DNA of 64,000 nt from Acidocella sp. Its GTDB lineage: Bacteria > Pseudomonadota > Alphaproteobacteria > Acetobacterales > Acetobacteraceae. This document shows, one piece after another, positions 1-64,000 of the stretch; position 1 is the stretch's first letter; the number at the start of each line of letters is the position of its first letter. A model generated the notes under the pieces. The model searched no databases and was not told where the DNA came from. It worked only from the letters and a program-made list of their open reading frames with translations. The translations under genes and the position numbers were made by a program. The stretch lies in the NCBI RefSeq assembly GCF_035535915.1, contig NZ_DATLPB010000012.1, positions 988 to 64,987 on the forward strand, given 5' to 3'.

Positions 1-1034
<1,034 letters not shown>

Positions 1035-1038
<4 letters not shown>

Positions 1039-2048
1039 AGCGACCCGAACAACGCGGCCGTATCGGACATCCGGCTCGAGAAGCCCCATTCATTGTCATA
1101 CCAGCCCATCACCCGGGCCAGCGCGCCGTCGACCACCGTGGTCTGCGGGGCGTCGAAGCTGCAGGAGAAGGCGACGTGGTTGAAGTCCGCGCTGACCAGC
1201 TTGGCGGTGGAATAATCCAGGATGCCCTTGAGCTCGCCTTCGGAGGCAAGCTTCATCGCCGCGTTGATCTCTTCGGCCGTGGGCTGCTTCTTGAGATTCA
1301 CGTCGAGCGAGACCAGCGACACGTTCGGGGTCGGCACGCGGATGGCGGTGCCGTCCAGCTTGCCCTTGAGCTCAGGCATCACCAGGCCCACGGCCTTCGC
1401 GGCGCCGGTGGTGGTCGGGATCATCGACAAAGCGGCGGCGCGGGCGCGGTGCAGGTCCTTGTGCAGCGTGTCCACGGTCTTCTGGTCGCCGGTATAGGAG
1501 TGGATGGTCACCATATAGCCGCGTTCGATGCCGAAATTCTCGTGCAGCACCTTCGCCATCGGGGCGAGGCAGTTGGTGGTGCAGGAGGCATTGGAAATGA
1601 TCGTCATGTCCTTGGTCAGGATCTTCTGGTTGACGCCGTAGACGATGGTGGCGTCCACCCCTTCCGCCGGCGCGGAAACCAGCACCTTGCGCGCGCCGGC
1701 GATGAGAAGCTGGGCGGCGGCTTCACGCTTGGTGAACAGACCGGTGCATTCCAGCGCCACGTCGACGCCGCCGAGCGGCACTTTCGGCGGGTCGCGCTCG
1801 GCCGTGACCTTGATCGGCGCATAGGTGCGGCCGGCATGGGTAATGATCAGGGAATCGCCCCGCACCTCTACGGTGCCGGGGAAACGGCCATGCACGGAAT
1901 CGTAGCGGAACAAATGCGCGTTGTCTTCGACGCTGCCCAGATCGTTGATCAGCACGGGCTCGACATCGGTACGGCCGCTCTCGATCATGGCGCGAAGCAC
2001 CAGACGGCCGATGCGCCCGAAACCGTTAATCGCGATTTTCACTGCCAC
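1035..2048 (-). CDS. gapA: Type I glyceraldehyde-3-phosphate dehydrogenase
   Basis: [21 protein letters not shown] and WYDNEWGFS motifs. Confidence 0.98.
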
Positions 2049-2051
2049 GTT

Positions 2052-4088
<2,037 letters not shown>

Positions 4089-4165
4089 CTTACGCCTGTT
4101 CCGTCGTGTCTGCGGCGTGCATAAAGCCAGTGCATTGAAGCGGCAACCCGGAGTTTTTCTTTTCC

Positions 4166-5431
4166 ATGACAGTACGAACGAACCAGCGGATTGACGGCAC
4201 CAGGCTGTGGGACAGTTTGATGGAGATCGCCAAGATCGGCGCGACGCCGAAAGGCGGCGTGAAGCGCCTGACGCTCAGCGAGGAGGATCGCCAGGGGCGG
4301 TTGTTGTTCCAGAGCTGGTGCGAGGCGCTGGGGCTGAAGGTCAGGGTCGACAGCATGGGCAATATGTTCGCAAGGCGCGAGGGGCGTGACCCGACGCGGC
4401 CGCCGGTGCTGATGGGTTCGCATCTCGACAGCCAGCCGACGGGCGGAAAGTTCGATGGCGCACTTGGTGTGATCGCCGGCCTGGAGGTGATGCGCACGCT
4501 GCACGACCTGAACATCGTGACGGAAGCGCCGATCGAGCTGGTGAACTGGACCGATGAGGAAGGTTGCCGCTTCGGCCGGGCGATGATGGGCAGCGCCGTG
4601 TGGTCGGGGCTGGAGCGGGAAGAGTCGATGAAGGCGCGGCGCGACGAAGACGGCGTCATCGTCGCCACGGCGTTGCAGGAGATCGGCTTCGCCGGGCCGG
4701 AGCCCTGCGCTTCCTTTCCGGCGGATGCGATGTTCGAGCTGCATATCGAACAGGGTCCGCTGCTGGAGGCGGGAGGGGAAAAAATCGGCATCGTCACCGG
4801 GGCGCAGGCGCAGATCTGGTACGAGGCGGAAGTGACCGGCTTCGATTCCCACGCCGGCACCACACCCCCGGTGGCGCGCCGGGATGCGTTGCTGACGGCG
4901 GCGCGCATCGTCGAGCTGGTGGACGCCATCATGCGCGAAGAGGGCGATACCAAAGTGACCGATCCCGGGCGCGGCACGGTCGGGCGGTTCACTGTTTACC
5001 CGAACTCGCCGAACGTGATCCCCGGCCGGGTGCGCTTCAACGTGGAGTTCCGCAATGTCTCGGAGGCGCGGATTGCCGAGATCGCGGCGACGTTCCCGGC
5101 GCGTGCCCAGGCGCTGGCCGAAGCCAACCGCACAAATCTCACGCTGAACACGGTGTTCCGCGTGCCGGCGCAGCCTTTCGATGCGGACTGCGTGGCGCTG
5201 GTGGAACAGGCCGCGGCGAAGCTCGGCTACCCCGCGCGCCGCATGGTCTCGGGCGCCGGGCACGATGCGGTGCACACCGCCTCATGCATCCCGACCGCGA
5301 TGATCTTCACCCCGTGCAAGGACGGGCTCTCGCATAACGAGGCGGAATCGATCGCGCCCGATGAGGCCGAGGCGGGGGCGCAAGTCCTGTTCGAGGCGGT
5401 GCTGGCGCGGGCGAACCGGGCCATCAAATGA
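4166..5431 (+). CDS. M20 family Zn-dependent amidohydrolase (N-carbamoyl-amino acid/allantoate hydrolase type)
   Basis: GSHLDSQPTGGKFDG, DEEG, ELHIEQGP, HAGTTP and SGAGHDA motifs. Confidence 0.9.
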   Translation: MTVRTNQRIDGTRLWDSLMEIAKIGATPKGGVKRLTLSEEDRQGRLLFQSWCEALGLKVRVDSMGNMFARREGRDPTRPPVLMGSHLDSQPTGGKFDGALGVIAGLEVMRTLHDLNIVTEAPIELVNWTDEEGCRFGRAMMGSAVWSGLEREESMKARRDEDGVIVATALQEIGFAGPEPCASFPADAMFELHIEQGPLLEAGGEKIGIVTGAQAQIWYEAEVTGFDSHAGTTPPVARRDALLTAARIVELVDAIMREEGDTKVTDPGRGTVGRFTVYPNSPNVIPGRVRFNVEFRNVSEARIAEIAATFPARAQALAEANRTNLTLNTVFRVPAQPFDADCVALVEQAAAKLGYPARRMVSGAGHDAVHTASCIPTAMIFTPCKDGLSHNEAESIAPDEAEAGAQVLFEAVLARANRAIK

Positions 5432-5434
5432 GGG

Positions 5435-5569
5435 AAGAAAGGCTACTTTTTGTGAACAAAAAGTAGCAAAAAAACTTTGATTACTCTGGGCCCGTGCGGT
5501 TTCATCGCCTCAGGCCCAGCGTAAACAAAAGTTTTTGCGGCGCTTTTTTCAAAAAGCGCCTGCTTTCTT
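5435..5569. repeat. Composite palindromic intergenic repeat, copy A
   Basis: AAGAAAG...CTTTCTT ends; hairpin GCTACTTTTTG-TGAA-CAAAAAGTAGC; central CTGGGCC...GGCCCAG; GCGCTTTTTTCAAAAAGCGC; near-identical modules at 8991 and 61375. Confidence 0.9.
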
Positions 5570-5618
5570 CCTTTTCCCACGCCGCTTCCCATATGCGAGA
5601 AAAGCGAGGAGATTCGTC

Positions 5619-5858
5619 ATGGCGAAAATCCATTATCGCGTTGTCCGGCATGACGGCGGCTGGGCCTATAAGCTGGGCGACGTGTTTTCCGAGGCATTCA
5701 CCACCCGTGAGCGGGCGATGGCGGCGGCCCGGCGCGTGGCCGCCGAGCAACAGGTACCAGGCGAGAGCGGGTATATCGAATACCAGACCGAGGACGGAAA
5801 ATGGCATATCGAACTCGCCTCCGGGAGCGACCGGCCGGAGGCGGATGTGGTCGAATAA
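5619..5858 (+). CDS. DUF2188-like small protein
   Basis: MAKIHYRVVRHDGGWAYK...AMAAARRVA; GAGGAG RBS upstream; the longer upstream ORF extension is repeat-derived. Confidence 0.75.
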   Translation: MAKIHYRVVRHDGGWAYKLGDVFSEAFTTRERAMAAARRVAAEQQVPGESGYIEYQTEDGKWHIELASGSDRPEADVVE

Positions 5859-5861
5859 GGG

Positions 5862-6707
5862 TTAAGCGCTAGGCGGCGCGGAGAGGTCGACTTCCACGGG
5901 CGGGACGGGGCGGCGGGCCTCGGCTTCGGCGGCGAGGCGGCGGTAGCTGCGCAGGCTGAAGGGCAGCATGATCATATAGGCCAGGCCGAGCAGCGCGCCG
6001 GCGGCATACGGGTCGGCGAAAATAATCGCCGCGAACACCACCACGCCGAGCAGCAGAGGCAGAATGCTTGGCGCCGGGATCTTGAAATTCTTGAAACTCC
6101 AGACCGGCAGCGTCGAGACGCAGAGCAGCGCCACGATGACCAGGACGGCGCCGGTGAAAAGCGGGAAGCCGGCGGCGTCGCTGAGCCAGAAGAGGTGCAT
6201 CTGGTCCGCTTCGAGGCCAAGAAAAAGCGGGAACAAGGCCAGCCCGGCGCCGGCCGGAGCGGGTACGCCGGTGAAGAAATTATACGCGAAGGCGGCCTTG
6301 GGCGCGCTGTCGAGCGCGGCGTTGAAGCGCGCCAGGCGTAGCGCCATGGCCGAGGCATAGATCAGCGGCGGCAGGAAACCGATGGCGCCCCATGGTTGCA
6401 GCGACCAGACATAGATGACGATCGCCGGGGCGATGCCAAAGCAGAGGAAATCGGCCAGGCTGTCGAATTCGGCGCCGAAGCGCGAGGTCGCCTTGAGCAG
6501 GCGCGCCAGCCTTCCGTCCAGCCCGTCGATCACGCCGGAAACGGCGATCGCGATGACGGCATTGCCGAATTTGCCGTCCAGCGCCAGGCGGATGGACGAC
6601 AGGCCGATGCACAGGCCGAGCAACGTCATCAGGTTCGGCAGCATGCGGTTGAAGCTTTGGCCGGAGAACCGGTGTCGGCGCGGCAGCCGCCGGGGCAGCC
6701 GGTTCAT
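5862..6707 (-). CDS. pssA: CDP-diacylglycerol--serine O-phosphatidyltransferase
   Basis: DGLDGRLAR...G AEFDSLAD CDP-alcohol phosphatidyltransferase motif; adjacent to psd. Confidence 0.93.
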   Translation of the reverse strand: MNRLPRRLPRRHRFSGQSFNRMLPNLMTLLGLCIGLSSIRLALDGKFGNAVIAIAVSGVIDGLDGRLARLLKATSRFGAEFDSLADFLCFGIAPAIVIYVWSLQPWGAIGFLPPLIYASAMALRLARFNAALDSAPKAAFAYNFFTGVPAPAGAGLALFPLFLGLEADQMHLFWLSDAAGFPLFTGAVLVIVALLCVSTLPVWSFKNFKIPAPSILPLLLGVVVFAAIIFADPYAAGALLGLAYMIMLPFSLRSYRRLAAEAEARRPVPPVEVDLSAPPSA

Positions 6708-7396
6708 TAGAAGGCGGACGCCGGCACGGGGCGGAGCTCGGCAATGACCGTTTCGCCGCCGATCATGCGCTGACCGGGGGCGACCAGCGGCAGCGTGCCT
6801 TCCGGCAGATACAAATCGGTGCGGCTGCCGAAGCGGATGATGCCGATGCGCTGGCCGGTGACGATGGATTGGCCTTCATGAATGTCGCACAGAATGCGCC
6901 GCGCGATCAGCCCGGCGATTTGCACGACCACGACCTCCTGCCCGGTGGGCAGGCTGAGCAGGATGCTGTTGCGCTCATTGTCGTCGCTCGCTTTTTCGTC
7001 CGCGGCGCTGAGGAATTTGCCGGGGTGGTAGGCGATGCGGCTGACCAGGCCGGAGATCGGCGCGCGGTTGACGTGGACGTCCAGCACCGAGAGAAAAATC
7101 GCGACGCGCATGCGCGGCGTCTCGCCGAGGCCGAGCTCCGCCGGCGGCACGGCGGCTTCCACGCCGACCACGAGCCCGTCCGCCGGGGCGACGAACACGT
7201 TGGGGCGGGGCGGCAGAACGCGCTCAGGATCGCGGAAGAAATACAGGCAGAACAGGGTGAAAAGCAGGCCGAGCCAGGTTAGCGGATGCCACAGCAGCAG
7301 GCCGAGCACGGCCACGGCGATGCCGCCCGCAATGAAGGGGTAGCCAGCCTTATGCGGCGGCGCCAGCACCGATTTGACGCTCTCGACGATGTCCAT
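6707..7396 (-). CDS. psd: Phosphatidylserine decarboxylase proenzyme
   Basis: YFFRDPER, APADG, IFLSVLDVHVNRAP and RFGSRTD motifs. Confidence 0.95.
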   Translation of the reverse strand: MDIVESVKSVLAPPHKAGYPFIAGGIAVAVLGLLLWHPLTWLGLLFTLFCLYFFRDPERVLPPRPNVFVAPADGLVVGVEAAVPPAELGLGETPRMRVAIFLSVLDVHVNRAPISGLVSRIAYHPGKFLSAADEKASDDNERNSILLSLPTGQEVVVVQIAGLIARRILCDIHEGQSIVTGQRIGIIRFGSRTDLYLPEGTLPLVAPGQRMIGGETVIAELRPVPASAF

Positions 7397-7400
7397 GGAT

Positions 7401-8327
7401 TCAGCCTTGCGGTTTCGGCAGGGCAAAGCCCTGGCCGGGGAAAATCAGATTGGGGTCGCGGATCTGCTTGGCGTTGGCATCGTAAATCACCGTGTACAGC
7501 GTGCCGCGACCGTAAACATGGCGGGCGATCAGCCAGAGATTTTCGCCCTTGGTGATGACGATATGGCCGGCGGCGAGCGCATTGGGAAGGGTTTCCAGCG
7601 CGAAGGGTGCGGTGACCGGCGGCAGCATCGCGCCGTTGGCGGCGGTGGCGGAAAGCGCCAAGGTGCCGTTGCCTTCCGGCACGCTGGCCGTGAAGCGCCA
7701 GGTGCCGTTCTGGCCGGCGGTGGCGCGGCCGATCTCTTTGCCATTGAGCGCGAGGTCGATGCGCGCGCCGGCGGGCGCGGTGCCGGAGAAGATCGCATGG
7801 CCGTTGGCGTCATAATCGACGGTGCCGATGCCGAGCGTGCCCGGGTGCGGCCCCTGACCGGAGACGACCGAGCTGCCATTCGGGCCGGACAGCACGGCCA
7901 AAGCTGGCCCCTGGCCCGCGGGCACGTTGACCGAGGCGGTTTCGCCCCCGGCGATCACGGTGCCGTTGGGCAGGGTCTCGGTGAGGGAGAGTTCCTGCGA
8001 ACCCGCCGGGAGCGGCTTCGTGGGCAGGATCGTGAAAGACCCTTGGGCATCCGCCGTCGCCGTGCCCACCACCACATCGCCGCTTTTCGCGGTGATGGTG
8101 GCGCCGGGGGCGGCGCGGCCGGCGAGCACAACATCGCCATTGGGGGCGACACGGACGACGTCGAAGCGGGGCGGGCTGATCACAGGGGCGACGGCGGGCG
8201 GCGGCGGTGCGGGCGGCGTCGGCTGCAATTGCGGCCGCAGGCCGAGATAGCTCAGCCCGGCAATGGCGCAGAGCGCGAGCACGCCGAGCGCAGCCATTCC
8301 ACTATATTTACGCGTCGTTTCAGCCAT
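7401..8327 (-). CDS. LysM peptidoglycan-binding membrane-anchored protein
   Basis: N-terminal TM, Pro linker, FDVVRV repeat region, C-terminal LysM (KGENLWLIARHVYG...NLIFPGQ). Confidence 0.88.
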   Translation of the reverse strand: MAETTRKYSGMAALGVLALCAIAGLSYLGLRPQLQPTPPAPPPPAVAPVISPPRFDVVRVAPNGDVVLAGRAAPGATITAKSGDVVVGTATADAQGSFTILPTKPLPAGSQELSLTETLPNGTVIAGGETASVNVPAGQGPALAVLSGPNGSSVVSGQGPHPGTLGIGTVDYDANGHAIFSGTAPAGARIDLALNGKEIGRATAGQNGTWRFTASVPEGNGTLALSATAANGAMLPPVTAPFALETLPNALAAGHIVITKGENLWLIARHVYGRGTLYTVIYDANAKQIRDPNLIFPGQGFALPKPQG

Positions 8328-8424
8328 TTAGGCGCCCCTGTCGCATTGCCTGACGGTTGCTTGCTATGTGGCGCGTAGCCTGCCACGAACAGGGTTATAC
8401 AGGAAGCGAAGCGAAACCGACACT

Positions 8425-8988
8425 ATGGCACCTTTTTCAGTCACCGTCTTTTGCGGCTCCTCTCCAGGGGGCGATCCGGCCTATGCGGAGGCGGCTTCCG
8501 CTCTCGGGCATGGAATCGCGTCGGCGGGCATGGCGCTGGTCTTCGGCGGCGGCCATGTCGGGCTGATGGGGATCACGGCCGAAGCCGCTTTGGCCGGCGG
8601 CGGACATGTGACCGGGGTCATCCCGGACTTTTTGCGACACCGCGAGGTCGAGTTTCCGGGCCTGTCGGAATTGATCGTCACGGACTCGATGCACACGCGC
8701 AAGCGGCGGCTGTTCGCCCTGGCGGATGCGTTCGTGGTGATGCCGGGCGGGCTCGGCACGTTTGACGAGACGATCGAAATTCTCACCTGGAAGCAACTCG
8801 GCCAGCATAACAAGCCGATCATCCTGGTGGATATTCTCGGCTGGGCGCAGCCCTTTATCACGCTGGTCGAGCAGGCGATCGCCCGCGGCTTTGCCCATCA
8901 CACGGCCCGCAACCTGTTCGAGGTTCGGCCGTCGGTCGAGGGGGCGCTGGCGCGGTTGGAAGAGCTGCGTCAGGCAGAAGGCAAGTAA
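8425..8988 (+). CDS. LOG family Rossmann-fold protein (TIGR00730 type)
   Basis: VFCGSS, FGGGHVGLMG, MHTRK and PGGLGTFDE motifs. Confidence 0.93.
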   Translation: MAPFSVTVFCGSSPGGDPAYAEAASALGHGIASAGMALVFGGGHVGLMGITAEAALAGGGHVTGVIPDFLRHREVEFPGLSELIVTDSMHTRKRRLFALADAFVVMPGGLGTFDETIEILTWKQLGQHNKPIILVDILGWAQPFITLVEQAIARGFAHHTARNLFEVRPSVEGALARLEELRQAEGK

Positions 8989-8990
8989 AA

Positions 8991-9130
8991 AAGAAAGGCT
9001 ACTTTTTGTGAACAAAAAGTAGCAAAAAAACTTTATGAATCTAGGCCTTGGGCGTTGTCGCCGACACAGCCCATGGCCCAGCGTAACAAAAGTTTTTGCG
9101 GCGCTTTTTTCAAAAAGCGCCTGCTTTCTT
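8991..9130. repeat. Composite palindromic intergenic repeat, copy B
   Basis: Same terminal AAGAAAG/CTTTCTT and both hairpins as copy A; lies between convergent LOG and yacG stops. Confidence 0.9.
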
Positions 9131-9132
9131 AC

Positions 9133-9285
9133 TTAACTTTCCTCGTCGTCCTCGGATGCGGGGCGCGCAGGGACGACATAGCTTTCCGTCAGCCAGCGGC
9201 CGAGATCGATATCGGCGCAGCGTTTCGAGCAGAACGGGCGGTGCTGCGGATCGGTGGGTTTCTTGCAGATCGGGCAGACATTCAT
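9133..9285 (-). CDS. yacG: DNA gyrase inhibitor YacG (not in the ORF track)
   Basis: Manual translation MNVCPICKK...RPFCSKRCADIDLGRWL; Zn-finger signature; overlaps the rng stop. Confidence 0.95.
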   Translation of the reverse strand: MNVCPICKKPTDPQHRPFCSKRCADIDLGRWLTESYVVPARPASEDDEES

Positions 9286-10133
9286 CGGGGGAGAACCTCG
9301 TGCAAGGGCGGGCGGATGCGCCGGCGCGTGAGTTCCGCGAAGCCAAGATGGGAAAAACCCAGAAGTTCGGGTTTCAGCGGGTCGGCTGCAAGGGCGGTGC
9401 GCAACGGGGCGGCCAGTTTGGCGCGGGCGGAGGATTTCATGCCGGCGAAATCGATCAGAATGCCGCCGGAGAGGTTGCGCAGCACGATCTGCCGGGCGAT
9501 TTCCGGCAGGATCGTGGTGTTCAGCGCCAGTGCCGAGACCCCGCTGGCGGCTTTGGCGTCGAGGTCGATCAAGGTTGCCGCCGGCGCCGGGGTGATGTGC
9601 ATGACCGCGCCCAGAGGCAGGGGGGCGGAAAGCTCGGAAAGGCCGGCCACCTCGTCTTCCAGCACCGCGTCGAACGCGGCGGCGTCGAAGCGCATGCGGC
9701 CTTCCAGGGCCGGGCGGAGTTCCGCGATCAGCGCGTAATCGTCGAGCAGGACCGGTTCGGCCGGGTGGCGGGCGCAGAGATCGAGCAGCGGGCCGGGGCC
9801 GCGGCGCAACAGGCCCGGGCGGTCGGCGGGCGTGCCCCCGGCGGCCGCGAGGCGCGGGCCTTTGTCGCCTTGCGCGGCGCGGGTGACAATGAAGGTGGCG
9901 AAGCTGCCTTCGGGGAGGGTTTTGCCGCCGGCGCTGTCGGGGAGAAAGCCGCTCACGCCGCCCAGCTCCACGAAACGCCCGGCCAGAGCCGGCATCACCG
10001 CCTCGACGCGGCCGGTATAGACATCGCCGACGCCGTCGGGACGGGCCCGGTCCCAGATCCAGAACTCACGCAGCACATCGCCGGCCAGCAAGGCGATGCG
10101 GACCTGTTCGGCGCGGCGGGAAACGGCAATCAT
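9282..10133 (-). CDS. Ribonuclease E/G family protein (short)
   Basis: GDVYTGRV (S1 domain), IARQIVLRNLSGGILIDF and ELTRRR motifs; maf-rng-yacG order. Confidence 0.85.
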   Translation of the reverse strand: MIAVSRRAEQVRIALLAGDVLREFWIWDRARPDGVGDVYTGRVEAVMPALAGRFVELGGVSGFLPDSAGGKTLPEGSFATFIVTRAAQGDKGPRLAAAGGTPADRPGLLRRGPGPLLDLCARHPAEPVLLDDYALIAELRPALEGRMRFDAAAFDAVLEDEVAGLSELSAPLPLGAVMHITPAPAATLIDLDAKAASGVSALALNTTILPEIARQIVLRNLSGGILIDFAGMKSSARAKLAAPLRTALAADPLKPELLGFSHLGFAELTRRRIRPPLHEVLPR

Positions 10134-10699
10134 GCTCTATGGTAGCCGAGGCCGCGCAGCAGGCGGGAGGTCTCACAAAGCGGCAGGCCGACCACCGCGG
10201 AATAGGAGCCGGAGAGGAAATCGATGAAGGCGGCGGCCCGGCCCTGGATGGCATAGCCGCCGGCCTTGCCCTGCCATTCGCCGCTGGCGAGATAGGCCTC
10301 GATCTCGGCATTATCGAGAGGGGCGAAACCGACCACGGACGCCACGACCCGGGAGGCGACACGGCCATCCGGCGCGCGGATGGCGAGGCCGGTAAAGACG
10401 CGGTGCCGGCGGCCGGACAGCAGTTTCAGGCATCGTTCCGCCTGCGCCGGCGTTTCCGCCTTGGGGAGAATGCGCCGCCCGGCGGCGACCACCGTGTCGG
10501 CGGCGATGGTGAAGCCATCGGCGGGGCGGAGTTTCGCGGCTGCCATGCGCGCCGCGTAGGGGCGGGGGAGTTCGGCGGGAAGGGGCGTTTCGTCGATGTC
10601 GGGCGCGAAAATCTGCGCGGGCTCGATGCCGATCTGGCGTAACAACGCCAGCCGCCGCGGACTTGCGGAGGCCAGGATCACATTCGCGGAATTCGTCAT
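10130..10699 (-). CDS. maf: Maf family nucleotide pyrophosphatase
   Basis: ILASASPRRLALL, AADTVV and GKAGGYAIQG motifs. Confidence 0.93.
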   Translation of the reverse strand: MTNSANVILASASPRRLALLRQIGIEPAQIFAPDIDETPLPAELPRPYAARMAAAKLRPADGFTIAADTVVAAGRRILPKAETPAQAERCLKLLSGRRHRVFTGLAIRAPDGRVASRVVASVVGFAPLDNAEIEAYLASGEWQGKAGGYAIQGRAAAFIDFLSGSYSAVVGLPLCETSRLLRGLGYHRA

Positions 10700-10736
10700 G
10701 TCGCCCTGTCGTGCCCGGCGCCGGCGTGAGGGCGCG

Positions 10737-10955
10737 TTATTTGAAGCGGAATGTGATCCGGCCCTTGGTCAGGTCATAGGGGGTCATCTCGACATTGACG
10801 CGGTCGCCGGCCAGGACGCGGATGCGGTTCTTGCGCATCTTGCCGCTGGTATGGGCCAGAATCACATGCTCATTGTCGAGCTTCACGCGGAACATTGCGT
10901 TGGGCAGCAGCTCGGTGACCATGCCGCTGAACTCGATCATATCTTCCTTGGACAA
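10737..10955 (-). CDS. infA: Translation initiation factor IF-1
   Basis: 72 aa from a TTG start: [11 protein letters not shown]...[19 protein letters not shown]...GRITFRFK. Confidence 0.97.
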
Positions 10956-11014
10956 ACAAACCTCATGAAAAGGGGGAATCAACGCCGCTCACATGGGCCG
11001 TGGCGCGGTTTTGG

Positions 11015-12307
11015 TCAAGTTTTACGCAAGCGGGCGGACACAGAGCGGGCATGCGCGGTGAGGCTTTCCGCCTCGGCCAACGCCACGGCGGCCGGCCCGA
11101 TGGCGGCCAAAGCGCGCGGCTCGAGCGCGACCCAGCTGGTGCGCTTGAGAAAATCATACACCGCGAGTCCGGAGGCGAAGCGCGCCGTGCCGGAGGTGGG
11201 GAGCACATGGTTGGGGCCGGCGACATAATCGCCGATGGCCTCGGGGCAGTTATTGCCCAGGAACACCGCGCCGGCATGGCGGATCTTGGCGAAGAGCGAT
11301 TTTGGCGCGGCGGTCATGATCTGCAGATGTTCCGGCGCGATGCTGTTGGCCAGCGCGGCCGCTTCGTCCCAGTCGCGGACCACGATGATGCCGCCATGGC
11401 GGCGCCAGCTCTCGCCGGCGATCGCCGCGCGGGGCAGGGTTTTGAGCGCCTCCGCCACCGCCTGGGCGACGGACTCGGCCAGAGCCGGGCTGTCGGTGAT
11501 GAGCAGGGCCTGGGCATCCTCGTCATGTTCGGCCTGGGCCAGCAGGTCGAGGGCCAGATGCGCCGGGTCGTTCGGCGCGTCGGCGATGATCAGCACCTCC
11601 GAAGGGCCGGCGATGGAATCGATGCCGACCCGGCCGAACACCTGGCGCTTGGCCTCCGCGACATAGGCGTTGCCGGGGCCGACGATCTTGTCGACATTCG
11701 GGATCAAGGCGGTGCCATAGGCCAGGGCGGCCACGGCCTGGGCGCCGCCGATGCGGTAGATTTCGGTGACGCCGGCCAGCGCGGCGGCGGCCAGAACCAG
11801 CGGGTTCAGCACGCCGTCGGGGGAAGGAACGCACATGGCGATGCGTGACACGCCGGCGACCCTGGCCGGGATCGCGTTCATCAGCACCGAGGACGGGTAG
11901 GAGGCTTTGCCGCCGGGAACATAGATGCCGACCGCATCCAATGCGGTCCAGCGCAGGCCGAGCTCGGCGCCGGCGGAATCGGTGAACGCCAGGTCCTGCG
12001 GCAGTTGCGCGCGGTGAAAGGCTTCGATGCGGGCGGCGGCGAGCGCCAGCGCGTCACGCAACGCGGCCGGCGTGGCGGCGGTGGCGGCTTCGATTTCCGC
12101 CGCGCTCACGCGCAGATCGGCCAGACCGCAATTCACGCGGTCGAACCGGTTGGTGAGGTCGAGCACGGCCGCATCCCCCTCGTCCTGCACGCGGCGGAGA
12201 ATGTCACGCACCGCGTCGGCCAGTTGTGGGGCCGTGACGGAACGCGAGAGCAGGCGCGAAAATTCCGCCTCGAATTGCGCGTCGGCGGTGGAGAGGCGAC
12301 GGCTCAT
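11015..12307 (-). CDS. hisD: Histidinol dehydrogenase
   Basis: [28 protein letters not shown] and AGPNHVLPT motifs. Confidence 0.97.
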
Positions 12308-12951
12308 GCGGCCAGCGCCTTACGGAAACTCTCGATCCAGCCAGCGATTTCGTCCGGCCGGGTCTTCAGCGCGATGCGGTTGACGATCAGGCGCGAGGAG
12401 ACATTGGCGATGATGTCGGTTTCCACCAGCCCATTGGCCTTCAGGGTGCTGCCGGTCTGCACCAGGTCGACGATCAGCCGAGAGAGGCCGAGGCCGGGCG
12501 CCAGTTCCATGGAGCCGTTAAGCGCGACGATCTCCGCCTGCACGCCGCGGGCGGCGAAATGCTTGCGCGCCACGTTGGGGTATTTGCTGGCGACGCGGAT
12601 GCGCGACTGGGCGTTGAGGTCGGTCTGGCCGACCTCGTCGCGCGGTTCGGCGACGGAGATGCGGCAACGGCCGATATCGAGGTCGAGCGGCGCGTAGATT
12701 TCCGGATAGTCGAATTCCATCATCACGTCGCCGCCGCAAATGCCGATCTGCGCCGCCCCGAAGGCGACAAAGGTGGCGACGTCGAAGGAGCGGACGCGGA
12801 TCACGTCGAGGCCCGGATGATTGGTGGGAAAGCGCAGGCGCCGGCTGGATTCGTCGGCATAGTCGGCGGCCGGCTCGATGCCGGCACGGCTGAGAAGAGG
12901 GCCGCATTCCTCGAGAATGCGGCCTTTGGGGAGCGCGAGAACGATCGACAT
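12304..12951 (-). CDS. hisG: ATP phosphoribosyltransferase, short form
   Basis: LALPKGR, DLDIGRCR, ELAPGLGL and DLVQTGSTL motifs; 215 aa. Confidence 0.96.
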   Translation of the reverse strand: MSIVLALPKGRILEECGPLLSRAGIEPAADYADESSRRLRFPTNHPGLDVIRVRSFDVATFVAFGAAQIGICGGDVMMEFDYPEIYAPLDLDIGRCRISVAEPRDEVGQTDLNAQSRIRVASKYPNVARKHFAARGVQAEIVALNGSMELAPGLGLSRLIVDLVQTGSTLKANGLVETDIIANVSSRLIVNRIALKTRPDEIAGWIESFRKALAA

Positions 12952-13056
12952 GGCCGGGGCTTACCATCCGGGGGATATGGCGGCTAGAGCCATATTTGGC
13001 CGGGCTGGAAGTGCCCGAAACCGCCCCCATATGTCTGAGCCGAGGGAGATGAACCC

Positions 13057-13380
13057 ATGTCCAGATACGTGATGTTCGCCTTCGGGATGGTTTTGCTGGG
13101 GGCCGTTCAGGCGCACGCGCAGGCCAGCCCCTATGGCGCGATGCCGCCGGCGCAAACCGGGCAGCCGGCGCAGACGCCCTATATGGCGGCGCCGGTGCCG
13201 GCGGCGCCGAGCGTCCAGGCGCCGGTGAATTTGCCCCCGCCGGTGGCGACGCCGAATGCCGTGCCCCTGAATCTACCGCAAATCCCTGGCTATACGGCGC
13301 CCGGCATGCCGGTCCAGCAAGGCGGGCTGAATGCACCGGCGGGCGGCGGGATGACCAGCCCAGGCACGGCGCGGCCATAA
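13057..13380 (+). CDS. Hypothetical secreted Pro/Ala/Gln-rich protein
   Basis: Signal-peptide-like N-terminus (…VQAHA|QA), GGGAG RBS, low-complexity body. Confidence 0.6.
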   Translation: MSRYVMFAFGMVLLGAVQAHAQASPYGAMPPAQTGQPAQTPYMAAPVPAAPSVQAPVNLPPPVATPNAVPLNLPQIPGYTAPGMPVQQGGLNAPAGGGMTSPGTARP

Positions 13381-13384
13381 GGCA

Positions 13385-13487
13385 GGCGACTTTTTGTAAA
13401 CAATCTGGGCCGTGCTGGTTTCACGGCCGCAGGCCCAGATTCGCGAAAATTTTTGCGCCGCTTTTTTTAAAAAAGCGGCTTCTTTCT
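13385..13487. repeat. Composite palindromic repeat, degenerate copy C
   Basis: CTGGGCC...GGCCCAG hairpin and GCCGCTTTTTTTAAAAAAGCGGC hairpin; left hairpin truncated; between convergent genes. Confidence 0.75.
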
Positions 13488-13491
13488 AGCC

Positions 13492-14742
13492 TTAAGCGAC
13501 CCGTTCGATCCGCGCGCCGCAGGCGGCGAGTTTCTGTTCCACCGCCTCGTAGCCGCGGTCCAGATGATACACCCGGTTGATGGTGGTTTCGCTTTCGGCG
13601 GCGAGGCCGGCGAGGACCAGCGAGACCGAGGCGCGCAGGTCGGTGGCCATGACCGGGGCGCCCGAGAGTTTCGGCACGCCGCGGATGATGGCCGAGGAGT
13701 TATGTGCGTTGATACGCGCTCCCATGCGGTTGAGTTCGGGCACATGCATAAAGCGGTTCTCGAAAATGGTCTCGGTGATCATGGAGGCGCCTTCCGCGAC
13801 CGCCATGAGGGCCATGAACTGCGCCTGCATGTCGGTGGGGAAGCCCGGAAAGGGCTCAGTCATCACGTCGACGCCGTTCAGCCGGCCGGTACGGGTGACG
13901 CGGAAACCGTTGGCTTCCGGGGTGATGACCACGCCGGCCTCCTGGAGTGAGGCGAGCACGGCGCCGAGATCTTCGGCGCGCGCGTTCTCAAGCAGCACGT
14001 CGCCGCCGGTGATGGCGGCGGCGCAGGCATAGGTGCCGGTTTCGATGCGGTCGGGGAGAATCGCGTGGTTGGCGCCGTGCAGCGCTTTGACGCCTTCGAT
14101 GACCAGCGTGTCGGTGCCGATGCCCTCGATTTTCGCGCCCATCGAAGTGAGGCAGCGGGCGAGATCGGAGATTTCCGGCTCACGCGCGGCATTTTTGAGG
14201 GTGGTAACGCCGTCCGCGAGGGTGGCGGCCATCAGCAGGTTCTCCGTGGCGCCGACCGAGACGAAGGGAAACACGATGGACGCGCCGCGCAGCCCTTGCG
14301 GCGCGGCGGCGTCGACATAGCCGCCATCGAGCTTGATGGCGGCGCCCATGGCTTCCAGCCCCTTGAGGTGCAGGTCGACCGGGCGGGTGCCGATGGCGCA
14401 GCCGCCGGGCAGGGACACCCGGGCTTCGCGGCACCGGGCCAGCAGCGGGCCGAGCACGAGAATCGAGGCGCGCATCTTGCGGACGATGTCGTAGGGCGCC
14501 TCGGTGTTGGTGATGCGGCCGCCGAGGGACAGGCTGCGGCCGTCCGGCTCCACGGCCAGGCCGTGTTGTGCCAGCAGTTCGGCCATGGTGGCGAGGTCGG
14601 CCAGTTTCGCGACATTGGAGAGCACCAGACGCTCGTCGGTGAGCAGGCCACAGGTCATCAGCGGCAGGGCGGCGTTCTTGGCGCCGGAAATGCGGATGGT
14701 ACCGGAGAGCGGCACGCCGCCGACGATGCGAATCGAATCCAT
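13492..14742 (-). CDS. murA: UDP-N-acetylglucosamine 1-carboxyvinyltransferase
   Basis: [34 protein letters not shown] and DLRASVSL motifs. Confidence 0.97.
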
Positions 14743-14744
14743 GG

Positions 14745-15299
14745 CTACATCCTCGGCAGGGCGACGCCGCGCTGGCCCATATATTTGCCGGCTTTGTCGG
14801 CGTAGGAGATCTCGCACGGCGTATCGCCACGCAGGAACAGGAACTGGCAAATGCCCTCGCCGGCGTAGATTTTGGCCGGCAGCGGCGTGGTGTTGGAAAT
14901 CTCGATGGTCACCTGGCCTTCCCATTCCGGCTCCAGCGGCGTCACGTTCACGATGATGCCGCAGCGCGCGTAGGTGGACTTGCCGAGGCAGATCACCAGC
15001 ACGTCGCGCGGGATGCGGAAATATTCGACCGTGTGGGTGAGGGCGAAGCTGTTCGGCGGGATGATGCAGACCGGACCGGTGCGGTCGACAAAGCTCGCCG
15101 GGTTGAATGATTTCGGGTCGACAATGGCGCTGTCGACATTAGTGAAGACCTTGAAATGATCGGCGCAGCGGGCGTCATAGCCGTAAGATGACAGGCCGTA
15201 AGAAATCACGCCGTCACGCTTCTGCGTTTCGACGAAGGGCTCGATCATCCCCGCTTCGGTGGCCTGCTGGCGGATCCAGTGGTCGGGCATCACTGGCAT
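14745..15299 (-). CDS. dcd: dCTP deaminase
   Basis: [19 protein letters not shown] and TPLEPEWEG motifs. Confidence 0.96.
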
Positions 15300-15466
15300 G
15301 AGTCGGGGGTCTCCTGTTTCTCGGCCGGGCGTTCGGCGGCGGCGCGGGCTTGCTGTTTACGGCGCAGCAGATTGGCGCGCAAAGCCGCGGCCTCGCGGGC
15401 GGCGCGTTGCGCCTGACGGGCAGCGGCCGCGAGTTGGGCCTTGGTGGGGATCTGCTGGTCTTTCAT
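15290..15466 (-). CDS. Small Ala/Arg-rich hypothetical protein
   Basis: 58-aa helical ORF overlapping the dcd start. Confidence 0.5.
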
Positions 15467-15555
15467 GGGAAACCACTTGAAGCCGGGGCAAGGGCGCGGC
15501 GTCAAGGCCTGTAATGTCAAGGGCGCGAATTATGCGGGGGGAGGCACGTTACCTG

Positions 15556-15584
15556 TTGCACATGTCGCGCAGCGGCGATATAGG
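15556..15584 (+). promoter_or_regulatory. Putative native sigma70 promoter of tRNA-Thr, now upstream of attL
   Basis: TTGCAC-N17-TATAGG, 17 nt before the tRNA-derived repeat. Confidence 0.6.
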
Positions 15585-15601
15585 GCCGACAGCCACGCGG
15601 C

Positions 15602-15643
15602 GCTGTCATAGCTCAGGGGTAGAGCACTTCATTGGTAATGAAG
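15602..15643 (+). repeat. attL core: 42-bp copy of the 5' half of tRNA-Thr(GGT)
   Basis: GCTGTCATAGCTCAGGGGTAGAGCACTTCATTGGTAATGAAG identical to 58566-58607; identity ends exactly after the anticodon stem. Confidence 0.95.
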
Positions 15644-15701
15644 TTCCAGCCCCTTAAATTTTCCCGACAATTCAATCTGTTAGACGATTTTCGCCCGGAT
15701 C

Positions 15702-15722
15702 CTGCACGCATGGTGCACGGAT
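15702..15722. repeat. Putative integrase arm-type site (left)
   Basis: CTGCACGCATGGTGCACGGAT identical to 58446-58466; internal TGCACGSA tandem. Confidence 0.7.
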
Positions 15723-15861
15723 GCGATTTTCGTTGGTCTGCCCCCGCGCCAAAGCGCGGGGGCTAAGCTGCGTCAACAGCTTGAGCCGCGAGCTCGCACT
15801 CGCACGGATGAACCGCCCCGCACCTCCGGCCGGAGGCGGGGTCACAAGACTGGAAACTCTG

Positions 15862-16674
15862 ATGGAGTCAATTCGCGCCACCACGCCCGTCGCCCCGTAT
15901 CTGGGCGGCAAACGCAAGCTCGCCGCCCGTGTCATCCAGCGTCTCTCGGAGATCCGCCACGAATGCTATGTCGAGCCCTTCATCGGCATGGGTGGCATTT
16001 TTCTGCGCCGGCCGTGGCGCGCGGACATCGAGGTGATCAACGATATCAGCACCGACGTCGTGACCCTGTTTCGCATCCTGCAGCGCCATTACGTCGCCTT
16101 CCTCGACATGCTGAAATGGCAGCTAACGAGCCGAGCGGAGTTCGAGCGGCTGCGCCTGGCGGCGCCCGACACGCTGACGGATCTGGAGCGCGCTGCGCGC
16201 TTTCTCTATCTGCAGCGCACCGCCTTCGGGGGAAAGATCGCCGGCCGCACTTTTGGCGTCACCTTGAGCGGCGGGGCGCGGTTTGACATCACCCGGCTCG
16301 CCGCAGTGCTGGAAGACGTTCATGAGCGCCTCGCCGGCGTCGTCATCGAGCGCCTGCCCTATCACGAGCTGATCGCGACCTATGACCGGCCCGCGACCCT
16401 GTTCTATCTGGATCCCCCGTATTGGGGCTGCGAGACCGATTATGGCGAAGGGGTGTTCGCGCCAGCGGATTTCCAGCGCCTGGCCGAGATCCTCGCGGGC
16501 ATCAAAGGCCGTTTCTTGCTCTCCCTCAACGATACGCCGGAGATTCGGGCGATCTTTGCCGCCTTCACGATCGACGCGGTAGAGGTGGGCTATTCGGTCA
16601 ACGGCAAAGCCCAGAGCGTGGCAGGTGAGGTCTTGATCAGCAATCAGGGTGCCGGCGGCTCGTTATTTGGGTGA
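15862..16674 (+). CDS. DNA adenine methyltransferase (Dam/D12 class)
   Basis: PYLGGKRKLA, YVEPFIGMGGIF, NDIS and FYLDPPYW motifs. Confidence 0.93.
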   Translation: MESIRATTPVAPYLGGKRKLAARVIQRLSEIRHECYVEPFIGMGGIFLRRPWRADIEVINDISTDVVTLFRILQRHYVAFLDMLKWQLTSRAEFERLRLAAPDTLTDLERAARFLYLQRTAFGGKIAGRTFGVTLSGGARFDITRLAAVLEDVHERLAGVVIERLPYHELIATYDRPATLFYLDPPYWGCETDYGEGVFAPADFQRLAEILAGIKGRFLLSLNDTPEIRAIFAAFTIDAVEVGYSVNGKAQSVAGEVLISNQGAGGSLFG

Positions 16675-16714
16675 GTGCGTCCCCTTGGGTGGTTGTTGCA
16701 GATTCTGCAACAAC

Positions 16715-17122
16715 TCATTTGGCGACCATCTCCCACTGGTCCGCATCAATGTCCGGCTTCTTCCATCCGATCACCAACCCATCGCCGCCGATCTTCATGA
16801 TGATATAGTCGCCGTACCCGTTATCGTTGACGCACAGAATGGAGTTAGGGACATAATATCCCTTCCACTTAGCCAGACCTGCGCCAGAGGCATCAAGCAA
16901 CCAATACCGGCCGTCGTCGCAGACCTTATAGTGAATATCCGCCGTGGTTCCGGGCGGCCAGTCGATAACGCGCCCCGTTTCCAATTCGATGACCGGGCAC
17001 CATGCATCTCTCTTGCGGCGAGGTATGTTGCCATCCTCGTCAACTTCACCGTTTAGAGTGGAGCCCTCCCAGTAGCGCACGCCAGCCTCTACCTCGATAT
17101 AGCGGGCTCTCTCGATGCTCAT
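16715..17122 (-). CDS. Phage hypothetical protein
   Basis: 135-aa ORF, coupled by ATGA overlap to the upstream gene. Confidence 0.75.
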   Translation of the reverse strand: MSIERARYIEVEAGVRYWEGSTLNGEVDEDGNIPRRKRDAWCPVIELETGRVIDWPPGTTADIHYKVCDDGRYWLLDASGAGLAKWKGYYVPNSILCVNDNGYGDYIIMKIGGDGLVIGWKKPDIDADQWEMVAK

Positions 17123-17319
17123 GGTGTGGACTGCCTCTCCTTGATAGCCTCGTTCAGCAGATCGCGTATCTGGACAAGATCATCTCCCGTCACGATCACA
17201 GAAGCATCCTCATTGTAGGCGAAGGTCACGCCGAAGCGGCCTATGCGAGAGACGACGAGAGTTTCGCGCTCTCCGCTCATGTTGCACGGGAAACTGAGTT
17301 TCGTTGATGTTTCGCTCAT
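17119..17319 (-). CDS. Phage hypothetical protein
   Basis: 66 aa, flanked on both sides by the 23-bp junction repeat. Confidence 0.7.
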   Translation of the reverse strand: MSETSTKLSFPCNMSGERETLVVSRIGRFGVTFAYNEDASVIVTGDDLVQIRDLLNEAIKERQSTP

Positions 17320-17618
17320 GGTATGGACTGCCTTTCATCGAGCATGACTATCTTGCAACCTTCCCTCTGCGGTGCGCGGGCGACCCAGCTCTGCTCGAAC
17401 TCGGCGATCTCCTCCGGCGTCAGCCGGCGCGCCATTACGACCGCCATCTGTGGCGGAAGCACCGTACCATATAGCGCTTTCGTATAGGCGGCGATGGCAT
17501 TGGCTATACGCTCTGATTTGGTCGGTTCGCTGTAGCGCTCCAGATCAAAATCGCAATCGAAGGCTTCCTCTGCCAGGCGCAGCGCCTCGGTATGCATTTC
17601 CTCGGGCGTCATGCTCAA
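17316..17618 (-). CDS. Phage hypothetical protein
   Basis: TTG start with GAGG RBS; ends ERQSIP; 4-bp overlaps. Confidence 0.7.
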   Translation of the reverse strand: MSMTPEEMHTEALRLAEEAFDCDFDLERYSEPTKSERIANAIAAYTKALYGTVLPPQMAVVMARRLTPEEIAEFEQSWVARAPQREGCKIVMLDERQSIP

Positions 17619-17887
17619 TTCTGGACCTCATTTGTCACCTGGCGCTCGATGATACGAGCGAAGTAATAGGGCACCTGTTCGATTGCGATCGTCGAGGTAA
17701 CTATGGTTCCACCCCCATCCCGGCCGACCACGGGATCTGCGTCGATTATCTTGGTCGCCTCGACGGCTTCTTGCAGTGAAACGTCGCTCAGGTCAGGCAT
17801 CGTGAAGCAGCCGAGCCCGTTGATAACGAAATAGCCGGCGCACAGGCGCCGATTGATATCTAGGGCACGCTTGCGGGTCATGCTCAT
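17615..17887 (-). CDS. Phage hypothetical protein
   Basis: 90 aa; 4-bp overlaps at both ends. Confidence 0.65.
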   Translation of the reverse strand: MSMTRKRALDINRRLCAGYFVINGLGCFTMPDLSDVSLQEAVEATKIIDADPVVGRDGGGTIVTSTIAIEQVPYYFARIIERQVTNEVQN

Positions 17888-18063
17888 GTGATGTCCTTTG
17901 TGTCAGGGATAATCGCATCAACCCAAGTCACAAAGCGCGCTATGCATTCATCGCGATCTTTGCGCCATTCGTCGGCAGTGAAGCCGGTAAACCATTTCTT
18001 GGTTCCATCCGGGCTTTCGGCCTGGACGGAGATGGATTTTGGGCGCTTGTCGCTTTCACTCAT
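17884..18063 (-). CDS. Phage hypothetical protein (59 aa, not in the ORF track)
   Basis: Manual translation MSESDKRPKSISVQAESPDGTKKWFTG...DTKDIT; ATGA overlaps at both ends. Confidence 0.7.
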   Translation of the reverse strand: MSESDKRPKSISVQAESPDGTKKWFTGFTADEWRKDRDECIARFVTWVDAIIPDTKDIT

Positions 18064-18434
18064 GATACGGACTGCCTCTCATGTTTTTGGGCCTCAAGCC
18101 CGGTCGCGAATAGAAGGCCGACATCCAGCTTCCCGGTTGCTTCGAGCATGCATTGCGCCATGACTTTCATGGACTCGTACACTCGCTCTCCGGGCTGCGG
18201 GACTTTGATTTCTTCCTCTGGTGCCGCCCACCCCATCAACTTGTGCTTAAAGAAGTCGCCCATCCTGGCCGCTACGGAACAGTTGGCCTTATCCTTGCCG
18301 TAGGTTGTCACATGCTCGCCGTGCGGCTCATGAGCTTCGCCAACCCGGCGAGCGATCACTACCACCTGGTCATAGCCGTATTCGTCAGCAATAATCTTCG
18401 CGGCTTTGATCGGTATGCGCTTCATTCGGCTCAA
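18060..18434 (-). CDS. Phage hypothetical protein
   Basis: 124 aa (YGYDQVVVIARR...HVTTYG); ends ERQSVS. Confidence 0.75.
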   Translation of the reverse strand: MSRMKRIPIKAAKIIADEYGYDQVVVIARRVGEAHEPHGEHVTTYGKDKANCSVAARMGDFFKHKLMGWAAPEEEIKVPQPGERVYESMKVMAQCMLEATGKLDVGLLFATGLEAQKHERQSVS

Positions 18435-18784
18435 TTGTTTTCTCCGTCTGTCAGGGCGCGCCGGTCAATCTCCGCGACAAGCGCGGCCTTGGCCAGGCGT
18501 ATGGACACCTCATCAAGTCCTGTGATCTTTGCTGCGCGCTTATAGGCCGCATCATCCAACTCCCTTGGCATCAGCACGCTGTCAGACGCGGCGAGGTAGG
18601 CATCGATGGCGGCGCGGATGACCTTTCGAAGATTAAGGCGACCGTCGATAACGACCTCGGTTAGGTCATCGTCAGGCGTAAGGCTGTCGCCAGTCGGGCC
18701 TGCAATGAAGCAGTCCCCGTCGCGTTCGATCTCGGCAACCGCAGCCCGCGCCGCGCGCTCGATTATGGTCGGGATGCCGCTCAT
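18431..18784 (-). CDS. Phage hypothetical protein
   Basis: MSGIPTIIERAAR...; start lies in junction repeat 4. Confidence 0.7.
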   Translation of the reverse strand: MSGIPTIIERAARAAVAEIERDGDCFIAGPTGDSLTPDDDLTEVVIDGRLNLRKVIRAAIDAYLAASDSVLMPRELDDAAYKRAAKITGLDEVSIRLAKAALVAEIDRRALTDGENN

Positions 18785-18990
18785 GGTGTGGACTGCCTTC
18801 CTTTTTTCATCGCCTGCCCTTCGGCCCAAACCTGCTTGAAGTGATCAAGCAGGCCGGCGCCGGCAAGATAGGTTTCCATATGATCGACATACTCAAGCAC
18901 GGCAGTGATGTCGCGCTTTAGGGATCGGCTAATATCGTTTTCCTCGTCGGTCATGACAGTCTCGCGCAAACCATCTAGAATTTCGCTCAT
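18781..18990 (-). CDS. Phage hypothetical protein
   Basis: 69 aa; ends GRQSTP; coupled to the resolvase-like gene. Confidence 0.7.
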   Translation of the reverse strand: MSEILDGLRETVMTDEENDISRSLKRDITAVLEYVDHMETYLAGAGLLDHFKQVWAEGQAMKKGRQSTP

Positions 18991-19595
18991 GATTTTGCCT
19001 TTCTACCAAAAATAGGTTGATCGCGCGGCCCGAGCTTCCGATAGGCCGTGGACGGGCTGATCCCGATCTTCGCCGCGGCGGCATTGCCGGTCAGCGCCGG
19101 GTCCAGCCAGATCGCCAGCGCGGCCTCCTTGGCCTTCCCCGTGAGCTTCGTAGGCGTGCCGCCCAGGCGGCCGGTTTCAGCCCGCCGGACGCGCGCCTTG
19201 GCCAGCGCAAAGCTGCGGGTCAGTGTCTCGGCCCGGTTGCAGAAATCCACCACAGCCAGCGCCTCAGGGCTCCACGGTATGGCCTGCCCTGTGCTGGCAT
19301 CGAACACCGCGCCCTCGCGCCTGCCGATGGCCTGCAGCACCTCGAAGACCGCACCACGCGAACCGCCCAGGACTGCCGGCGATGCCACGGCAAGCTCATC
19401 GCCCGGTCGCATGGCGCGCAACGCCTCGGCCAGATCGGGCCGAGGTTCGGCGCCAGACTTTCGCCGCTTCTGGGCACGGTCACACCACACGGGGCCTTCG
19501 TCGCTAAAGTCATCGATGCCCGCGCCGCGCAGCGCCTCCTTCTGCTCTTTGAGGCTTGGCAAACCCGGCGCTTCGTTCATGTATCCTAGTCGCAC
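18987..19595 (-). CDS. Serine resolvase-like protein with C-terminal HTH; canonical catalytic residues absent
   Basis: GTG start MRLGYMNEAPGLPSLKEQKEALRGAG; RPDLAEALRAMRPGDELAV; GGTPTKL; C-terminal AAAKIGISPSTAYRKL. Confidence 0.8.
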   Translation of the reverse strand: MRLGYMNEAPGLPSLKEQKEALRGAGIDDFSDEGPVWCDRAQKRRKSGAEPRPDLAEALRAMRPGDELAVASPAVLGGSRGAVFEVLQAIGRREGAVFDASTGQAIPWSPEALAVVDFCNRAETLTRSFALAKARVRRAETGRLGGTPTKLTGKAKEAALAIWLDPALTGNAAAAKIGISPSTAYRKLGPRDQPIFGRKAKS

Positions 19596-19652
19596 TATCT
19601 CGCACCTGTTGTCATGTTGACAGAATGACATAACAGATGATAGATTGCAATC

Positions 19653-19895
19653 ATGATCAAGCTCACCACCCATGCCGAAGAAATGATTGCCGACCGGGGC
19701 ATCGCCCTGGCATGGGTTGTGAGCGCGATCGAGGCCCCGGACTCCCGCGCCGTTGACCCGCGCGACCCGAGCCTGACCCGTTCTTATCGGAAGATTTCTG
19801 AGGCTGATGGGCGTATTCTCCGGGTTGTTCATCGCCCGGATGGTGCCGATATTCTGGTGATCACGGCGTTTTTTGATAGAGGAATGAAGCTATGA
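19653..19895 (+). CDS. DUF4258-like putative toxin (RelE-like)
   Basis: LTTHAEEMIADRGI...LRVV...LVITAFFDR; ATGA overlap with the next gene. Confidence 0.8.
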   Translation: MIKLTTHAEEMIADRGIALAWVVSAIEAPDSRAVDPRDPSLTRSYRKISEADGRILRVVHRPDGADILVITAFFDRGMKL

Positions 19896-20086
19896 TCTCG
19901 ACCAACTACGACCCCGAAGCGGACGCCCTCTATGTGCAGATCGCGCCAAAGGGAACGCCGGTTGCAGAGACCCGCGAGATTGAACCGGGCGTGATCCTGG
20001 ACGTTGACGCTAAGGGCTCCGTCATCGGTATCGAGGTGTTGGGCGTGCGCGCTCGGTCCGCTGGTACGCCGGCTGCCGCTGCCTGA
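19892..20086 (+). CDS. DUF2283-like putative antitoxin
   Basis: YDPEADALYV...GVILDVDAKGSVIGIEVLG. Confidence 0.85.
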   Translation: MISTNYDPEADALYVQIAPKGTPVAETREIEPGVILDVDAKGSVIGIEVLGVRARSAGTPAAAA

Positions 20087-20261
20087 TTCCGCTAAGTGAG
20101 GCGACGGAAGCCGGTAGGAGATAATCCGGCCCTGCTCACCGAATCGAGGGGTGGCTACGCACAGCAAGCCGAAAGGTTGTCCCGCTGCCAACGTCACAAT
20201 GCCACAGCGATAGTCCATGACTGCAGCCGCACTATCTGCCGTCGCCTCGCTTAGCTGAATC
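20085..20261 (+). other. 177-nt element closed by a 23-bp imperfect inverted repeat (candidate structured RNA or MITE)
   Basis: GATTCCGCTAAGTGAGGCGACGG (20085-20107) pairs with CCGTCGCCTCGCTTAGCTGAATC (20239-20261); internal hairpins. Confidence 0.6.
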
Positions 20262-20287
20262 GAGTCCCACAACTGCCCGGAGCCGAC

Positions 20288-20599
20288 ATGGTAACTCTTA
20301 CGGACGTCAGGAACATGACCCTCTGCCAGCCGGGCGTAATCGGCGCGCGAGTTTCTGACGAGACGGCCAGGTGCATCACGGTCGAAGTATGGCTTGAAGA
20401 GGAAGCCGCAATCGAGCGCTTGCGGCAGACCTACTACAACAATTTACCTCTCGGCATTTCGCCAACTGTCCGCATTATGGATGGCCCCGTGCCTGCCGAT
20501 GCGCTGCCGTCTCGGCGCGATCTTCCGGCGCCTTACATCGATGTGGCTGCTGAACCCGGGCACCAGATCGCGATCAGCGGCCCTCCTGAATCCTCCTAA
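20288..20599 (+). CDS. Hypothetical protein
   Basis: 103 aa; GGAG RBS; no recognised motif. Confidence 0.55.
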   Translation: MVTLTDVRNMTLCQPGVIGARVSDETARCITVEVWLEEEAAIERLRQTYYNNLPLGISPTVRIMDGPVPADALPSRRDLPAPYIDVAAEPGHQIAISGPPESS

Positions 20600-20606
20600 T
20601 CCCCGA

Positions 20607-20657
20607 GCTACTTTTTGTGAGCAAAAAGTAGCAAAAAACTTTTTAAAACTTTTCTTT
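20607..20657. repeat. Partial host palindromic repeat (copy D) inside the prophage
   Basis: GCTACTTTTTG-TGAG-CAAAAAGTAGC-AAAAAACTTT matches the left module of copies A, B and E. Confidence 0.85.
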
Positions 20658-20709
20658 CACATTGCGTCTCTGCACGCGAATCCCACGAACAAAAAGACTA
20701 CCCGGGCGT

Positions 20710-21843
20710 CTATGCCTCTTTCCGAACCGGCCCGGCCGGCGTGCCGGCGAGGAACGCTTCGATCTGTGGCCGGTAGGCATCCGGCATTTTGTGCGCGTAG
20801 ATCTCGACCTGGTCGACGCTCTGCCAGCCGCCTTCGTTGCGCAGCAGCAGCAGGTCCTTGTGCAGGCAATAATGCCAGGTGGCCCAGGTGTGGCGCATGT
20901 CGTGCGGGGTGAATTCAGAGGTCCAGCGGCGCTTCGGTTTTCCTGTGACGCGGTGCTTGTACTCAACCCACTGGCCGGGCAGGCCGGCATGGCGGCAGGC
21001 GATCGCCCAGCCGGTCTTGATCTGCCCGCCGGCCTGGCGGTCATTGTTGTGATAGGCAGCGGCCTTGATCACTACCCTGCCAGCCTTGTTGCGGACTTCT
21101 CGGGTCAAAAACACATTGCCGCAGCGGTGCGGAATCGCGCTCAAGCTGGCGATCGCCGCCGGCGGCAGGTCGTAATGGCGTTCACGGCCGTTCTTGGTAT
21201 CGCGGAACACAACGCGGCCAGCGAATAGATCAACGTCCTCCCACTGCAGCTCGAGCGCCTCGGAAAGGCGTGCCCCGGTGAATAGGCAGAAGGCCAGCAG
21301 CGGGCGCAGATGCGGCGCCGCATGCTGGATCAGCGACGTCGCCTGGTCGGGGCGTAGGAAGGCCACACGAGAAGGCGGCTGGACGGGGATGTCGAATTTC
21401 GGGACGTCGCACCATTTGCGCTTGGCGGCATGGTTGAGCACGGCGCGCAGCGGGGCGAGCACGGTGCGCAATTTGTTGGCGTTGGACGCGTTCGCCGGCA
21501 GCAGTACCTGGTAGGCACGGTCGAGCGCTTCCTGGTCGATCTTGTCGAGTGTCGTGGTCTTGAAATGCAGCAGCAATGCCTTGAGGCGCTTCTGATCGGG
21601 TTCGGACGGCTGATGCGCCTGAATGAAGGCGGTTACGGCGCGTGGGAAGGGGACCGCAGCCTTGGTGCCAAAGACACTACTTTGCCAGAGCTCGGCCTCG
21701 CGGAGCGCGCAATAGGCTTTGGCTTGCTCGGGGTCAGCAGTGCCAGTGCTTTCGTAAACTCGCTGTCCGCGGACGGTGCCGCGGGCATAGAAGACGGACG
21801 TGCCAGGGCGCTTGACGGCTTTGATGCCTGTTGATCCGGGCAT
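20710..21843 (-). CDS. int: Tyrosine recombinase (phage integrase)
   Basis: FTGARLSEAL (R), DTKNG (K), HDMRHTWAT (HxxR), GGWQS...VEIYAH (Y); GGAGAG RBS. Confidence 0.95.
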   Translation of the reverse strand: MPGSTGIKAVKRPGTSVFYARGTVRGQRVYESTGTADPEQAKAYCALREAELWQSSVFGTKAAVPFPRAVTAFIQAHQPSEPDQKRLKALLLHFKTTTLDKIDQEALDRAYQVLLPANASNANKLRTVLAPLRAVLNHAAKRKWCDVPKFDIPVQPPSRVAFLRPDQATSLIQHAAPHLRPLLAFCLFTGARLSEALELQWEDVDLFAGRVVFRDTKNGRERHYDLPPAAIASLSAIPHRCGNVFLTREVRNKAGRVVIKAAAYHNNDRQAGGQIKTGWAIACRHAGLPGQWVEYKHRVTGKPKRRWTSEFTPHDMRHTWATWHYCLHKDLLLLRNEGGWQSVDQVEIYAHKMPDAYRPQIEAFLAGTPAGPVRKEA

Positions 21844-22028
21844 GCGAGACTCTCCACGATCCGGGCGATATCAGCCTCGGTGAACAGATATTTGGCGCCA
21901 ATCCTGCGGTATGTCGGACCGCCGGCGAAACGTGGCACAGCCTTGATGTGGGCGACAAGCTTTGTCTTGCCGATCTTGCCTTTCAGCCGCTCGCACACCT
22001 GGGCAAGGGTGAGCAGTTCGTCGGTCAT
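21633..22028 (-). CDS. Excisionase-like HTH protein with C-terminal tail overlapping int
   Basis: MTDELLTLAQVCERL...RRIGAKYLFTEADIARIVESL resembles the MerR/Xis-type winged HTH; directly upstream of int. Confidence 0.7.
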   Translation of the reverse strand: MTDELLTLAQVCERLKGKIGKTKLVAHIKAVPRFAGGPTYRRIGAKYLFTEADIARIVESLACPDQQASKPSSALARPSSMPAAPSADSEFTKALALLTPSKPKPIARSARPSSGKVVSLAPRLRSPSHAP

Positions 22029-22201
22029 GAGCTGAGCGCCGTGAGGACCATGGAGACCGCAACTGCGACCAGGGTGGCGATGGCCAGGGCGCCCAGAATC
22101 ATCTCGCTGGTTCCCCCGAACATCGGGCTGTCAGAAGGCGTGTGAGGTTCCTTGTCGATCATGCCAAAGCCTTCTGCGCTTCCGTAATCAAAGTTCAACA
22201 T
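22025..22201 (-). CDS. Small membrane protein (alternative start 22162)
   Basis: Manual translation with hydrophobic MILGALAIATLVAVAVSMVLTALSS; ATGA overlap with xis. Confidence 0.55.
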   Translation of the reverse strand: MLNFDYGSAEGFGMIDKEPHTPSDSPMFGGTSEMILGALAIATLVAVAVSMVLTALSS

Positions 22202-22213
22202 TGGCTGGCATCA

Positions 22214-23059
22214 TCAAGAGACTTTCCTAAGAAGGCTTCGCGCTCTGTGTGGCGGCGGATAATTGCTGATGGCGACCTCGGTCTGGAGACTATTGGTCAG
22301 GCTGCGCACACTATAATTGGCGTGGTGCCAGTCGCGCAGGATGTCGGAATAGACAGTACCTCGTGCCATTGTGATCAGGACGCGACACCGCACATCTCTG
22401 AGGGCCCTGGCGAGTTCCTGATGCTCCTCATCGGTCATATTGACCGCATACATAGTCTCGTGGCCGTTCAGCGTATGACGCGGATAGGGGGGGTCGAGGA
22501 ACAGCAGAGCCTCGGCTTGATCGGCGAAGGCGGCGACCAGATTGATGATGTGTCGCCGATGGATATGGCAGCGGCGAAGCCGTTGCGCGACGGACACCAA
22601 CCGATCTGGAATGCCGATCCAAGTGGTGCTGAGCGACGAGCGTCCTTTATCAAGTCGCCAGCTGGCACGCCGATGTTGCTTGCCGCCGAAGCTCATCCAG
22701 GACGCGACCAGAAATTGCCATGCACGAAGAGTGGGATCTGGCGCCTGATCGGCGTCGCTGGACCAGACGAGGTCTCTGCATGTGATGAACTCTTCCTGCG
22801 CGTATGGGGTCATCTCGACCATGCGACATAATTTTGCCAATTCATCATCATCGCGCAAAACACGGAAGAGATTGACCACGTCGCCGTTCGCATCGTTTAG
22901 ATGTTCGGCTGGATGCGGAGGCTTTGCCAGTGTCATGGCCGCTGTTCCAGCAAAACCCTCCACCCACACGGCCGCGTCCATGGGAAGAAAAGGCAGAAGT
23001 TCTTCAGCAACGCGTGCCTTACTGCCGAATTGCCTATGAGCTGTCGACACGCCCATCAC
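22214..23059 (-). CDS. Second DNA adenine methyltransferase (Dam/D12 class)
   Basis: FGSK, VEGFAGTAA, LNDANGDVVNLFRVLRD and FLDPPY motifs. Confidence 0.9.
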   Translation of the reverse strand: MMGVSTAHRQFGSKARVAEELLPFLPMDAAVWVEGFAGTAAMTLAKPPHPAEHLNDANGDVVNLFRVLRDDDELAKLCRMVEMTPYAQEEFITCRDLVWSSDADQAPDPTLRAWQFLVASWMSFGGKQHRRASWRLDKGRSSLSTTWIGIPDRLVSVAQRLRRCHIHRRHIINLVAAFADQAEALLFLDPPYPRHTLNGHETMYAVNMTDEEHQELARALRDVRCRVLITMARGTVYSDILRDWHHANYSVRSLTNSLQTEVAISNYPPPHRARSLLRKVS

Positions 23060-24474
23060 GACACCTCGAAGCAGCCATTGCCGCCCTGCTCTTCATGCGT
23101 GAGCATGGCTGCGCGCGGCGAGTTGGGGTTTGTGCACACATGGAACTCGGCCGGCGCCGAGTAGTTGAGGAGCTGACGGAATTTGCAGCCGTCGAAGCAA
23201 AATTTCTGCCCTTCCTGGCGCTCTTCGTTAGGGGGATAGTCGGTCGGCAGTTTGGGGGTCAGCGCGTGGAAACGTGCAATCTCGGCGTTGGCCCTCTCCG
23301 CGCGTTCAAGCTGCGCTGCTTTCTGCTTGGCCTTATAGTCGGAAGTGTCGAATCTTTTTGGATCTTCCTTGGGCTTCGTCAGAAGCCCCTCATGGATCGT
23401 GACGTCATAAGACGACTTGTTGATGACGATGAACGCGCCAGCGCCATTCGCTTTGGTCTGGCCCGTCAGATACTCCCATGAGTTGAAGCGCTCGCCAGGC
23501 TCCAACACCGTCACGAAAGCCCACTTTTTTTTCAAGGCTTTGGCTTTGGCCTGTACTGCTTCCATCTGCAGCGCGATCGCCGCCTTGCGGTCGGCAAAGT
23601 ATCTGCTGCCCTCAATCTCGACCAGCTCGAGGGCAGACGCCTCGACATCGAACAGCGCGTCTTCTACGTCGATCAGCGTGCCGCGCAGTTCGTACGTGAT
23701 ATCCTCGACAGAGATCTTTCCCGACTCATCATAATCGTCCGTCGCGCGGTCGAGGATATCGACCTGGATGTCAGCAGGCGCGGTGGTCAGCAGCCGCGCC
23801 GCCTCAATGGTTATCTTGCCAGAGGTCAGAGCCTCGCGTGCGGCCGGCGCGAGCTTGTTAGCCAATGCCAGGCGCTGGTACACATAGCGCGGCGTGCGGC
23901 CGATCTTCATGGCGATCGCCTGGGCGGTCCAGGTTTTGGGGTCGATCCGCTGCAGCTGCACGAAGGCATCGGCTTCCTCGAGCGGCGCCACGTCCTGTCG
24001 CTGCAGGTTTTCCAGCAAAGCCAGTGCAAGGTGCGTGCCGTCATCTGCCTCGATCACGCGGCAGGGAAGGGGCTGGCCCCAACGGGCTTGGTCTATTAGC
24101 AGGCCGATTGCGCGATACCGGCGCTCGCCCGCCACAAGGATATAGCGGCCCTCTGGCCCAGCGCGAACCACGAGATTCTGCAACAGGCCGTTCACGGCGA
24201 TGCTCTCGGCCAGCTCCTCGAGTTCGGTCTGGTCGAACGTCTTGCGCGGGTTCAGGCTGGAACGGTCGATCAGATCATAATCGACCAGGCTTATGCCGGT
24301 GTCATTGGCAGCAGCGACGGCGGGGACATTCAGCATGACGAGCGCTTTCTTGATGCTGGTGCGGTTCAGGTTGAATTCCGCCGCCAGCATGTCTTGTGTG
24401 ATGGCTGGATCTGCGCGCTTGCGCGCGCAGATCGCCTGGATCACCTCTTCGGTCAGCTTGGGAACAGCAGCCAT
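23056..24474 (-). CDS. ParB/Spo0J-like protein with extra N-terminal HTH
   Basis: LNPRKTFD, GLLQNLVVR, LVAGERRYRA, ENLQRQDV and central HTH. Confidence 0.9.
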   Translation of the reverse strand: MAAVPKLTEEVIQAICARKRADPAITQDMLAAEFNLNRTSIKKALVMLNVPAVAAANDTGISLVDYDLIDRSSLNPRKTFDQTELEELAESIAVNGLLQNLVVRAGPEGRYILVAGERRYRAIGLLIDQARWGQPLPCRVIEADDGTHLALALLENLQRQDVAPLEEADAFVQLQRIDPKTWTAQAIAMKIGRTPRYVYQRLALANKLAPAAREALTSGKITIEAARLLTTAPADIQVDILDRATDDYDESGKISVEDITYELRGTLIDVEDALFDVEASALELVEIEGSRYFADRKAAIALQMEAVQAKAKALKKKWAFVTVLEPGERFNSWEYLTGQTKANGAGAFIVINKSSYDVTIHEGLLTKPKEDPKRFDTSDYKAKQKAAQLERAERANAEIARFHALTPKLPTDYPPNEERQEGQKFCFDGCKFRQLLNYSAPAEFHVCTNPNSPRAAMLTHEEQGGNGCFEVS

Positions 24475-24487
24475 GAGGGTGGTCCTT

Positions 24488-25360
24488 TCAGGCTTGATTG
24501 GCGTGGGGGAACGGCCAGCCGTCGATCACATTGACGGTGCCGGTCGGAAGGTCGGACGCAGGATCGCCGCCGCGGACGATGTCCGCCACCGCCTTATCCA
24601 GGATTTCCGTCATTACATCCTCGATGCGTAGCAGCTTGAAGCCGAGCTTCAGTTTGCCGTCGGTTAGGCGGTAGCGGAAACGCGCCGGGATTTTGAAACG
24701 GGGCGAGCCCTGGATCGGCGCGATCTGCAGCGTGAACTCCGTGGGAATCGCGATCTGGCCGGGGCCGACTTTGGCATCAACGCTCTCGATGTTCGTGAAC
24801 TGAACCTGTCCGCTCGACAGGTTCAGCGCCGACTTGAAATCGACGGCGCGCGTCGCCTGCAGATAGGTGACGATCTCAAGCATCTCGGCGCCCGGGGGAT
24901 TGTAAATATCCTGCAGATTTTCTTCGATGAATTCGGCGAAGGCGTCCTGCGGCAACATGGTGCCGTCGATCTTGTGCCACTTGGTCCATTCAGGGGTTTC
25001 GCGAAACTCAACATAGACCTTGAAGTCACGGTGGCCTGGCCCGGCATCGCCATTGTCGTTGAGGATCGCCACCATCCGTGGCTTCAGGATATTGGCGTCA
25101 AGATAGACGTTGGTGTTGCCGGCATCCTTGTTGTGGTAGATGAAGCTGTTCAGGGATTCGATGTTGAATACCGTGATGCTGCCGGCCTTGCGGCGCGGTG
25201 TCGCGGGCGGCCGGACGAGATCGAGATTTATGATCTCGGGTTTGCGGTTTTCCGTGCCGGGAATGAACAGCAGGTTGGCATCTGTCACCTCAACCTGGAT
25301 CGGTTTCAGGGCATCCTGGGCGACCTCAATAATCGCCTGTACGTCTTGCTTGTCGGTCAT
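24488..25360 (-). CDS. DUF2303 (YfdQ-like) phage protein
   Basis: W...DG..LPQDAFAEFIEENL, F.L.IAPIQG...ARFRYR pattern. Confidence 0.8.
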   Translation of the reverse strand: MTDKQDVQAIIEVAQDALKPIQVEVTDANLLFIPGTENRKPEIINLDLVRPPATPRRKAGSITVFNIESLNSFIYHNKDAGNTNVYLDANILKPRMVAILNDNGDAGPGHRDFKVYVEFRETPEWTKWHKIDGTMLPQDAFAEFIEENLQDIYNPPGAEMLEIVTYLQATRAVDFKSALNLSSGQVQFTNIESVDAKVGPGQIAIPTEFTLQIAPIQGSPRFKIPARFRYRLTDGKLKLGFKLLRIEDVMTEILDKAVADIVRGGDPASDLPTGTVNVIDGWPFPHANQA

Positions 25361-25403
25361 AAAAATCCTCGGCTGTTAATGTGGAAGAAGGGATGAATGC
25401 CGG

Positions 25404-25749
25404 TCAGGCGTTGCCGACGTCGCGCAGCTCGCGGCGTTGCGAGATTTCGCTGAGCGGAAGCTTGTGCTGCTTCGGGTCTTCGCGGATCAGGTTGTTCTCC
25501 GGGCTCGCGAAGAAGATGCTGCCGCCGATCTTCGGCTTGGGCAGCTTCGTTTTCAGCTCGTCCGTAACCATCAATGCGCCAGCGCCGGCGTTGGCGTTTT
25601 TAACAGTGATGGTGAGGGTTAGTGTTGATACCCCCCCCCTCAGTCATCACGGCAGCCACGCACTCCTGTAGGGCGTCGCTCAGTTCGTCATGCAGCACGC
25701 CATTGCGCTGCTCACGTAGAAAATCCAGAAACGGGCGGGAATTCGCCAT
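25404..25749 (-). pseudogene. YfdP-like partner of DUF2303, split by a +1 frameshift in a G9 tract
   Basis: MANSRPFLDFLREQRNGVLHDELSDAL...TEGG then, in another frame, VSTLTLTITVK...SIFFASPENNLIREDPKQ; span 346 nt = 3n+1; C9 at 25631-25639. Confidence 0.8.
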
Positions 25750-25818
25750 TCTTCGTCACATCCTTTGCTAATTTGGCCGTGCGTGGCCGGTGAAGAAAAA
25801 GCTCGCTGTGAACGCCGT

Positions 25819-26064
25819 TCACTGAGGCCGATCATCTGGCGATTGTTCCATTTCTGCCGCTGTGCGCAGGATCGAGCCTGGCGCGGACAGCGCGGCATAA
25901 AGCGTTCGTCCATCCGGGGTTTTCCACCAGCCATCGAGGCGCAGCGTTTGATGGGTGCGCGGGTCGCGGATAAGGGAACAGGGCGCGGCGGGGTGAAAGA
26001 TCAGTTCGCCGGCGATGGTTGGGGGAAAAGCTCGGATGGCCGGACGGGGCAGCACATGGTTCAT
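25819..26064 (-). CDS. Phage hypothetical protein
   Basis: 81 aa from ATG at 26064; ATGA coupling to the upstream gene. Confidence 0.5.
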   Translation of the reverse strand: MNHVLPRPAIRAFPPTIAGELIFHPAAPCSLIRDPRTHQTLRLDGWWKTPDGRTLYAALSAPGSILRTAAEMEQSPDDRPQ

Positions 26065-26216
26065 AGCCGCACCAGTATGATGGCGAGGATGATGACCGGC
26101 GCCCAGGTAACGAGCGCAATGGAAAGGATGACGAGCAGTCCCCATTTCGAGTGCTCGATGCGCTCTTCGGTCTCCCGCGCGACCGCTCGCTCCAGGCACA
26201 GCGACATCTCGTTCAT
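26061..26216 (-). CDS. Small membrane protein (51 aa, not in the ORF track)
   Basis: Manual translation MNEMSLCLERAVARETEERIEHSKWGLLVILSIALVTWAPVIILAIILVRL; 4-bp overlaps. Confidence 0.6.
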   Translation of the reverse strand: MNEMSLCLERAVARETEERIEHSKWGLLVILSIALVTWAPVIILAIILVRL

Positions 26217-26398
26217 TGGCCACCTGTCAGGAGCCAGAGAACGAGCAATGCAGCGGCGATATACTTGGCAGAAAAGGCAATGATCGCACCCCCGGCGACG
26301 GAGGCCGCGGCTTGATGCTTATGGCGCCGGATGGTCTGCCAGGGTGTCTCAGCTGTATGGGCTGACGGGAGAAAACTGGAACGCATGAACGCCTCCAT
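26213..26398 (-). CDS. Small membrane protein, first gene after PL
   Basis: 61 aa with C-terminal hydrophobic stretch. Confidence 0.55.
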   Translation of the reverse strand: MEAFMRSSFLPSAHTAETPWQTIRRHKHQAAASVAGGAIIAFSAKYIAAALLVLWLLTGGQ

Positions 26399-26416
26399 CG
26401 TGCGGAACGATGGTGA

Positions 26417-26480
26417 GCGTTAATCCATTATGGATTAGTTTGCAATCCATAATGGCGAAAAACTGAATCCAAAATGGATT
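26417..26480 (-). promoter_or_regulatory. PL/OL: three 15-bp operators and leftward promoter
   Basis: AATCCATTATGGATT (26422), AATCCATAATGGCGA (26444), AATCCAAAATGGATT (26466), 22-bp period; minus-strand TTGCAA-N17-TAACGC. Confidence 0.8.
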
Positions 26481-26636
26481 CCATCTAGGCAAAAAAACGC
26501 CTTGTCGATGCCTAAAGTTGGGTTACATCTAGGTAACACTCTCTGACATTGCGGAGGTCTAGGGCTAATGAAATGAGGATTCGGCACTATAGGAATGGGG
26601 AGCAAAACCCCGGATCGCTACACTACAAGCCGTGCG

Positions 26637-26993
26637 TTAAAGCCGATTGTTGTCCGTGTTCACAGCCGTGTATTGCAGCTCTTCGCTCAATTCCGGGTGC
26701 TGAACCAATAGGGCCGCCGCCAAAGCCCGGTGGCATCCCGAAACGTCGGCTCTGAAAATATAATCCATCGTCACATGAAACCGGCGGCAGAAAGCCACAA
26801 GAATATAGGGGTCGGGCGACCTGTCGCCGGCTTCCCATTTTTGCCACGCCGCCTGATTTAGGCCGAACAACTTCGCCGTCTCAGTTTGGCCTAGATTGGC
26901 GTATTCGCGCACCCAGCGGATGCGGTTTCCGACGCCTTCCATATATGCGCGAGGGGTCTTTCGGGCGGTTTTCGGCATGGGGTTCTGTAACAT
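26637..26993 (-). CDS. CI-like XRE HTH repressor (short, no peptidase domain; alternative start 26978)
   Basis: VGNRIRWVREYANLGQTETAKLFGLNQAAWQKWEAGDRSPD; divergent from cro; flanked by operators. Confidence 0.85.
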   Translation of the reverse strand: MLQNPMPKTARKTPRAYMEGVGNRIRWVREYANLGQTETAKLFGLNQAAWQKWEAGDRSPDPYILVAFCRRFHVTMDYIFRADVSGCHRALAAALLVQHPELSEELQYTAVNTDNNRL

Positions 26994-27013
26994 TACGGCC
27001 TCTGCAACGTCGA

Positions 27014-27055
27014 ACTCCAAAATGGATTGCGAAATAATCCAATCTGGATTATTTG
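27014..27055 (+). promoter_or_regulatory. PR/OR: two 15-bp operators and rightward promoter
   Basis: ACTCCAAAATGGATT (27014), AATCCAATCTGGATT (27036); TTGCGA-N17-TATTTG ending 7 nt before the cro ATG. Confidence 0.75.
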
Positions 27056-27062
27056 GCGTGTC

Positions 27063-27314
27063 ATGGGCCATGCTGAAATCATCAAACGACTCGGTACAGA
27101 AAACGTGAGAAAATGGACGGGCGCCACGGCCGCCAACATCTCGCACTGGCGCGCGCGGGGTATTCCTTCGCGGTTTTGGGCCATAATTGTCGAAAAATCG
27201 GCGATGCTCGGCGTCGATCTGGCGGTATCCGCGTCCGATCTTCAGGACGGTTACGCTGGTAAGCGCAAACTTCCCGGAGCCGAGTCGGATGCGATTCGCC
27301 GACGCGCAGCATGA
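27063..27314 (+). CDS. Cro-like HTH regulator
   Basis: IIKRLG...ANISHWRARGIPSRFWAII; divergent from cI. Confidence 0.75.
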   Translation: MGHAEIIKRLGTENVRKWTGATAANISHWRARGIPSRFWAIIVEKSAMLGVDLAVSASDLQDGYAGKRKLPGAESDAIRRRAA

Positions 27315-27420
27315 GCAACCTTTCGATGGAATCAACCGTTCGCATGGAGATGCTTGTCCTCCTTTGCGCCGCAACAGTCACCCGGATTTAGTCCGGAGGT
27401 CAAACGATTTGGAGGATTAT

Positions 27421-27882
27421 ATGACGGAGCGACAGTTCGCACCTGCCGACTACAATGCCATGAAAACGGCGATGAAGCTGGTGATCGCCGATCTCGGCGG
27501 GATCGATGCGGCGGCGAGCTGCACGCGTGTCGGGCGTAGTCAAATCGCTGATTACGGTGTGTCCGGAAAAGACACATTCGCTCCGGCTGACGTGGTCATG
27601 GACCTCGAGCGAGTGGGCGGCACGCCGCATGTCACTGCGGCACTGGCGCGCGCTCAAGGCTATATGCTTGTCCCGATAGACATGCCGCGTGAGCGCGGGG
27701 TGCTGGCATCGCTGATGGCCGAGATCGGCCGGGATGTCGGCGAGTTGTTCGCCACAGCCGCCACAGCGCTGGCCCATGACAAGCTGACCGATCAGGAACG
27801 GCAGGATCTGCTGCGTGAGCTGGACACTTTGCGCCGCGTCAGCAGCGAGGCGTTCGCATTTCTGATGTGTGTTCCGGCGTAG
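27421..27882 (+). CDS. CII-like phage regulatory protein
   Basis: GGAGG RBS; GGIDAAA...VGRSQIADY...VVMDLERVGG; position after cro. Confidence 0.7.
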   Translation: MTERQFAPADYNAMKTAMKLVIADLGGIDAAASCTRVGRSQIADYGVSGKDTFAPADVVMDLERVGGTPHVTAALARAQGYMLVPIDMPRERGVLASLMAEIGRDVGELFATAATALAHDKLTDQERQDLLRELDTLRRVSSEAFAFLMCVPA

Positions 27883-27908
27883 CGTTAATGGACTGCAGCA
27901 CTGAGATC

Positions 27909-28403
27909 ATGACGAACACTGGCACCAGGCGCCGCGGCGCCATGACTGAGGATCGCCTGAGTCTCATGGTGTTGTTGCGTGCCCGTAAAACGCCGCCGGT
28001 GTGGCTTGAGATTTTGCGCCGGCTGAATGCTCTGCCGGGCGAGAGACTGAACAGTGTAAAGCATTTGATGAACACTTATGGGCGTCTGAAACGAACCGGT
28101 CAGATCGCCCACTACCATTCGCAAGCGCTCGCGTCTGCGAATACCGCGCCTGCGGCTGCCGGATCATCTCCGGCGGCGGGTGCGCTGACTAAGGACGTTT
28201 CCTCCCTGAACTCGCCTCCGGTTCCTAAAGAGCCGGAGGCACTTTTTCTGGATGGTATGATCCTTGTCAGCTATGAACATGCCCGCAAATGGGCGTGGCG
28301 GCAGGGACTTTGCCGAAAAGGCCATGGCCTCAACCTTATCGCTGTGAATGCGGCGCGGGTGAAGATGGGGCTAATAAAATTCTCCATCATTGGTGCGCTA
28401 TGA
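27909..28403 (+). CDS. Hypothetical protein (N-terminus weakly GcrA/Myb-like)
   Basis: MTEDRLSLMVLLR...; ATGA overlap with gcrA; start uncertain (27888-27942). Confidence 0.55.
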   Translation: MTNTGTRRRGAMTEDRLSLMVLLRARKTPPVWLEILRRLNALPGERLNSVKHLMNTYGRLKRTGQIAHYHSQALASANTAPAAAGSSPAAGALTKDVSSLNSPPVPKEPEALFLDGMILVSYEHARKWAWRQGLCRKGHGLNLIAVNAARVKMGLIKFSIIGAL

Positions 28404-28864
28404 ACGATGACAGTTGGCCAGATCATCTGGTGCTGAAGCTGCGCGCGTTGTGGGCAGAGGGACTTTCTTCGTCCGAAATCGGAAGCCGGCTCAATAAGTC
28501 GAAGAATTCAGTGGTGGGTAAGGCGCACCGCCTCCATTTGCCGTCCCGACCCAGTCCGATCCGGCGTTCTGGTGAAGCGCGAGCAGTAAAGCCTGTAAAA
28601 CTGGTCACACCGGGTCAATCTGCGAAGAATTGTGCCGCTGCGGTGCCGCCGTCCCTGATTGTGCCGGCCGTGCCCGTCGTTGCGCTTGCGCCGGGCCTAG
28701 TGCTGAGCGGACGCGCGGTGTCGTGCCAGTTTCCAATCGGCACACCGCGACAGCCCGATTTTCGGTTCTGCGAAGCCCCGAGCGAAGCCGGCAAGCCTTA
28801 CTGCCAAGACCATTGCGCCATCGCCTATGTGCGAGCACCTGAGTCAGAAAGGGACGCGGCATAA
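28400..28864 (+). CDS. gcrA: GcrA family cell-cycle regulator homolog
   Basis: W....LRALWAEGLSSSEIG...SKNSVVGKAHRL and CQFPIGTP...FRFC...KPYCQDHCAIAY. Confidence 0.9.
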   Translation: MNDDSWPDHLVLKLRALWAEGLSSSEIGSRLNKSKNSVVGKAHRLHLPSRPSPIRRSGEARAVKPVKLVTPGQSAKNCAAAVPPSLIVPAVPVVALAPGLVLSGRAVSCQFPIGTPRQPDFRFCEAPSEAGKPYCQDHCAIAYVRAPESERDAA

Positions 28865-29136
28865 TGAACGATAAACTCCAAGAGGATGTCGCTAAACTCT
28901 CTGCCGCCGCGCAGAGGATTGTCGCGGGTGTCAGGGCTGCTTCGCCTGGGGTTGCGGATATTTACCTCTACCAGGCTTTAGCCGTCGCCGCCGGAATCAT
29001 CCTGGCTGACGCGCTGTATCCGGAAATGCCGACGGTCGCGGGGTCAAATGCTGCGGTGTTTCTCGTGGCTGGCGTGCAGTTCGGCAGGGAACGCCGCACC
29101 GAAGCAGAAAAAGCAAGTTGCCACGGTGTTGCATGA
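28864..29136 (+). CDS. Phage hypothetical protein
   Basis: 90 aa; overlaps neighbours. Confidence 0.6.
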   Translation: MNDKLQEDVAKLSAAAQRIVAGVRAASPGVADIYLYQALAVAAGIILADALYPEMPTVAGSNAAVFLVAGVQFGRERRTEAEKASCHGVA

Positions 29137-30644
29137 GCGACGTGTTCAATGTGATGCGCATTCCGCCGAGCAACGTCCCGGCGGAGCAGGCGCTGCTGGG
29201 GGCGCTGCTGGCGAATAATAAGGCGTTCGAGAGCGTTGCTGAATTTCTGCTGCCGCATCATTTTGCCGACCCGGCCAACGCCCGGGTCTACGGCGCAATC
29301 GCCAGCAGGATCGCGGCTGGGCAGGTTGCTGATCCGGTCACGCTCAAGGCGGAGTTTGAGCATGCGGCCGAACTGGATGCTGTTGGCGGTCTATCCTATT
29401 TGGGTAAGCTGCTCGCTTCCATGATTGGGATCATCAACGCTGGGGATTATGGCCGTGCGGTGCATGACGCCTGGTTGCGGCGCGAACTGATCGCGGCCTG
29501 CACCGAGGCTATCAATCAGGCTTACGTGCCGACCGGGGTTAGTGGTCAGGAGGTACTTGAGGAACTGGATGGCGCGCTGACACGCGTCGCGGACGGCGCG
29601 GGCGAGGTCAAGCCGCTTTCGACAGCCGGTGATGCTGTGTCGCGGGCAGTAGTACTCTCGACCGAAGCGGGCGAGCGCGACAGTGCGCTGGCCGGTCTCA
29701 CCACGGGGTATGCGGCGCTCGATCGCCTGACGGCCGGACTGATGCCGGGGCAGATGTATCTGCTCGGCGCGCGCCCGGCGATGGGTAAGACCGGGCTTGG
29801 GCTCGGGATCGCTGCGCGCGCCGCCAGTCATGGCGCCAAGGTCCTGATGTGGTCTGGTGAGATGGATGCGCCGCAGCTCGGCACGCGTCTTGCTGCCGCG
29901 CATTCGGGCATAGAGGTTGCTTCGGTGTTTCGTGGCAAGGGCTGGGAAATGCCGCCTGATCATGGTGGCAGACCTGTCTCGCGGAAACTGACGATGGATG
30001 AGGGGAATCGTCTCGTGCGCGCCGGGCGCGATGCGTATCGCCTACCGCTCAATTTCGACGATCGACCTGGTTTGACGGTCGCGGGCTTACGTGCCCGCGC
30101 GCGGCGCATGAAGCGCGGCAAGGGGCTCGATCTGATCGTGGTCGACTATATCGCCTTGATGCGCGCGACCGCCGCGGCGGAAAAGCAGAAGCTTTATGAG
30201 CGGATGACTGAATTGAGCCGGGATCTACGCATCTTGGCGGCGGAACTTCATGTTCCGATCCTGGTTCTTGCGCAGTTGAACCGCGCCAATGAAAGTCGCG
30301 AGAATAAAATGCCGCAGCTCTCCGATCTGCGTGATACCGGCGCGCTGGAACAGGACGCTTATTGCGTGATGTTTCTGCATCGCCCGCATTATTACCTGAT
30401 GCAGGCTGGCGAACCCGTCCGGGCCCAGAAAGAAAGCGCCGAGGCGTTCCAGGAACGCTCGGATCTCTGGCACCATCAGGTCGAGTCAACGCGCGGCCTG
30501 GCGCTCGTCTCGATCGCGAAAAACCGTAATGGGCCGACCGGAATCTGCCGTCTGCGCTTCGACGCGGAGACGATCTGGTTTCGGGATGAGTCTGAGGCTG
30601 ACAATGAAGCTGCCTGGGGCAGCGCTTTTCTGGGGGATGCGTAA
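29133..30644 (+). CDS. DnaB-like replicative helicase
   Basis: AEQALLGALL, GARPAMGKT (Walker A), IVVDY, LAQLNR and SDLRDTGALEQDA motifs. Confidence 0.95.
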   Translation: MSDVFNVMRIPPSNVPAEQALLGALLANNKAFESVAEFLLPHHFADPANARVYGAIASRIAAGQVADPVTLKAEFEHAAELDAVGGLSYLGKLLASMIGIINAGDYGRAVHDAWLRRELIAACTEAINQAYVPTGVSGQEVLEELDGALTRVADGAGEVKPLSTAGDAVSRAVVLSTEAGERDSALAGLTTGYAALDRLTAGLMPGQMYLLGARPAMGKTGLGLGIAARAASHGAKVLMWSGEMDAPQLGTRLAAAHSGIEVASVFRGKGWEMPPDHGGRPVSRKLTMDEGNRLVRAGRDAYRLPLNFDDRPGLTVAGLRARARRMKRGKGLDLIVVDYIALMRATAAAEKQKLYERMTELSRDLRILAAELHVPILVLAQLNRANESRENKMPQLSDLRDTGALEQDAYCVMFLHRPHYYLMQAGEPVRAQKESAEAFQERSDLWHHQVESTRGLALVSIAKNRNGPTGICRLRFDAETIWFRDESEADNEAAWGSAFLGDA

Positions 30645-31495
30645 TGGCGAGAAAATGTGCGAGCGCGGCGATTTTGGACACGCTGCGCGATCCACGGGTC
30701 GTCACTCTGGCGCCAACGGCGCAGCTGGTCTGGATACGTATCGTCACGGCGATGCAGAACAGCGACATTTCGGTTTTGCGGTTTGGTTCTGACATCATGA
30801 ACCAAACCGAGATCGCTTTGTTTATCCAAATCGCTGAAACCGAAATCGAAACCCATTTGAAAACCATCATTGATCGCGGCCTGCTCGCGCGCGAGGGTGA
30901 TGGCGCGATCGGATGTCCGATGCTTCAAAAGGCAAAAACGCGCTCGGAAATCAACAGAATCAACGGCTCAAGCGGTGGTCGGCCACGAAAGGACGGAACC
31001 CCGCCGCAGCGGCAGCAATCCTTGCTGCTGCCTATTCCTGGCGGTGACGGAAAAACCAAAAAAACCGAAAGTGAAACCGAAATGCCAACCGATGCGGCGA
31101 AAACCCCTACTTACTTACTTAAAGAGTCAAGTAATGAGGTAAAAGTAAGTACCGTCTCGCAAGCCGAGTTTGCCGAGGTCGGTTATGCCGTTCTGGACGC
31201 GATGGGCATTGATCAGGCGAAAACCTTCGTGAATTTCGGGATCGTCCGGCAATGGCTGGCAGATGGGGCTGACAAAGCGATGATCCTCGACGTCGTGACT
31301 AGGAAAATGCGGCCCGGTGTCACCACGCCGAACTATTTCAGCAAAGCCATCGCTGAGGCGATCGCCGCCAGGCCGGCGAAAAAGCCTGAATGGGAACGCC
31401 AGTACGACGCGGCCATGGCCGATTGGGAATTGTGCGGCCGTGGCTTCGCGCCAATGCCAAACCTGCGTGATTTCAAGCCGGCGGAGGTCGCATGA
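30644..31495 (+). CDS. Putative replication initiator
   Basis: N-terminal wHTH-like region, NGSSGGRPRK linker, DnaD-like TPNYFSKAI C-terminus; follows the helicase. Confidence 0.6.
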   Translation: MARKCASAAILDTLRDPRVVTLAPTAQLVWIRIVTAMQNSDISVLRFGSDIMNQTEIALFIQIAETEIETHLKTIIDRGLLAREGDGAIGCPMLQKAKTRSEINRINGSSGGRPRKDGTPPQRQQSLLLPIPGGDGKTKKTESETEMPTDAAKTPTYLLKESSNEVKVSTVSQAEFAEVGYAVLDAMGIDQAKTFVNFGIVRQWLADGADKAMILDVVTRKMRPGVTTPNYFSKAIAEAIAARPAKKPEWERQYDAAMADWELCGRGFAPMPNLRDFKPAEVA

Positions 31496-31935
31496 GCGCT
31501 GCACTGAACGTCGTTCACGAAGTTTTCGCAGATGACTGGACTGAGCGGCTGATCATCGAGCGGCTCGAGGATGCTGGCCGGACATTGATTGCGATGAAGG
31601 ACACAGGGTATCGTCCCGGTCTCGCGCAGCGGCAGCATGACGTGGTTCATGACATTTGGGATGCGTATAATTGGACCATTCCTCCAGAGCTGAGGTTGCC
31701 GCGGCCGGGAATTGAAGAGATCAAGCGAATGGACGAAGCCTATGGATGGATGAAATTCATTCCGTCCGGTCAGGTGACGATGCGGCGTATCGTGCAGGCG
31801 AGATCGCTTCGGCATCCGCTATCGGATCGTTATCTGTTTTCATGGCGGCGCTTGGCAGATGTTTTGCGTCTGGACCATAAGGCGGTGCAGCGTGTTCATG
31901 CCAACGGCATCAGGAACATTTTAAAAGGGCTTTAA
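31492..31935 (+). CDS. DUF6362-like protein at the Q-like position (putative late regulator)
   Basis: W....IERLEDAGRTL...EIKRMDEAYGW...SWRRLA pattern; last early gene before the late region. Confidence 0.65.
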   Translation: MSAALNVVHEVFADDWTERLIIERLEDAGRTLIAMKDTGYRPGLAQRQHDVVHDIWDAYNWTIPPELRLPRPGIEEIKRMDEAYGWMKFIPSGQVTMRRIVQARSLRHPLSDRYLFSWRRLADVLRLDHKAVQRVHANGIRNILKGL

Positions 31936-32034
31936 AAATAATTTCAAAGAGGCTTCCGAATCGCCCCAAAATATCCGATAGAAATTTCTAGTGGTTCGGA
32001 GATGCGCCACTCGATGTTGTGAAGCTTGTTGTTC

Positions 32035-32067
32035 AACCCGCCACCGAAAGGTCCGGCGGGTTTTTTA
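32035..32067 (+). terminator. Intrinsic terminator upstream of the late operon
   Basis: ACCCGCC-loop-GGCGGGT followed by a T-run. Confidence 0.75.
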
Positions 32068-32078
32068 TTGGGAAAACC

Positions 32079-32810
32079 TTGGCCGAGTTCATTTCCTTCA
32101 AAGGTGCGACAGATGCACTGGCAGGCGACCTGAAGAAGCAATTCAGGGATGTGCTGCCATTCGCGGCGGTCGTCGCACTGTCTCGTTCCGCCGTCATCGC
32201 GCGTGACGAAGTGAAGGATGACATGCGACGCGTGTTCAAGAACCCAACGCCGTATGCGCTCGGCGCTGCGCGCGCTAAGCCCGCAACCAAGCAAACGATG
32301 GCCAGTGCGGTCCTGCTTCGCGATTTCGGTGGTACGCCGGCGGAGAACTACCTCGGTCCTGAGATCGAAGGTGGTGATCGTCATGTGAAGGCGAGCGAGA
32401 AGGCGCTGCGGATCGTGGGCATTCTCCCGGCTGACAAGTTCATTGCGCCGGGCAAGGGTGCGAAGCTGGATCAGTACGGCAACCAGTCGGCCGGCGAGAT
32501 CGTGCAGATCCTCTCGGCGCTCAAGGCATTTTCGCAGGTTGGCTATGTCGCCAACCGTTCCACACGGCAGAAGCTGGCCAAACGTCCTCGGCCCCAGCGG
32601 CAGTTCTTTGTGGCCAAGAGCCGGATTACCGGTGAACCGCTTGGGGTCTACGAGATAGTCGGGACGCACAAGGTCGCACCTGTCATGGCATTCGTACGGG
32701 CGCCGACCTATCATGAGCGGCTCGACTTTTACGGGCTGGTACAAGCCAAAGCCCAGGCCGCATTCCCCGCGCAACTCGACGCCGCGCTCACACAGTTTGG
32801 TACGAAATGA
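32079..32810 (+). CDS. Conserved phage protein preceding terminase (gpZ-like neck/tail completion type)
   Basis: TTG start; PFAAVVALSRSA...VFKNPTPYAL pattern. Confidence 0.6.
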   Translation: MAEFISFKGATDALAGDLKKQFRDVLPFAAVVALSRSAVIARDEVKDDMRRVFKNPTPYALGAARAKPATKQTMASAVLLRDFGGTPAENYLGPEIEGGDRHVKASEKALRIVGILPADKFIAPGKGAKLDQYGNQSAGEIVQILSALKAFSQVGYVANRSTRQKLAKRPRPQRQFFVAKSRITGEPLGVYEIVGTHKVAPVMAFVRAPTYHERLDFYGLVQAKAQAAFPAQLDAALTQFGTK

Positions 32811-32855
32811 TGCGGCAGTCTCTTCCATCATTGCGCAATAATATTGCGTATTTCC

Positions 32856-32902
32856 ACGGGTCCCTTCTGCATAGGGCGCGCTCCAGGGGTAATTCGCACC
32901 CC
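32856..32902 (+). promoter_or_regulatory. Putative cos region (cosQ-like plus symmetric cosN candidate)
   Basis: ACGGGTCCCTTC resembles lambda cosQ context ACGGGTCCTTTC; GGGGT-N7-ACCCC symmetry; directly upstream of terS. Confidence 0.45.
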
Positions 32903-32972
32903 GGTTGGGGGCGCGCTTTGCTCGGTCAAAATCCCGTTTTTGTTGGGTTTTCAGTTGGCGCTTGAAGTCAAC

Positions 32973-33521
32973 ATGAGAGAGCTGGCGCAGATGCTGCGCT
33001 GCTCGCTGCCGACGGCGCAGCGCCTGGTCGAGCAATACCCGGATCTGCCGGTGCTCGAGCGCGGCGGCCTGGGGAAGTCGTGGCGCTTTGACGGCGAGGC
33101 GGTGATCGAGTTCCTGCAGGCCAAGCGTGCCGAGGAAGAGGCCAAAGATGCCGAGCGCAATGAGGCGCTGGCGCAGCTGACGTTGCCGATCGGTCGCAAG
33201 AGCGAAGCGGGCGCACCGATCTCGCTCGATGATGAGATCAAGGCCGCGAAATTGCGCCAGCTCCAGCGCGACGAATTGCGCGAGATGCGCTTCCTCGTCC
33301 AGACGGCGGAGGTACGGACGGCGCTAGAGCAGGCGCTGCGGCGCTTCGGCCAGATGCAGGCCAGTGCGGTGACGCGGGTTTGCCGGGCGCATAATTTACC
33401 GGAGGCAGTGCAGCGCGCCCTGGAGCGCGAGTTCATGGACGTGCGCAGCGCGTTCGTGCGCGAGACCGAAGCCGCCTTGGAAACGGATGGGGCCGATGAG
33501 CCAGCCAGCCTTTTCGGTTAG
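32973..33521 (+). CDS. Terminase small subunit (Nu1-like; alternative TTG start 32955)
   Basis: N-terminal wHTH NMRELAQML...GKSWRFD, coiled coil; upstream of terL. Confidence 0.8.
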   Translation: MRELAQMLRCSLPTAQRLVEQYPDLPVLERGGLGKSWRFDGEAVIEFLQAKRAEEEAKDAERNEALAQLTLPIGRKSEAGAPISLDDEIKAAKLRQLQRDELREMRFLVQTAEVRTALEQALRRFGQMQASAVTRVCRAHNLPEAVQRALEREFMDVRSAFVRETEAALETDGADEPASLFG

Positions 33522-35637
33522 CGCCGGCTACTACCCGGCGGCCCAGCTGGTCGCCGAGGCGCTCAAGGCATTGCTGCCGCCCGAGCCGGCGAACGTTGCC
33601 GACTACGCGGCCGCCCGTCGCTATCTCAGCAATGAGGGTGGTGGTTATGTTGGGCGCTGGAACCATGACCAGGCGCCCTATCTGATCAAGCCGATGGAAG
33701 AGCTTTCCAACCAGGAGTTCCTGACGGAAGTCATCGTCGGTCCTGGCCAGTGTGGGAAATCGGAGATCGGCCGTAACTGGCTGTTCACCACGGCGCTGTG
33801 CGACCCGGCGGACATGCTGTGGTATTCGGGGAGCGAGCCGCAGGTCTCCACCGAGTCGAAAATCAACATCACCCGGATGATCAACGATCATCCCGAGCTG
33901 CATGCCCTGCTGCGGGATAACAGCCTGTTCTTCAAGCGCTTCGGCTCGATGTCCGTGCAGTTCCTGGCCGGCATCATGAGCAACTTCACCATGAAGTCGG
34001 CGCCGCGGATCCTGGCAGATGAATGGGATCTGATCTGCAAGGGCGTGCCCAACGCGAAACCGCTGCTTGACGTCCGGCGCCAAACCTTCGGCGCGCAGTC
34101 CAAACTGGTCGCGCTGTCCCACCCGGATCTCGCCAACGGCTTGGAGACGAAGGATTGGAATGCCGGTATCATGGAGCTGTACCGCGACAGCGACCAGCGC
34201 AAATGGTTCTGGCAGTGCCCAAGCTGCGGCGCCTATAGCTCGCCGAATCCGACCGCGTCGCGCGTCATGACCATCGACTATGATGCCGCCGCACCGGATG
34301 ACGAGATCCGCGACATGGCGCGGCTGTGCTGCCCGGTGAATGGCTGCATCATCGAGGACAGCCAGCGCTACGCGATGAACCTCACCGGCAAATGGGTCGG
34401 CAAGGGCCAGGACATCGATGAGGATGGCACCGTCACCGGGGCACTCGTGCAGCGCGACACCGCCGGCTTCTGGATCGTCGGCGCGATGTCCCCGTTCATC
34501 CTTGGGGGGATCGGCGGGCTCGCGGTGGCGCGCGCCCGGGCAGAACGGAAGTTTGCACGCGACAATGATCGCAAGGCGCTGGCCGAGGTGCTCTCCAAGC
34601 AATGGGGCATTCCACTCGCGCGCTCGCGGAGCAGCGAGACGATCGATGCGACAGTCATCGCCGAGCGGGCCGAGCCGGATCTGACCTTGGGCATCGTCGC
34701 GAACGGCGTTCGCTTCATCACGGTGATGATCGACGTCCAGATCAACCGCTTCGAGCTGCTCGCGCGCGGCTGGTGCGAGGGCGGCGGCAGTGTCGTCATC
34801 GACTTCCAAACGATCCCGGCCACGCCCGGCACCAGCGCCGCCGATTGGGATCGGGTGCTGACGATCGCCACCGAGACGGCCTGGCCGCTCGAGGATGACA
34901 TGAGGCGTGGCATGAAGGCGGTCGCCGTGGGATTTGACTCCGCCGGCGCCGCCGGTGTGACGCTGCAATCCTATGAGGCGTGGAAACGGCTGAAGGCGCG
35001 GCGGGGTGCGCGGCTGCATGGCCGGATCGACGGCCGCCCCGCCTGGTCGGTACTGCCGATGAAGGGTGCGTCCACCCTACAGGCGCCGCGGCTGCAGGTG
35101 GTGTATCCGAATGCCCAGCGCACCGATCGCTTTGCCCAGGCGCGAGGCGAGGTCCCGCTCGGAATCTTCAACCCGAACAGCTTCAAGGATGACCTGGCCG
35201 CGCAGCTGATCCTCGGCGACGGCGCAAACTGGTCGGTCCGATTCCCCAAGGCGCTGGCGGCGGACGCGCCGCCCCATCCCTGGTTCGAGCAGCTGGTGGC
35301 CGAGGAGCGGGACGCGAACGGCAGGTGGAAACCACGCCAGGACGGCACGCGCAACGAAGCGACCGACCTGATGGTGGGCACGCATGTGCTGGCCTTCATG
35401 ATGGGAATCAACCGCATCAAATGGGAGGCTCCGCCTGTCTGGGCGCGCGACTGGAAGAGCAACTCGCACGTGATCGCTGTGGCCGCGGCCGCCAGCGGCG
35501 AGCAACGCGCGGCGGCGGCGGCGACCACGGCAGCGTCGCCGCCGCGAGAGGCGACGCCGGCGACGGCTTCGGCGGTTAAGAGCCGCTTTAAGATGCCACC
35601 GCTGAAAATCATCAACTCCGTGCCGCTGAAGCGCTGA
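33496..35637 (+). CDS. Terminase large subunit (lambda gpA family)
   Basis: GPGQCGKSE Walker A, ADEWD, CPSCG zinc motif, MIDVQ nuclease motif, RNEATDL. Confidence 0.93.
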   Translation: MSQPAFSVSAGYYPAAQLVAEALKALLPPEPANVADYAAARRYLSNEGGGYVGRWNHDQAPYLIKPMEELSNQEFLTEVIVGPGQCGKSEIGRNWLFTTALCDPADMLWYSGSEPQVSTESKINITRMINDHPELHALLRDNSLFFKRFGSMSVQFLAGIMSNFTMKSAPRILADEWDLICKGVPNAKPLLDVRRQTFGAQSKLVALSHPDLANGLETKDWNAGIMELYRDSDQRKWFWQCPSCGAYSSPNPTASRVMTIDYDAAAPDDEIRDMARLCCPVNGCIIEDSQRYAMNLTGKWVGKGQDIDEDGTVTGALVQRDTAGFWIVGAMSPFILGGIGGLAVARARAERKFARDNDRKALAEVLSKQWGIPLARSRSSETIDATVIAERAEPDLTLGIVANGVRFITVMIDVQINRFELLARGWCEGGGSVVIDFQTIPATPGTSAADWDRVLTIATETAWPLEDDMRRGMKAVAVGFDSAGAAGVTLQSYEAWKRLKARRGARLHGRIDGRPAWSVLPMKGASTLQAPRLQVVYPNAQRTDRFAQARGEVPLGIFNPNSFKDDLAAQLILGDGANWSVRFPKALAADAPPHPWFEQLVAEERDANGRWKPRQDGTRNEATDLMVGTHVLAFMMGINRIKWEAPPVWARDWKSNSHVIAVAAAASGEQRAAAAATTAASPPREATPATASAVKSRFKMPPLKIINSVPLKR

Positions 35638-35963
35638 TGTCCGGCATCAATCCTCCCGGCACCTATACGATCACGCTGATCCCGCCGATGCAGAGCATCA
35701 CGCCGGGCATCGGCCGTCGCTATCGCGGGCCCTTCACGGGCTACCCGGTGGCGATGCTGCAGGCCGCGCTGACGCAGGCGCAGGACGCGCTGATCGCGGT
35801 GATGACCGGCAGCAAGCCGGTCAGCGTCAGCTACGCGGAGGGCACGGGACAGCGCCGCGTCGAGTACGGCAAGACGAACGCCACCGACCTGTATCGTCTG
35901 ATCGCCGAACTTGAACGTGCCTTGGGCATCACCCGTCGTCGGCCAATTTCGTTTCGGATCTGA
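35637..35963 (+). CDS. gpW-like head-tail joining protein
   Basis: SVSY.EG...RVEY...L.RLIAELERALG; between terL and portal. Confidence 0.75.
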   Translation: MSGINPPGTYTITLIPPMQSITPGIGRRYRGPFTGYPVAMLQAALTQAQDALIAVMTGSKPVSVSYAEGTGQRRVEYGKTNATDLYRLIAELERALGITRRRPISFRI

Positions 35964-35968
35964 GCCGT

Positions 35969-37639
35969 ATGAAAAAATCGGGCATCATTGATCAATCGGG
36001 CCGGGACATCCCGAGCTCGGTGGTGGCCGCCGTGCGGAAGCAGGCAGGACGCCCGCGCGCCGGCGTGATGGGGCCATCGCGCTCGCCTTGGCCTTACGAT
36101 GCGACGATGCTCTACGGGCAGGAAGTCGGGGATTGGTTCCCCTACAACCAGTCGCCTGACAACGAGATCAACATCGACGCCGATCTTAACCGGGCCCGGC
36201 ACCGCGATCTCGTCCGCAACGATGGTTGGGCCAGCGGCTCGATCGCACGGATTGCCGACGGTATGGTCGGCAGCAACTTCCATGTTGTGCCCGAGCCGAA
36301 CTGGCGGGCGCTGGCATGGCAGTTCGGCCCTGCCTTTGATGCTGCCTGGGCGGCGCAGTTTCGTAGCGCGGTAATGGCAGAGTGGCGTACTTGGGCCGAC
36401 GATCCGCTGTTCTTCTGCGACGTGAAGCGCTCGATGAGCATGACGCAGAATTTCTATCTGCTTGCCCGGCACAAGCTGATGGATGGCGATGCGCTTTGCA
36501 TGCCGCTCTGGATGCCTGAACGTGTCGGCTACGGCGCGGCCCGCTACGCCACAGCGATCCAGGTTATCGACCCGGACCGTCTCTCGAATCCGTATGAGAT
36601 GATGGACACGCACTTCATGCGGGGTGGCGTCGAGGTCGACAATTACGGCGCGCCGATCGCCTACCACATTCGCCGCGCACACCAGAACGATTACTATGAC
36701 ACTGGCCTATCGATGATCTGGGATCGGTTTGAGCGCGAGACGGCATGGGGCCGCCCGCTGGTCATCCATGATTGTGATCGCGATCGCGCTGACCAACACC
36801 GCGGGGTGGGCATCCTGACGCCGGTGCTGGCGCGCTTCAAGGTTCTGGCCAAGTATGACCAGGTTGCCTTGCAGGCGAAGATCATGAAGACCGTCTTAGG
36901 ATTCTTCCTGAAATCGCCATTCGACTCAGAGCAGATCCGTGAGGCGATGCAATCGGGAGACGACGAGACCGAATTGCGCCTCTCTGGCTACCAGAAGATG
37001 CGCTACGCGCTCGGCCAGGAAGGTCTGCAGATCAACGGCATGGACGTGAAGACACTGGCGCCTGGGGAGGATGTGGTAACTACGTCCGTGCTTGGGGATG
37101 CGGACGATTTCGATGTCTTCGAGCATACCGTGCTGCGTAGCATCAGCGCCGCCACGGGGGAGAGTGCTGAGGAGATTTCGAAAGACTACAGCAAGACGAA
37201 TTACAGCTCTGCCCGTGCGGCCATGCTGAGCGTATGGCGTACGATGCTTCGCCGGCGGGCGAACTTCACAACCGGCGTGGCGACGCCGATCTATGTCTGC
37301 CTCCTCGAGGAAATGTTCGATCAGGGCAAGCTTCCGCTGCCCGATGGGGCACCGGACTTCATTGCCATGCGCGCCGCATATGCCCGCTGTTCTTGGATCG
37401 GGCCGGGACGTGGCTGGATCGATCCGGTGAAGGAGCGTGCCGGCGAGCTCATGGGGCTCGATGGCGGGTTCGGCACGCTGAAGCGGACCAGCGCCGAGAT
37501 CAACGGCGCCTGGTGGCAGGACGATGCCGACGAACGAAAGGTCGAGCAGGAATATTTTAAAGACCAGGGCATCAACCAACCCGACTGGCAGCGCGGCGGC
37601 ATCGCCGAGCAGATCGCCCGGACACCGGAGCCGCAGTAG
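35969..37639 (+). CDS. Portal protein (lambda family)
   Basis: RARHRDLVRNDGWA, DYSKTNYSSARAA and GRGWIDPVKE motifs. Confidence 0.95.
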   Translation: MKKSGIIDQSGRDIPSSVVAAVRKQAGRPRAGVMGPSRSPWPYDATMLYGQEVGDWFPYNQSPDNEINIDADLNRARHRDLVRNDGWASGSIARIADGMVGSNFHVVPEPNWRALAWQFGPAFDAAWAAQFRSAVMAEWRTWADDPLFFCDVKRSMSMTQNFYLLARHKLMDGDALCMPLWMPERVGYGAARYATAIQVIDPDRLSNPYEMMDTHFMRGGVEVDNYGAPIAYHIRRAHQNDYYDTGLSMIWDRFERETAWGRPLVIHDCDRDRADQHRGVGILTPVLARFKVLAKYDQVALQAKIMKTVLGFFLKSPFDSEQIREAMQSGDDETELRLSGYQKMRYALGQEGLQINGMDVKTLAPGEDVVTTSVLGDADDFDVFEHTVLRSISAATGESAEEISKDYSKTNYSSARAAMLSVWRTMLRRRANFTTGVATPIYVCLLEEMFDQGKLPLPDGAPDFIAMRAAYARCSWIGPGRGWIDPVKERAGELMGLDGGFGTLKRTSAEINGAWWQDDADERKVEQEYFKDQGINQPDWQRGGIAEQIARTPEPQ

Positions 37640-37642
37640 ACC

Positions 37643-38509
37643 ATGCACCATCGTTTCCCGCATCTGGCCCAGCGCATGTTCAACGTGCCGCTGGCGCTTC
37701 ATCCGGCCAAGGCCGAAATCGTCATGGCGGCGCTCGCCGACCGCCTCGGCATCGCGCATCTGTTCAACGCCGGCGCGCCCGTCGCGCTCGGAAATTTCGA
37801 GATGGACGAGGACGACCGTGCGGAGGATCGGGCGTACCTGGTGCAGAACGGTGTCGCCATTATCCCGGTGGAAGGCTGTCTCGTGCAGAAATTGGGCAGC
37901 CTGCGTCCCTATTCCGGCATGACCGGCTATGACGGAATCCGCTACAATTTCCTTGACGCCTGGAACGATGATGACGTCAAGGCGATCGTCCTCGATATCG
38001 ATTCCCCCGGCGGCGAAGTGGCGGGCTGCTTCGATCTCGCCGACACGATCTTCCGCGCGCGCGGCCGCAAGCCGATCTGGGCGATGCTTAACGAGAATGC
38101 TTTCAGCGCCGCCTACGCGATTGCCTCGGCCTGCGATCAGATCTCGGTGCCGCGCACCGGGGGCACCGGCTCGATCGGCGTCATCTCGATGATCGCGGAC
38201 ATCTCCAAGGCGCTGAGCGAAGGCGGCATCACCGTCAACATCATCCAATTCGGCGCCCGCAAGGCCGACGGCAGTGAGGTGCTGCCACTGAGCACCGAGG
38301 CGCGCGCGCGCTTTCAGGCTGATGTGAACACGATCGGCCAGCTCTTCGTGAACACCGTTGCCCGCAACCGCAAGCTCAAGGCGAGCGCCGTCGCGGCGCA
38401 GCAGGCGACGACATACCTTGGCCAGGACGGCTTGCGCGCGGGCCTGGCTGACATGGTGGCCGCACCGGATGCGGCGTTCCGCGCGCTGCTCAAATCGCTC
38501 AAAACCTGA
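37643..38509 (+). CDS. S49 family capsid maturation protease
   Basis: LDIDSPGGEV, AFSAAYAIASA and GTGSIGV motifs. Confidence 0.92.
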   Translation: MHHRFPHLAQRMFNVPLALHPAKAEIVMAALADRLGIAHLFNAGAPVALGNFEMDEDDRAEDRAYLVQNGVAIIPVEGCLVQKLGSLRPYSGMTGYDGIRYNFLDAWNDDDVKAIVLDIDSPGGEVAGCFDLADTIFRARGRKPIWAMLNENAFSAAYAIASACDQISVPRTGGTGSIGVISMIADISKALSEGGITVNIIQFGARKADGSEVLPLSTEARARFQADVNTIGQLFVNTVARNRKLKASAVAAQQATTYLGQDGLRAGLADMVAAPDAAFRALLKSLKT

Positions 38510-38519
38510 AGGACGAGAC

Positions 38520-39290
38520 ATGGCAACAATGCGAAATAACCTGCTGGGCGGGGCGGCGAGTTTCGCCTCGTTCCTGGGGATCGGCAAAGGCACCGCGCGC
38601 CGGAACACGGCAAGCCGCCCGCGCGCCGATGATGACGATTCCGATATGCGCCGGTCGCGTAGCGCCGATCAGGATGAAACGTTCAAGGACGACGAGAACG
38701 GTGATCCCGGCAATCCGGACTCCGTGCCGGACGATGGCGGCGACGATGCCGAGGGCGATCCGGAAGAGGAGCCGGCGCGCGGCGCCCGCCGCAAGAAAGC
38801 GAAGAAAGCCAAGCGCCGTGCATCGGACCAGACCGACGACGATGACGCCAATCCGAGCGATGACGGCGCGGATGGTCCGGATGATGATGACGACAACGAT
38901 GATGATCCGAACGGCGATCAGTCCGACGATCAAGACGACGATGATGCCGATGATGATGATGCGGATGCCGAGATGCGCGGCCGGGGTCCGGCGGCGGCAG
39001 CGCGGCGTCGTGAGCAGGCGCGTTGCGCCGCGATTTTTGGCTGCAAGGCCGCAGGCCGGAACATCGAATATGCCGCGCATCTGGCGTTCAACACCCGGCT
39101 CGGCCGCCGCGAGGCGATCGGCCTGCTGAAGGCGGCCCCCGCGGCTTCGTCTGGCGGGGGCCTCAGCCGGGCCATGGATCGCTACGCCGGTGCGCGTCCC
39201 GGTCCGGATCGCGTGCCAGCAAGCAATTCGGCCAAGGCGATCGCCGACAGCTGGGACAAGGTCCTCACATCAACGCAGGGCAAGCGCTAA
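38520..39290 (+). CDS. Putative scaffolding protein (Asp-rich)
   Basis: Long acidic tract then REQARCAAIF...AAHLAFNT; between protease and decoration gene. Confidence 0.65.
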   Translation: MATMRNNLLGGAASFASFLGIGKGTARRNTASRPRADDDDSDMRRSRSADQDETFKDDENGDPGNPDSVPDDGGDDAEGDPEEEPARGARRKKAKKAKRRASDQTDDDDANPSDDGADGPDDDDDNDDDPNGDQSDDQDDDDADDDDADAEMRGRGPAAAARRREQARCAAIFGCKAAGRNIEYAAHLAFNTRLGRREAIGLLKAAPAASSGGGLSRAMDRYAGARPGPDRVPASNSAKAIADSWDKVLTSTQGKR

Positions 39291-39317
39291 GCGCGCCGCA
39301 GCAAGAAAGAATCAGAC

Positions 39318-39971
39318 ATGGTTTCCCCCGTGATTTACGAGCAATATTATGACGGCGCCTTTATGGTCTCCGAGGCCAACGGGCACCGCTCCCGTGACCT
39401 CGGCGACCTGAATAACTCCACCGCTTCCGACATTCTGTATGAAGGTGGTCTGGTCGTGGCCCAGCAGGGCGCCGGCATCGTGTCAGCCGCACATGGCACG
39501 AACACCGGCAACGGTACGATCGGCAGCCTCTCGGTGCTGCAGGGCGCCGAGTTCGGCACCTACACGCTGACCGCTACCAGCGCGACGGAATTCAACGTCG
39601 TGGCGCCGAGCGGTGATCTGATCGGCGAGGCGACGGTCGGCACGGCGTTCGCCGACCAGGTTGGCTTCACCCTTACCGCCGGCAGTACCGCTTTCGTGGC
39701 CGGCGATTCCTTCACACTGGACGTCACCCAGCAGATGGACATCTGGGAGAGCTGGACTGGTGGCGCGATCACCGGGGCGATGGGCATTCTCTACAACCGG
39801 GTCTGGGTCGAGGCCGGCACCTCCAAAAAGGTGACGATCGTCACCCGCGCCTGCGAGGTGAACCTGTCCGAACTGCAGTGGGATCCGGCGGTGACGAGTT
39901 CGGCCAGCGTCGCGACGCTGCAGGCTCAGGCGCTCGCCGCCCTCGCCACCATGGGCGTCATCGCCCGCTAA
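39318..39971 (+). CDS. Head decoration protein
   Basis: FMVSEANGHRSRD; GNTGNGT...FVAGDSF internal module; upstream of MCP. Confidence 0.8.
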   Translation: MVSPVIYEQYYDGAFMVSEANGHRSRDLGDLNNSTASDILYEGGLVVAQQGAGIVSAAHGTNTGNGTIGSLSVLQGAEFGTYTLTATSATEFNVVAPSGDLIGEATVGTAFADQVGFTLTAGSTAFVAGDSFTLDVTQQMDIWESWTGGAITGAMGILYNRVWVEAGTSKKVTIVTRACEVNLSELQWDPAVTSSASVATLQAQALAALATMGVIAR

Positions 39972-39997
39972 CCCCGAACCCACCGGAGCATCTTTCC

Positions 39998-41035
39998 ATG
40001 GTATCGTTGAACGTCTTTCGTAACGACGCCTTTTCCACGGTCCAGTTGACCGAGGGCGTTGAGCGCAATCCCTATAACCCGACCGGCATCGGCGAGCTCA
40101 ACCTGTTCGATCCGTTTCCGATCCGCACCAAGGCGGTCGCCGTCGAACAGCGCCAGGGCAAGCTGATCGTTGTCCCGACCAGCGAGCGCGGCACGCCACC
40201 GACCGAGCGCACCACCGAGAAGCGCCAGGCGCGCTATTTCGAGTGTCCACGCATCGCGCATGAGGATACGGTCTACGCGGACGAAATTCAGGACGTCCGC
40301 GAGTTCGGCCAGGAATCGGTCCTGATGCAGGTGCAGAAGGAAGTCGCGCGCCGCCTCAGCGGCCCGACTGGCTTGCTTGCCTCGATGGAGTACACCAAGG
40401 AGCGCATGCGCCTCGGGGCCATCCAAGGGATCTTGCGCGACGCTGACGACACGGTCCTGTTCAACTGGTTTGAAGAGTTCGGCATCACCCCGGAGCCGGA
40501 GGTCGCCTTCAACCTGCTGGCCCAGCAGGAAAACACCCTGCGGCCGATGTGCAATGAGATTGTGCGGACGATCGCCCGTAAATCGCAGGGGGCGTTCACC
40601 TCACAATCGCGCGTGATGGCGCTCTGCGGCGACGAGTTCTGGGACGCACTGACCAACCACGTCGACGTGACCCGGACCTTCTATAACTGGGCCGCCGCCG
40701 CCGAGCTCCGCAAGGGCCAGGCATTCGAGGCGATGTCTTTCGGTGGCATCGACTGGTTCAACTATCGCGGCTCCGACGATGCCAGCACGATCTCGATCGC
40801 CACGAACAAATGCCGGTTCTTCCCGGCCAAGGCGCCGGGCGTGTTCCAGCGCGTGCTGGCGCCGGCGGAGTTCGTGCCTTGGGTCAATACGCTCGGCAAG
40901 GAGCAATATGTGCTGCCGATCTTCGACAGGGATCGCAACAGCTGGTGGAAGAATGAGGTCTATTCCTACCCCCTGTTCATCTGCAATCGCCCCGAGACGC
41001 TGATGTCGGGCACGATGGACGCGGTGCCGGATTAA
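39998..41035 (+). CDS. Major capsid protein (gpE-like)
   Basis: FRNDAFS..QLT, EYTKERMRLGAIQG, YSYPLFICNRPE patterns. Confidence 0.9.
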   Translation: MVSLNVFRNDAFSTVQLTEGVERNPYNPTGIGELNLFDPFPIRTKAVAVEQRQGKLIVVPTSERGTPPTERTTEKRQARYFECPRIAHEDTVYADEIQDVREFGQESVLMQVQKEVARRLSGPTGLLASMEYTKERMRLGAIQGILRDADDTVLFNWFEEFGITPEPEVAFNLLAQQENTLRPMCNEIVRTIARKSQGAFTSQSRVMALCGDEFWDALTNHVDVTRTFYNWAAAAELRKGQAFEAMSFGGIDWFNYRGSDDASTISIATNKCRFFPAKAPGVFQRVLAPAEFVPWVNTLGKEQYVLPIFDRDRNSWWKNEVYSYPLFICNRPETLMSGTMDAVPD

Positions 41036-41062
41036 GCGAACGCCGTTCACTGGAACTGTATA

Positions 41063-41086
41063 AGGCCGCCTCGGGCGGCCTTTTTC
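41063..41086 (+). terminator. Intrinsic terminator after MCP
   Basis: AGGCCGCC-TCG-GGCGGCCT-TTTT. Confidence 0.7.
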
Positions 41087-41101
41087 ATGGGGAAATGACA
41101 G

Positions 41102-41416
41102 ATGGCCACTCAACCTTCGACGACGCCGACAAACTATCAGGCGATGGTCGATATTCACTATGTTCCGGCCGGATCGCCGATGGGCACGCGCCCGCAGGTG
41201 ATCAAGAAAGGGACCGTCATCGCATCCGGCGTCCTGTCGGTCAAAGACGTCAAAGCGATGCTGCAGAACGGGCACCTGCAGGTGACGTCTTCCAGCGCCG
41301 CTGTGGCTGCCAAGCTGACGGCCGAGGCGCCGGTGGAGGCCGCGCGGGTCGATCAGGCCGCCGCGGAAGCTTTGCCCAAGACCACAGCCACGAGCGCGAG
41401 CGAAGCGGCGCAGTAG
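41102..41416 (+). CDS. Hypothetical protein (FI-like position)
   Basis: 104 aa after MCP. Confidence 0.6.
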   Translation: MATQPSTTPTNYQAMVDIHYVPAGSPMGTRPQVIKKGTVIASGVLSVKDVKAMLQNGHLQVTSSSAAVAAKLTAEAPVEAARVDQAAAEALPKTTATSASEAAQ

Positions 41417-41423
41417 CCGGTCG

Positions 41424-41750
41424 ATGATCGATTTCGATCAACTGGTGCTGGGGCCATGCTTCGACGCGTTCGCGCAGCCGGCCACCTATCTGCCGGCGCG
41501 CGGCGCCGCCGTACCGGTGAACGGGATCTTTAATCGCTATTCGACGCTCGAGCAGATCGACAATCAGACGGCGATGATGGTGACGGTGGTGAAGCCGACG
41601 CTCGCCCTGCGGCTGTGCGATCTGCCTGGCGTGAAATTGCAGCTGCATGATCAGGTCAAGGTCGCCGGCGTCCTCTGGGAAGTCGCGGCGCCGCCCGAGT
41701 TTGATGGGCACGGCCAGGCCCTCCTGACGCTGGCGAATACCCGGGCATGA
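41424..41750 (+). CDS. Head-tail joining protein (FII-like)
   Basis: MIDFDQLVLGPCFDAFAQPATY...DGHG..LL.L pattern. Confidence 0.7.
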   Translation: MIDFDQLVLGPCFDAFAQPATYLPARGAAVPVNGIFNRYSTLEQIDNQTAMMVTVVKPTLALRLCDLPGVKLQLHDQVKVAGVLWEVAAPPEFDGHGQALLTLANTRA

Positions 41751-42343
41751 ACAACGCGCCAATCCTCACTATCGATGATTTCCCGCGCGAGCTGCGTCGC
41801 CGGACGGTCGAACTGCTGAAGCAGATCGGTACTCTGGCCGAGGACCGTGTCTTCAACACACGGTCCAACCCTCTGGCGCCGGAAGAATCGCCGGTCATCC
41901 TGGTGTGGATGGATGATGTTCACGGCGAATGGCAGGGCGATGCACCGCGTCAATTCGACAGTGTCGGCAAGCTGATCGTCACGGGCTACGTGTCCGGCGC
42001 GCCAGTTGAGGATGTCGAGGACCAGACCGAGCAGCTCGCAACACAGATTCAATCGCTGCTGAACTATGTCGCCTTTGTGGCGCCGCCGCTGCAGCGCATC
42101 CGCGCCATCGATCGCAAGTTCGTCATGAAGGTCGTTTCCGAGCGCTATGAAGGCTACGTGATCTTCACCTTTGATTTGCAATGGACCGAGGTGTTTGAGC
42201 CGCTCCTTGCGCCCTTTACCGGTGCCGCGCCGTTCGGTGCTTATGGCGCGCCGCTCGCCGAGGTTCAACTCACCGCCCAGACGGCCGCCGGGGAAGATCT
42301 CATCGGCGCCACGATCACGCTTCCCCCCAACCAGGAGTCTTGA
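41747..42343 (+). CDS. Tail terminator-like protein
   Basis: RVFNTR..PL...P.ILV; position before the sheath. Confidence 0.6.
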   Translation: MNNAPILTIDDFPRELRRRTVELLKQIGTLAEDRVFNTRSNPLAPEESPVILVWMDDVHGEWQGDAPRQFDSVGKLIVTGYVSGAPVEDVEDQTEQLATQIQSLLNYVAFVAPPLQRIRAIDRKFVMKVVSERYEGYVIFTFDLQWTEVFEPLLAPFTGAAPFGAYGAPLAEVQLTAQTAAGEDLIGATITLPPNQES

Positions 42344-42346
42344 ACA

Positions 42347-43846
42347 ATGTCCGCAAGTCAGAGTGGCATTGCGTTTTCCAATATCCCGCAGGCCAATCTC
42401 GTCCCGCTCTTTTTCGTCGAATTTTCTAACGTCAATGCTGGCGTCAACCTCACCCAGCAGCCGACGTTGCTGATCGGCCAGAGCGCGAACGCGCAACCGG
42501 CGGTGCCCGTGTTCGTGCCGTCGCTCGGCGTGGCACGAAACCTGTTCGGCGCGCGCTCGATGCTGGGGCGCAAATTCTCAACCTATTCCCAGCAGGATAA
42601 TTCCGGCGCCTGGTGCCTTCCAGCTCCCGATGCCGTAGGTGCCGTCGCCGCGACGGGTTCGATCGTCGTCACGGGCCCAGCGACCTTGCCGGGCGCGATC
42701 GCGCTCTATGTCGCGGGCATGAGCATTCCGGTCGGCGTGAATATCGGCGACTCCGGAACGGTGATCGCGGCGAACATTGCTGCGGCGATCAACGCGACGT
42801 TGGATCTGCCTTTGAACGCCACATCTGCGGCCGGCACGGTTACGCTGACGGCTGTGCACGGCGGTGTTCAGGGGAACAACATCGATATCCGGCTGAACTA
42901 CCGCGGCCTGCAGGCGGGTGAGTCGCTCCCTCAGGGAGCCAGCGTCACCATCACGCCGATGGCGAATGGCGCGATCGATCCGGACATGGGGTTTGTCGCC
43001 AATGCAATCGGCGATGCGCCCTATGACTTCATTGCGCATCCTTATTCTGGCGTGAGCCAACTCGCCATGTTCACCTCGTTGATGAACGACGCGACCGGGC
43101 GCTGGGCATGGAACCGCCAGGATTATGGGCATATCTTCACGATGCAGCCCGGCACGATCAGCAGCCTGCTCACCACCGGCGGCACGATCAACGACCAGCA
43201 CCAGACGATCGTGGGTGTTGATGGCAGCCCCAGCCCACCCTGGGACTGGGCGACTGACTGGACCGGGGCCGTGGCCGTCTCCACCCGGGCGTTGGCCTCG
43301 CGCCCGCTGCAAACGCTCTCCATGCAGACGGTGCTGGCCCCGCAGCAGGAGAATTGGTGGAATTACGCGAGCCAGCAGCAGTTGCTGAGCAACGGCATCG
43401 CGGTGCCGGGCTTCAGTTCCTACAGTAACCCCACGATCGTCCGCTCGGTCACGACGTACCAAAGGAACGCTTTTGGCGTGGCCGACCAGAGCTATCTCGA
43501 CGTGGAGACGATGTTCACGCTCATGGCGATCACGCGTCAGCTCAAAGCGGCGCTCACGCAGAAATATCCGCGCGCAATCTTGGTGCCGAACGGCACGCCT
43601 GCCGGCCCGGGCAGCCCGTTCGTATCGCCGCAGGACATCAAGGCGGAGATCGGTGTGCAGTACAATCTGATGCAGGCAGCCGGCCTCGTTACCAGTGCGG
43701 CCTTTATGCTCGCCAACACCCAGGTGCAGATCAACGCCGCGAACCCGGACCGCTGCGACATCCTGTGGACGCCGGCGCTCGCGCAAGGGCTGCGCATGTT
43801 CGCGGTGAACAACCAGTTCACCCTCAACCCCAGCACCGCCTCGTAA
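42347..43846 (+). CDS. Tail sheath protein (Mu gpL-like)
   Basis: IAFSNIP..VPLFFVEF, FGARSML, TTYQRNAFGVADQSYLD motifs. Confidence 0.92.
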   Translation: MSASQSGIAFSNIPQANLVPLFFVEFSNVNAGVNLTQQPTLLIGQSANAQPAVPVFVPSLGVARNLFGARSMLGRKFSTYSQQDNSGAWCLPAPDAVGAVAATGSIVVTGPATLPGAIALYVAGMSIPVGVNIGDSGTVIAANIAAAINATLDLPLNATSAAGTVTLTAVHGGVQGNNIDIRLNYRGLQAGESLPQGASVTITPMANGAIDPDMGFVANAIGDAPYDFIAHPYSGVSQLAMFTSLMNDATGRWAWNRQDYGHIFTMQPGTISSLLTTGGTINDQHQTIVGVDGSPSPPWDWATDWTGAVAVSTRALASRPLQTLSMQTVLAPQQENWWNYASQQQLLSNGIAVPGFSSYSNPTIVRSVTTYQRNAFGVADQSYLDVETMFTLMAITRQLKAALTQKYPRAILVPNGTPAGPGSPFVSPQDIKAEIGVQYNLMQAAGLVTSAAFMLANTQVQINAANPDRCDILWTPALAQGLRMFAVNNQFTLNPSTAS

Positions 43847-43858
43847 GGGAGCAAAAAC

Positions 43859-44233
43859 ATGGCTGCGATAGTCACTGGTGGCATCGCCACGATCAAGATC
43901 GATGGCGTGCAGTACATGATGCGCGGAAGTGCGAAGGTGAAGCCCGGCACGGTCAAGCGCGCGCCGATCGTCAACCAGGATGGTTCGGTTGTCTTTACCC
44001 AGACGGCGGACGCGCCGAGCATCTCCTGCGATTTCTCCGATTGGGGAGGTCTATCGATCGTGAACATCTCACAGATCGCGGGCAGCACGATCGCGATCAG
44101 CTTGACCAACGGAAAATCCTACACGCTCACGAACGGGACCTATACGGACGCGACGGAACTCAATGCAGAGGACGGATCGTTCCCGGTCGTGTTCGTCGGA
44201 TCATCTTGCAATGAACAATTGGTGGCATCATGA
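43859..44233 (+). CDS. Tail tube protein (Mu gpM-like)
   Basis: GGIATIKIDG...L.NGKSY; follows the sheath. Confidence 0.85.
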   Translation: MAAIVTGGIATIKIDGVQYMMRGSAKVKPGTVKRAPIVNQDGSVVFTQTADAPSISCDFSDWGGLSIVNISQIAGSTIAISLTNGKSYTLTNGTYTDATELNAEDGSFPVVFVGSSCNEQLVAS

Positions 44234-44517
44234 AACTTCGCAAAACCGTTTCCTTTCTCGGCAAGGATTATGCCGAGCTGAACTTCCGCGAGCCCAACGG
44301 TATCGCGCTCGCCGAGTGCGGCGTGCCGTTCAAATCCTCAGGCTCAGACATCGATCGCGAAGGCAAGATCGATGCCAAGGTCATGCGCAAGCTGATCGCC
44401 TGGTGCGCAGACGTGCCGGTCGAGGTGGTCGACATGATAAGCTCCAAGGATTGGCTGAGCGCCATGGAGGAAGTCATGGTTTTTTTCGGCGACACGGCGG
44501 CGGAGAAAGCCTCCTAA
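44230..44517 (+). CDS. Tail assembly chaperone (short form); -1 frameshift extension to 44651
   Basis: L.FREPNG pattern; T TTT TTC at 44481-44487; open -1 frame until the TMP start. Confidence 0.8.
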   Translation: MKLRKTVSFLGKDYAELNFREPNGIALAECGVPFKSSGSDIDREGKIDAKVMRKLIAWCADVPVEVVDMISSKDWLSAMEEVMVFFGDTAAEKAS

Positions 44518-44643
44518 ATCTCTACTTCAACGCAGCCCATAGCTGGGGCGACATTGCCTACATCATGTCGCTCCGCGTGAGCTTGTTGGAACTCCACGTC
44601 GAGCAGCTCCACCGGATCAGAAAAGAGCTAAAATCCAAGCATC

Positions 44644-46341
44644 ATGGCTAAGGTCTACGAATCAGTTCTGGCAGTGGTCGACAAATGGTCGGCGCCGATT
44701 CTCAAGATGGAAGAGAATCTGAAGCACCTTGGCGCCGTCGGGGCGCACACCAACAAGATGATGACGCCGCACGAGAAACTGTTTTCGCACGCTACCGAAG
44801 GCATTCATGAACTGACGGACCGTTTCGGTGAATTCGGAAAGCAGGCTGGCGAAGTCGGCAGCAAGATCGGCGAGATTCTGGGGCCGCTCGCAGCGCTTGG
44901 CGCCGCGGGCTCAGTCGCCGGACTGGTGGAGATGACGCATAGTTTTGCCGAGGCGACCGAGCAGCTCTCGATCGGGGCGCGTATCGCCGGCATTTCTGTC
45001 CAGAGCATGCAAGCACTGAATTATGCGGCATTGCAGACGGGCGTGTCGACGGATGGCATGCAGCGCTCGATGGGTATGCTCAACCGCGTCATGGGTGCGG
45101 CGGCCACGGGGCAGAATAAGCAGGCCCTGGCGCTATTTCAGCACCTGCATATCGCGCTGCGCAACTCGCACGGCCAGATCCTTGGAGCTGCGGATGTGCT
45201 GCCGAAACTGGCCGATGCCTTCGCGAAAACCAGCAGCCCAGCCATGAAGGCCTTGATGGCGCAGCAGCTGTTCGGTCGCGCGGGCCTTGAGCTTCTGCCG
45301 ATGCTGGAGCAGGGCAGTGCTGGCCTCGCGAAATATCAGGACGCCTTCCAAAAATACGGCTACACGCTCAGCGAACAGGACGTTTCCGCGGCAGAGAAGT
45401 TCAACGAGTCGTGGAAGAATATGCAGACCTCGATCTCCGGTCTGACGGACGATATCAGCGCCAAGCTTGCGCCAGTCTTGACGCCGATCATTACTGCCGT
45501 CGCCGACTGGACGGCCGCCAATCGGGATTGGATCGCCACCAACGTCCAGAAGGCCATCGCAAGCCTTTCCGACACGCTCTCCCAGGTTGATTTCAAGGGC
45601 GTTCTCTCCGGTGCCATGCAGTTCGCGGATAGCACGGGAAAACTCGTCGATGACCTGGGGGGGCTGAAGACCGTGATGATCGGTGCAGCCGTGGTGATGG
45701 GCGCGCCTTTTCTGGCACCGCTTGCCAGCCTCGCGACTGGCTTCGCGCGGCTCAGCTTTGCCGTTGCTGGTCCAATCGTGAAGTCCATCGCAATGTTTGG
45801 CTTCGAACTGGTCGAATTGGTGCCGGCGATGACATCGGTCCGCAACGCCATGGCGGCGCTGGATCTGGTGATTTCGGCCAATCCCCTTGGCGCCATCGCC
45901 ATCGCCGCCATCGCGGCAGGTGCCGCGGCCTATGAGCTGTATGAGCACTGGAACACGGTCGCGAAGGAACTTGGCGCGGTCTGGGGTGTGATCGATAGCG
46001 GGTTCCATCGCGTGTTCGACCCGATCGGCAATACGATCGGCGGACTCGAATCGCGGCTAACGTCCTTCACCTCCATGTTGGGGATGGGCGGCGGGCATGG
46101 TGCGGCACACGGCGGCGCCCCGACGAGCACCTCCAATGCCGCCAGCGGCGCGCTGCCGTGGCTGCCGCCCAGCGCGCCTCTGGCTGTGCCCGGCGCAGCC
46201 GGCGACAGCAGCAAGCTCGACGTCACGATCCATATTCCGGCGGCGCCAGCCGGGACGCGCGCGGTGGTGCAGAGCAGTGGTTCGGCACCCAAACCGAAGG
46301 TCAATCTCGGTCACTCCAGCATGGCGACGGGCGTCCTATGA
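44644..46341 (+). CDS. Tape measure protein
   Basis: 565 aa, Ala/Gly/Leu-rich helical; LFGRAG motif; follows the chaperone. Confidence 0.85.
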   Translation: MAKVYESVLAVVDKWSAPILKMEENLKHLGAVGAHTNKMMTPHEKLFSHATEGIHELTDRFGEFGKQAGEVGSKIGEILGPLAALGAAGSVAGLVEMTHSFAEATEQLSIGARIAGISVQSMQALNYAALQTGVSTDGMQRSMGMLNRVMGAAATGQNKQALALFQHLHIALRNSHGQILGAADVLPKLADAFAKTSSPAMKALMAQQLFGRAGLELLPMLEQGSAGLAKYQDAFQKYGYTLSEQDVSAAEKFNESWKNMQTSISGLTDDISAKLAPVLTPIITAVADWTAANRDWIATNVQKAIASLSDTLSQVDFKGVLSGAMQFADSTGKLVDDLGGLKTVMIGAAVVMGAPFLAPLASLATGFARLSFAVAGPIVKSIAMFGFELVELVPAMTSVRNAMAALDLVISANPLGAIAIAAIAAGAAAYELYEHWNTVAKELGAVWGVIDSGFHRVFDPIGNTIGGLESRLTSFTSMLGMGGGHGAAHGGAPTSTSNAASGALPWLPPSAPLAVPGAAGDSSKLDVTIHIPAAPAGTRAVVQSSGSAPKPKVNLGHSSMATGVL

Positions 46342-47561
46342 GCTGGTTCGATGATCTTCTGCCGGCGTCGTTCAACGGCGTCCCGTTCCTGATTGAGGGT
46401 ACGGACCGTGAGTCGGGGCGCCGGCTGGTTGCCCACGAGTTCCCGCTCAGGAACGATCCGAGCCAGGAAGATCTCGGCCGGCTGCCGCGCGTCTTTTCCA
46501 TCAAGGCTTATGTGGCCGGAGATCTGTGGGTCCTCGAGCGCTCCCTGCTCGAGACCGCTCTGGAGAACAGCTCGACGGTCGGGACGCTGATCCATCCGAC
46601 CTATGGCATTCTCAATGTTTGGGTCGGGAAGATCCGCTCGAGTGAGACGCGGACCGTCGGCGGCTATGCGACGATCGATATCGAATTCTCCTTGGATGGT
46701 GGCACAGCCTCACCGCTCTCGATCACCGACGCCGTATCGACCTTGCTCGCTGGGCTCAATAGCCTGGTGCCCTTTCTGGAAGATGCCTACATCGCCAGCG
46801 TCGGTCTTGAGATCCTGTCTGGCGTTGTCGCCACTTTGGTCGGCAACCAGCTCAGCAACGCCGATGCGCAGTTTAACGCGATGGCGCAATCGACGGTCTC
46901 GGGCATCACGTCGGGCTTTGCGGCCAATCCGACCGACAGCACGACGACGGCCTCGGCGGTGACAGCTGCCTTTGCTGCAGCCGCCAACAATGTGATCGCC
47001 GCGCAGCCGGTGCAACCGGCCTTGGAAGATCCGGTTGCGGGCGTGACCTCGACACAGCCGCTTTCCGCCGACCCCTCCGGCGGCCTGCTCGCGCTGGCGA
47101 GTTTCGGATCAACGCTGCCGACGCAGCCCTCCACCGCCGTGCCGGCGCTGGGTGTGGCACAGGCCGCCTTGATCTCATTGATCCAGGGCGCGGCGCTGGT
47201 CGCCGTGTTAACGGTCTACGCGCAGATTGACTGGCAATCGGCGAACCAGGCGCAGGCCGCCGCCGAGCAGCTGCAGTGCCTGCTCGATGTGCAGGTGGCG
47301 GCCGCGGCAGACGCCGGCAATTTCGATCTGTTCCGCGCCTGGCGCGCGATTTCTGCGCAAGCAAGGGCGCAGATGGCGCAGGACGCGCAGAACCTGCCGA
47401 GCCTGGCAACCTATTCGGTTGCAGGTGTGATGCCAGCGCTGGCGCTGGCGCAACGCCTCTATCAGGACGGCACCCAGGCGCCCGGCCTGGTGGCGCTCAA
47501 TGACGTGCCCCACCCGATCTTCATGCCGCCAACCGGCAGCTGGTTGCGGCCCGCAGCATGA
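46338..47561 (+). CDS. DNA circularization protein (Mu gpN-like)
   Basis: ASFNGVPF, GRRLVAHEFP, GTLIHPTYG, HPIFMP motifs. Confidence 0.9.
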   Translation: MSWFDDLLPASFNGVPFLIEGTDRESGRRLVAHEFPLRNDPSQEDLGRLPRVFSIKAYVAGDLWVLERSLLETALENSSTVGTLIHPTYGILNVWVGKIRSSETRTVGGYATIDIEFSLDGGTASPLSITDAVSTLLAGLNSLVPFLEDAYIASVGLEILSGVVATLVGNQLSNADAQFNAMAQSTVSGITSGFAANPTDSTTTASAVTAAFAAAANNVIAAQPVQPALEDPVAGVTSTQPLSADPSGGLLALASFGSTLPTQPSTAVPALGVAQAALISLIQGAALVAVLTVYAQIDWQSANQAQAAAEQLQCLLDVQVAAAADAGNFDLFRAWRAISAQARAQMAQDAQNLPSLATYSVAGVMPALALAQRLYQDGTQAPGLVALNDVPHPIFMPPTGSWLRPAA

Positions 47562-48673
47562 CCGACATTCCGGTTTTGACCGTGAATGGCCAGAATTACT
47601 CTGGCTGGACGGCCGTGTCGTGGGGGCGCGGGCTCGATCGCTGCGTCAGCGATTTCGACCTCGAGGTCACAGAGCGGTGGCCGGACAGCACGAGGCCGAT
47701 CCTGCCCCTCGCGCCAGCGACGATCAGCGTCGGCGGTGAGCAGGTGTTCGCAGGCTATGTCGACAGCTATCTGCCAAGCCTGCAGGCCGACGAACACTCG
47801 GTGCGGATCACCGGCCGCGGCAAGACGCAGGACCTGGTGGATTGCTCGCCGAATGTCGCGGCGGGGCAGTTCTCCGGCTACACGGTTGCGGCTGTAGCGC
47901 GTGCACTCTGCCAGATGTTCGGGATCGGCTGCGACGTGCAAACGGATCTCGCCAACGTCGTCATCCCGGACGTGACGATCCAGCCCGCTGAATCCGCCTT
48001 CAATTTCCTCGACCGGCTGTGCGTCGTCGCCGGCGTGATCGCGATCGACGATGCAAACGGCAATTTGCTCCTGGTGACAGCCGGCACCACCAAGTCGAGC
48101 ACGGTGCTGATGCAGGGCGTGAATCTCAAGGCTGTCTCGGCGGAGATCACCTCCACAGACCGCTTCAGTGAGTACATCGTCAAAGGCCAGGCCGGCTTGA
48201 GTGCCCAACTTGGGGCATCAGGCCAGACGACACCAGCCGGTGCACAAGTGCAGACGGCGCAGGTCGCCAGCGTCACGGATAGCTCGGTAACGCGGTTCCG
48301 GCCGAAGGTGTTTATGGCCGAATCCGCCACCGGGCAGGCGTCCCTGCTGACACAGGCGCAATGGCATCTGAATTACGCGCTGGGCCGCTCCACCAAGGCC
48401 ACGGCGACCGTGGTGGGGTGGCGCCAGGATGATGGCACGTTCTGGGCGCCAAACCTGATGGTGACGATCATCGCGCCGGTTATCGGCGTCAATGAGGATC
48501 TGCTGATCTATTCGGTGTTGTTCCGCCTCACGGCGAATGGCGGTCACGAGACAGTGCTGACACTGACGCCGGTGCAAGCCGCGCAGCCGAATCCGCGCGA
48601 ACTTCGCCAGAAGAAAGGCAAGAAAGGTCGCAAGGGCTCGGGCATAGATTGGACGGGCGCCGGTGGATTTTAA
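47558..48673 (+). CDS. Baseplate hub (Mu gpP-like)
   Basis: YSGWTAV, GRGKTQDLVDCS, DRFSEYIVKGQ motifs. Confidence 0.88.
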   Translation: MTDIPVLTVNGQNYSGWTAVSWGRGLDRCVSDFDLEVTERWPDSTRPILPLAPATISVGGEQVFAGYVDSYLPSLQADEHSVRITGRGKTQDLVDCSPNVAAGQFSGYTVAAVARALCQMFGIGCDVQTDLANVVIPDVTIQPAESAFNFLDRLCVVAGVIAIDDANGNLLLVTAGTTKSSTVLMQGVNLKAVSAEITSTDRFSEYIVKGQAGLSAQLGASGQTTPAGAQVQTAQVASVTDSSVTRFRPKVFMAESATGQASLLTQAQWHLNYALGRSTKATATVVGWRQDDGTFWAPNLMVTIIAPVIGVNEDLLIYSVLFRLTANGGHETVLTLTPVQAAQPNPRELRQKKGKKGRKGSGIDWTGAGGF

Positions 48674-49157
48674 CCGTTTTGCGAACGCCGTTCGCATGAT
48701 GCTCACCCGTGCGAAGGTCGCCGGTGCCGTGATCTCAGGCCGGACCTTGATGCAGGTGACGCGCTACGACACCGAAGTTTTCAATTCGGTCGAGCTGCTG
48801 CTACCGCCTGGCTATGTTGCCAACCCGTCGATCGACTCGGACGTACTGGTGATCCAGGTCGGTTCGCTCGCCGACCACAAGGTAGCTTTGGGCGGAGATA
48901 ATACCGCGGACGCGGTCGCCGATCTGCAGCCGGGCGAGGGTGGCATGTCCCGCCAGCAAGGGCAGCGCCAGCTGATCCAACGCCTGGGCTGGACAGAGAT
49001 CATCGATCCCGCCGAGGTGCGCATCATCGCGCCGGCGATGCTGTGGAGCCCTGACGGCGGCAAGACCTTCCTCCGTCTGGCCACGGAACAGCACACGCAC
49101 GGCGGCGTCCAGACCGGCGATTTCCAGACCGAAACACCAAGCGAGGGACTCACATGA
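48663..49157 (+). CDS. Baseplate spike (Mu gp45-like)
   Basis: LQPGEGG; C-terminal HTHGGV metal-binding tip. Confidence 0.82.
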   Translation: MDFNRFANAVRMMLTRAKVAGAVISGRTLMQVTRYDTEVFNSVELLLPPGYVANPSIDSDVLVIQVGSLADHKVALGGDNTADAVADLQPGEGGMSRQQGQRQLIQRLGWTEIIDPAEVRIIAPAMLWSPDGGKTFLRLATEQHTHGGVQTGDFQTETPSEGLT

Positions 49158-49609
49158 CCGATCTCGCACTGATCTGGAATGGCGCGATCTCCGGCTACGA
49201 CGTGGCGATGAACGCGCCGGATCTGCTGGTTGATCAGGGGCTGAAAACCGCGGTCATTTTGAGTCTGCTGCTCGATGCCGCGGCGCAGCCGGGTGACGCG
49301 CTTCCGGATCCGAATTCGACGGATCACCGCGGCTGGTGGGGCGATGCGTTCCTGCCGCCGGTCAATGGCAAGCCCGACCGGATCGGCTCGCGGCTCTGGC
49401 TGCTGAAGCGCTCGGTGCAGAACAATGCCACGCTGATCGCAGCGCAGAATTACGCCACGGAAGCGCTCGGCTGGCTGCTGGCGGACGGTGTGGTCGGCAG
49501 CCTGAGCGTCACCTGCACCTACCCTGCGATCGGGCAGATCAACATCAGTCCGAACTTTGGCCAGAAGGGCGGCTCGCCCCTTTACGATGTTCTCTGGAGC
49601 TTTTCCTGA
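49154..49609 (+). CDS. Mu gp46-like baseplate wedge protein
   Basis: GLKTAVILSL, RGWWGD, GSRLWLLKR, EALGWL motifs. Confidence 0.9.
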   Translation: MTDLALIWNGAISGYDVAMNAPDLLVDQGLKTAVILSLLLDAAAQPGDALPDPNSTDHRGWWGDAFLPPVNGKPDRIGSRLWLLKRSVQNNATLIAAQNYATEALGWLLADGVVGSLSVTCTYPAIGQINISPNFGQKGGSPLYDVLWSFS

Positions 49610-50745
49610 TGCCGTTCCCGCGTCCGTCCTTCCAGGACCTGATCAACTCGGCACAGGCAGATCTCGCGCGCCTGCCGAACGCGGATCCAACGCTGCGGCG
49701 TAGCCTGCTGCTCGTGCTGGCCTACATGTCAGCGGCGCTCGCGAGTGGAGAATACGATTACCTCGATTGGATGGTGATCAACGTTTTGCTGCCTGACACA
49801 GCAACGGGTGAATATCTCGATCGCTGGGCGAACATGCTTAAGCTGCAGCGCGAAGGTGCAACGTCGTCAGCGGGTAACATTATTTTCACTGGGACGGTCG
49901 GTAGATCGATTCCGGTCCGCACGCAGGTCCAGTCGAGCAATGCTGCCGTTATTTTGACGACAACGGCGGAGGGAACCATCGGGCCCAGCGGGACGGTAAC
50001 GATCCCGGTGATCGCCACCGTGCCGGTCACGGGCGGCAATCCGCTCCCCAGCGGTTCGGCCGGAAATCTTTTGCCGAACTCGCCGGTGACATTGATGGTC
50101 GCGATCGCCGGTGTCCTTGGCACGGCCGTTGTGGACAGCAACGGTCTAAGCGGCGGCGAGGATGAGGAGACGGACGCGGCGCTCCGCGTTCGCGTGCTGC
50201 AGCGCCTTTCAAGTCCGCCACAAGGCGGTGCGGCATTTGATTATGTCACCTGGGCCGAGGAAGTCGCCGGCGTCACGCGTGTCTGGGTGTATCCGCTACT
50301 CTTTGGCGCCGGGACTGTCGGCGTCACCTTTGTGATGGATGGTCGAGCGGATATTGTCCCGCTCTCGCCCGATATCACGAACGTGCAAAACTCGATCGAT
50401 GCCTCGTGCCCGGTCACAGCGGCGCCAACGGCATTCGCGCCGACGCAGTCGCCTGTCGCGATTACCATCAATAACCTTGTGCCTGCACCGGGTTTCACAG
50501 AGGCAACAGCGCAAGCGAACATCATGACAGCGCTGGCGCAACTCTTTGCGACGACGACACCAGGCGGCACAGGCTGGGACAGCACACAGCGCGCATTTGT
50601 GGCCGGCGGTTCGCTCAGCCTGAGCCAGATCTATGGCGCGATCACTGGGGCGCCGGGCGTGTTCTCGTTCGATCTCGCGGCGCCGACGGCGGATCAGATC
50701 GCCGGCTTTGGCATCATGCTCAGCCTCGGCCAGGTGACCTCGTGA
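49609..50745 (+). CDS. Baseplate J / Mu gp47-like protein
   Basis: PDTATGEYLDRWA, ETDAALRVR, GGAAFDYVTWA motifs. Confidence 0.9.
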   Translation: MPFPRPSFQDLINSAQADLARLPNADPTLRRSLLLVLAYMSAALASGEYDYLDWMVINVLLPDTATGEYLDRWANMLKLQREGATSSAGNIIFTGTVGRSIPVRTQVQSSNAAVILTTTAEGTIGPSGTVTIPVIATVPVTGGNPLPSGSAGNLLPNSPVTLMVAIAGVLGTAVVDSNGLSGGEDEETDAALRVRVLQRLSSPPQGGAAFDYVTWAEEVAGVTRVWVYPLLFGAGTVGVTFVMDGRADIVPLSPDITNVQNSIDASCPVTAAPTAFAPTQSPVAITINNLVPAPGFTEATAQANIMTALAQLFATTTPGGTGWDSTQRAFVAGGSLSLSQIYGAITGAPGVFSFDLAAPTADQIAGFGIMLSLGQVTS

Positions 50746-51350
50746 CAAACACCATCGCCGGTCTCGGCGCGGCCGATTTTCTGAGTGGTGGGCAAGGATT
50801 GCTGCCGCCAGGTGATGCGCTGCCCCGAGATGTTGAGGCGTTGCTGACGACGCTGCTGTCCGGTCTCACCGGTCGCATGGTCGACGTGCATGCTCAGGCA
50901 TCCTTGCTCAGTGAGATCGAGAGCGACCCACGTGAGACGACGCTGCTGCTGCCAGATTGGGAAGCGAGCTTTGGTCTACCGGATCCGTGCCTGGGCGCGA
51001 GTCCGTCTTACGCGCAGCGCCGTCAGCAGCTGGTGTCGCGTATCGCCGCTCGGGGTGGCCAGAGCCCGGACTATATGATCAGCGTCGCGGCGACGCTGGG
51101 CTATCCGATTACCATTACGCAATTTCGGCCGTTCACATTCGGTCAGCCCTTCGGTTCGCTGATGTACGGACAGCCTTGGGCCTACGTCTGGCAGGTCAAC
51201 GCACCGACTTTCACGGTCGATTTCTTCGAATTTGGCCAGAACAATTTCGGCGATTCTTTCTCGAGCTTCGGCAACACGGCTCTGCAGTGTGAACTGCAGC
51301 GCATTTGCCCGGCCCATACCCAGCTTCTCTTCTCCTTCTCCCAGGGGTAA
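50742..51350 (+). CDS. Mu gp48/YmfQ-like baseplate protein
   Basis: LLPPGDA, LLPDWE, GGQSPDY, PAHT motifs. Confidence 0.88.
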   Translation: MTNTIAGLGAADFLSGGQGLLPPGDALPRDVEALLTTLLSGLTGRMVDVHAQASLLSEIESDPRETTLLLPDWEASFGLPDPCLGASPSYAQRRQQLVSRIAARGGQSPDYMISVAATLGYPITITQFRPFTFGQPFGSLMYGQPWAYVWQVNAPTFTVDFFEFGQNNFGDSFSSFGNTALQCELQRICPAHTQLLFSFSQG

Positions 51351-51352
51351 CC

Positions 51353-52513
51353 ATGGACGCGATCATTGCACCAAACACCGTTCCGCTTTCTGAGGCAGAT
51401 GGACCTCCCGCCACGGGCACACCGCAATATGCGGTAAACGGAGTGCCTGGGTCGACGGTGCCGACGCAGTTCCCGGCGTACCATTACAATGGGATTGTCC
51501 AGGAAATTTTAGCCCTGCAGGGGGGTGCCGGCCTTACGAATAATCGGCAGGCTCTGAACCAGGTATTGCAGGCGGTTAAAAGATTTGCCGGAGGAAATGT
51601 CACCACGGTCACCGCCAGCGCCACACTCACGGCCGATAATGCCGGCCTGGTGCTGGTGAACGCGGCGGACAGCAACATCACGATCACGATGCCGGCCGCC
51701 GCTAGTGCGAATGGAATTCCGCTCTCCTTCAAGATCATCCGTACCGACACGAGCGCAAACACGGTCACCTATGCGCTGGCAGAAAATGATACCATCCTTC
51801 CTACGGGGTCGACCGGTGGATCGATTGGCAATGGCTTGGGGGCCGACCTGATCGGCGATGGCATCTCGCATTGGTGGCAGCCGGGCTCTGGGCGGCTCAT
51901 TAGCGTGGAAACGTTCAATGCTTCGGGCGTTTACAATGCCCCTCCTGGAACGAAATTCGTCATAGTCAATGCCAAAGGCGGGGGTAGCGCGGGGGGTGGT
52001 GCGCCGGCGTGCTCCACGGGTGCCACGTCAATCGGATCGGGCGGTACGGAAGGCACTTATGCGAGCGGGATCTATGCCGAAGGTTTTAACGGCGTTGCAG
52101 TTACTGTAGGCGCCGGCGGCACGCCAGTGGCTGGGGGGACTGGCAGCCCTGGCGGGGCGTCATCGTTCGGTGCCCTGCTTACGGCGCCGGGTGGTCCAGC
52201 AGCGCAGATCGCTGGCCCAAGCTCCGCGAGCTTTACCACCGGCGGGATCAATGGGACGCTGGCAAGTGGAGCTAATCTCCTGAACATTGCAGGAGCACCT
52301 GGCGGTGTGTCGCTATCGTTTGGCGGTAGTAACCTCGTATCTTCCTCCGGAGGGGGATCTGGTGCCGGTGCGGCGATATCCGCAGGACAGAATGGCTTCT
52401 CAGCGTCTTCTAACGGAGCCGGCGGCGGTGGCACCGCGCAAATCTCCGGAGGTCCGGCGCTGACCGGAGGCCGTGGCGGAAACGGTTACGTGCAGATTTA
52501 TGCATTCGCGTAA
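51353..52513 (+). CDS. Tail fibre with Gly-rich C-terminal domain
   Basis: Mu-type N-terminal anchor (YNGIVQEI); GGGGAGG-rich C-terminus. Confidence 0.8.
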   Translation: MDAIIAPNTVPLSEADGPPATGTPQYAVNGVPGSTVPTQFPAYHYNGIVQEILALQGGAGLTNNRQALNQVLQAVKRFAGGNVTTVTASATLTADNAGLVLVNAADSNITITMPAAASANGIPLSFKIIRTDTSANTVTYALAENDTILPTGSTGGSIGNGLGADLIGDGISHWWQPGSGRLISVETFNASGVYNAPPGTKFVIVNAKGGGSAGGGAPACSTGATSIGSGGTEGTYASGIYAEGFNGVAVTVGAGGTPVAGGTGSPGGASSFGALLTAPGGPAAQIAGPSSASFTTGGINGTLASGANLLNIAGAPGGVSLSFGGSNLVSSSGGGSGAGAAISAGQNGFSASSNGAGGGGTAQISGGPALTGGRGGNGYVQIYAFA

Positions 52514-52527
52514 GGAGCAACGCAAAA

Positions 52528-53085
52528 ATGGAAAATTACGCATATGTGCTCAATGGCGTTGTCGTTGTGTACCCTGTGCCGATTCAGACGGGATTCACGC
52601 TGGCGCAGTGCTATCACGCCGATTATGTCGCGAATTGCGTCGCTGTTCCGGCCGGCGTCACGCCTCAGCCGGGATGGGTTGCCACCGAAACTGGTGGCGT
52701 GTGGTCGTTCGCCGCACCTTCTTCTTCGCCTGCGCCGACGCTTGCGCAAATGCAGGCCACGCAATCAGCCCTGATGCAGACGGCATGTAAGGCTGCGATC
52801 GAGGGGGGCTTCACGAGTTCCGCGCTTGGGACGTCGAACGGCTATCCGAGCGACCAGGAGACCCAGATGAACATCGCCCTTGTGGCGGTTTCTGGTGGGT
52901 CGCTCTGGTGTCAGCCGAGCAGCGGCGGGTGGGTGTTTACGGCGCACACGGCAGCCCAGGCACAACAGGTTCAGAAGGACTTGAACACGCACATCCAGAC
53001 CCAGCAGACAACCTATGCCGGCTTGCTAAGCCAAGTCAGTGAAGCCACGACAGTAGGCGCTGTGCAGGCGATCTCGTGGCCTTAA
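52528..53085 (+). CDS. Tail fibre assembly protein (DUF4376-like C-terminus)
   Basis: PQPGW...GGVWSFAAP; AIEGGFTSSALG...YPSD pattern. Confidence 0.75.
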   Translation: MENYAYVLNGVVVVYPVPIQTGFTLAQCYHADYVANCVAVPAGVTPQPGWVATETGGVWSFAAPSSSPAPTLAQMQATQSALMQTACKAAIEGGFTSSALGTSNGYPSDQETQMNIALVAVSGGSLWCQPSSGGWVFTAHTAAQAQQVQKDLNTHIQTQQTTYAGLLSQVSEATTVGAVQAISWP

Positions 53086-53115
53086 TTCGAGGCGAAGACA
53101 TACAGCGCGGGTGAG

Positions 53116-54273
53116 CTAATCGGCCGCGCTTGAGATCTGAAGCGCCGAAACATTAGGAGCCGTCTGCTTCATCGCGAAGAATCGAACAGCCCTTTGGCGA
53201 CAGGGTTTCTCGATAAACTCCCAAAGAAGGTATGAGACCAATAGCGTTAAGGCCCAGAACGCCACATACTGAGCCTTTTTCCCGCCGAACGCCGCGAGGC
53301 TGTCATTTTCGGCGAAGACGCGAAGAAAAATCTGATGGCACATGTAGATGGAGAAGCTGATCTCCCCAAGTCGCACGGGAAGCTGCAAAGACAGGAACCG
53401 CGATGGAAGACCGCGCCCGCTCGCCATGAGGATGATCAGAACAACCATGGCTGGAGCATATCCGCATTCGTCGAACCACCAGAACGCGGCGTAGCCGATG
53501 TGCTTGTGCGCGAAAAGGACGGACAAGAATGGGGTCATCCCATACAGCACGAGACCGACGATTACGAATGCTGCCAGCTCGAGCATGGTAGCGCTCCAAA
53601 CTGGCAGACGAGCAAGTTTCGCGCTATGCTGCAACCAGATCGAGCAGCCGGCAATCCCGAGCGCAAATTCCAGCAAGCGAACGGGCGGGAAGATAAAAGC
53701 CGTGGGATCGACGGGCATTCCTTCCAACATCCACTTGCCAGGCGTGAATCTCGCATACTCGAGTATCGCTATGATGGCTGCCACGCAAAGCGCAAGCTTC
53801 CACATCCACGTTTTGCTCCAGCGGCATATCAGGACCGGAAACAGCAGATAGAAGAATGCCTCGACAGACAGGCTCCACGATACGGCGTTAAACGAGAAGA
53901 AATAGTTGAACTGCGGTGACCACGCTTGCAACAGGAGGAGATTGGTTATGGCCTCGCGAGCGGCGTTTCCTGGCGGTCCCCATGGTGCAGGAAGAAACGC
54001 AAGGACAATGAGAAACGTGGCGAAATGGAGCGGCCAAATTCGAGCTAACCGTGCGACATAGAAATTGTACACATCGCGGGGCGTCTCGAATTCCCGATAC
54101 GAATAGTAGAGAATGAAGCCCGATAGGACATAAAAAAAATCCACGCCGGCATCGAGGCTAAAACGTGTTCCGAGCCAGTTTCCGTAGCCAAAATAGGCCC
54201 GGCTATGGTGAATGACGATCATTACGGCTGCGAGGAAGCGCAGCGAGGTTAGTGGCCTTAGGCTCCTTTTCAT
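53116..54273 (-). CDS. Acyltransferase-3 family membrane protein (moron; alternative start 54285)
   Basis: LTSLRFLAAVMIVIHH, VDFFYVLSGFIL, RLARIWP, WSLSVEAFFYLLFP, LGEISFSIYMCH, IEKP; antisense to the late operon. Confidence 0.92.
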   Translation of the reverse strand: MKRSLRPLTSLRFLAAVMIVIHHSRAYFGYGNWLGTRFSLDAGVDFFYVLSGFILYYSYREFETPRDVYNFYVARLARIWPLHFATFLIVLAFLPAPWGPPGNAAREAITNLLLLQAWSPQFNYFFSFNAVSWSLSVEAFFYLLFPVLICRWSKTWMWKLALCVAAIIAILEYARFTPGKWMLEGMPVDPTAFIFPPVRLLEFALGIAGCSIWLQHSAKLARLPVWSATMLELAAFVIVGLVLYGMTPFLSVLFAHKHIGYAAFWWFDECGYAPAMVVLIILMASGRGLPSRFLSLQLPVRLGEISFSIYMCHQIFLRVFAENDSLAAFGGKKAQYVAFWALTLLVSYLLWEFIEKPCRQRAVRFFAMKQTAPNVSALQISSAAD

Positions 54274-54408
54274 TGCCAATGCCATACAGACCGCTTGCTC
54301 CTTGGGCAACCCCAGGCCTCTCAGGCGCCTGAATCGTGCTCCTGAGCCCTTAGGCACAACCATCCGTGCGCGGCGGTCCCGCGTATTATTTTTTTGAAAG
54401 AAATCGAC

Positions 54409-55023
54409 ATGTTTTTCCTGATGCTCACCCTGGGCATGCTGGCGCTTGCTCTTACGTTCACGCCGGCTACCCGGCGGCTGGTCTCCACCGTCGCCATTTT
54501 CCGCCCCGGCCGGGTCGGGCTCGCAAGCTTGGCGTTCGGGGCCGTGCTGGGTGCCATCCTGTTCAGTCCGCGCCTGGCGCTGGCCGCCACCGGCGCGCCG
54601 GCGCAGGTCGTGGACCTCACACAGCTCTGGGGCTGGGTGCTCTCCGTTGCCATCGCGGTCATCACCTTCTATGGGCGCCGTGCCTTGGTCGCGATCGAGA
54701 GTCGCCTGAGCATTCAGAGCGGCAGCGCGGCGGCGGACGACCTCGACCAGGCGCTGGTGCATGGCGAGGCATTTCTCATGAACGGCCTGAAGGCGCTCGC
54801 CGCCAGCACGTCGACCGTGACCATTGCGGCCGGACCGCTGGCGAACGCCGTGAGCCTCGTCCAGAAGCTCGCTCCGGCCGCCGAGGACGCGCTCGGCGTC
54901 ACGCCGGCCGACATCGAGGCCATGCTGCTCGCGCGCATCGGTGTGCCTGCGGCCACCATCCCGGCTGCTCAGCCAACCCCGCCCGCCGCGTCCCCGGCAA
55001 CGCCCGCACCGGCCGCCGCTTAA
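54409..55023 (+). CDS. Multi-TM membrane protein, holin-like candidate
   Basis: Two to three hydrophobic segments then a soluble helical tail; first gene of the lysis-type region. Confidence 0.55.
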   Translation: MFFLMLTLGMLALALTFTPATRRLVSTVAIFRPGRVGLASLAFGAVLGAILFSPRLALAATGAPAQVVDLTQLWGWVLSVAIAVITFYGRRALVAIESRLSIQSGSAAADDLDQALVHGEAFLMNGLKALAASTSTVTIAAGPLANAVSLVQKLAPAAEDALGVTPADIEAMLLARIGVPAATIPAAQPTPPAASPATPAPAAA

Positions 55024-55106
55024 GCCCGGCCACTCATCGAGGCGGCCCGGCATGCGCCTGGCCGCCATCCCGGTTGCTCCATCCCCCTCATCCAAAGGAA
55101 TCCATC

Positions 55107-55604
55107 ATGAACATGACCCGCCGGGCCTTGCTGGGCTCGACTGCCGCCGCCTGCATGCTCACTGGCTGCACCGCTTCCGAGATCGCGACAATTTCCGCCG
55201 AGGCTGCGGCCGAACTGAGCGACGTTGCAACGGCGCTGGTTGCGCTAACACCGGTACTGCCGACGCTCACTGGAATTCCGGCCGCCACGCTGACCACGAT
55301 CGAGAGCGACATCGGGCAGGCCAGCACATTCGCGCAGAGCATCAATAGTGCCGCCACGGCGATAGCCGGCGAGTCTGCCGCGGGCAAGGTCGTTACCTTG
55401 GCTGGCGATGGTCTGAAGCTGCTTGCTGGCTTCGCCTTACCGGCGAAAGTGTCGCAGGTGGTAACGGCGCTGCAGCTGGTCCTGCCGGTACTTGGCGCGG
55501 CAGCCGGCCTGTCGAGCGCCACTGTCAGCGCACCGGCGCCGGAAGCGCTCGCTGCGGCACGCGCCACGCTGCGCAACGCCCGCACACTGCTGGCGGCCGG
55601 CTGA
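55107..55604 (+). CDS. Putative Tat-exported lipoprotein
   Basis: MNMTRRALLGSTAAACMLTGC: twin-Arg motif plus lipobox; AAGGA RBS. Confidence 0.7.
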   Translation: MNMTRRALLGSTAAACMLTGCTASEIATISAEAAAELSDVATALVALTPVLPTLTGIPAATLTTIESDIGQASTFAQSINSAATAIAGESAAGKVVTLAGDGLKLLAGFALPAKVSQVVTALQLVLPVLGAAAGLSSATVSAPAPEALAAARATLRNARTLLAAG

Positions 55605-56392
55605 TGCGCTGGCCGCTCGGGAAGCTGCCGCGCCCGGCGGGCGTGGATGTTCCTGCGCTGCTGCATGTCCGTGGCGTCGCGCCGCTACCGCCGCCGCCTG
55701 CCTCGGCTGATTGGTCGAAGCCGGTGCACGCGTGGCTGATGCTGGGCAATGACGTCTATGGCGACTGCGCCTGGGCGGCGATGCTGCACGCGGTCCAACT
55801 CTGGACGGCCAATGCGGGCGCCGAGGTCATGCCAGACACCGCCTGCGCGCTGGCCGATTACTCGGCCGAGACCGACTTCACGGCCGGGCCGCCGGTGGCG
55901 AACGACAATGGCACCGTGCTGCTCGATGCGCTGCGGTATTGGATGCTGACAGGCATCGCGATCGACACCGACGGTGCGCTCGATCGGTTGGACGGCTTTG
56001 CCGATATCGAGCCCGGCGACATCGACGGCATCAAGCGGTCGATCGAAGAGTTCGGCTGTGTGCTGCTCGGCGTCGAACTGCCAGAGAGCGCGGAGACGCA
56101 ATTCGATGCCGGCGAGCCGTGGTTCGTCCTCGATATGCCAGACGCGCCGGCTGGCGGCCACGCGGTGCTGGCCGTGGCCTATGATGCCAACGGCATGTGG
56201 GTCGTGACATGGGGCGAGCGGCAATACGTCGAATGGCCATGGTGGAAACGCTACGGCTCGGAAGCTTATGCCCTGCTGCGGCGCGAATGGATTGGCCCGA
56301 ACGGCACCGCCCCCAGCGGCCTGACGTTGGGCCGCCTCGATGAGATGATCCAGCGCATGCATGGCGTCCTCAGCCCTGGCGCCTACGCGTGA
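55604..56392 (+). CDS. Papain-like (C1-related) cysteine peptidase
   Basis: MLGND.YGDCAWAA (Cys), GGHAVLAVAY (His), VVTWG (NSWG-like). Confidence 0.7.
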   Translation: MRWPLGKLPRPAGVDVPALLHVRGVAPLPPPPASADWSKPVHAWLMLGNDVYGDCAWAAMLHAVQLWTANAGAEVMPDTACALADYSAETDFTAGPPVANDNGTVLLDALRYWMLTGIAIDTDGALDRLDGFADIEPGDIDGIKRSIEEFGCVLLGVELPESAETQFDAGEPWFVLDMPDAPAGGHAVLAVAYDANGMWVVTWGERQYVEWPWWKRYGSEAYALLRREWIGPNGTAPSGLTLGRLDEMIQRMHGVLSPGAYA

Positions 56393-56484
56393 TCGAGCTC
56401 TGGCTCCGCTGGTGGGGCTGGCATCCCGTTAGTGTCATGCAGCCAGACTGGTCTTGGCGCCGCGAATGGCAGTGGCGCGGATAA
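56389..56484 (+). CDS. 31-aa Trp-rich peptide (not in the ORF track)
   Basis: GTGA overlap with the upstream stop; MIELWLRWWGWHPVSVMQPDWSWRREWQWRG. Confidence 0.45.
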   Translation: MIELWLRWWGWHPVSVMQPDWSWRREWQWRG

Positions 56485-56557
56485 CAGCTGCCCCTTCAAG
56501 TCATGCGCAGCCTCGGCGGCCTAACTTTCCCCTCACTTATCAAATCAGGAATACGAG

Positions 56558-56824
56558 ATGACCAAAGGGCTCCCCCATGTCGACGTGCCGCCCGAGATGA
56601 TTCCCCGCGACTTGGCCGAAGCGCTCGTTGCGATCGGTCGTCTGCAGGTGATCTGCAAGAATCAGGAGACAAAGCTCACCGAACACGACGCCGAAGTGAG
56701 CAAGCTTAACTCGGTCATCCAGACCGCGAACGGCGTGAAAATCGCGCTGTTCTGGGTGGCAGCCGCCATCCTCGGTGCCACCACGATCTGGTTCAATGTC
56801 GTCAATGGAAAGCCTTGGAAATGA
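56558..56824 (+). CDS. Coiled-coil protein with C-terminal TM
   Basis: 88 aa; hydrophobic IALFWVAAAILGATTIWF. Confidence 0.6.
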   Translation: MTKGLPHVDVPPEMIPRDLAEALVAIGRLQVICKNQETKLTEHDAEVSKLNSVIQTANGVKIALFWVAAAILGATTIWFNVVNGKPWK

Positions 56825-57285
56825 CGGCGGCGCATGAGCAGCGCGAGACGCTGCATGAGGACGTACTCTACCCTGAGCACGTCCAGCGCACGGAATCCGA
56901 GGAGTTCCGGCGCAACAAGCGGGTGCTGATTCGCAAGCTGGACCTCCCGTGCTGGGTATCGGGCTCACGCGAAAAACGCGAGGTCCACCACATTTTCGAG
57001 TGGAGCCTTTGGCCCTCGCTCGATCCCGAAAGGGTGCTCGATGCGCTGCATGCCTTTGATCCCTATGGCTTCACTGCGCGCGATCCCGAGACGCCAATCA
57101 CGAGCCCGGACGACATCAGGAACCTTCTGGTCCTGTCAGAAAAATTTCATCGTGGCATCGGCACCGGCGTGCATAAAATCTCGTTTCCGATCTGGCTGCC
57201 GCAGCGTGCGGTGAAGCCGGGTGTCGAGATCACCTGTGACCCGGGAGGTCACACAGCCAAGGCCGCGCCCAAGAAGGCCGCCTGA
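56821..57285 (+). CDS. HNH-like protein
   Basis: CWVSG...EVHH...NLLVLSEKFHRG..GVH. Confidence 0.55.
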   Translation: MTAAHEQRETLHEDVLYPEHVQRTESEEFRRNKRVLIRKLDLPCWVSGSREKREVHHIFEWSLWPSLDPERVLDALHAFDPYGFTARDPETPITSPDDIRNLLVLSEKFHRGIGTGVHKISFPIWLPQRAVKPGVEITCDPGGHTAKAAPKKAA

Positions 57286-57287
57286 TC

Positions 57288-57767
57288 GTGTGCGATCCGG
57301 AAAACATCGCCCTGTTTCTGCCTGACATCACGACAGCGGAATTTCCACCTGACGAAACGGTGGCCGTGTTTGCACCTGATGTCACCGTTGCCCTTTTCCT
57401 CCAGCAATCGGATGCGTCGATGAGCATATTCAATGAGACTCCTGAGATGGTGCTTCTTACCGGCAAAGCACCCTTCACCTCGCGTCAGTACGAACATGAT
57501 TTCTCAAACCAGCTGAAGGCCGGGGATACGATCGCCGCCATCGATTCGGTGATCTCGACGCCGATCGGCGCGCTGCAGCCAGGCCAGGTCAATCTGACGA
57601 TCGGCACCCAGGCGGTGATCGCAGGCAAGAAAGGTGCCGCTCTTGCCGTGGGAACGGTGATTTCCGGCGGCTCCATCGGCGCCAAATACCAGGTCACGGC
57701 CGACATCGTCTCGGCCAACGGCGACCAGGTCAGCCTATCCTTCATCCTGCCCGTGGAGAATCGTTAG
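57288..57767 (+). CDS. Putative fibre-tail adaptor-like beta-sandwich protein
   Basis: YEHDFSNQL..GDTI...ISGGSIGAKYQVT...NGD..SLSFILPV pattern. Confidence 0.5.
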   Translation: MCDPENIALFLPDITTAEFPPDETVAVFAPDVTVALFLQQSDASMSIFNETPEMVLLTGKAPFTSRQYEHDFSNQLKAGDTIAAIDSVISTPIGALQPGQVNLTIGTQAVIAGKKGAALAVGTVISGGSIGAKYQVTADIVSANGDQVSLSFILPVENR

Positions 57768-58295
57768 ATGCTCAGCAATTTCGATGCCTGTTGCGGCTTT
57801 TCGCTGCGTCAGGAGGGTGGTTTTTGTGACGTCAAGGGTGATCCTGGGGGAGCCACGAATCACGGCATCACCATGGCTGAGCTGTCGGCTGTCCTCGGAC
57901 GGCCCGCGACCGTGGACGATGTGCGCAACCTGACCGCGGCTCAGTCCGAGGCTATTTACAAGCCGCGTTATTGGGTCGCGGTGAGTGGTGATGCGCTGCC
58001 GGCCGGCGTGGACCTTGTCGCATTCGATTTCGGGCTCAACGCGGGGCCACGCACCAGTGCGATGCAGCTGCAGGCGCTTATAAAAGTGGAACAGGACGGC
58101 GTCATCGGCCCCGCTACGCTGGCTGCGCTCGCGACGCACGACAGGTCCTGGGTCATCGCGGCGCTGACGCTCAGCCACCAGGCTTACTACCGGCGGCTTC
58201 CGGGCTATGGCGAATTTGGCCCGGGATGGATCGCGCGAACGGTACGATGCCAGGCAGCGGCCGGGGCGATGGTTCCGCATGGAGTGGCGGCATAG
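57768..58295 (+). CDS. Endolysin, glycoside hydrolase family 108 with PG-binding domain
   Basis: EGGF..DPGGATNHGIT, FDFGLNAG, QDGVIGPATLAA and FGPGW motifs. Confidence 0.92.
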   Translation: MLSNFDACCGFSLRQEGGFCDVKGDPGGATNHGITMAELSAVLGRPATVDDVRNLTAAQSEAIYKPRYWVAVSGDALPAGVDLVAFDFGLNAGPRTSAMQLQALIKVEQDGVIGPATLAALATHDRSWVIAALTLSHQAYYRRLPGYGEFGPGWIARTVRCQAAAGAMVPHGVAA

Positions 58296-58445
58296 GATCA
58301 GGCCGCGAGTCGAGCGGCGCGACATTGAAGAATGGGCAGCGGCGAATCGGTGACGTCCCCGGGATGGGACGGGGGTATGCTGGCTCACGAAAGGGTGATG
58401 AACGGCGTTCACAAACGCCGTTCATCGGAACATCCCGAGAACAGA

Positions 58446-58466
58446 CTGCACGCATGGTGCACGGAT
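58446..58466. repeat. Putative integrase arm-type site (right)
   Basis: Identical 21-mer to 15702-15722. Confidence 0.7.
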
Positions 58467-58514
58467 AGGCATGTGAAGTTGCAGTTTTGTACGCAAATTC
58501 GTGATGACGGGCAC

Positions 58515-58543
58515 TTGCGGTCCTACCCCTAAAAGGCTAGGAA
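58515..58543 (+). promoter_or_regulatory. Phage-side promoter candidate for the reconstituted tRNA-Thr
   Basis: TTGCGG-N17-TAGGAA (GCTA extended), 22 nt before the tRNA. Confidence 0.5.
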
Positions 58544-58565
58544 CCGGGCCATCAACCGCGGTTTT

Positions 58566-58640
58566 GCTGTCATAGCTCAGGGGTAGAGCACTTCATTGGT
58601 AATGAAGAGGTCCTGGGTTCAATTCCCAGTGACAGCACCA
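58566..58640 (+). tRNA. tRNA-Thr(GGT), intact; 58566-58607 is the attR core
   Basis: Cloverleaf: acceptor GCTGTCA/TGACAGC, anticodon loop TTGGTAA, TTCAATT T-loop, CCA end. Confidence 0.97.
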
Positions 58641-58686
58641 GCGGGGTTGAAACGGAAGGCCGCTTGGTTTAGGCGTTCCCCGGCGT

Positions 58687-58762
58687 GCCCAGGTAGCTCA
58701 GTTGGTAGAGCATGCGACTGAAAATCGCAGTGTCGATGGTTCGATTCCGTCCCTGGGCACCA
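58687..58762 (+). tRNA. tRNA-Phe(GAA)
   Basis: GCCCAGG acceptor, CTGAAAA loop, GGTTCGATTCC, CCA; 76 nt. Confidence 0.97.
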
Positions 58763-58944
58763 TTTATTCCCCTCCATTCATTTTTTTGCATGTTCCACTA
58801 TGCCAGCCTCTGGTGTTTTTCCGAGGTGAGGGCTAGATGTTTGCTCGCGCTCGGGCATTCCGTTGGCGGAGCCTGAAGCGTTTATTATAAGATGGCTTGG
58901 CGAAAAGCCTGGTCAGGATTTGCAACAGGAAAAGAGGCTAAGAC

Positions 58945-59214
58945 ATGTCGAAAGCATTCATTGCTGAGGTTATTCAGAATTCCGCAGAGATTACCGGCGT
59001 GTCCGCGAATCGCGCTGCAACCGATCTGATCGAGGCGATCGTCAAGGAAATGAAGAAGAACGGCAAGTTCACGCTGCCGAGCTTCGGCACCTTCACCGTG
59101 CGCAAGACCAAGGCCCGCAAAGGCGTGAATCCGCGCACCGGCGAAGAGATCAAGGTGAAGGCCGGCAAGACCGTGCGCTTCAAGGCCTCGCCGTCGCTGA
59201 AGAAGATGGTCTAA
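58945..59214 (+). CDS. HU family DNA-binding protein
   Basis: FGTFTV...ARKGVNPRTGEEI...VRFKAS. Confidence 0.92.
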   Translation: MSKAFIAEVIQNSAEITGVSANRAATDLIEAIVKEMKKNGKFTLPSFGTFTVRKTKARKGVNPRTGEEIKVKAGKTVRFKASPSLKKMV

Positions 59215-59241
59215 ACGCAGCAGGTTTTTTTGCGCTAAAAA

Positions 59242-59272
59242 AAACAGCCCGGTCGCCCCGGGCTGTTTTTTT
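59242..59272. terminator. Bidirectional intrinsic terminator between HU and parE
   Basis: A-run, CAGCCCGG-loop-CCGGGCTG, T-run. Confidence 0.8.
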
Positions 59273-59301
59273 ATGAGCGAGGCGCCGGGAACGGGCCGGC
59301 G

Positions 59302-61275
59302 TCAGATATCCAGTTCGGTCACGTTGCCGGCGTTTTCCTGGATGAACTGGAAGCGCAGTTCCGGCCGCTTGCCCATCAGGTTTTCCACGATCGTCGAGGT
59401 TTCCGCGCGGTCTTCGGGCGGTGCGACGATTCGCAGCAGCACCCGCTTGGCCGGGTCCATGGTGGTATCCTTGAGGATCGCAGGCGGCATCTCGCCCAGC
59501 CCCTTGAAGCGGCTGACCTCGATCTTGGCGCCGGGCTTGAAGGTTTTGACGAGTCGCTCGCGCTCGGCATCGTCCATCGCATAGACGCTCTTGGCGCCCT
59601 GGACGATGCGGTAGAGCGGCGGCTGCGCCAGGTAGACATGGCCGTGGCGGATCAGCTCCGGCAGTTCGCGGTAGAAGAACGTCATCAGCAGCGAGGCGAT
59701 GTGCGCGCCGTCGACATCCGCGTCGGTCATGATGATGACGCGCTCATAGCGCAGATTGGCACGGTTGAATTGCGGGCCGACGCCGCAGCCCAGCGCCTCG
59801 ATGAGGTCCTTCAATTCCTGGTTCTGGCGCAGCTTTTCCACCGAGGCGGAAGCGACGTTGAGGATTTTGCCGCGCAGCGGCAGAATCGCCTGGCTGTTGC
59901 GGTTGCGGGCCTGCTTGGCGGAGCCGCCGGCGGAGTCGCCCTCGACCAGGAAAATCTCCGTGCCGTCGGCGCTTTCGGCGCTGCAATCGGCGAGCTTGCC
60001 GGGCAGGCGCAGCCGGCGCGTCGCCGATTTGCGCGGCGTGTCCTTGAGCTCCTTGCGGCGCAGCCGCTCCTCGGCGCGGTCGATGACGAAGGCGAGCAGA
60101 TTGTCGGCGTTGTTCGGGTCGCCGGCGAGGAAATGGTCGAAGCGGTCGCGCAGCGACGCCTCGGTCAGCTTCGCGGCTTCCGGGCTGGTGAGCTTTTCCT
60201 TGGTCTGGCCCTGGAATTGCGGTTCGCGGATGAACAGCGACAATTTGGCGGCGAGGCCGCCGGCGACGTCCTCGCCGATAATGGCGGCGCCGCGCTTGTT
60301 GCCGCGGGACTCGGCCCAGGCGCGCAGCCCTTTGAGCAGGGCGGCGCGGAAGCCGCTTTCGTGCGTGCCGCCCTGCGGGGTGGGGATGGTATTGCAGTAA
60401 GTGTCGAGCTTGGAGTCGCCGCGCTCGAGCCAGGCGCAGGCCCATTCCAGCTTGCCCTGGCTGGTGCCGTCCGGCAGGTCGGGGAGCTTGGCTTCGCCGG
60501 CCCAGATCTCCTGCAGCACGCGGGGCGCGTCGCCGAGTTCGGCTTCCAGCGAATCGCGCAGGCCGCCGGGAAAATGCAGCTCGGCGGTGGCGGGTGTTTC
60601 CGAATCGGCCTTCAGCAGGCTGGGGTCGGCCGCCCATTTGATGCGCATGCCGCGGAACAGATAGGCTTTCGAGCGGCACAGCCGGTAGAGCCGGGCCGGC
60701 GAGAAGAGCTTATCGCCGAAAATTTCGCTGTCCGGCACGAAGCGGATGCTGGTGCCACGGCGGTTCTGGATCGGCCCGAGGTCCTGCAGCCCGCCTTGGG
60801 GAACGCCGCGGGCGAAGTCCTGGCGGTAGAGTCGCTTCTCGCGCGCCACTTCGGCGGTGAGGCTGGAGGAGAGGGCGTTGACCACGGAGGAGCCGACGCC
60901 ATGCAGGCCGCCGGAGGTGGCGTAAGCCTTGCCCGAGAACTTTCCGCCCGAATGCAAGGTGGTGAGAATGACCTCGAGCGCGGATTTGTCCTTGAATTTC
61001 GGGTGCGGGTCGACCGGGATGCCGCGGCCATTGTCGCGGATGGTCAGCCGGTTGCCGGCTTCCAGCGTCATTTCGATGAAGGTGGCGTGGCCGGCGACGG
61101 CCTCGTCCATGGCATTGTCGAGGATTTCCGCGGCGAGATGGTGCAAGGCGGTCTCGTCGGTGCCGCCGATATACATGCCTGGCCGGCGCCGAACGGGCTC
61201 CAGCCCTTCGAGAACCTCAATATCCTTGGCCGAGTATTTCGGCTCGGCGCCGCTCGTCTCGAATAGATCGCTCAA
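59302..61275 (-). CDS. parE: DNA topoisomerase IV subunit B
   Basis: GLEPVRRRPGMYIG, LHSGGKF, VEGDSAGGSAK, MTDADVDGAHI and RFKGLGEM; 657 aa without the GyrB insertion. Confidence 0.93.
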   Translation of the reverse strand: MSDLFETSGAEPKYSAKDIEVLEGLEPVRRRPGMYIGGTDETALHHLAAEILDNAMDEAVAGHATFIEMTLEAGNRLTIRDNGRGIPVDPHPKFKDKSALEVILTTLHSGGKFSGKAYATSGGLHGVGSSVVNALSSSLTAEVAREKRLYRQDFARGVPQGGLQDLGPIQNRRGTSIRFVPDSEIFGDKLFSPARLYRLCRSKAYLFRGMRIKWAADPSLLKADSETPATAELHFPGGLRDSLEAELGDAPRVLQEIWAGEAKLPDLPDGTSQGKLEWACAWLERGDSKLDTYCNTIPTPQGGTHESGFRAALLKGLRAWAESRGNKRGAAIIGEDVAGGLAAKLSLFIREPQFQGQTKEKLTSPEAAKLTEASLRDRFDHFLAGDPNNADNLLAFVIDRAEERLRRKELKDTPRKSATRRLRLPGKLADCSAESADGTEIFLVEGDSAGGSAKQARNRNSQAILPLRGKILNVASASVEKLRQNQELKDLIEALGCGVGPQFNRANLRYERVIIMTDADVDGAHIASLLMTFFYRELPELIRHGHVYLAQPPLYRIVQGAKSVYAMDDAERERLVKTFKPGAKIEVSRFKGLGEMPPAILKDTTMDPAKRVLLRIVAPPEDRAETSTIVENLMGKRPELRFQFIQENAGNVTELDI

Positions 61276-61374
61276 ATCGTCCGACTCCGGGTTGGTCCGC
61301 CATTGAGTAGCCAGTTTTGCCTGGTGAGGCCAAGAGCCGGGTGAGCGATCCGCGCGGGCTGATAAGAATAAGGA

Positions 61375-61569
61375 AAGAAAGCGCTACTTTTTGTGAACAA
61401 AAAGTAGCAAAAAAACTTTGTTATGCTGGGCCGTGGGCGTTGTCGCTGACACAGCCCATGCCCTCCGGGGCTATTCCAACGGTGCTGCGCACCGCCGGAA
61501 CCTTCAGCCCCTCCGCCCGGCGTAACAAAAGTTTTTGCGCCGCTTTTTTCAAAAAGCGGCCGCTTTCTT
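61375..61569. repeat. Composite palindromic intergenic repeat, copy E (expanded centre)
   Basis: Both terminal hairpins and AAGAAAG/CTTTCTT ends; centre shares TGGGCGTTGTCGC.GACACAGCCCATG with copy B; abuts the patatin stop. Confidence 0.9.
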
Positions 61570-62744
61570 TATTCGCCGTGGCGGTGGATGTCATGGGTGG
61601 TAATGGCGCTGTCGCTGTCTTTCACGGTGAGCCAGTCCTTGTGCGCAAGCGTGTTGCGCGTGTCGTAATAGCCGGTGCGCCAATGTTCCTTCATCGAGAT
61701 GCGGCTGAACTCGTAATCCTTGGCGTCGCCCTCATAGGCCTTCTGGTGGTAGATCAGCTGCATGATGTTGATTTCCGGCAGGCGCTCGAGTTCGGCCTTG
61801 GCGTGACGCTGCTCTTCGGAAAGCTCCTCGTCCGGGATCATGTTCAGGGCGTCGCGCAGATCTTGTTTAAGCTGATGGGTCTCCTGGAAATAGTCGGTGA
61901 CGATACGGGTGCGGGACGAATATTGGATGTCTTTCTGGCGGGAGAGGACATCGGCCATGTCGCGCGGTATGCTGCCCTGGGCGGAGAAGAGATCGACCTG
62001 AAAGACCAGCACATTCTCCCCGCTTGTATTGCGGAGCAGGTGATATAGCGGCGTGTTGGAGACCAGCCCGCCATCCCAGAAATAATCGCGGCCAATGCGG
62101 ACCATGGGCAAAGCCGGGGGGAGAGCGCCGCTGGCCATGATGTGCTCGGGCGCGATCTCTACATTCTTGTTGTCGAAATAGATGAAATTGGCCGAGGCGA
62201 CGTTGACGGCGCCGACCGCGAAGCGGATCTCGCCATTGTTGATCCGGTTGAAATCGACCAGCTTGCCGAGGGTCGCGTATAAAGGCGACGTGTCATAGAG
62301 CGAGGTGGCCGCGTGCGAGCCGCGCGGGGCGAGCCAGCCATGGCTTAATGTCGGCCGGAAGAAGCCAGGCTGGCCGAAGAGCGTGGCATTGACGGCGGAG
62401 AGCATGTTGCGGAGGCGCCGTGGCGTGTCGCCTGCCGGCCAGGCCGTGAACGGATCCCGGGCGGTGATGTCGAGCCAGAAGCGTTCGAGCTTCCGCAAGC
62501 GCTCTTCCGGTGGGTTGCCGGCGATGATCGCGGAATTAATGGCGCCGATGGAGACGCCGACCACCCAGTCCGGCTCCAGCCCGGCCTCGTGCAGCGCCTG
62601 ATACACGCCGGCCTGATAGGCGCCGAGCGCGCCGCCGCCTTGCAGGACGAGGCCGATCCGGTCGACGCCTTCGGGGCGGGGGAGCGGCTCGATGGGCAAT
62701 AGGGGTTTGCGATGCGGGGCGTGGGGGTCGGTTAGCACATCCAT
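61569..62744 (-). CDS. Patatin-like phospholipase (DUF3734-type)
   Basis: GGGALG, GVSIG and WDGG motifs. Confidence 0.9.
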   Translation of the reverse strand: MDVLTDPHAPHRKPLLPIEPLPRPEGVDRIGLVLQGGGALGAYQAGVYQALHEAGLEPDWVVGVSIGAINSAIIAGNPPEERLRKLERFWLDITARDPFTAWPAGDTPRRLRNMLSAVNATLFGQPGFFRPTLSHGWLAPRGSHAATSLYDTSPLYATLGKLVDFNRINNGEIRFAVGAVNVASANFIYFDNKNVEIAPEHIMASGALPPALPMVRIGRDYFWDGGLVSNTPLYHLLRNTSGENVLVFQVDLFSAQGSIPRDMADVLSRQKDIQYSSRTRIVTDYFQETHQLKQDLRDALNMIPDEELSEEQRHAKAELERLPEINIMQLIYHQKAYEGDAKDYEFSRISMKEHWRTGYYDTRNTLAHKDWLTVKDSDSAITTHDIHRHGE

Positions 62745-62959
62745 GAAGATCGATCTCCGGAAAGCTATGCAGATTCAACTAGCGCCTTTTGTACGCATAT
62801 GGAAATATAGTGTGGGGAAAAATGGGCGGAAGGCAAACACGGGCGCAACAGCGTTTTGCCGCCGGCTGATCGTGATGTGTGGAAAATGGTGACATAAACG
62901 TCACATGAATTTTCCGTTCCCTCTGCCTAAATTATCGCAACGCACAAGGGAGTTCGCAA

Positions 62960-63703
62960 ATGACCCGTGAAGAAATCCTGAACGCGGCATCGATGCCGCT
63001 TGCCTCCCCCAGCTATCCGAAAGGCCCTTACCGCTTCATTCACCGTGAATATTTGCTCATTCATTACGAAACGGATCCGGAGGCGTTGCGCGCATTTTTG
63101 CCCGAACCGCTCGTGCCTGACGGCAACGATGTTTACTTTGAGTGGATGAAAATGCCGGATTCTTCGGGATTTGGCGATTACGAGGAAAGCGGGTGCGGGA
63201 TCGCGGCGTTGTTTAATGGTACGAAATGTAACTACAGCGTCATGATGTATCTCGACGACGAGCCGCCGACCACCGGCGGGCGCGAGATCTGGGGATTTCC
63301 AAAGAAATATGGCGTGCCGCGTTTGCGGACGATTCACGACACGTTGACGGGCACGCTGCATTACGACGAGGAGCGCGTGGCGCTCGGCACCATGGTGTAC
63401 AAGCAGAAGCCGATGGATCACGCCAAGCTGGTCGAGGGCATGAAGAAGCTTAACGTGAATCTCAAATTCATTCCCGATATCGATGGTTCGCCGAAAGTGG
63501 CGCAGCTTGTCGGGTATCATCTGGAAAACATCGATTTGAAATTCGGGTTTACAGGCGAGGCTCGGTTGCATCTGATCCCACACGCCAATTGCCGCTTGGC
63601 GGATTTGCCGGTACGGAAAATTCTTTATGGGCAGCATTTTTGTGCCGACCTGACATTGCCGTATGGCGAGGTTCTGCACGACTATCTGACCGAAACAAAA
63701 TAA
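62960..63703 (+). CDS. adc: Acetoacetate decarboxylase
   Basis: MPLASPSYPKGPYRF, GREIWGFPKK (Schiff-base Lys) and DLTLPYGEV motifs. Confidence 0.9.
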   Translation: MTREEILNAASMPLASPSYPKGPYRFIHREYLLIHYETDPEALRAFLPEPLVPDGNDVYFEWMKMPDSSGFGDYEESGCGIAALFNGTKCNYSVMMYLDDEPPTTGGREIWGFPKKYGVPRLRTIHDTLTGTLHYDEERVALGTMVYKQKPMDHAKLVEGMKKLNVNLKFIPDIDGSPKVAQLVGYHLENIDLKFGFTGEARLHLIPHANCRLADLPVRKILYGQHFCADLTLPYGEVLHDYLTETK

Positions 63704-63716
63704 AGGAGAACGCGAC

Positions 63717-64000
63717 ATGGCGTTAACACTAAAAGGGAAGGTTGCGTTGGTAACCGGTTCGACCAGCGGGATCGGGTACGGCATTGCGCGGGCTCTGGCC
63801 GCGGAAGGTGCGGCGATCATGCTGAACGGGTTCGGCGACGCCGCCGAGATCGAGAAGATCCGCAGCGGCCTGGCGCAGGAGTTCTCCGTGAAGGTGGACT
63901 ATGACGGCGCGGACCTGAGCAAGCCGGATCAGGTGGCGGCGATCGTGCAGAAGACGCATGACCGGCTGGGCAGCCTGGATATTCTGGTGAACAATGCCGG
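63717..64000 (+). CDS. 3-hydroxybutyrate dehydrogenase (SDR), partial
   Basis: LVTGSTSGIG, LNGFGD, DILVNNAG; follows adc. Confidence 0.85.
   Translation, partial: MALTLKGKVALVTGSTSGIGYGIARALAAEGAAIMLNGFGDAAEIEKIRSGLAQEFSVKVDYDGADLSKPDQVAAIVQKTHDRLGSLDILVNNA

What the first reader, a model, noticed from the sequence alone, without database searches (positions are those of the whole stretch)
25808..58425. 15-bp palindrome (GAAC-N3-GTTC core) dispersed along the prophage
Seen: GTGAACGCCGTTCAC (25808), CTGAACGTCGTTCAC (31504), GCGAACGGCGTTCGC (34699, in terL), GCGAACGCCGTTCAC (41036, right after the MCP stop), GCGAACGCCGTTCGC (48681), ATGAACGGCGTTCAC (58398) and a partial copy at 58411. Five share the exact 11-mer GAACGCCGTTC or its complement; a rough estimate at 60-65% GC gives well under 0.1 expected copies in 43 kb. 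I saw none in the host flanks by eye. Known: phage N15 uses dispersed inverted-repeat centromere sites, and mycobacteriophage L5 uses dispersed repressor 'stoperators'. Inference: binding sites for the ParB-like protein (23056-24474; no ParA seen) or another phage regulator acting as roadblocks or DNA organisers.
Basis: partly seen in the sequence, partly recalled or inferred. Interest (0 to 1): 0.72.

Follow-up and report, generated by a model that had tools for sequence, protein, structure and literature searches.

The report
Phage ParB clamp's scattered docking sites
A 43-kb prophage carries six to seven evenly spread copies of one 15-base palindrome, which comparison with other phages ties to the phage's own partner-less ParB DNA-clamp protein, so a large uncharacterised class of phage ParB proteins now has a testable binding site.

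Summary
GAACGNCGTTC occurs six times in the window, all inside a prophage bounded by a 42-bp repeat (15602-58607). Only three more copies exist in the other 3.6 Mb of the genome (P about 3e-12).

The consensus across relatives is G-C/T-GAACG-S-CGTTC-G/A-C.

The motif follows one protein across phages. Every phage record that encodes this subfamily of ParB/Noc-type CTPase carries 3-10 copies, including records that share no other gene with this prophage. One copy usually lies within 300 bp of the parB gene, often 11-28 bp from its start. Phages that share the terminase, capsid and tail genes but have only a distant ParB, or none, have almost no copies. Pooled counts are 52 sites in 301 kb against 1 in 551 kb.

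Sites are more evenly spaced than chance (about every 2.5-6.5 kb). More than half lie inside genes, and variants are never compensated as a hairpin would require.

Best reading: these are parS-like loading sites from which an orphan ParB clamp (no ParA) spreads over the whole phage genome. What the coating does is not known.

This is a new variant of a known kind (ParB-parS, Noc-NBS, KorB-OB), and I found no paper describing it.

The parts
25808..25822 (.). Site 1, GTGAACGCCGTTCAC. It lies in a roughly 490-bp stretch of low coding potential in the early-left operon, 1.3 kb upstream of parB.
   Evidence: The parB-proximal position is conserved in relatives.
31504..31518 (.). Site 2, CTGAACGTCGTTCAC, in codons 5-9 of the DUF6362 gene at its junction with the upstream gene.
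   Evidence: Syntenic copies are at L065:7858 and L075:3121.
34699..34713 (.). Site 3, GCGAACGGCGTTCGC, inside terL (codons Ala-Asn-Gly-Val-Arg, about residue 405).
   Evidence: The same codons are kept in 8 relatives, using the rare GTT Val codon or GTG in half-variants. The site is replaced by one upstream of terL in relatives whose residues differ.
39638..39652 (.). Possible weak site, half-variant CGGCACGGCGTTCGC, inside the head-decoration-like gene.
   Evidence: The same sequence occurs at the same place in L067 and L071, so it may be kept by the protein sequence alone.
41036..41050 (.). Site 4, GCGAACGCCGTTCAC, directly after the major capsid protein stop and before a separate terminator hairpin.
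   Evidence: Syntenic copies after the capsid gene are at L025:2497, L064:17259, L065:17951 and L068:17278.
48681..48695 (.). Site 5, GCGAACGCCGTTCGC, between the baseplate hub gene stop (48673) and the ATG at 48696 of the next baseplate gene.
58398..58425 (.). Site 6 (ATGAACGGCGTTCAC) plus an overlapping one-mismatch copy (ACAAACGCCGTTCAT), about 150 bp from attR. Together they form a 12-bp-arm inverted repeat.
23056..24474 (-). Orphan ParB/Noc-type CTPase gene (472 aa), the proposed reader of the sites. It has GERRYRA (box II), ENLQRQD (box III) and the ParB HTH domain. It also has an extra N-terminal three-helix domain, a middle alpha/beta domain, a long helix and a four-Cys tail.
22214..23059 (-). 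D12-class adenine DNA methyltransferase whose start overlaps the parB stop (GTGA). It is not conserved next to parB in relatives.
15602..15643 (+). attL, a 42-bp copy of the 5' part of tRNA-Thr, marking the left prophage boundary.
58566..58607 (+). attR, the first 42 nt of the intact tRNA-Thr gene, marking the right prophage boundary.

Best explanation
The 15-bp palindrome (consensus GCGAACG-S-CGTTCGC, core GAACGNCGTTC) is the cognate, parS-like DNA site of the prophage's own ParB protein. This ParB is a ParB/Noc-type CTPase with no ParA partner, and it is encoded in the early-left operon. By analogy with ParB, Noc, KorB and BisD, a ParB dimer recognises the palindrome through its HTH domain. 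It then binds CTP, closes into a clamp and slides away, so that each site loads many clamps. Because the sites lie every few kilobases and are more evenly spaced than chance, the clamps would cover essentially the whole phage genome once the early-left operon is expressed, which from its position is probably after induction or infection. Shown here: the motif's enrichment, its restriction to phages with this ParB subfamily, its position next to parB, its even spacing, and the intact CTP-binding and HTH motifs. Inferred: direct binding, CTP-dependent sliding and the timing of expression. The purpose of the coating is open. I think the likeliest roles are organising or marking phage DNA, or long-range control of phage transcription (KorB-, BisD- or VirB-like).
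For: (1) Enrichment. Six of the genome's nine copies lie in 43 kb, P=2.8e-12, and this genome has the highest count among 301 family genomes. (2) Replication in other genomes. In the Acidocella MAG G302 all 3 copies of the strict 13-mer lie in the related prophage. In G001, 3 of 5 copies lie in the phage contig. (3) Double dissociation. IMG/VR records with this ParB subfamily carry 10, 9, 7, 3, 3, 6 and 4 copies, while the reversed-pattern control gives 0. G320 shares only ParB with the window, and G319 shares only ParB plus weak matches (23-28% identity) to integrase, terL and portal. Fifteen records that share terL (seven of the fifteen also encode a distant ParB) carry 2 copies in about 700 kb; the three fetched whole (G303, G305, G315) also share capsid, protease and tail genes. 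Pooled counts are 52 sites in 301 kb against 1 in 551 kb. (4) Position next to parB. A perfect copy lies 11-28 bp before the parB start in L073, L074, L069 and L077, and within about 300 bp of it or inside the gene in L064, L072, L076, L078 and L068. (5) The protein. It has GERRYRA and ENLQRQD motifs, scores above the TIGR00180 cut-off, matches Spo0J/Noc at E about 1e-20, and superposes on Noc/ParB at TM 0.75-0.82. (6) Spacing. CV is 0.25-0.49 in 5 of 6 records, combined P=1.8e-4. A site in terL and a site just upstream of terL substitute for each other in 7 of the 11 relatives compared (4 carry both or neither), which suggests selection for coverage rather than exact position. (7) Variation. 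A more distant ParB (39% identity, changed recognition helix) in an Azospirillum prophage goes with a changed site, GCGAAC-YCG-GTTCGC, present 3 times.
Against: The Acidocella MAG contig G001:C448 keeps several sites but encodes no ParB. It looks like a prophage that has lost its early-left arm, but a ParB-independent role cannot be excluded from that case. L066 and L070 have no copies. L066 is a defective element and L070 is a 12.5-kb fragment, and whether either has this ParB could not be checked. L071, which does encode this ParB, has only two perfect copies, one of them 11 bp upstream of its parB start. The canonical C-terminal ParB dimerisation domain was not detected, so clamp formation is assumed, not shown. 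The terL copy is partly explained by the conserved GVRF residues. Co-occurrence cannot exclude a small, fast-evolving protein that always travels with parB.
Confidence: 0.75

Rival explanations
1. ParB binds the sites, but its job is to steer a DNA-modifying enzyme onto phage DNA. Here that enzyme would be the D12 adenine methyltransferase whose start overlaps the parB stop. This idea was proposed for 'ParB-Tls' loci, and a DNA-binding-domain-less phage ParB was recently shown to activate thymine dioxygenases.
For: The parB stop overlaps the methyltransferase start. Phage ParB-methyltransferase fusions and ParB-dependent 5mYOX enzymes are documented (PMC6536676, PMC13229309, PMC12704722).
Against: In relatives, the genes after parB are different: small ORFs, DUF5131, DUF4326, AlpA and ASCH. 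No homologue of this methyltransferase was found in G318-G324. The characterised activator ParBs lack a DNA-binding domain, unlike this one.
Confidence: 0.08
2. The palindromes are operators of another phage regulator (the CII-like, CI/Cro-type, GcrA-like or DUF6362 protein), not of ParB.
For: These genes are conserved in the terL clade that carries the motif. The CII-like gene also co-occurs in G318, G323, G324 and L078-L081.
Against: G319 and G320 have 9 and 7 sites but no detectable CII-like, GcrA-like, DUF6362 or terS homologue of the window. L066 has DUF6362, the phrog_1924 protein and terS but no site. No copy lies in the CI/CII divergent region (about 27000-27400).
Confidence: 0.06
3. 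The motif acts as an RNA or single-stranded DNA hairpin, for example a processing, stability, termination or priming signal.
For: It can form a 6-bp stem with a 3-nt loop. Sites are enriched near gene boundaries: 19 of 42 are intergenic or within 45 bp of a gene end, against 8.9 expected.
Against: The sequence is conserved, not merely the pairing. There are 7 half-variants (GCACG in one arm) and no compensated double variant. More than half of the sites lie deep inside genes on either strand. No T-run follows, and the capsid-gene site has a separate real terminator downstream. The motif follows a DNA-binding protein across unrelated phages.
Confidence: 0.03
4. The motif is a restriction-modification or other defence-related target, or an effect of composition or coding.
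For: Interrupted palindromes are typical type II targets. The prophage encodes two D12 methyltransferases. The terL copy overlaps the conserved GVRF residues.
Against: Phages normally avoid such targets rather than accumulate them. Host frequency is at chance level, 3 copies against roughly 4 expected (my own estimate from base composition; counts). The reversed-pattern control gives 0 in all records. Most copies lie in unrelated genes or in intergenic DNA.
Confidence: 0.03

Closest known systems
Chromosomal ParB-parS and its paralogue Noc-NBS (CTP-dependent clamps that load at 16-bp palindromes)
   Same: The closest proteins by sequence and fold are Spo0J and Noc (E about 1e-20, TM 0.75-0.82). 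The CTP-binding boxes and the HTH domain are intact. The site is palindromic, with one copy beside the gene. As with Noc, there is no ParA and many sites are scattered over the whole replicon.
   Different: The site is 15 bp with a central base pair and an unrelated sequence. The replicon is an integrating temperate phage. The ParA-binding peptide is absent. The N-terminal, middle and C-terminal domains differ, and no canonical C-terminal dimerisation domain was detected. Noc's membrane-targeting helix was not examined.
KorB and its OB operators on IncP-1 plasmid RK2 (PMC11790492)
   Same: It is a ParB-family CTP clamp with about a dozen copies of an odd-length palindrome (TTTAGCSGCTAAA, central S) spread over a 60-kb mobile element. 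In my recollection of the RK2 literature (not checked), some of those copies lie far from promoters. Its effects on transcription act at long range through sliding.
   Different: KorB is only a weak sequence match (E 2.6e-8). KorB also works with a ParA (IncC) and a clamp-locking partner, KorA. No ParA is present here, and no KorA-like partner was looked for.
BisD-bisS of the integrative conjugative element ICEclc (PMC12409273)
   Same: It is an orphan ParB-like CTPase on an integrated mobile element. It loads at odd-length palindromes that lie inside genes, spreads over tens of kilobases, and has an extra domain not found in ParB.
   Different: BisD has two bisS sites 2 kb apart rather than 6-10 evenly spread ones. 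Its site is a 23-bp palindrome of different sequence. It needs BisC and activates transfer promoters. Homology of the extra domains was not tested.
SopB and the four dispersed centromere repeats of phage-plasmid N15 (Ravin, Rech and Lane 2008, PMC2394991, as cited in PMC11652158)
   Same: A temperate phage carries ParB-family binding sites scattered over its genome. By the title of that paper, the Sop system also facilitates late gene expression.
   Different: N15 is a linear plasmid prophage with a SopA ATPase and a true partition function. The phages here integrate through a tyrosine integrase and have no ParA.
Stoperators of mycobacteriophage L5 (from my own knowledge)
   Same: Many copies of a short site are dispersed through a temperate phage genome.
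   Different: Stoperators are asymmetric, oriented with transcription, and bound by the immunity repressor. The sites here are palindromic and follow ParB, not the repressor.

Membership tests
ParB/Noc-type CTPase clamp with a cognate palindromic loading site | ParB N-terminal fold with the CTP-binding box II (GxxRxxA) and box III (ENLQR) | tested here: met
   LVAGERRYRA and LENLQRQDV align with Spo0J and Noc. PF02195 scores 68.5 bits. TIGR00180 scores 95 bits against a cut-off of 58. The model superposes on Noc and ParB at TM 0.75-0.82.
ParB/Noc-type CTPase clamp with a cognate palindromic loading site | A central helix-turn-helix DNA-binding domain directly after the N-terminal domain | tested here: met
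   PF17762 HTH_ParB covers residues 160-244. The recognition helix G(K/R)(T/S)xR(Y/F/W)VxxR is conserved in motif-bearing phages and differs in phages without the motif.
ParB/Noc-type CTPase clamp with a cognate palindromic loading site | A C-terminal dimerisation domain that closes the clamp | tested here: inconclusive
   There is no PF23552 hit. The model shows a different alpha/beta domain (256-366), a long helix (377-405) and a low-confidence four-Cys tail. The tail varies between orthologues.
ParB/Noc-type CTPase clamp with a cognate palindromic loading site | A palindromic site of about 13-16 bp specific to the replicon, with a copy near the parB gene | tested here: met
ParB/Noc-type CTPase clamp with a cognate palindromic loading site | Direct site-specific binding, with CTP-dependent clamp closure and spreading | not testable with these tools
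   This needs EMSA or BLI, cross-linking and ChIP-seq.
ParABS partition system (including N15 Sop and P1 Par) | A ParA/SopA ATPase partner and a ParA-interaction peptide on ParB | tested here: not met
   The host ParA finds nothing in the prophage (best E 0.18, in DnaB). No deviant Walker A gene is present. The phage ParB lacks LG(R/K)GL, which the host ParB has.
ParABS partition system (including N15 Sop and P1 Par) | The element is maintained as an extrachromosomal replicon | tested here: not met
   The element is integrated between 42-bp att repeats at tRNA-Thr and has a tyrosine integrase. Relatives are also integrated proviruses with integrases.
KorB-OB global regulatory network (IncP-1) | Many dispersed odd-length palindromic operators on one mobile element, some far from promoters | tested here: met
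   There are 6-10 sites per phage, and 31 of 42 lie inside predicted genes.
KorB-OB global regulatory network (IncP-1) | KorB-type protein (specific similarity to KorB) with a KorA clamp-locking partner | tested here: not met
   KorB is a far weaker match (E 2.6e-8) than Spo0J or Noc (E about 1e-20). A KorA-like partner was not searched for.
Stoperator-type repressor network (mycobacteriophage L5) | Asymmetric sites oriented with transcription and bound by the immunity repressor | tested here: not met
   The sites are palindromic with a central S. None lies at the CI/CII switch. The motif follows ParB, not the HTH repressor.

The most novel reading that the evidence does not exclude
A clade of orphan ParB CTPases in integrating temperate phages of Alphaproteobacteria uses 5-10 deliberately evenly spaced loading sites to coat the entire phage chromosome with sliding clamps. 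This would be a phage-encoded 'chromatin' or self-mark that sets phage DNA apart from host DNA during lytic growth. Possible uses are compaction or compartmentalisation before packaging, counter-silencing, or shielding from SMC-type or nuclease defences. Site specificity would co-evolve with the ParB recognition helix (GAACG-S-CGTTC here, GAAC-YCG-GTTC in an Azospirillum phage).
Probability: 0.3. Interest if true: 0.85.

Novelty: new variant of a known kind. Interest (0 to 1): 0.62.

Why it matters
A recent survey found orphan ParB proteins to be common on prophages, but it gave neither DNA sites nor functions for them (PMC12704722). This finding provides a concrete protein-site pair for one such family. 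It comes with a consensus, natural half-site variants, a related variant site in a diverged member, and a genome-wide layout that suggests whole-genome coating rather than a single centromere or operator. That makes the open question of what ParB clamps do in integrating phages testable with EMSA, ChIP-seq and deletion of parB or the sites in a lysogen. The pair could also serve as a new orthogonal ParB/parS pair for DNA labelling.

Tried and rejected
- **Annotated phage collection:** a distant search with the terL-to-capsid region gave only short matches at 67-76% identity, so there is no annotated close relative.
- **Apparent clusters in two other family genomes** (G218, G056): these were chance, with no phage genes shared.
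- **ParB as a single query against viral contigs:** nothing was found. An alignment of four orthologues was needed.
- **Promoter and terminator scans:** counts were at shuffle level and none was associated with the sites, so there is no support for promoter-proximal operators.
- **A dispersed palindrome for the distant-ParB phages** (G303, G305, G315): none was found. The only hit was a local array of five GGCACTGAA-N5-TTCAGTGCC repeats in G305, which is not dispersed and not near parB.
- **Low-GC ParB phages as a control:** 73 contigs (1.3 Mb, 37-49% GC) with a different ParB had zero copies, but by my own estimate from base composition only about one is expected there, so this is uninformative.
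- **DUF6362 in the literature:** no paper mentions it.
- **LexA boxes (GAAC-N7-GAAC), CRP/FNR, RirA and Irr boxes, and EcfG promoters:** considered from memory and rejected on spacing or symmetry.
- **Terminase (cos/pac) sites:** rejected because the sites are dispersed and follow ParB into phages with unrelated terminases.


Full report
**Observation.** GAACNNNGTTC occurs 6 times in the window against 0.81 expected from dinucleotide-preserving shuffles. GAACGSCGTTC occurs 5 times against 0.12 expected. All copies lie between a perfect 42-bp direct repeat, 15602-15643 and 58566-58607. That repeat is the 5' part of tRNA-Thr, so it marks the ends of a 43-kb prophage. In the whole 3.66-Mb assembly GAACGNCGTTC occurs nine times, six of them in the prophage. 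At the host rate, the chance of six or more in 43 kb is 2.8e-12. The three other copies lie on contigs with no phage genes. Among 301 genomes of the same family this genome has the highest count of the 13-mer; most have 0-2 and show no clustering.

**Gene context.** The prophage has the following genes:
- a tyrosine integrase (20710-21843, minus strand);
- a D12 methyltransferase (22214-23059, minus strand);
- the ParB-like gene (23056-24474, minus strand);
- DUF2303;
- an XRE-type repressor and a CII-like gene;
- a GcrA-like gene, DnaB and DUF6362;
- Nu1-like and GpA-like terminase subunits;
- lambda-like head genes and a contractile tail.

Site 1 lies in a stretch of low coding potential upstream of the operon that holds parB. 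Site 2 is in the first codons of DUF6362. Site 3 is inside terL. Site 4 lies between the capsid gene stop and a separate terminator. Site 5 is between two baseplate genes. Site 6 is 150 bp from attR.

**Relatives with the same structural genes.** Close relatives (terL 61-78% identical) came from an Acidocella MAG and from other Acetobacteraceae or metagenome contigs. They carry the same palindrome at syntenic places:
- beside parB;
- about 55-65 bp upstream of terL;
- at terL residue 405;
- after the capsid gene;
- at the start of DUF6362.

In the MAG G302 the strict 13-mer occurs three times in 2.1 Mb, and all three are in the prophage. The terL copy is partly explained by the conserved residues GVRF. 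However, all eight relatives that read Ala-Asn-Gly-Val-Arg there use GCG AAC GGC GT(T/G) CG(C/T). Relatives with other residues at that point lack it, and three of the four (L064, L059, L067) carry a copy just upstream of terL instead; the fourth, L070, is a fragment with no copy at all. That pattern is site turnover with position roughly kept.

**What the motif follows.** All clade members I could reach encode a ParB_N plus HTH_ParB protein in the early-left operon. A perfect palindrome lies 11-28 bp before the parB start in L073, L074, L069 and L077. It lies within about 300 bp of the start, or inside the gene, in L064, L072, L076, L078 and L068.

Searching viral contigs with an alignment of four ParB orthologues gave seven records whose ParB is 34-57% identical. 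Whole-record counts of GAACGNCGTTC in them are 10, 9, 7, 3, 3, 6 and 4. The reversed pattern, used as a control, gives 0. Two of them share little else with the window prophage: G320 shares only ParB, and G319 shares ParB plus weak matches (23-28% identity) to integrase, terL and portal. G318 has unrelated structural genes that nevertheless contain sites.

The converse also holds. Fifteen records that share terL with the window carry two copies in about 700 kb, and the three fetched whole (G303, G305, G315) also share capsid, protease and tail genes. Seven of the fifteen encode a ParB, but of a more distant subfamily with a different recognition helix. Pooled counts are 52 sites in 301 kb against 1 in 551 kb. 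The CII-like, GcrA-like, DUF6362 and terminase genes do not follow the motif in this way.

A still more distant ParB (39% identity, helix CTQRHIQQRL instead of RTPRYVYQRL) sits in an Azospirillum prophage. That prophage lacks the motif but has GCGAAC-YCG-GTTCGC three times in about 14 kb. One exception remains: contig G001:C448 keeps several sites but has no ParB. Its left part carries large ORFs that match none of the prophage's proteins, so it appears to be a prophage that lost its early-left arm.

**Anatomy of the site.** From 59 distinct copies the consensus is G(71%) C/T GAACG S CGTTC G/A C, with nothing conserved beyond plus or minus 7. The central base is G or C in 57 of 59, and 28 of 59 copies are the perfect 15-mer. 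Seven half-variants carry GCACG in one arm, all in two phages, and none is a compensated double variant. This argues for a double-stranded site read by a dimer, not a hairpin.

Sites are enriched in intergenic DNA (11 of 42 against 4.9 expected, P=0.007), yet more than half lie well inside genes. Spacing is more regular than random. The coefficient of variation is 0.25-0.49 in five of six records, and the combined P is 1.8e-4. Promoter and terminator scans show no association.

**The protein.** It has box II (GERRYRA) and box III (ENLQRQD), scores above the TIGR00180 cut-off, and matches Spo0J and Noc best (E about 1e-20). KorB is a much weaker match at 2.6e-8. An AlphaFold2 model (mean pLDDT 83.6) superposes residues of about 60-245 on Noc and ParB at TM 0.75-0.82. 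The protein also has an extra N-terminal three-helix domain, a conserved alpha/beta middle domain, a long helix and a variable tail that here carries four cysteines. There is no ParA in the prophage and no ParA-binding peptide on the protein.

**Mechanism.** The best-supported reading is that the palindromes are parS-like loading sites for this orphan ParB. The pairing rests on comparative genomics. CTP-dependent loading and sliding are inferred from the intact motifs and from what is known of ParB, Noc, KorB and BisD (PMC11790492, PMC12409273, PMC12704722). The even spacing, the frequent copies inside genes and the site turnover suggest selection for coverage of the whole phage genome. What that coverage achieves is unknown. 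It could be DNA organisation or marking, long-range transcription control, or steering of a DNA-modifying enzyme. The last is the main rival, but the methyltransferase next to parB is not conserved in relatives.

**Comparison and novelty.** The system works like Noc-NBS or KorB-OB, with many sites and one clamp. It resembles BisD-bisS in being an orphan on an integrated element. It is not a partition system, because it has no ParA and is integrated. It is not a KorB family member by sequence, and it is not stoperator-like. My searches of the paper library found prophage orphan ParBs noted as common (PMC12704722), but no description of their sites or of dispersed sites on integrating phages.

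Earlier notes of this scan report the same kind of arrangement in other genomes, including GCGAACCSGGTTCGC. I treat these as leads only. My Azospirillum result agrees with that one.

**Limits.** There are no experimental data. Gene calls in the relatives come from a simple GC3-based ORF picker.

Noticed in passing
window 15602-15643 and 58566-58607: The attachment repeat is the 5' 42 nt of tRNA-Thr, not the 3' end that integrases usually target. The intact tRNA at the right end is therefore cut off from its original upstream region by the 43-kb prophage, and a 5' fragment remains at the left end.
   Followed up: no
window 17116-18799: Four copies of a 22-nt unit (CGCTCATGGTATGGACTGCCTT on the + strand) sit at the starts of successive small minus-strand genes. 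This is a repeated ribosome-site/stop/start junction.
   Followed up: no
L038:2456-2630 (= G305:C1:37256-37430): Five tandemly spaced copies of GGCACTGAA-N5-TTCAGTGCC lie within about 170 bp in a related provirus, like an iteron or operator array. The array is not dispersed and is 8 kb from that phage's parB.
   Followed up: partly
L175:5285, 9089, 14190 (Azospirillum sp. GCA_053470405.1 contig): A prophage with a 39%-identical ParB, fused to an N-terminal XRE HTH, carries GCGAAC-YCG-GTTCGC three times instead of GAACGNCGTTC. This is a possible case of site and recognition helix changing together.
   Followed up: partly
window 23056-23200 (ParB C-terminus): The ParB tail has four cysteines (FCFDGC...VC...GC), and the pattern is shared with L073 but not with L072 or L074. 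It may be a zinc-binding module. The model has low confidence there.
   Followed up: no
window 28289-28864: The phage encodes a GcrA-like protein (PF07750, 96 bits) together with two D12 adenine methyltransferases (15721-16674, 22214-23059). This hints at methylation-dependent transcription control by the phage.
   Followed up: no
L066 (GCA_016276955.3 contig JAEHJW030011000.1): A related element has a truncated terL (613 aa) joined directly to tail genes, with all head genes missing. It contains no copy of the palindrome. It is a defective prophage or a tailocin-like remnant.
   Followed up: no
L065 and L068: In these two phages nearly all sites away from parB are half-variants with one GCACG arm, while the copies next to parB (L074:11254, 12436) are perfect. 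This could reflect graded site strength.
   Followed up: partly
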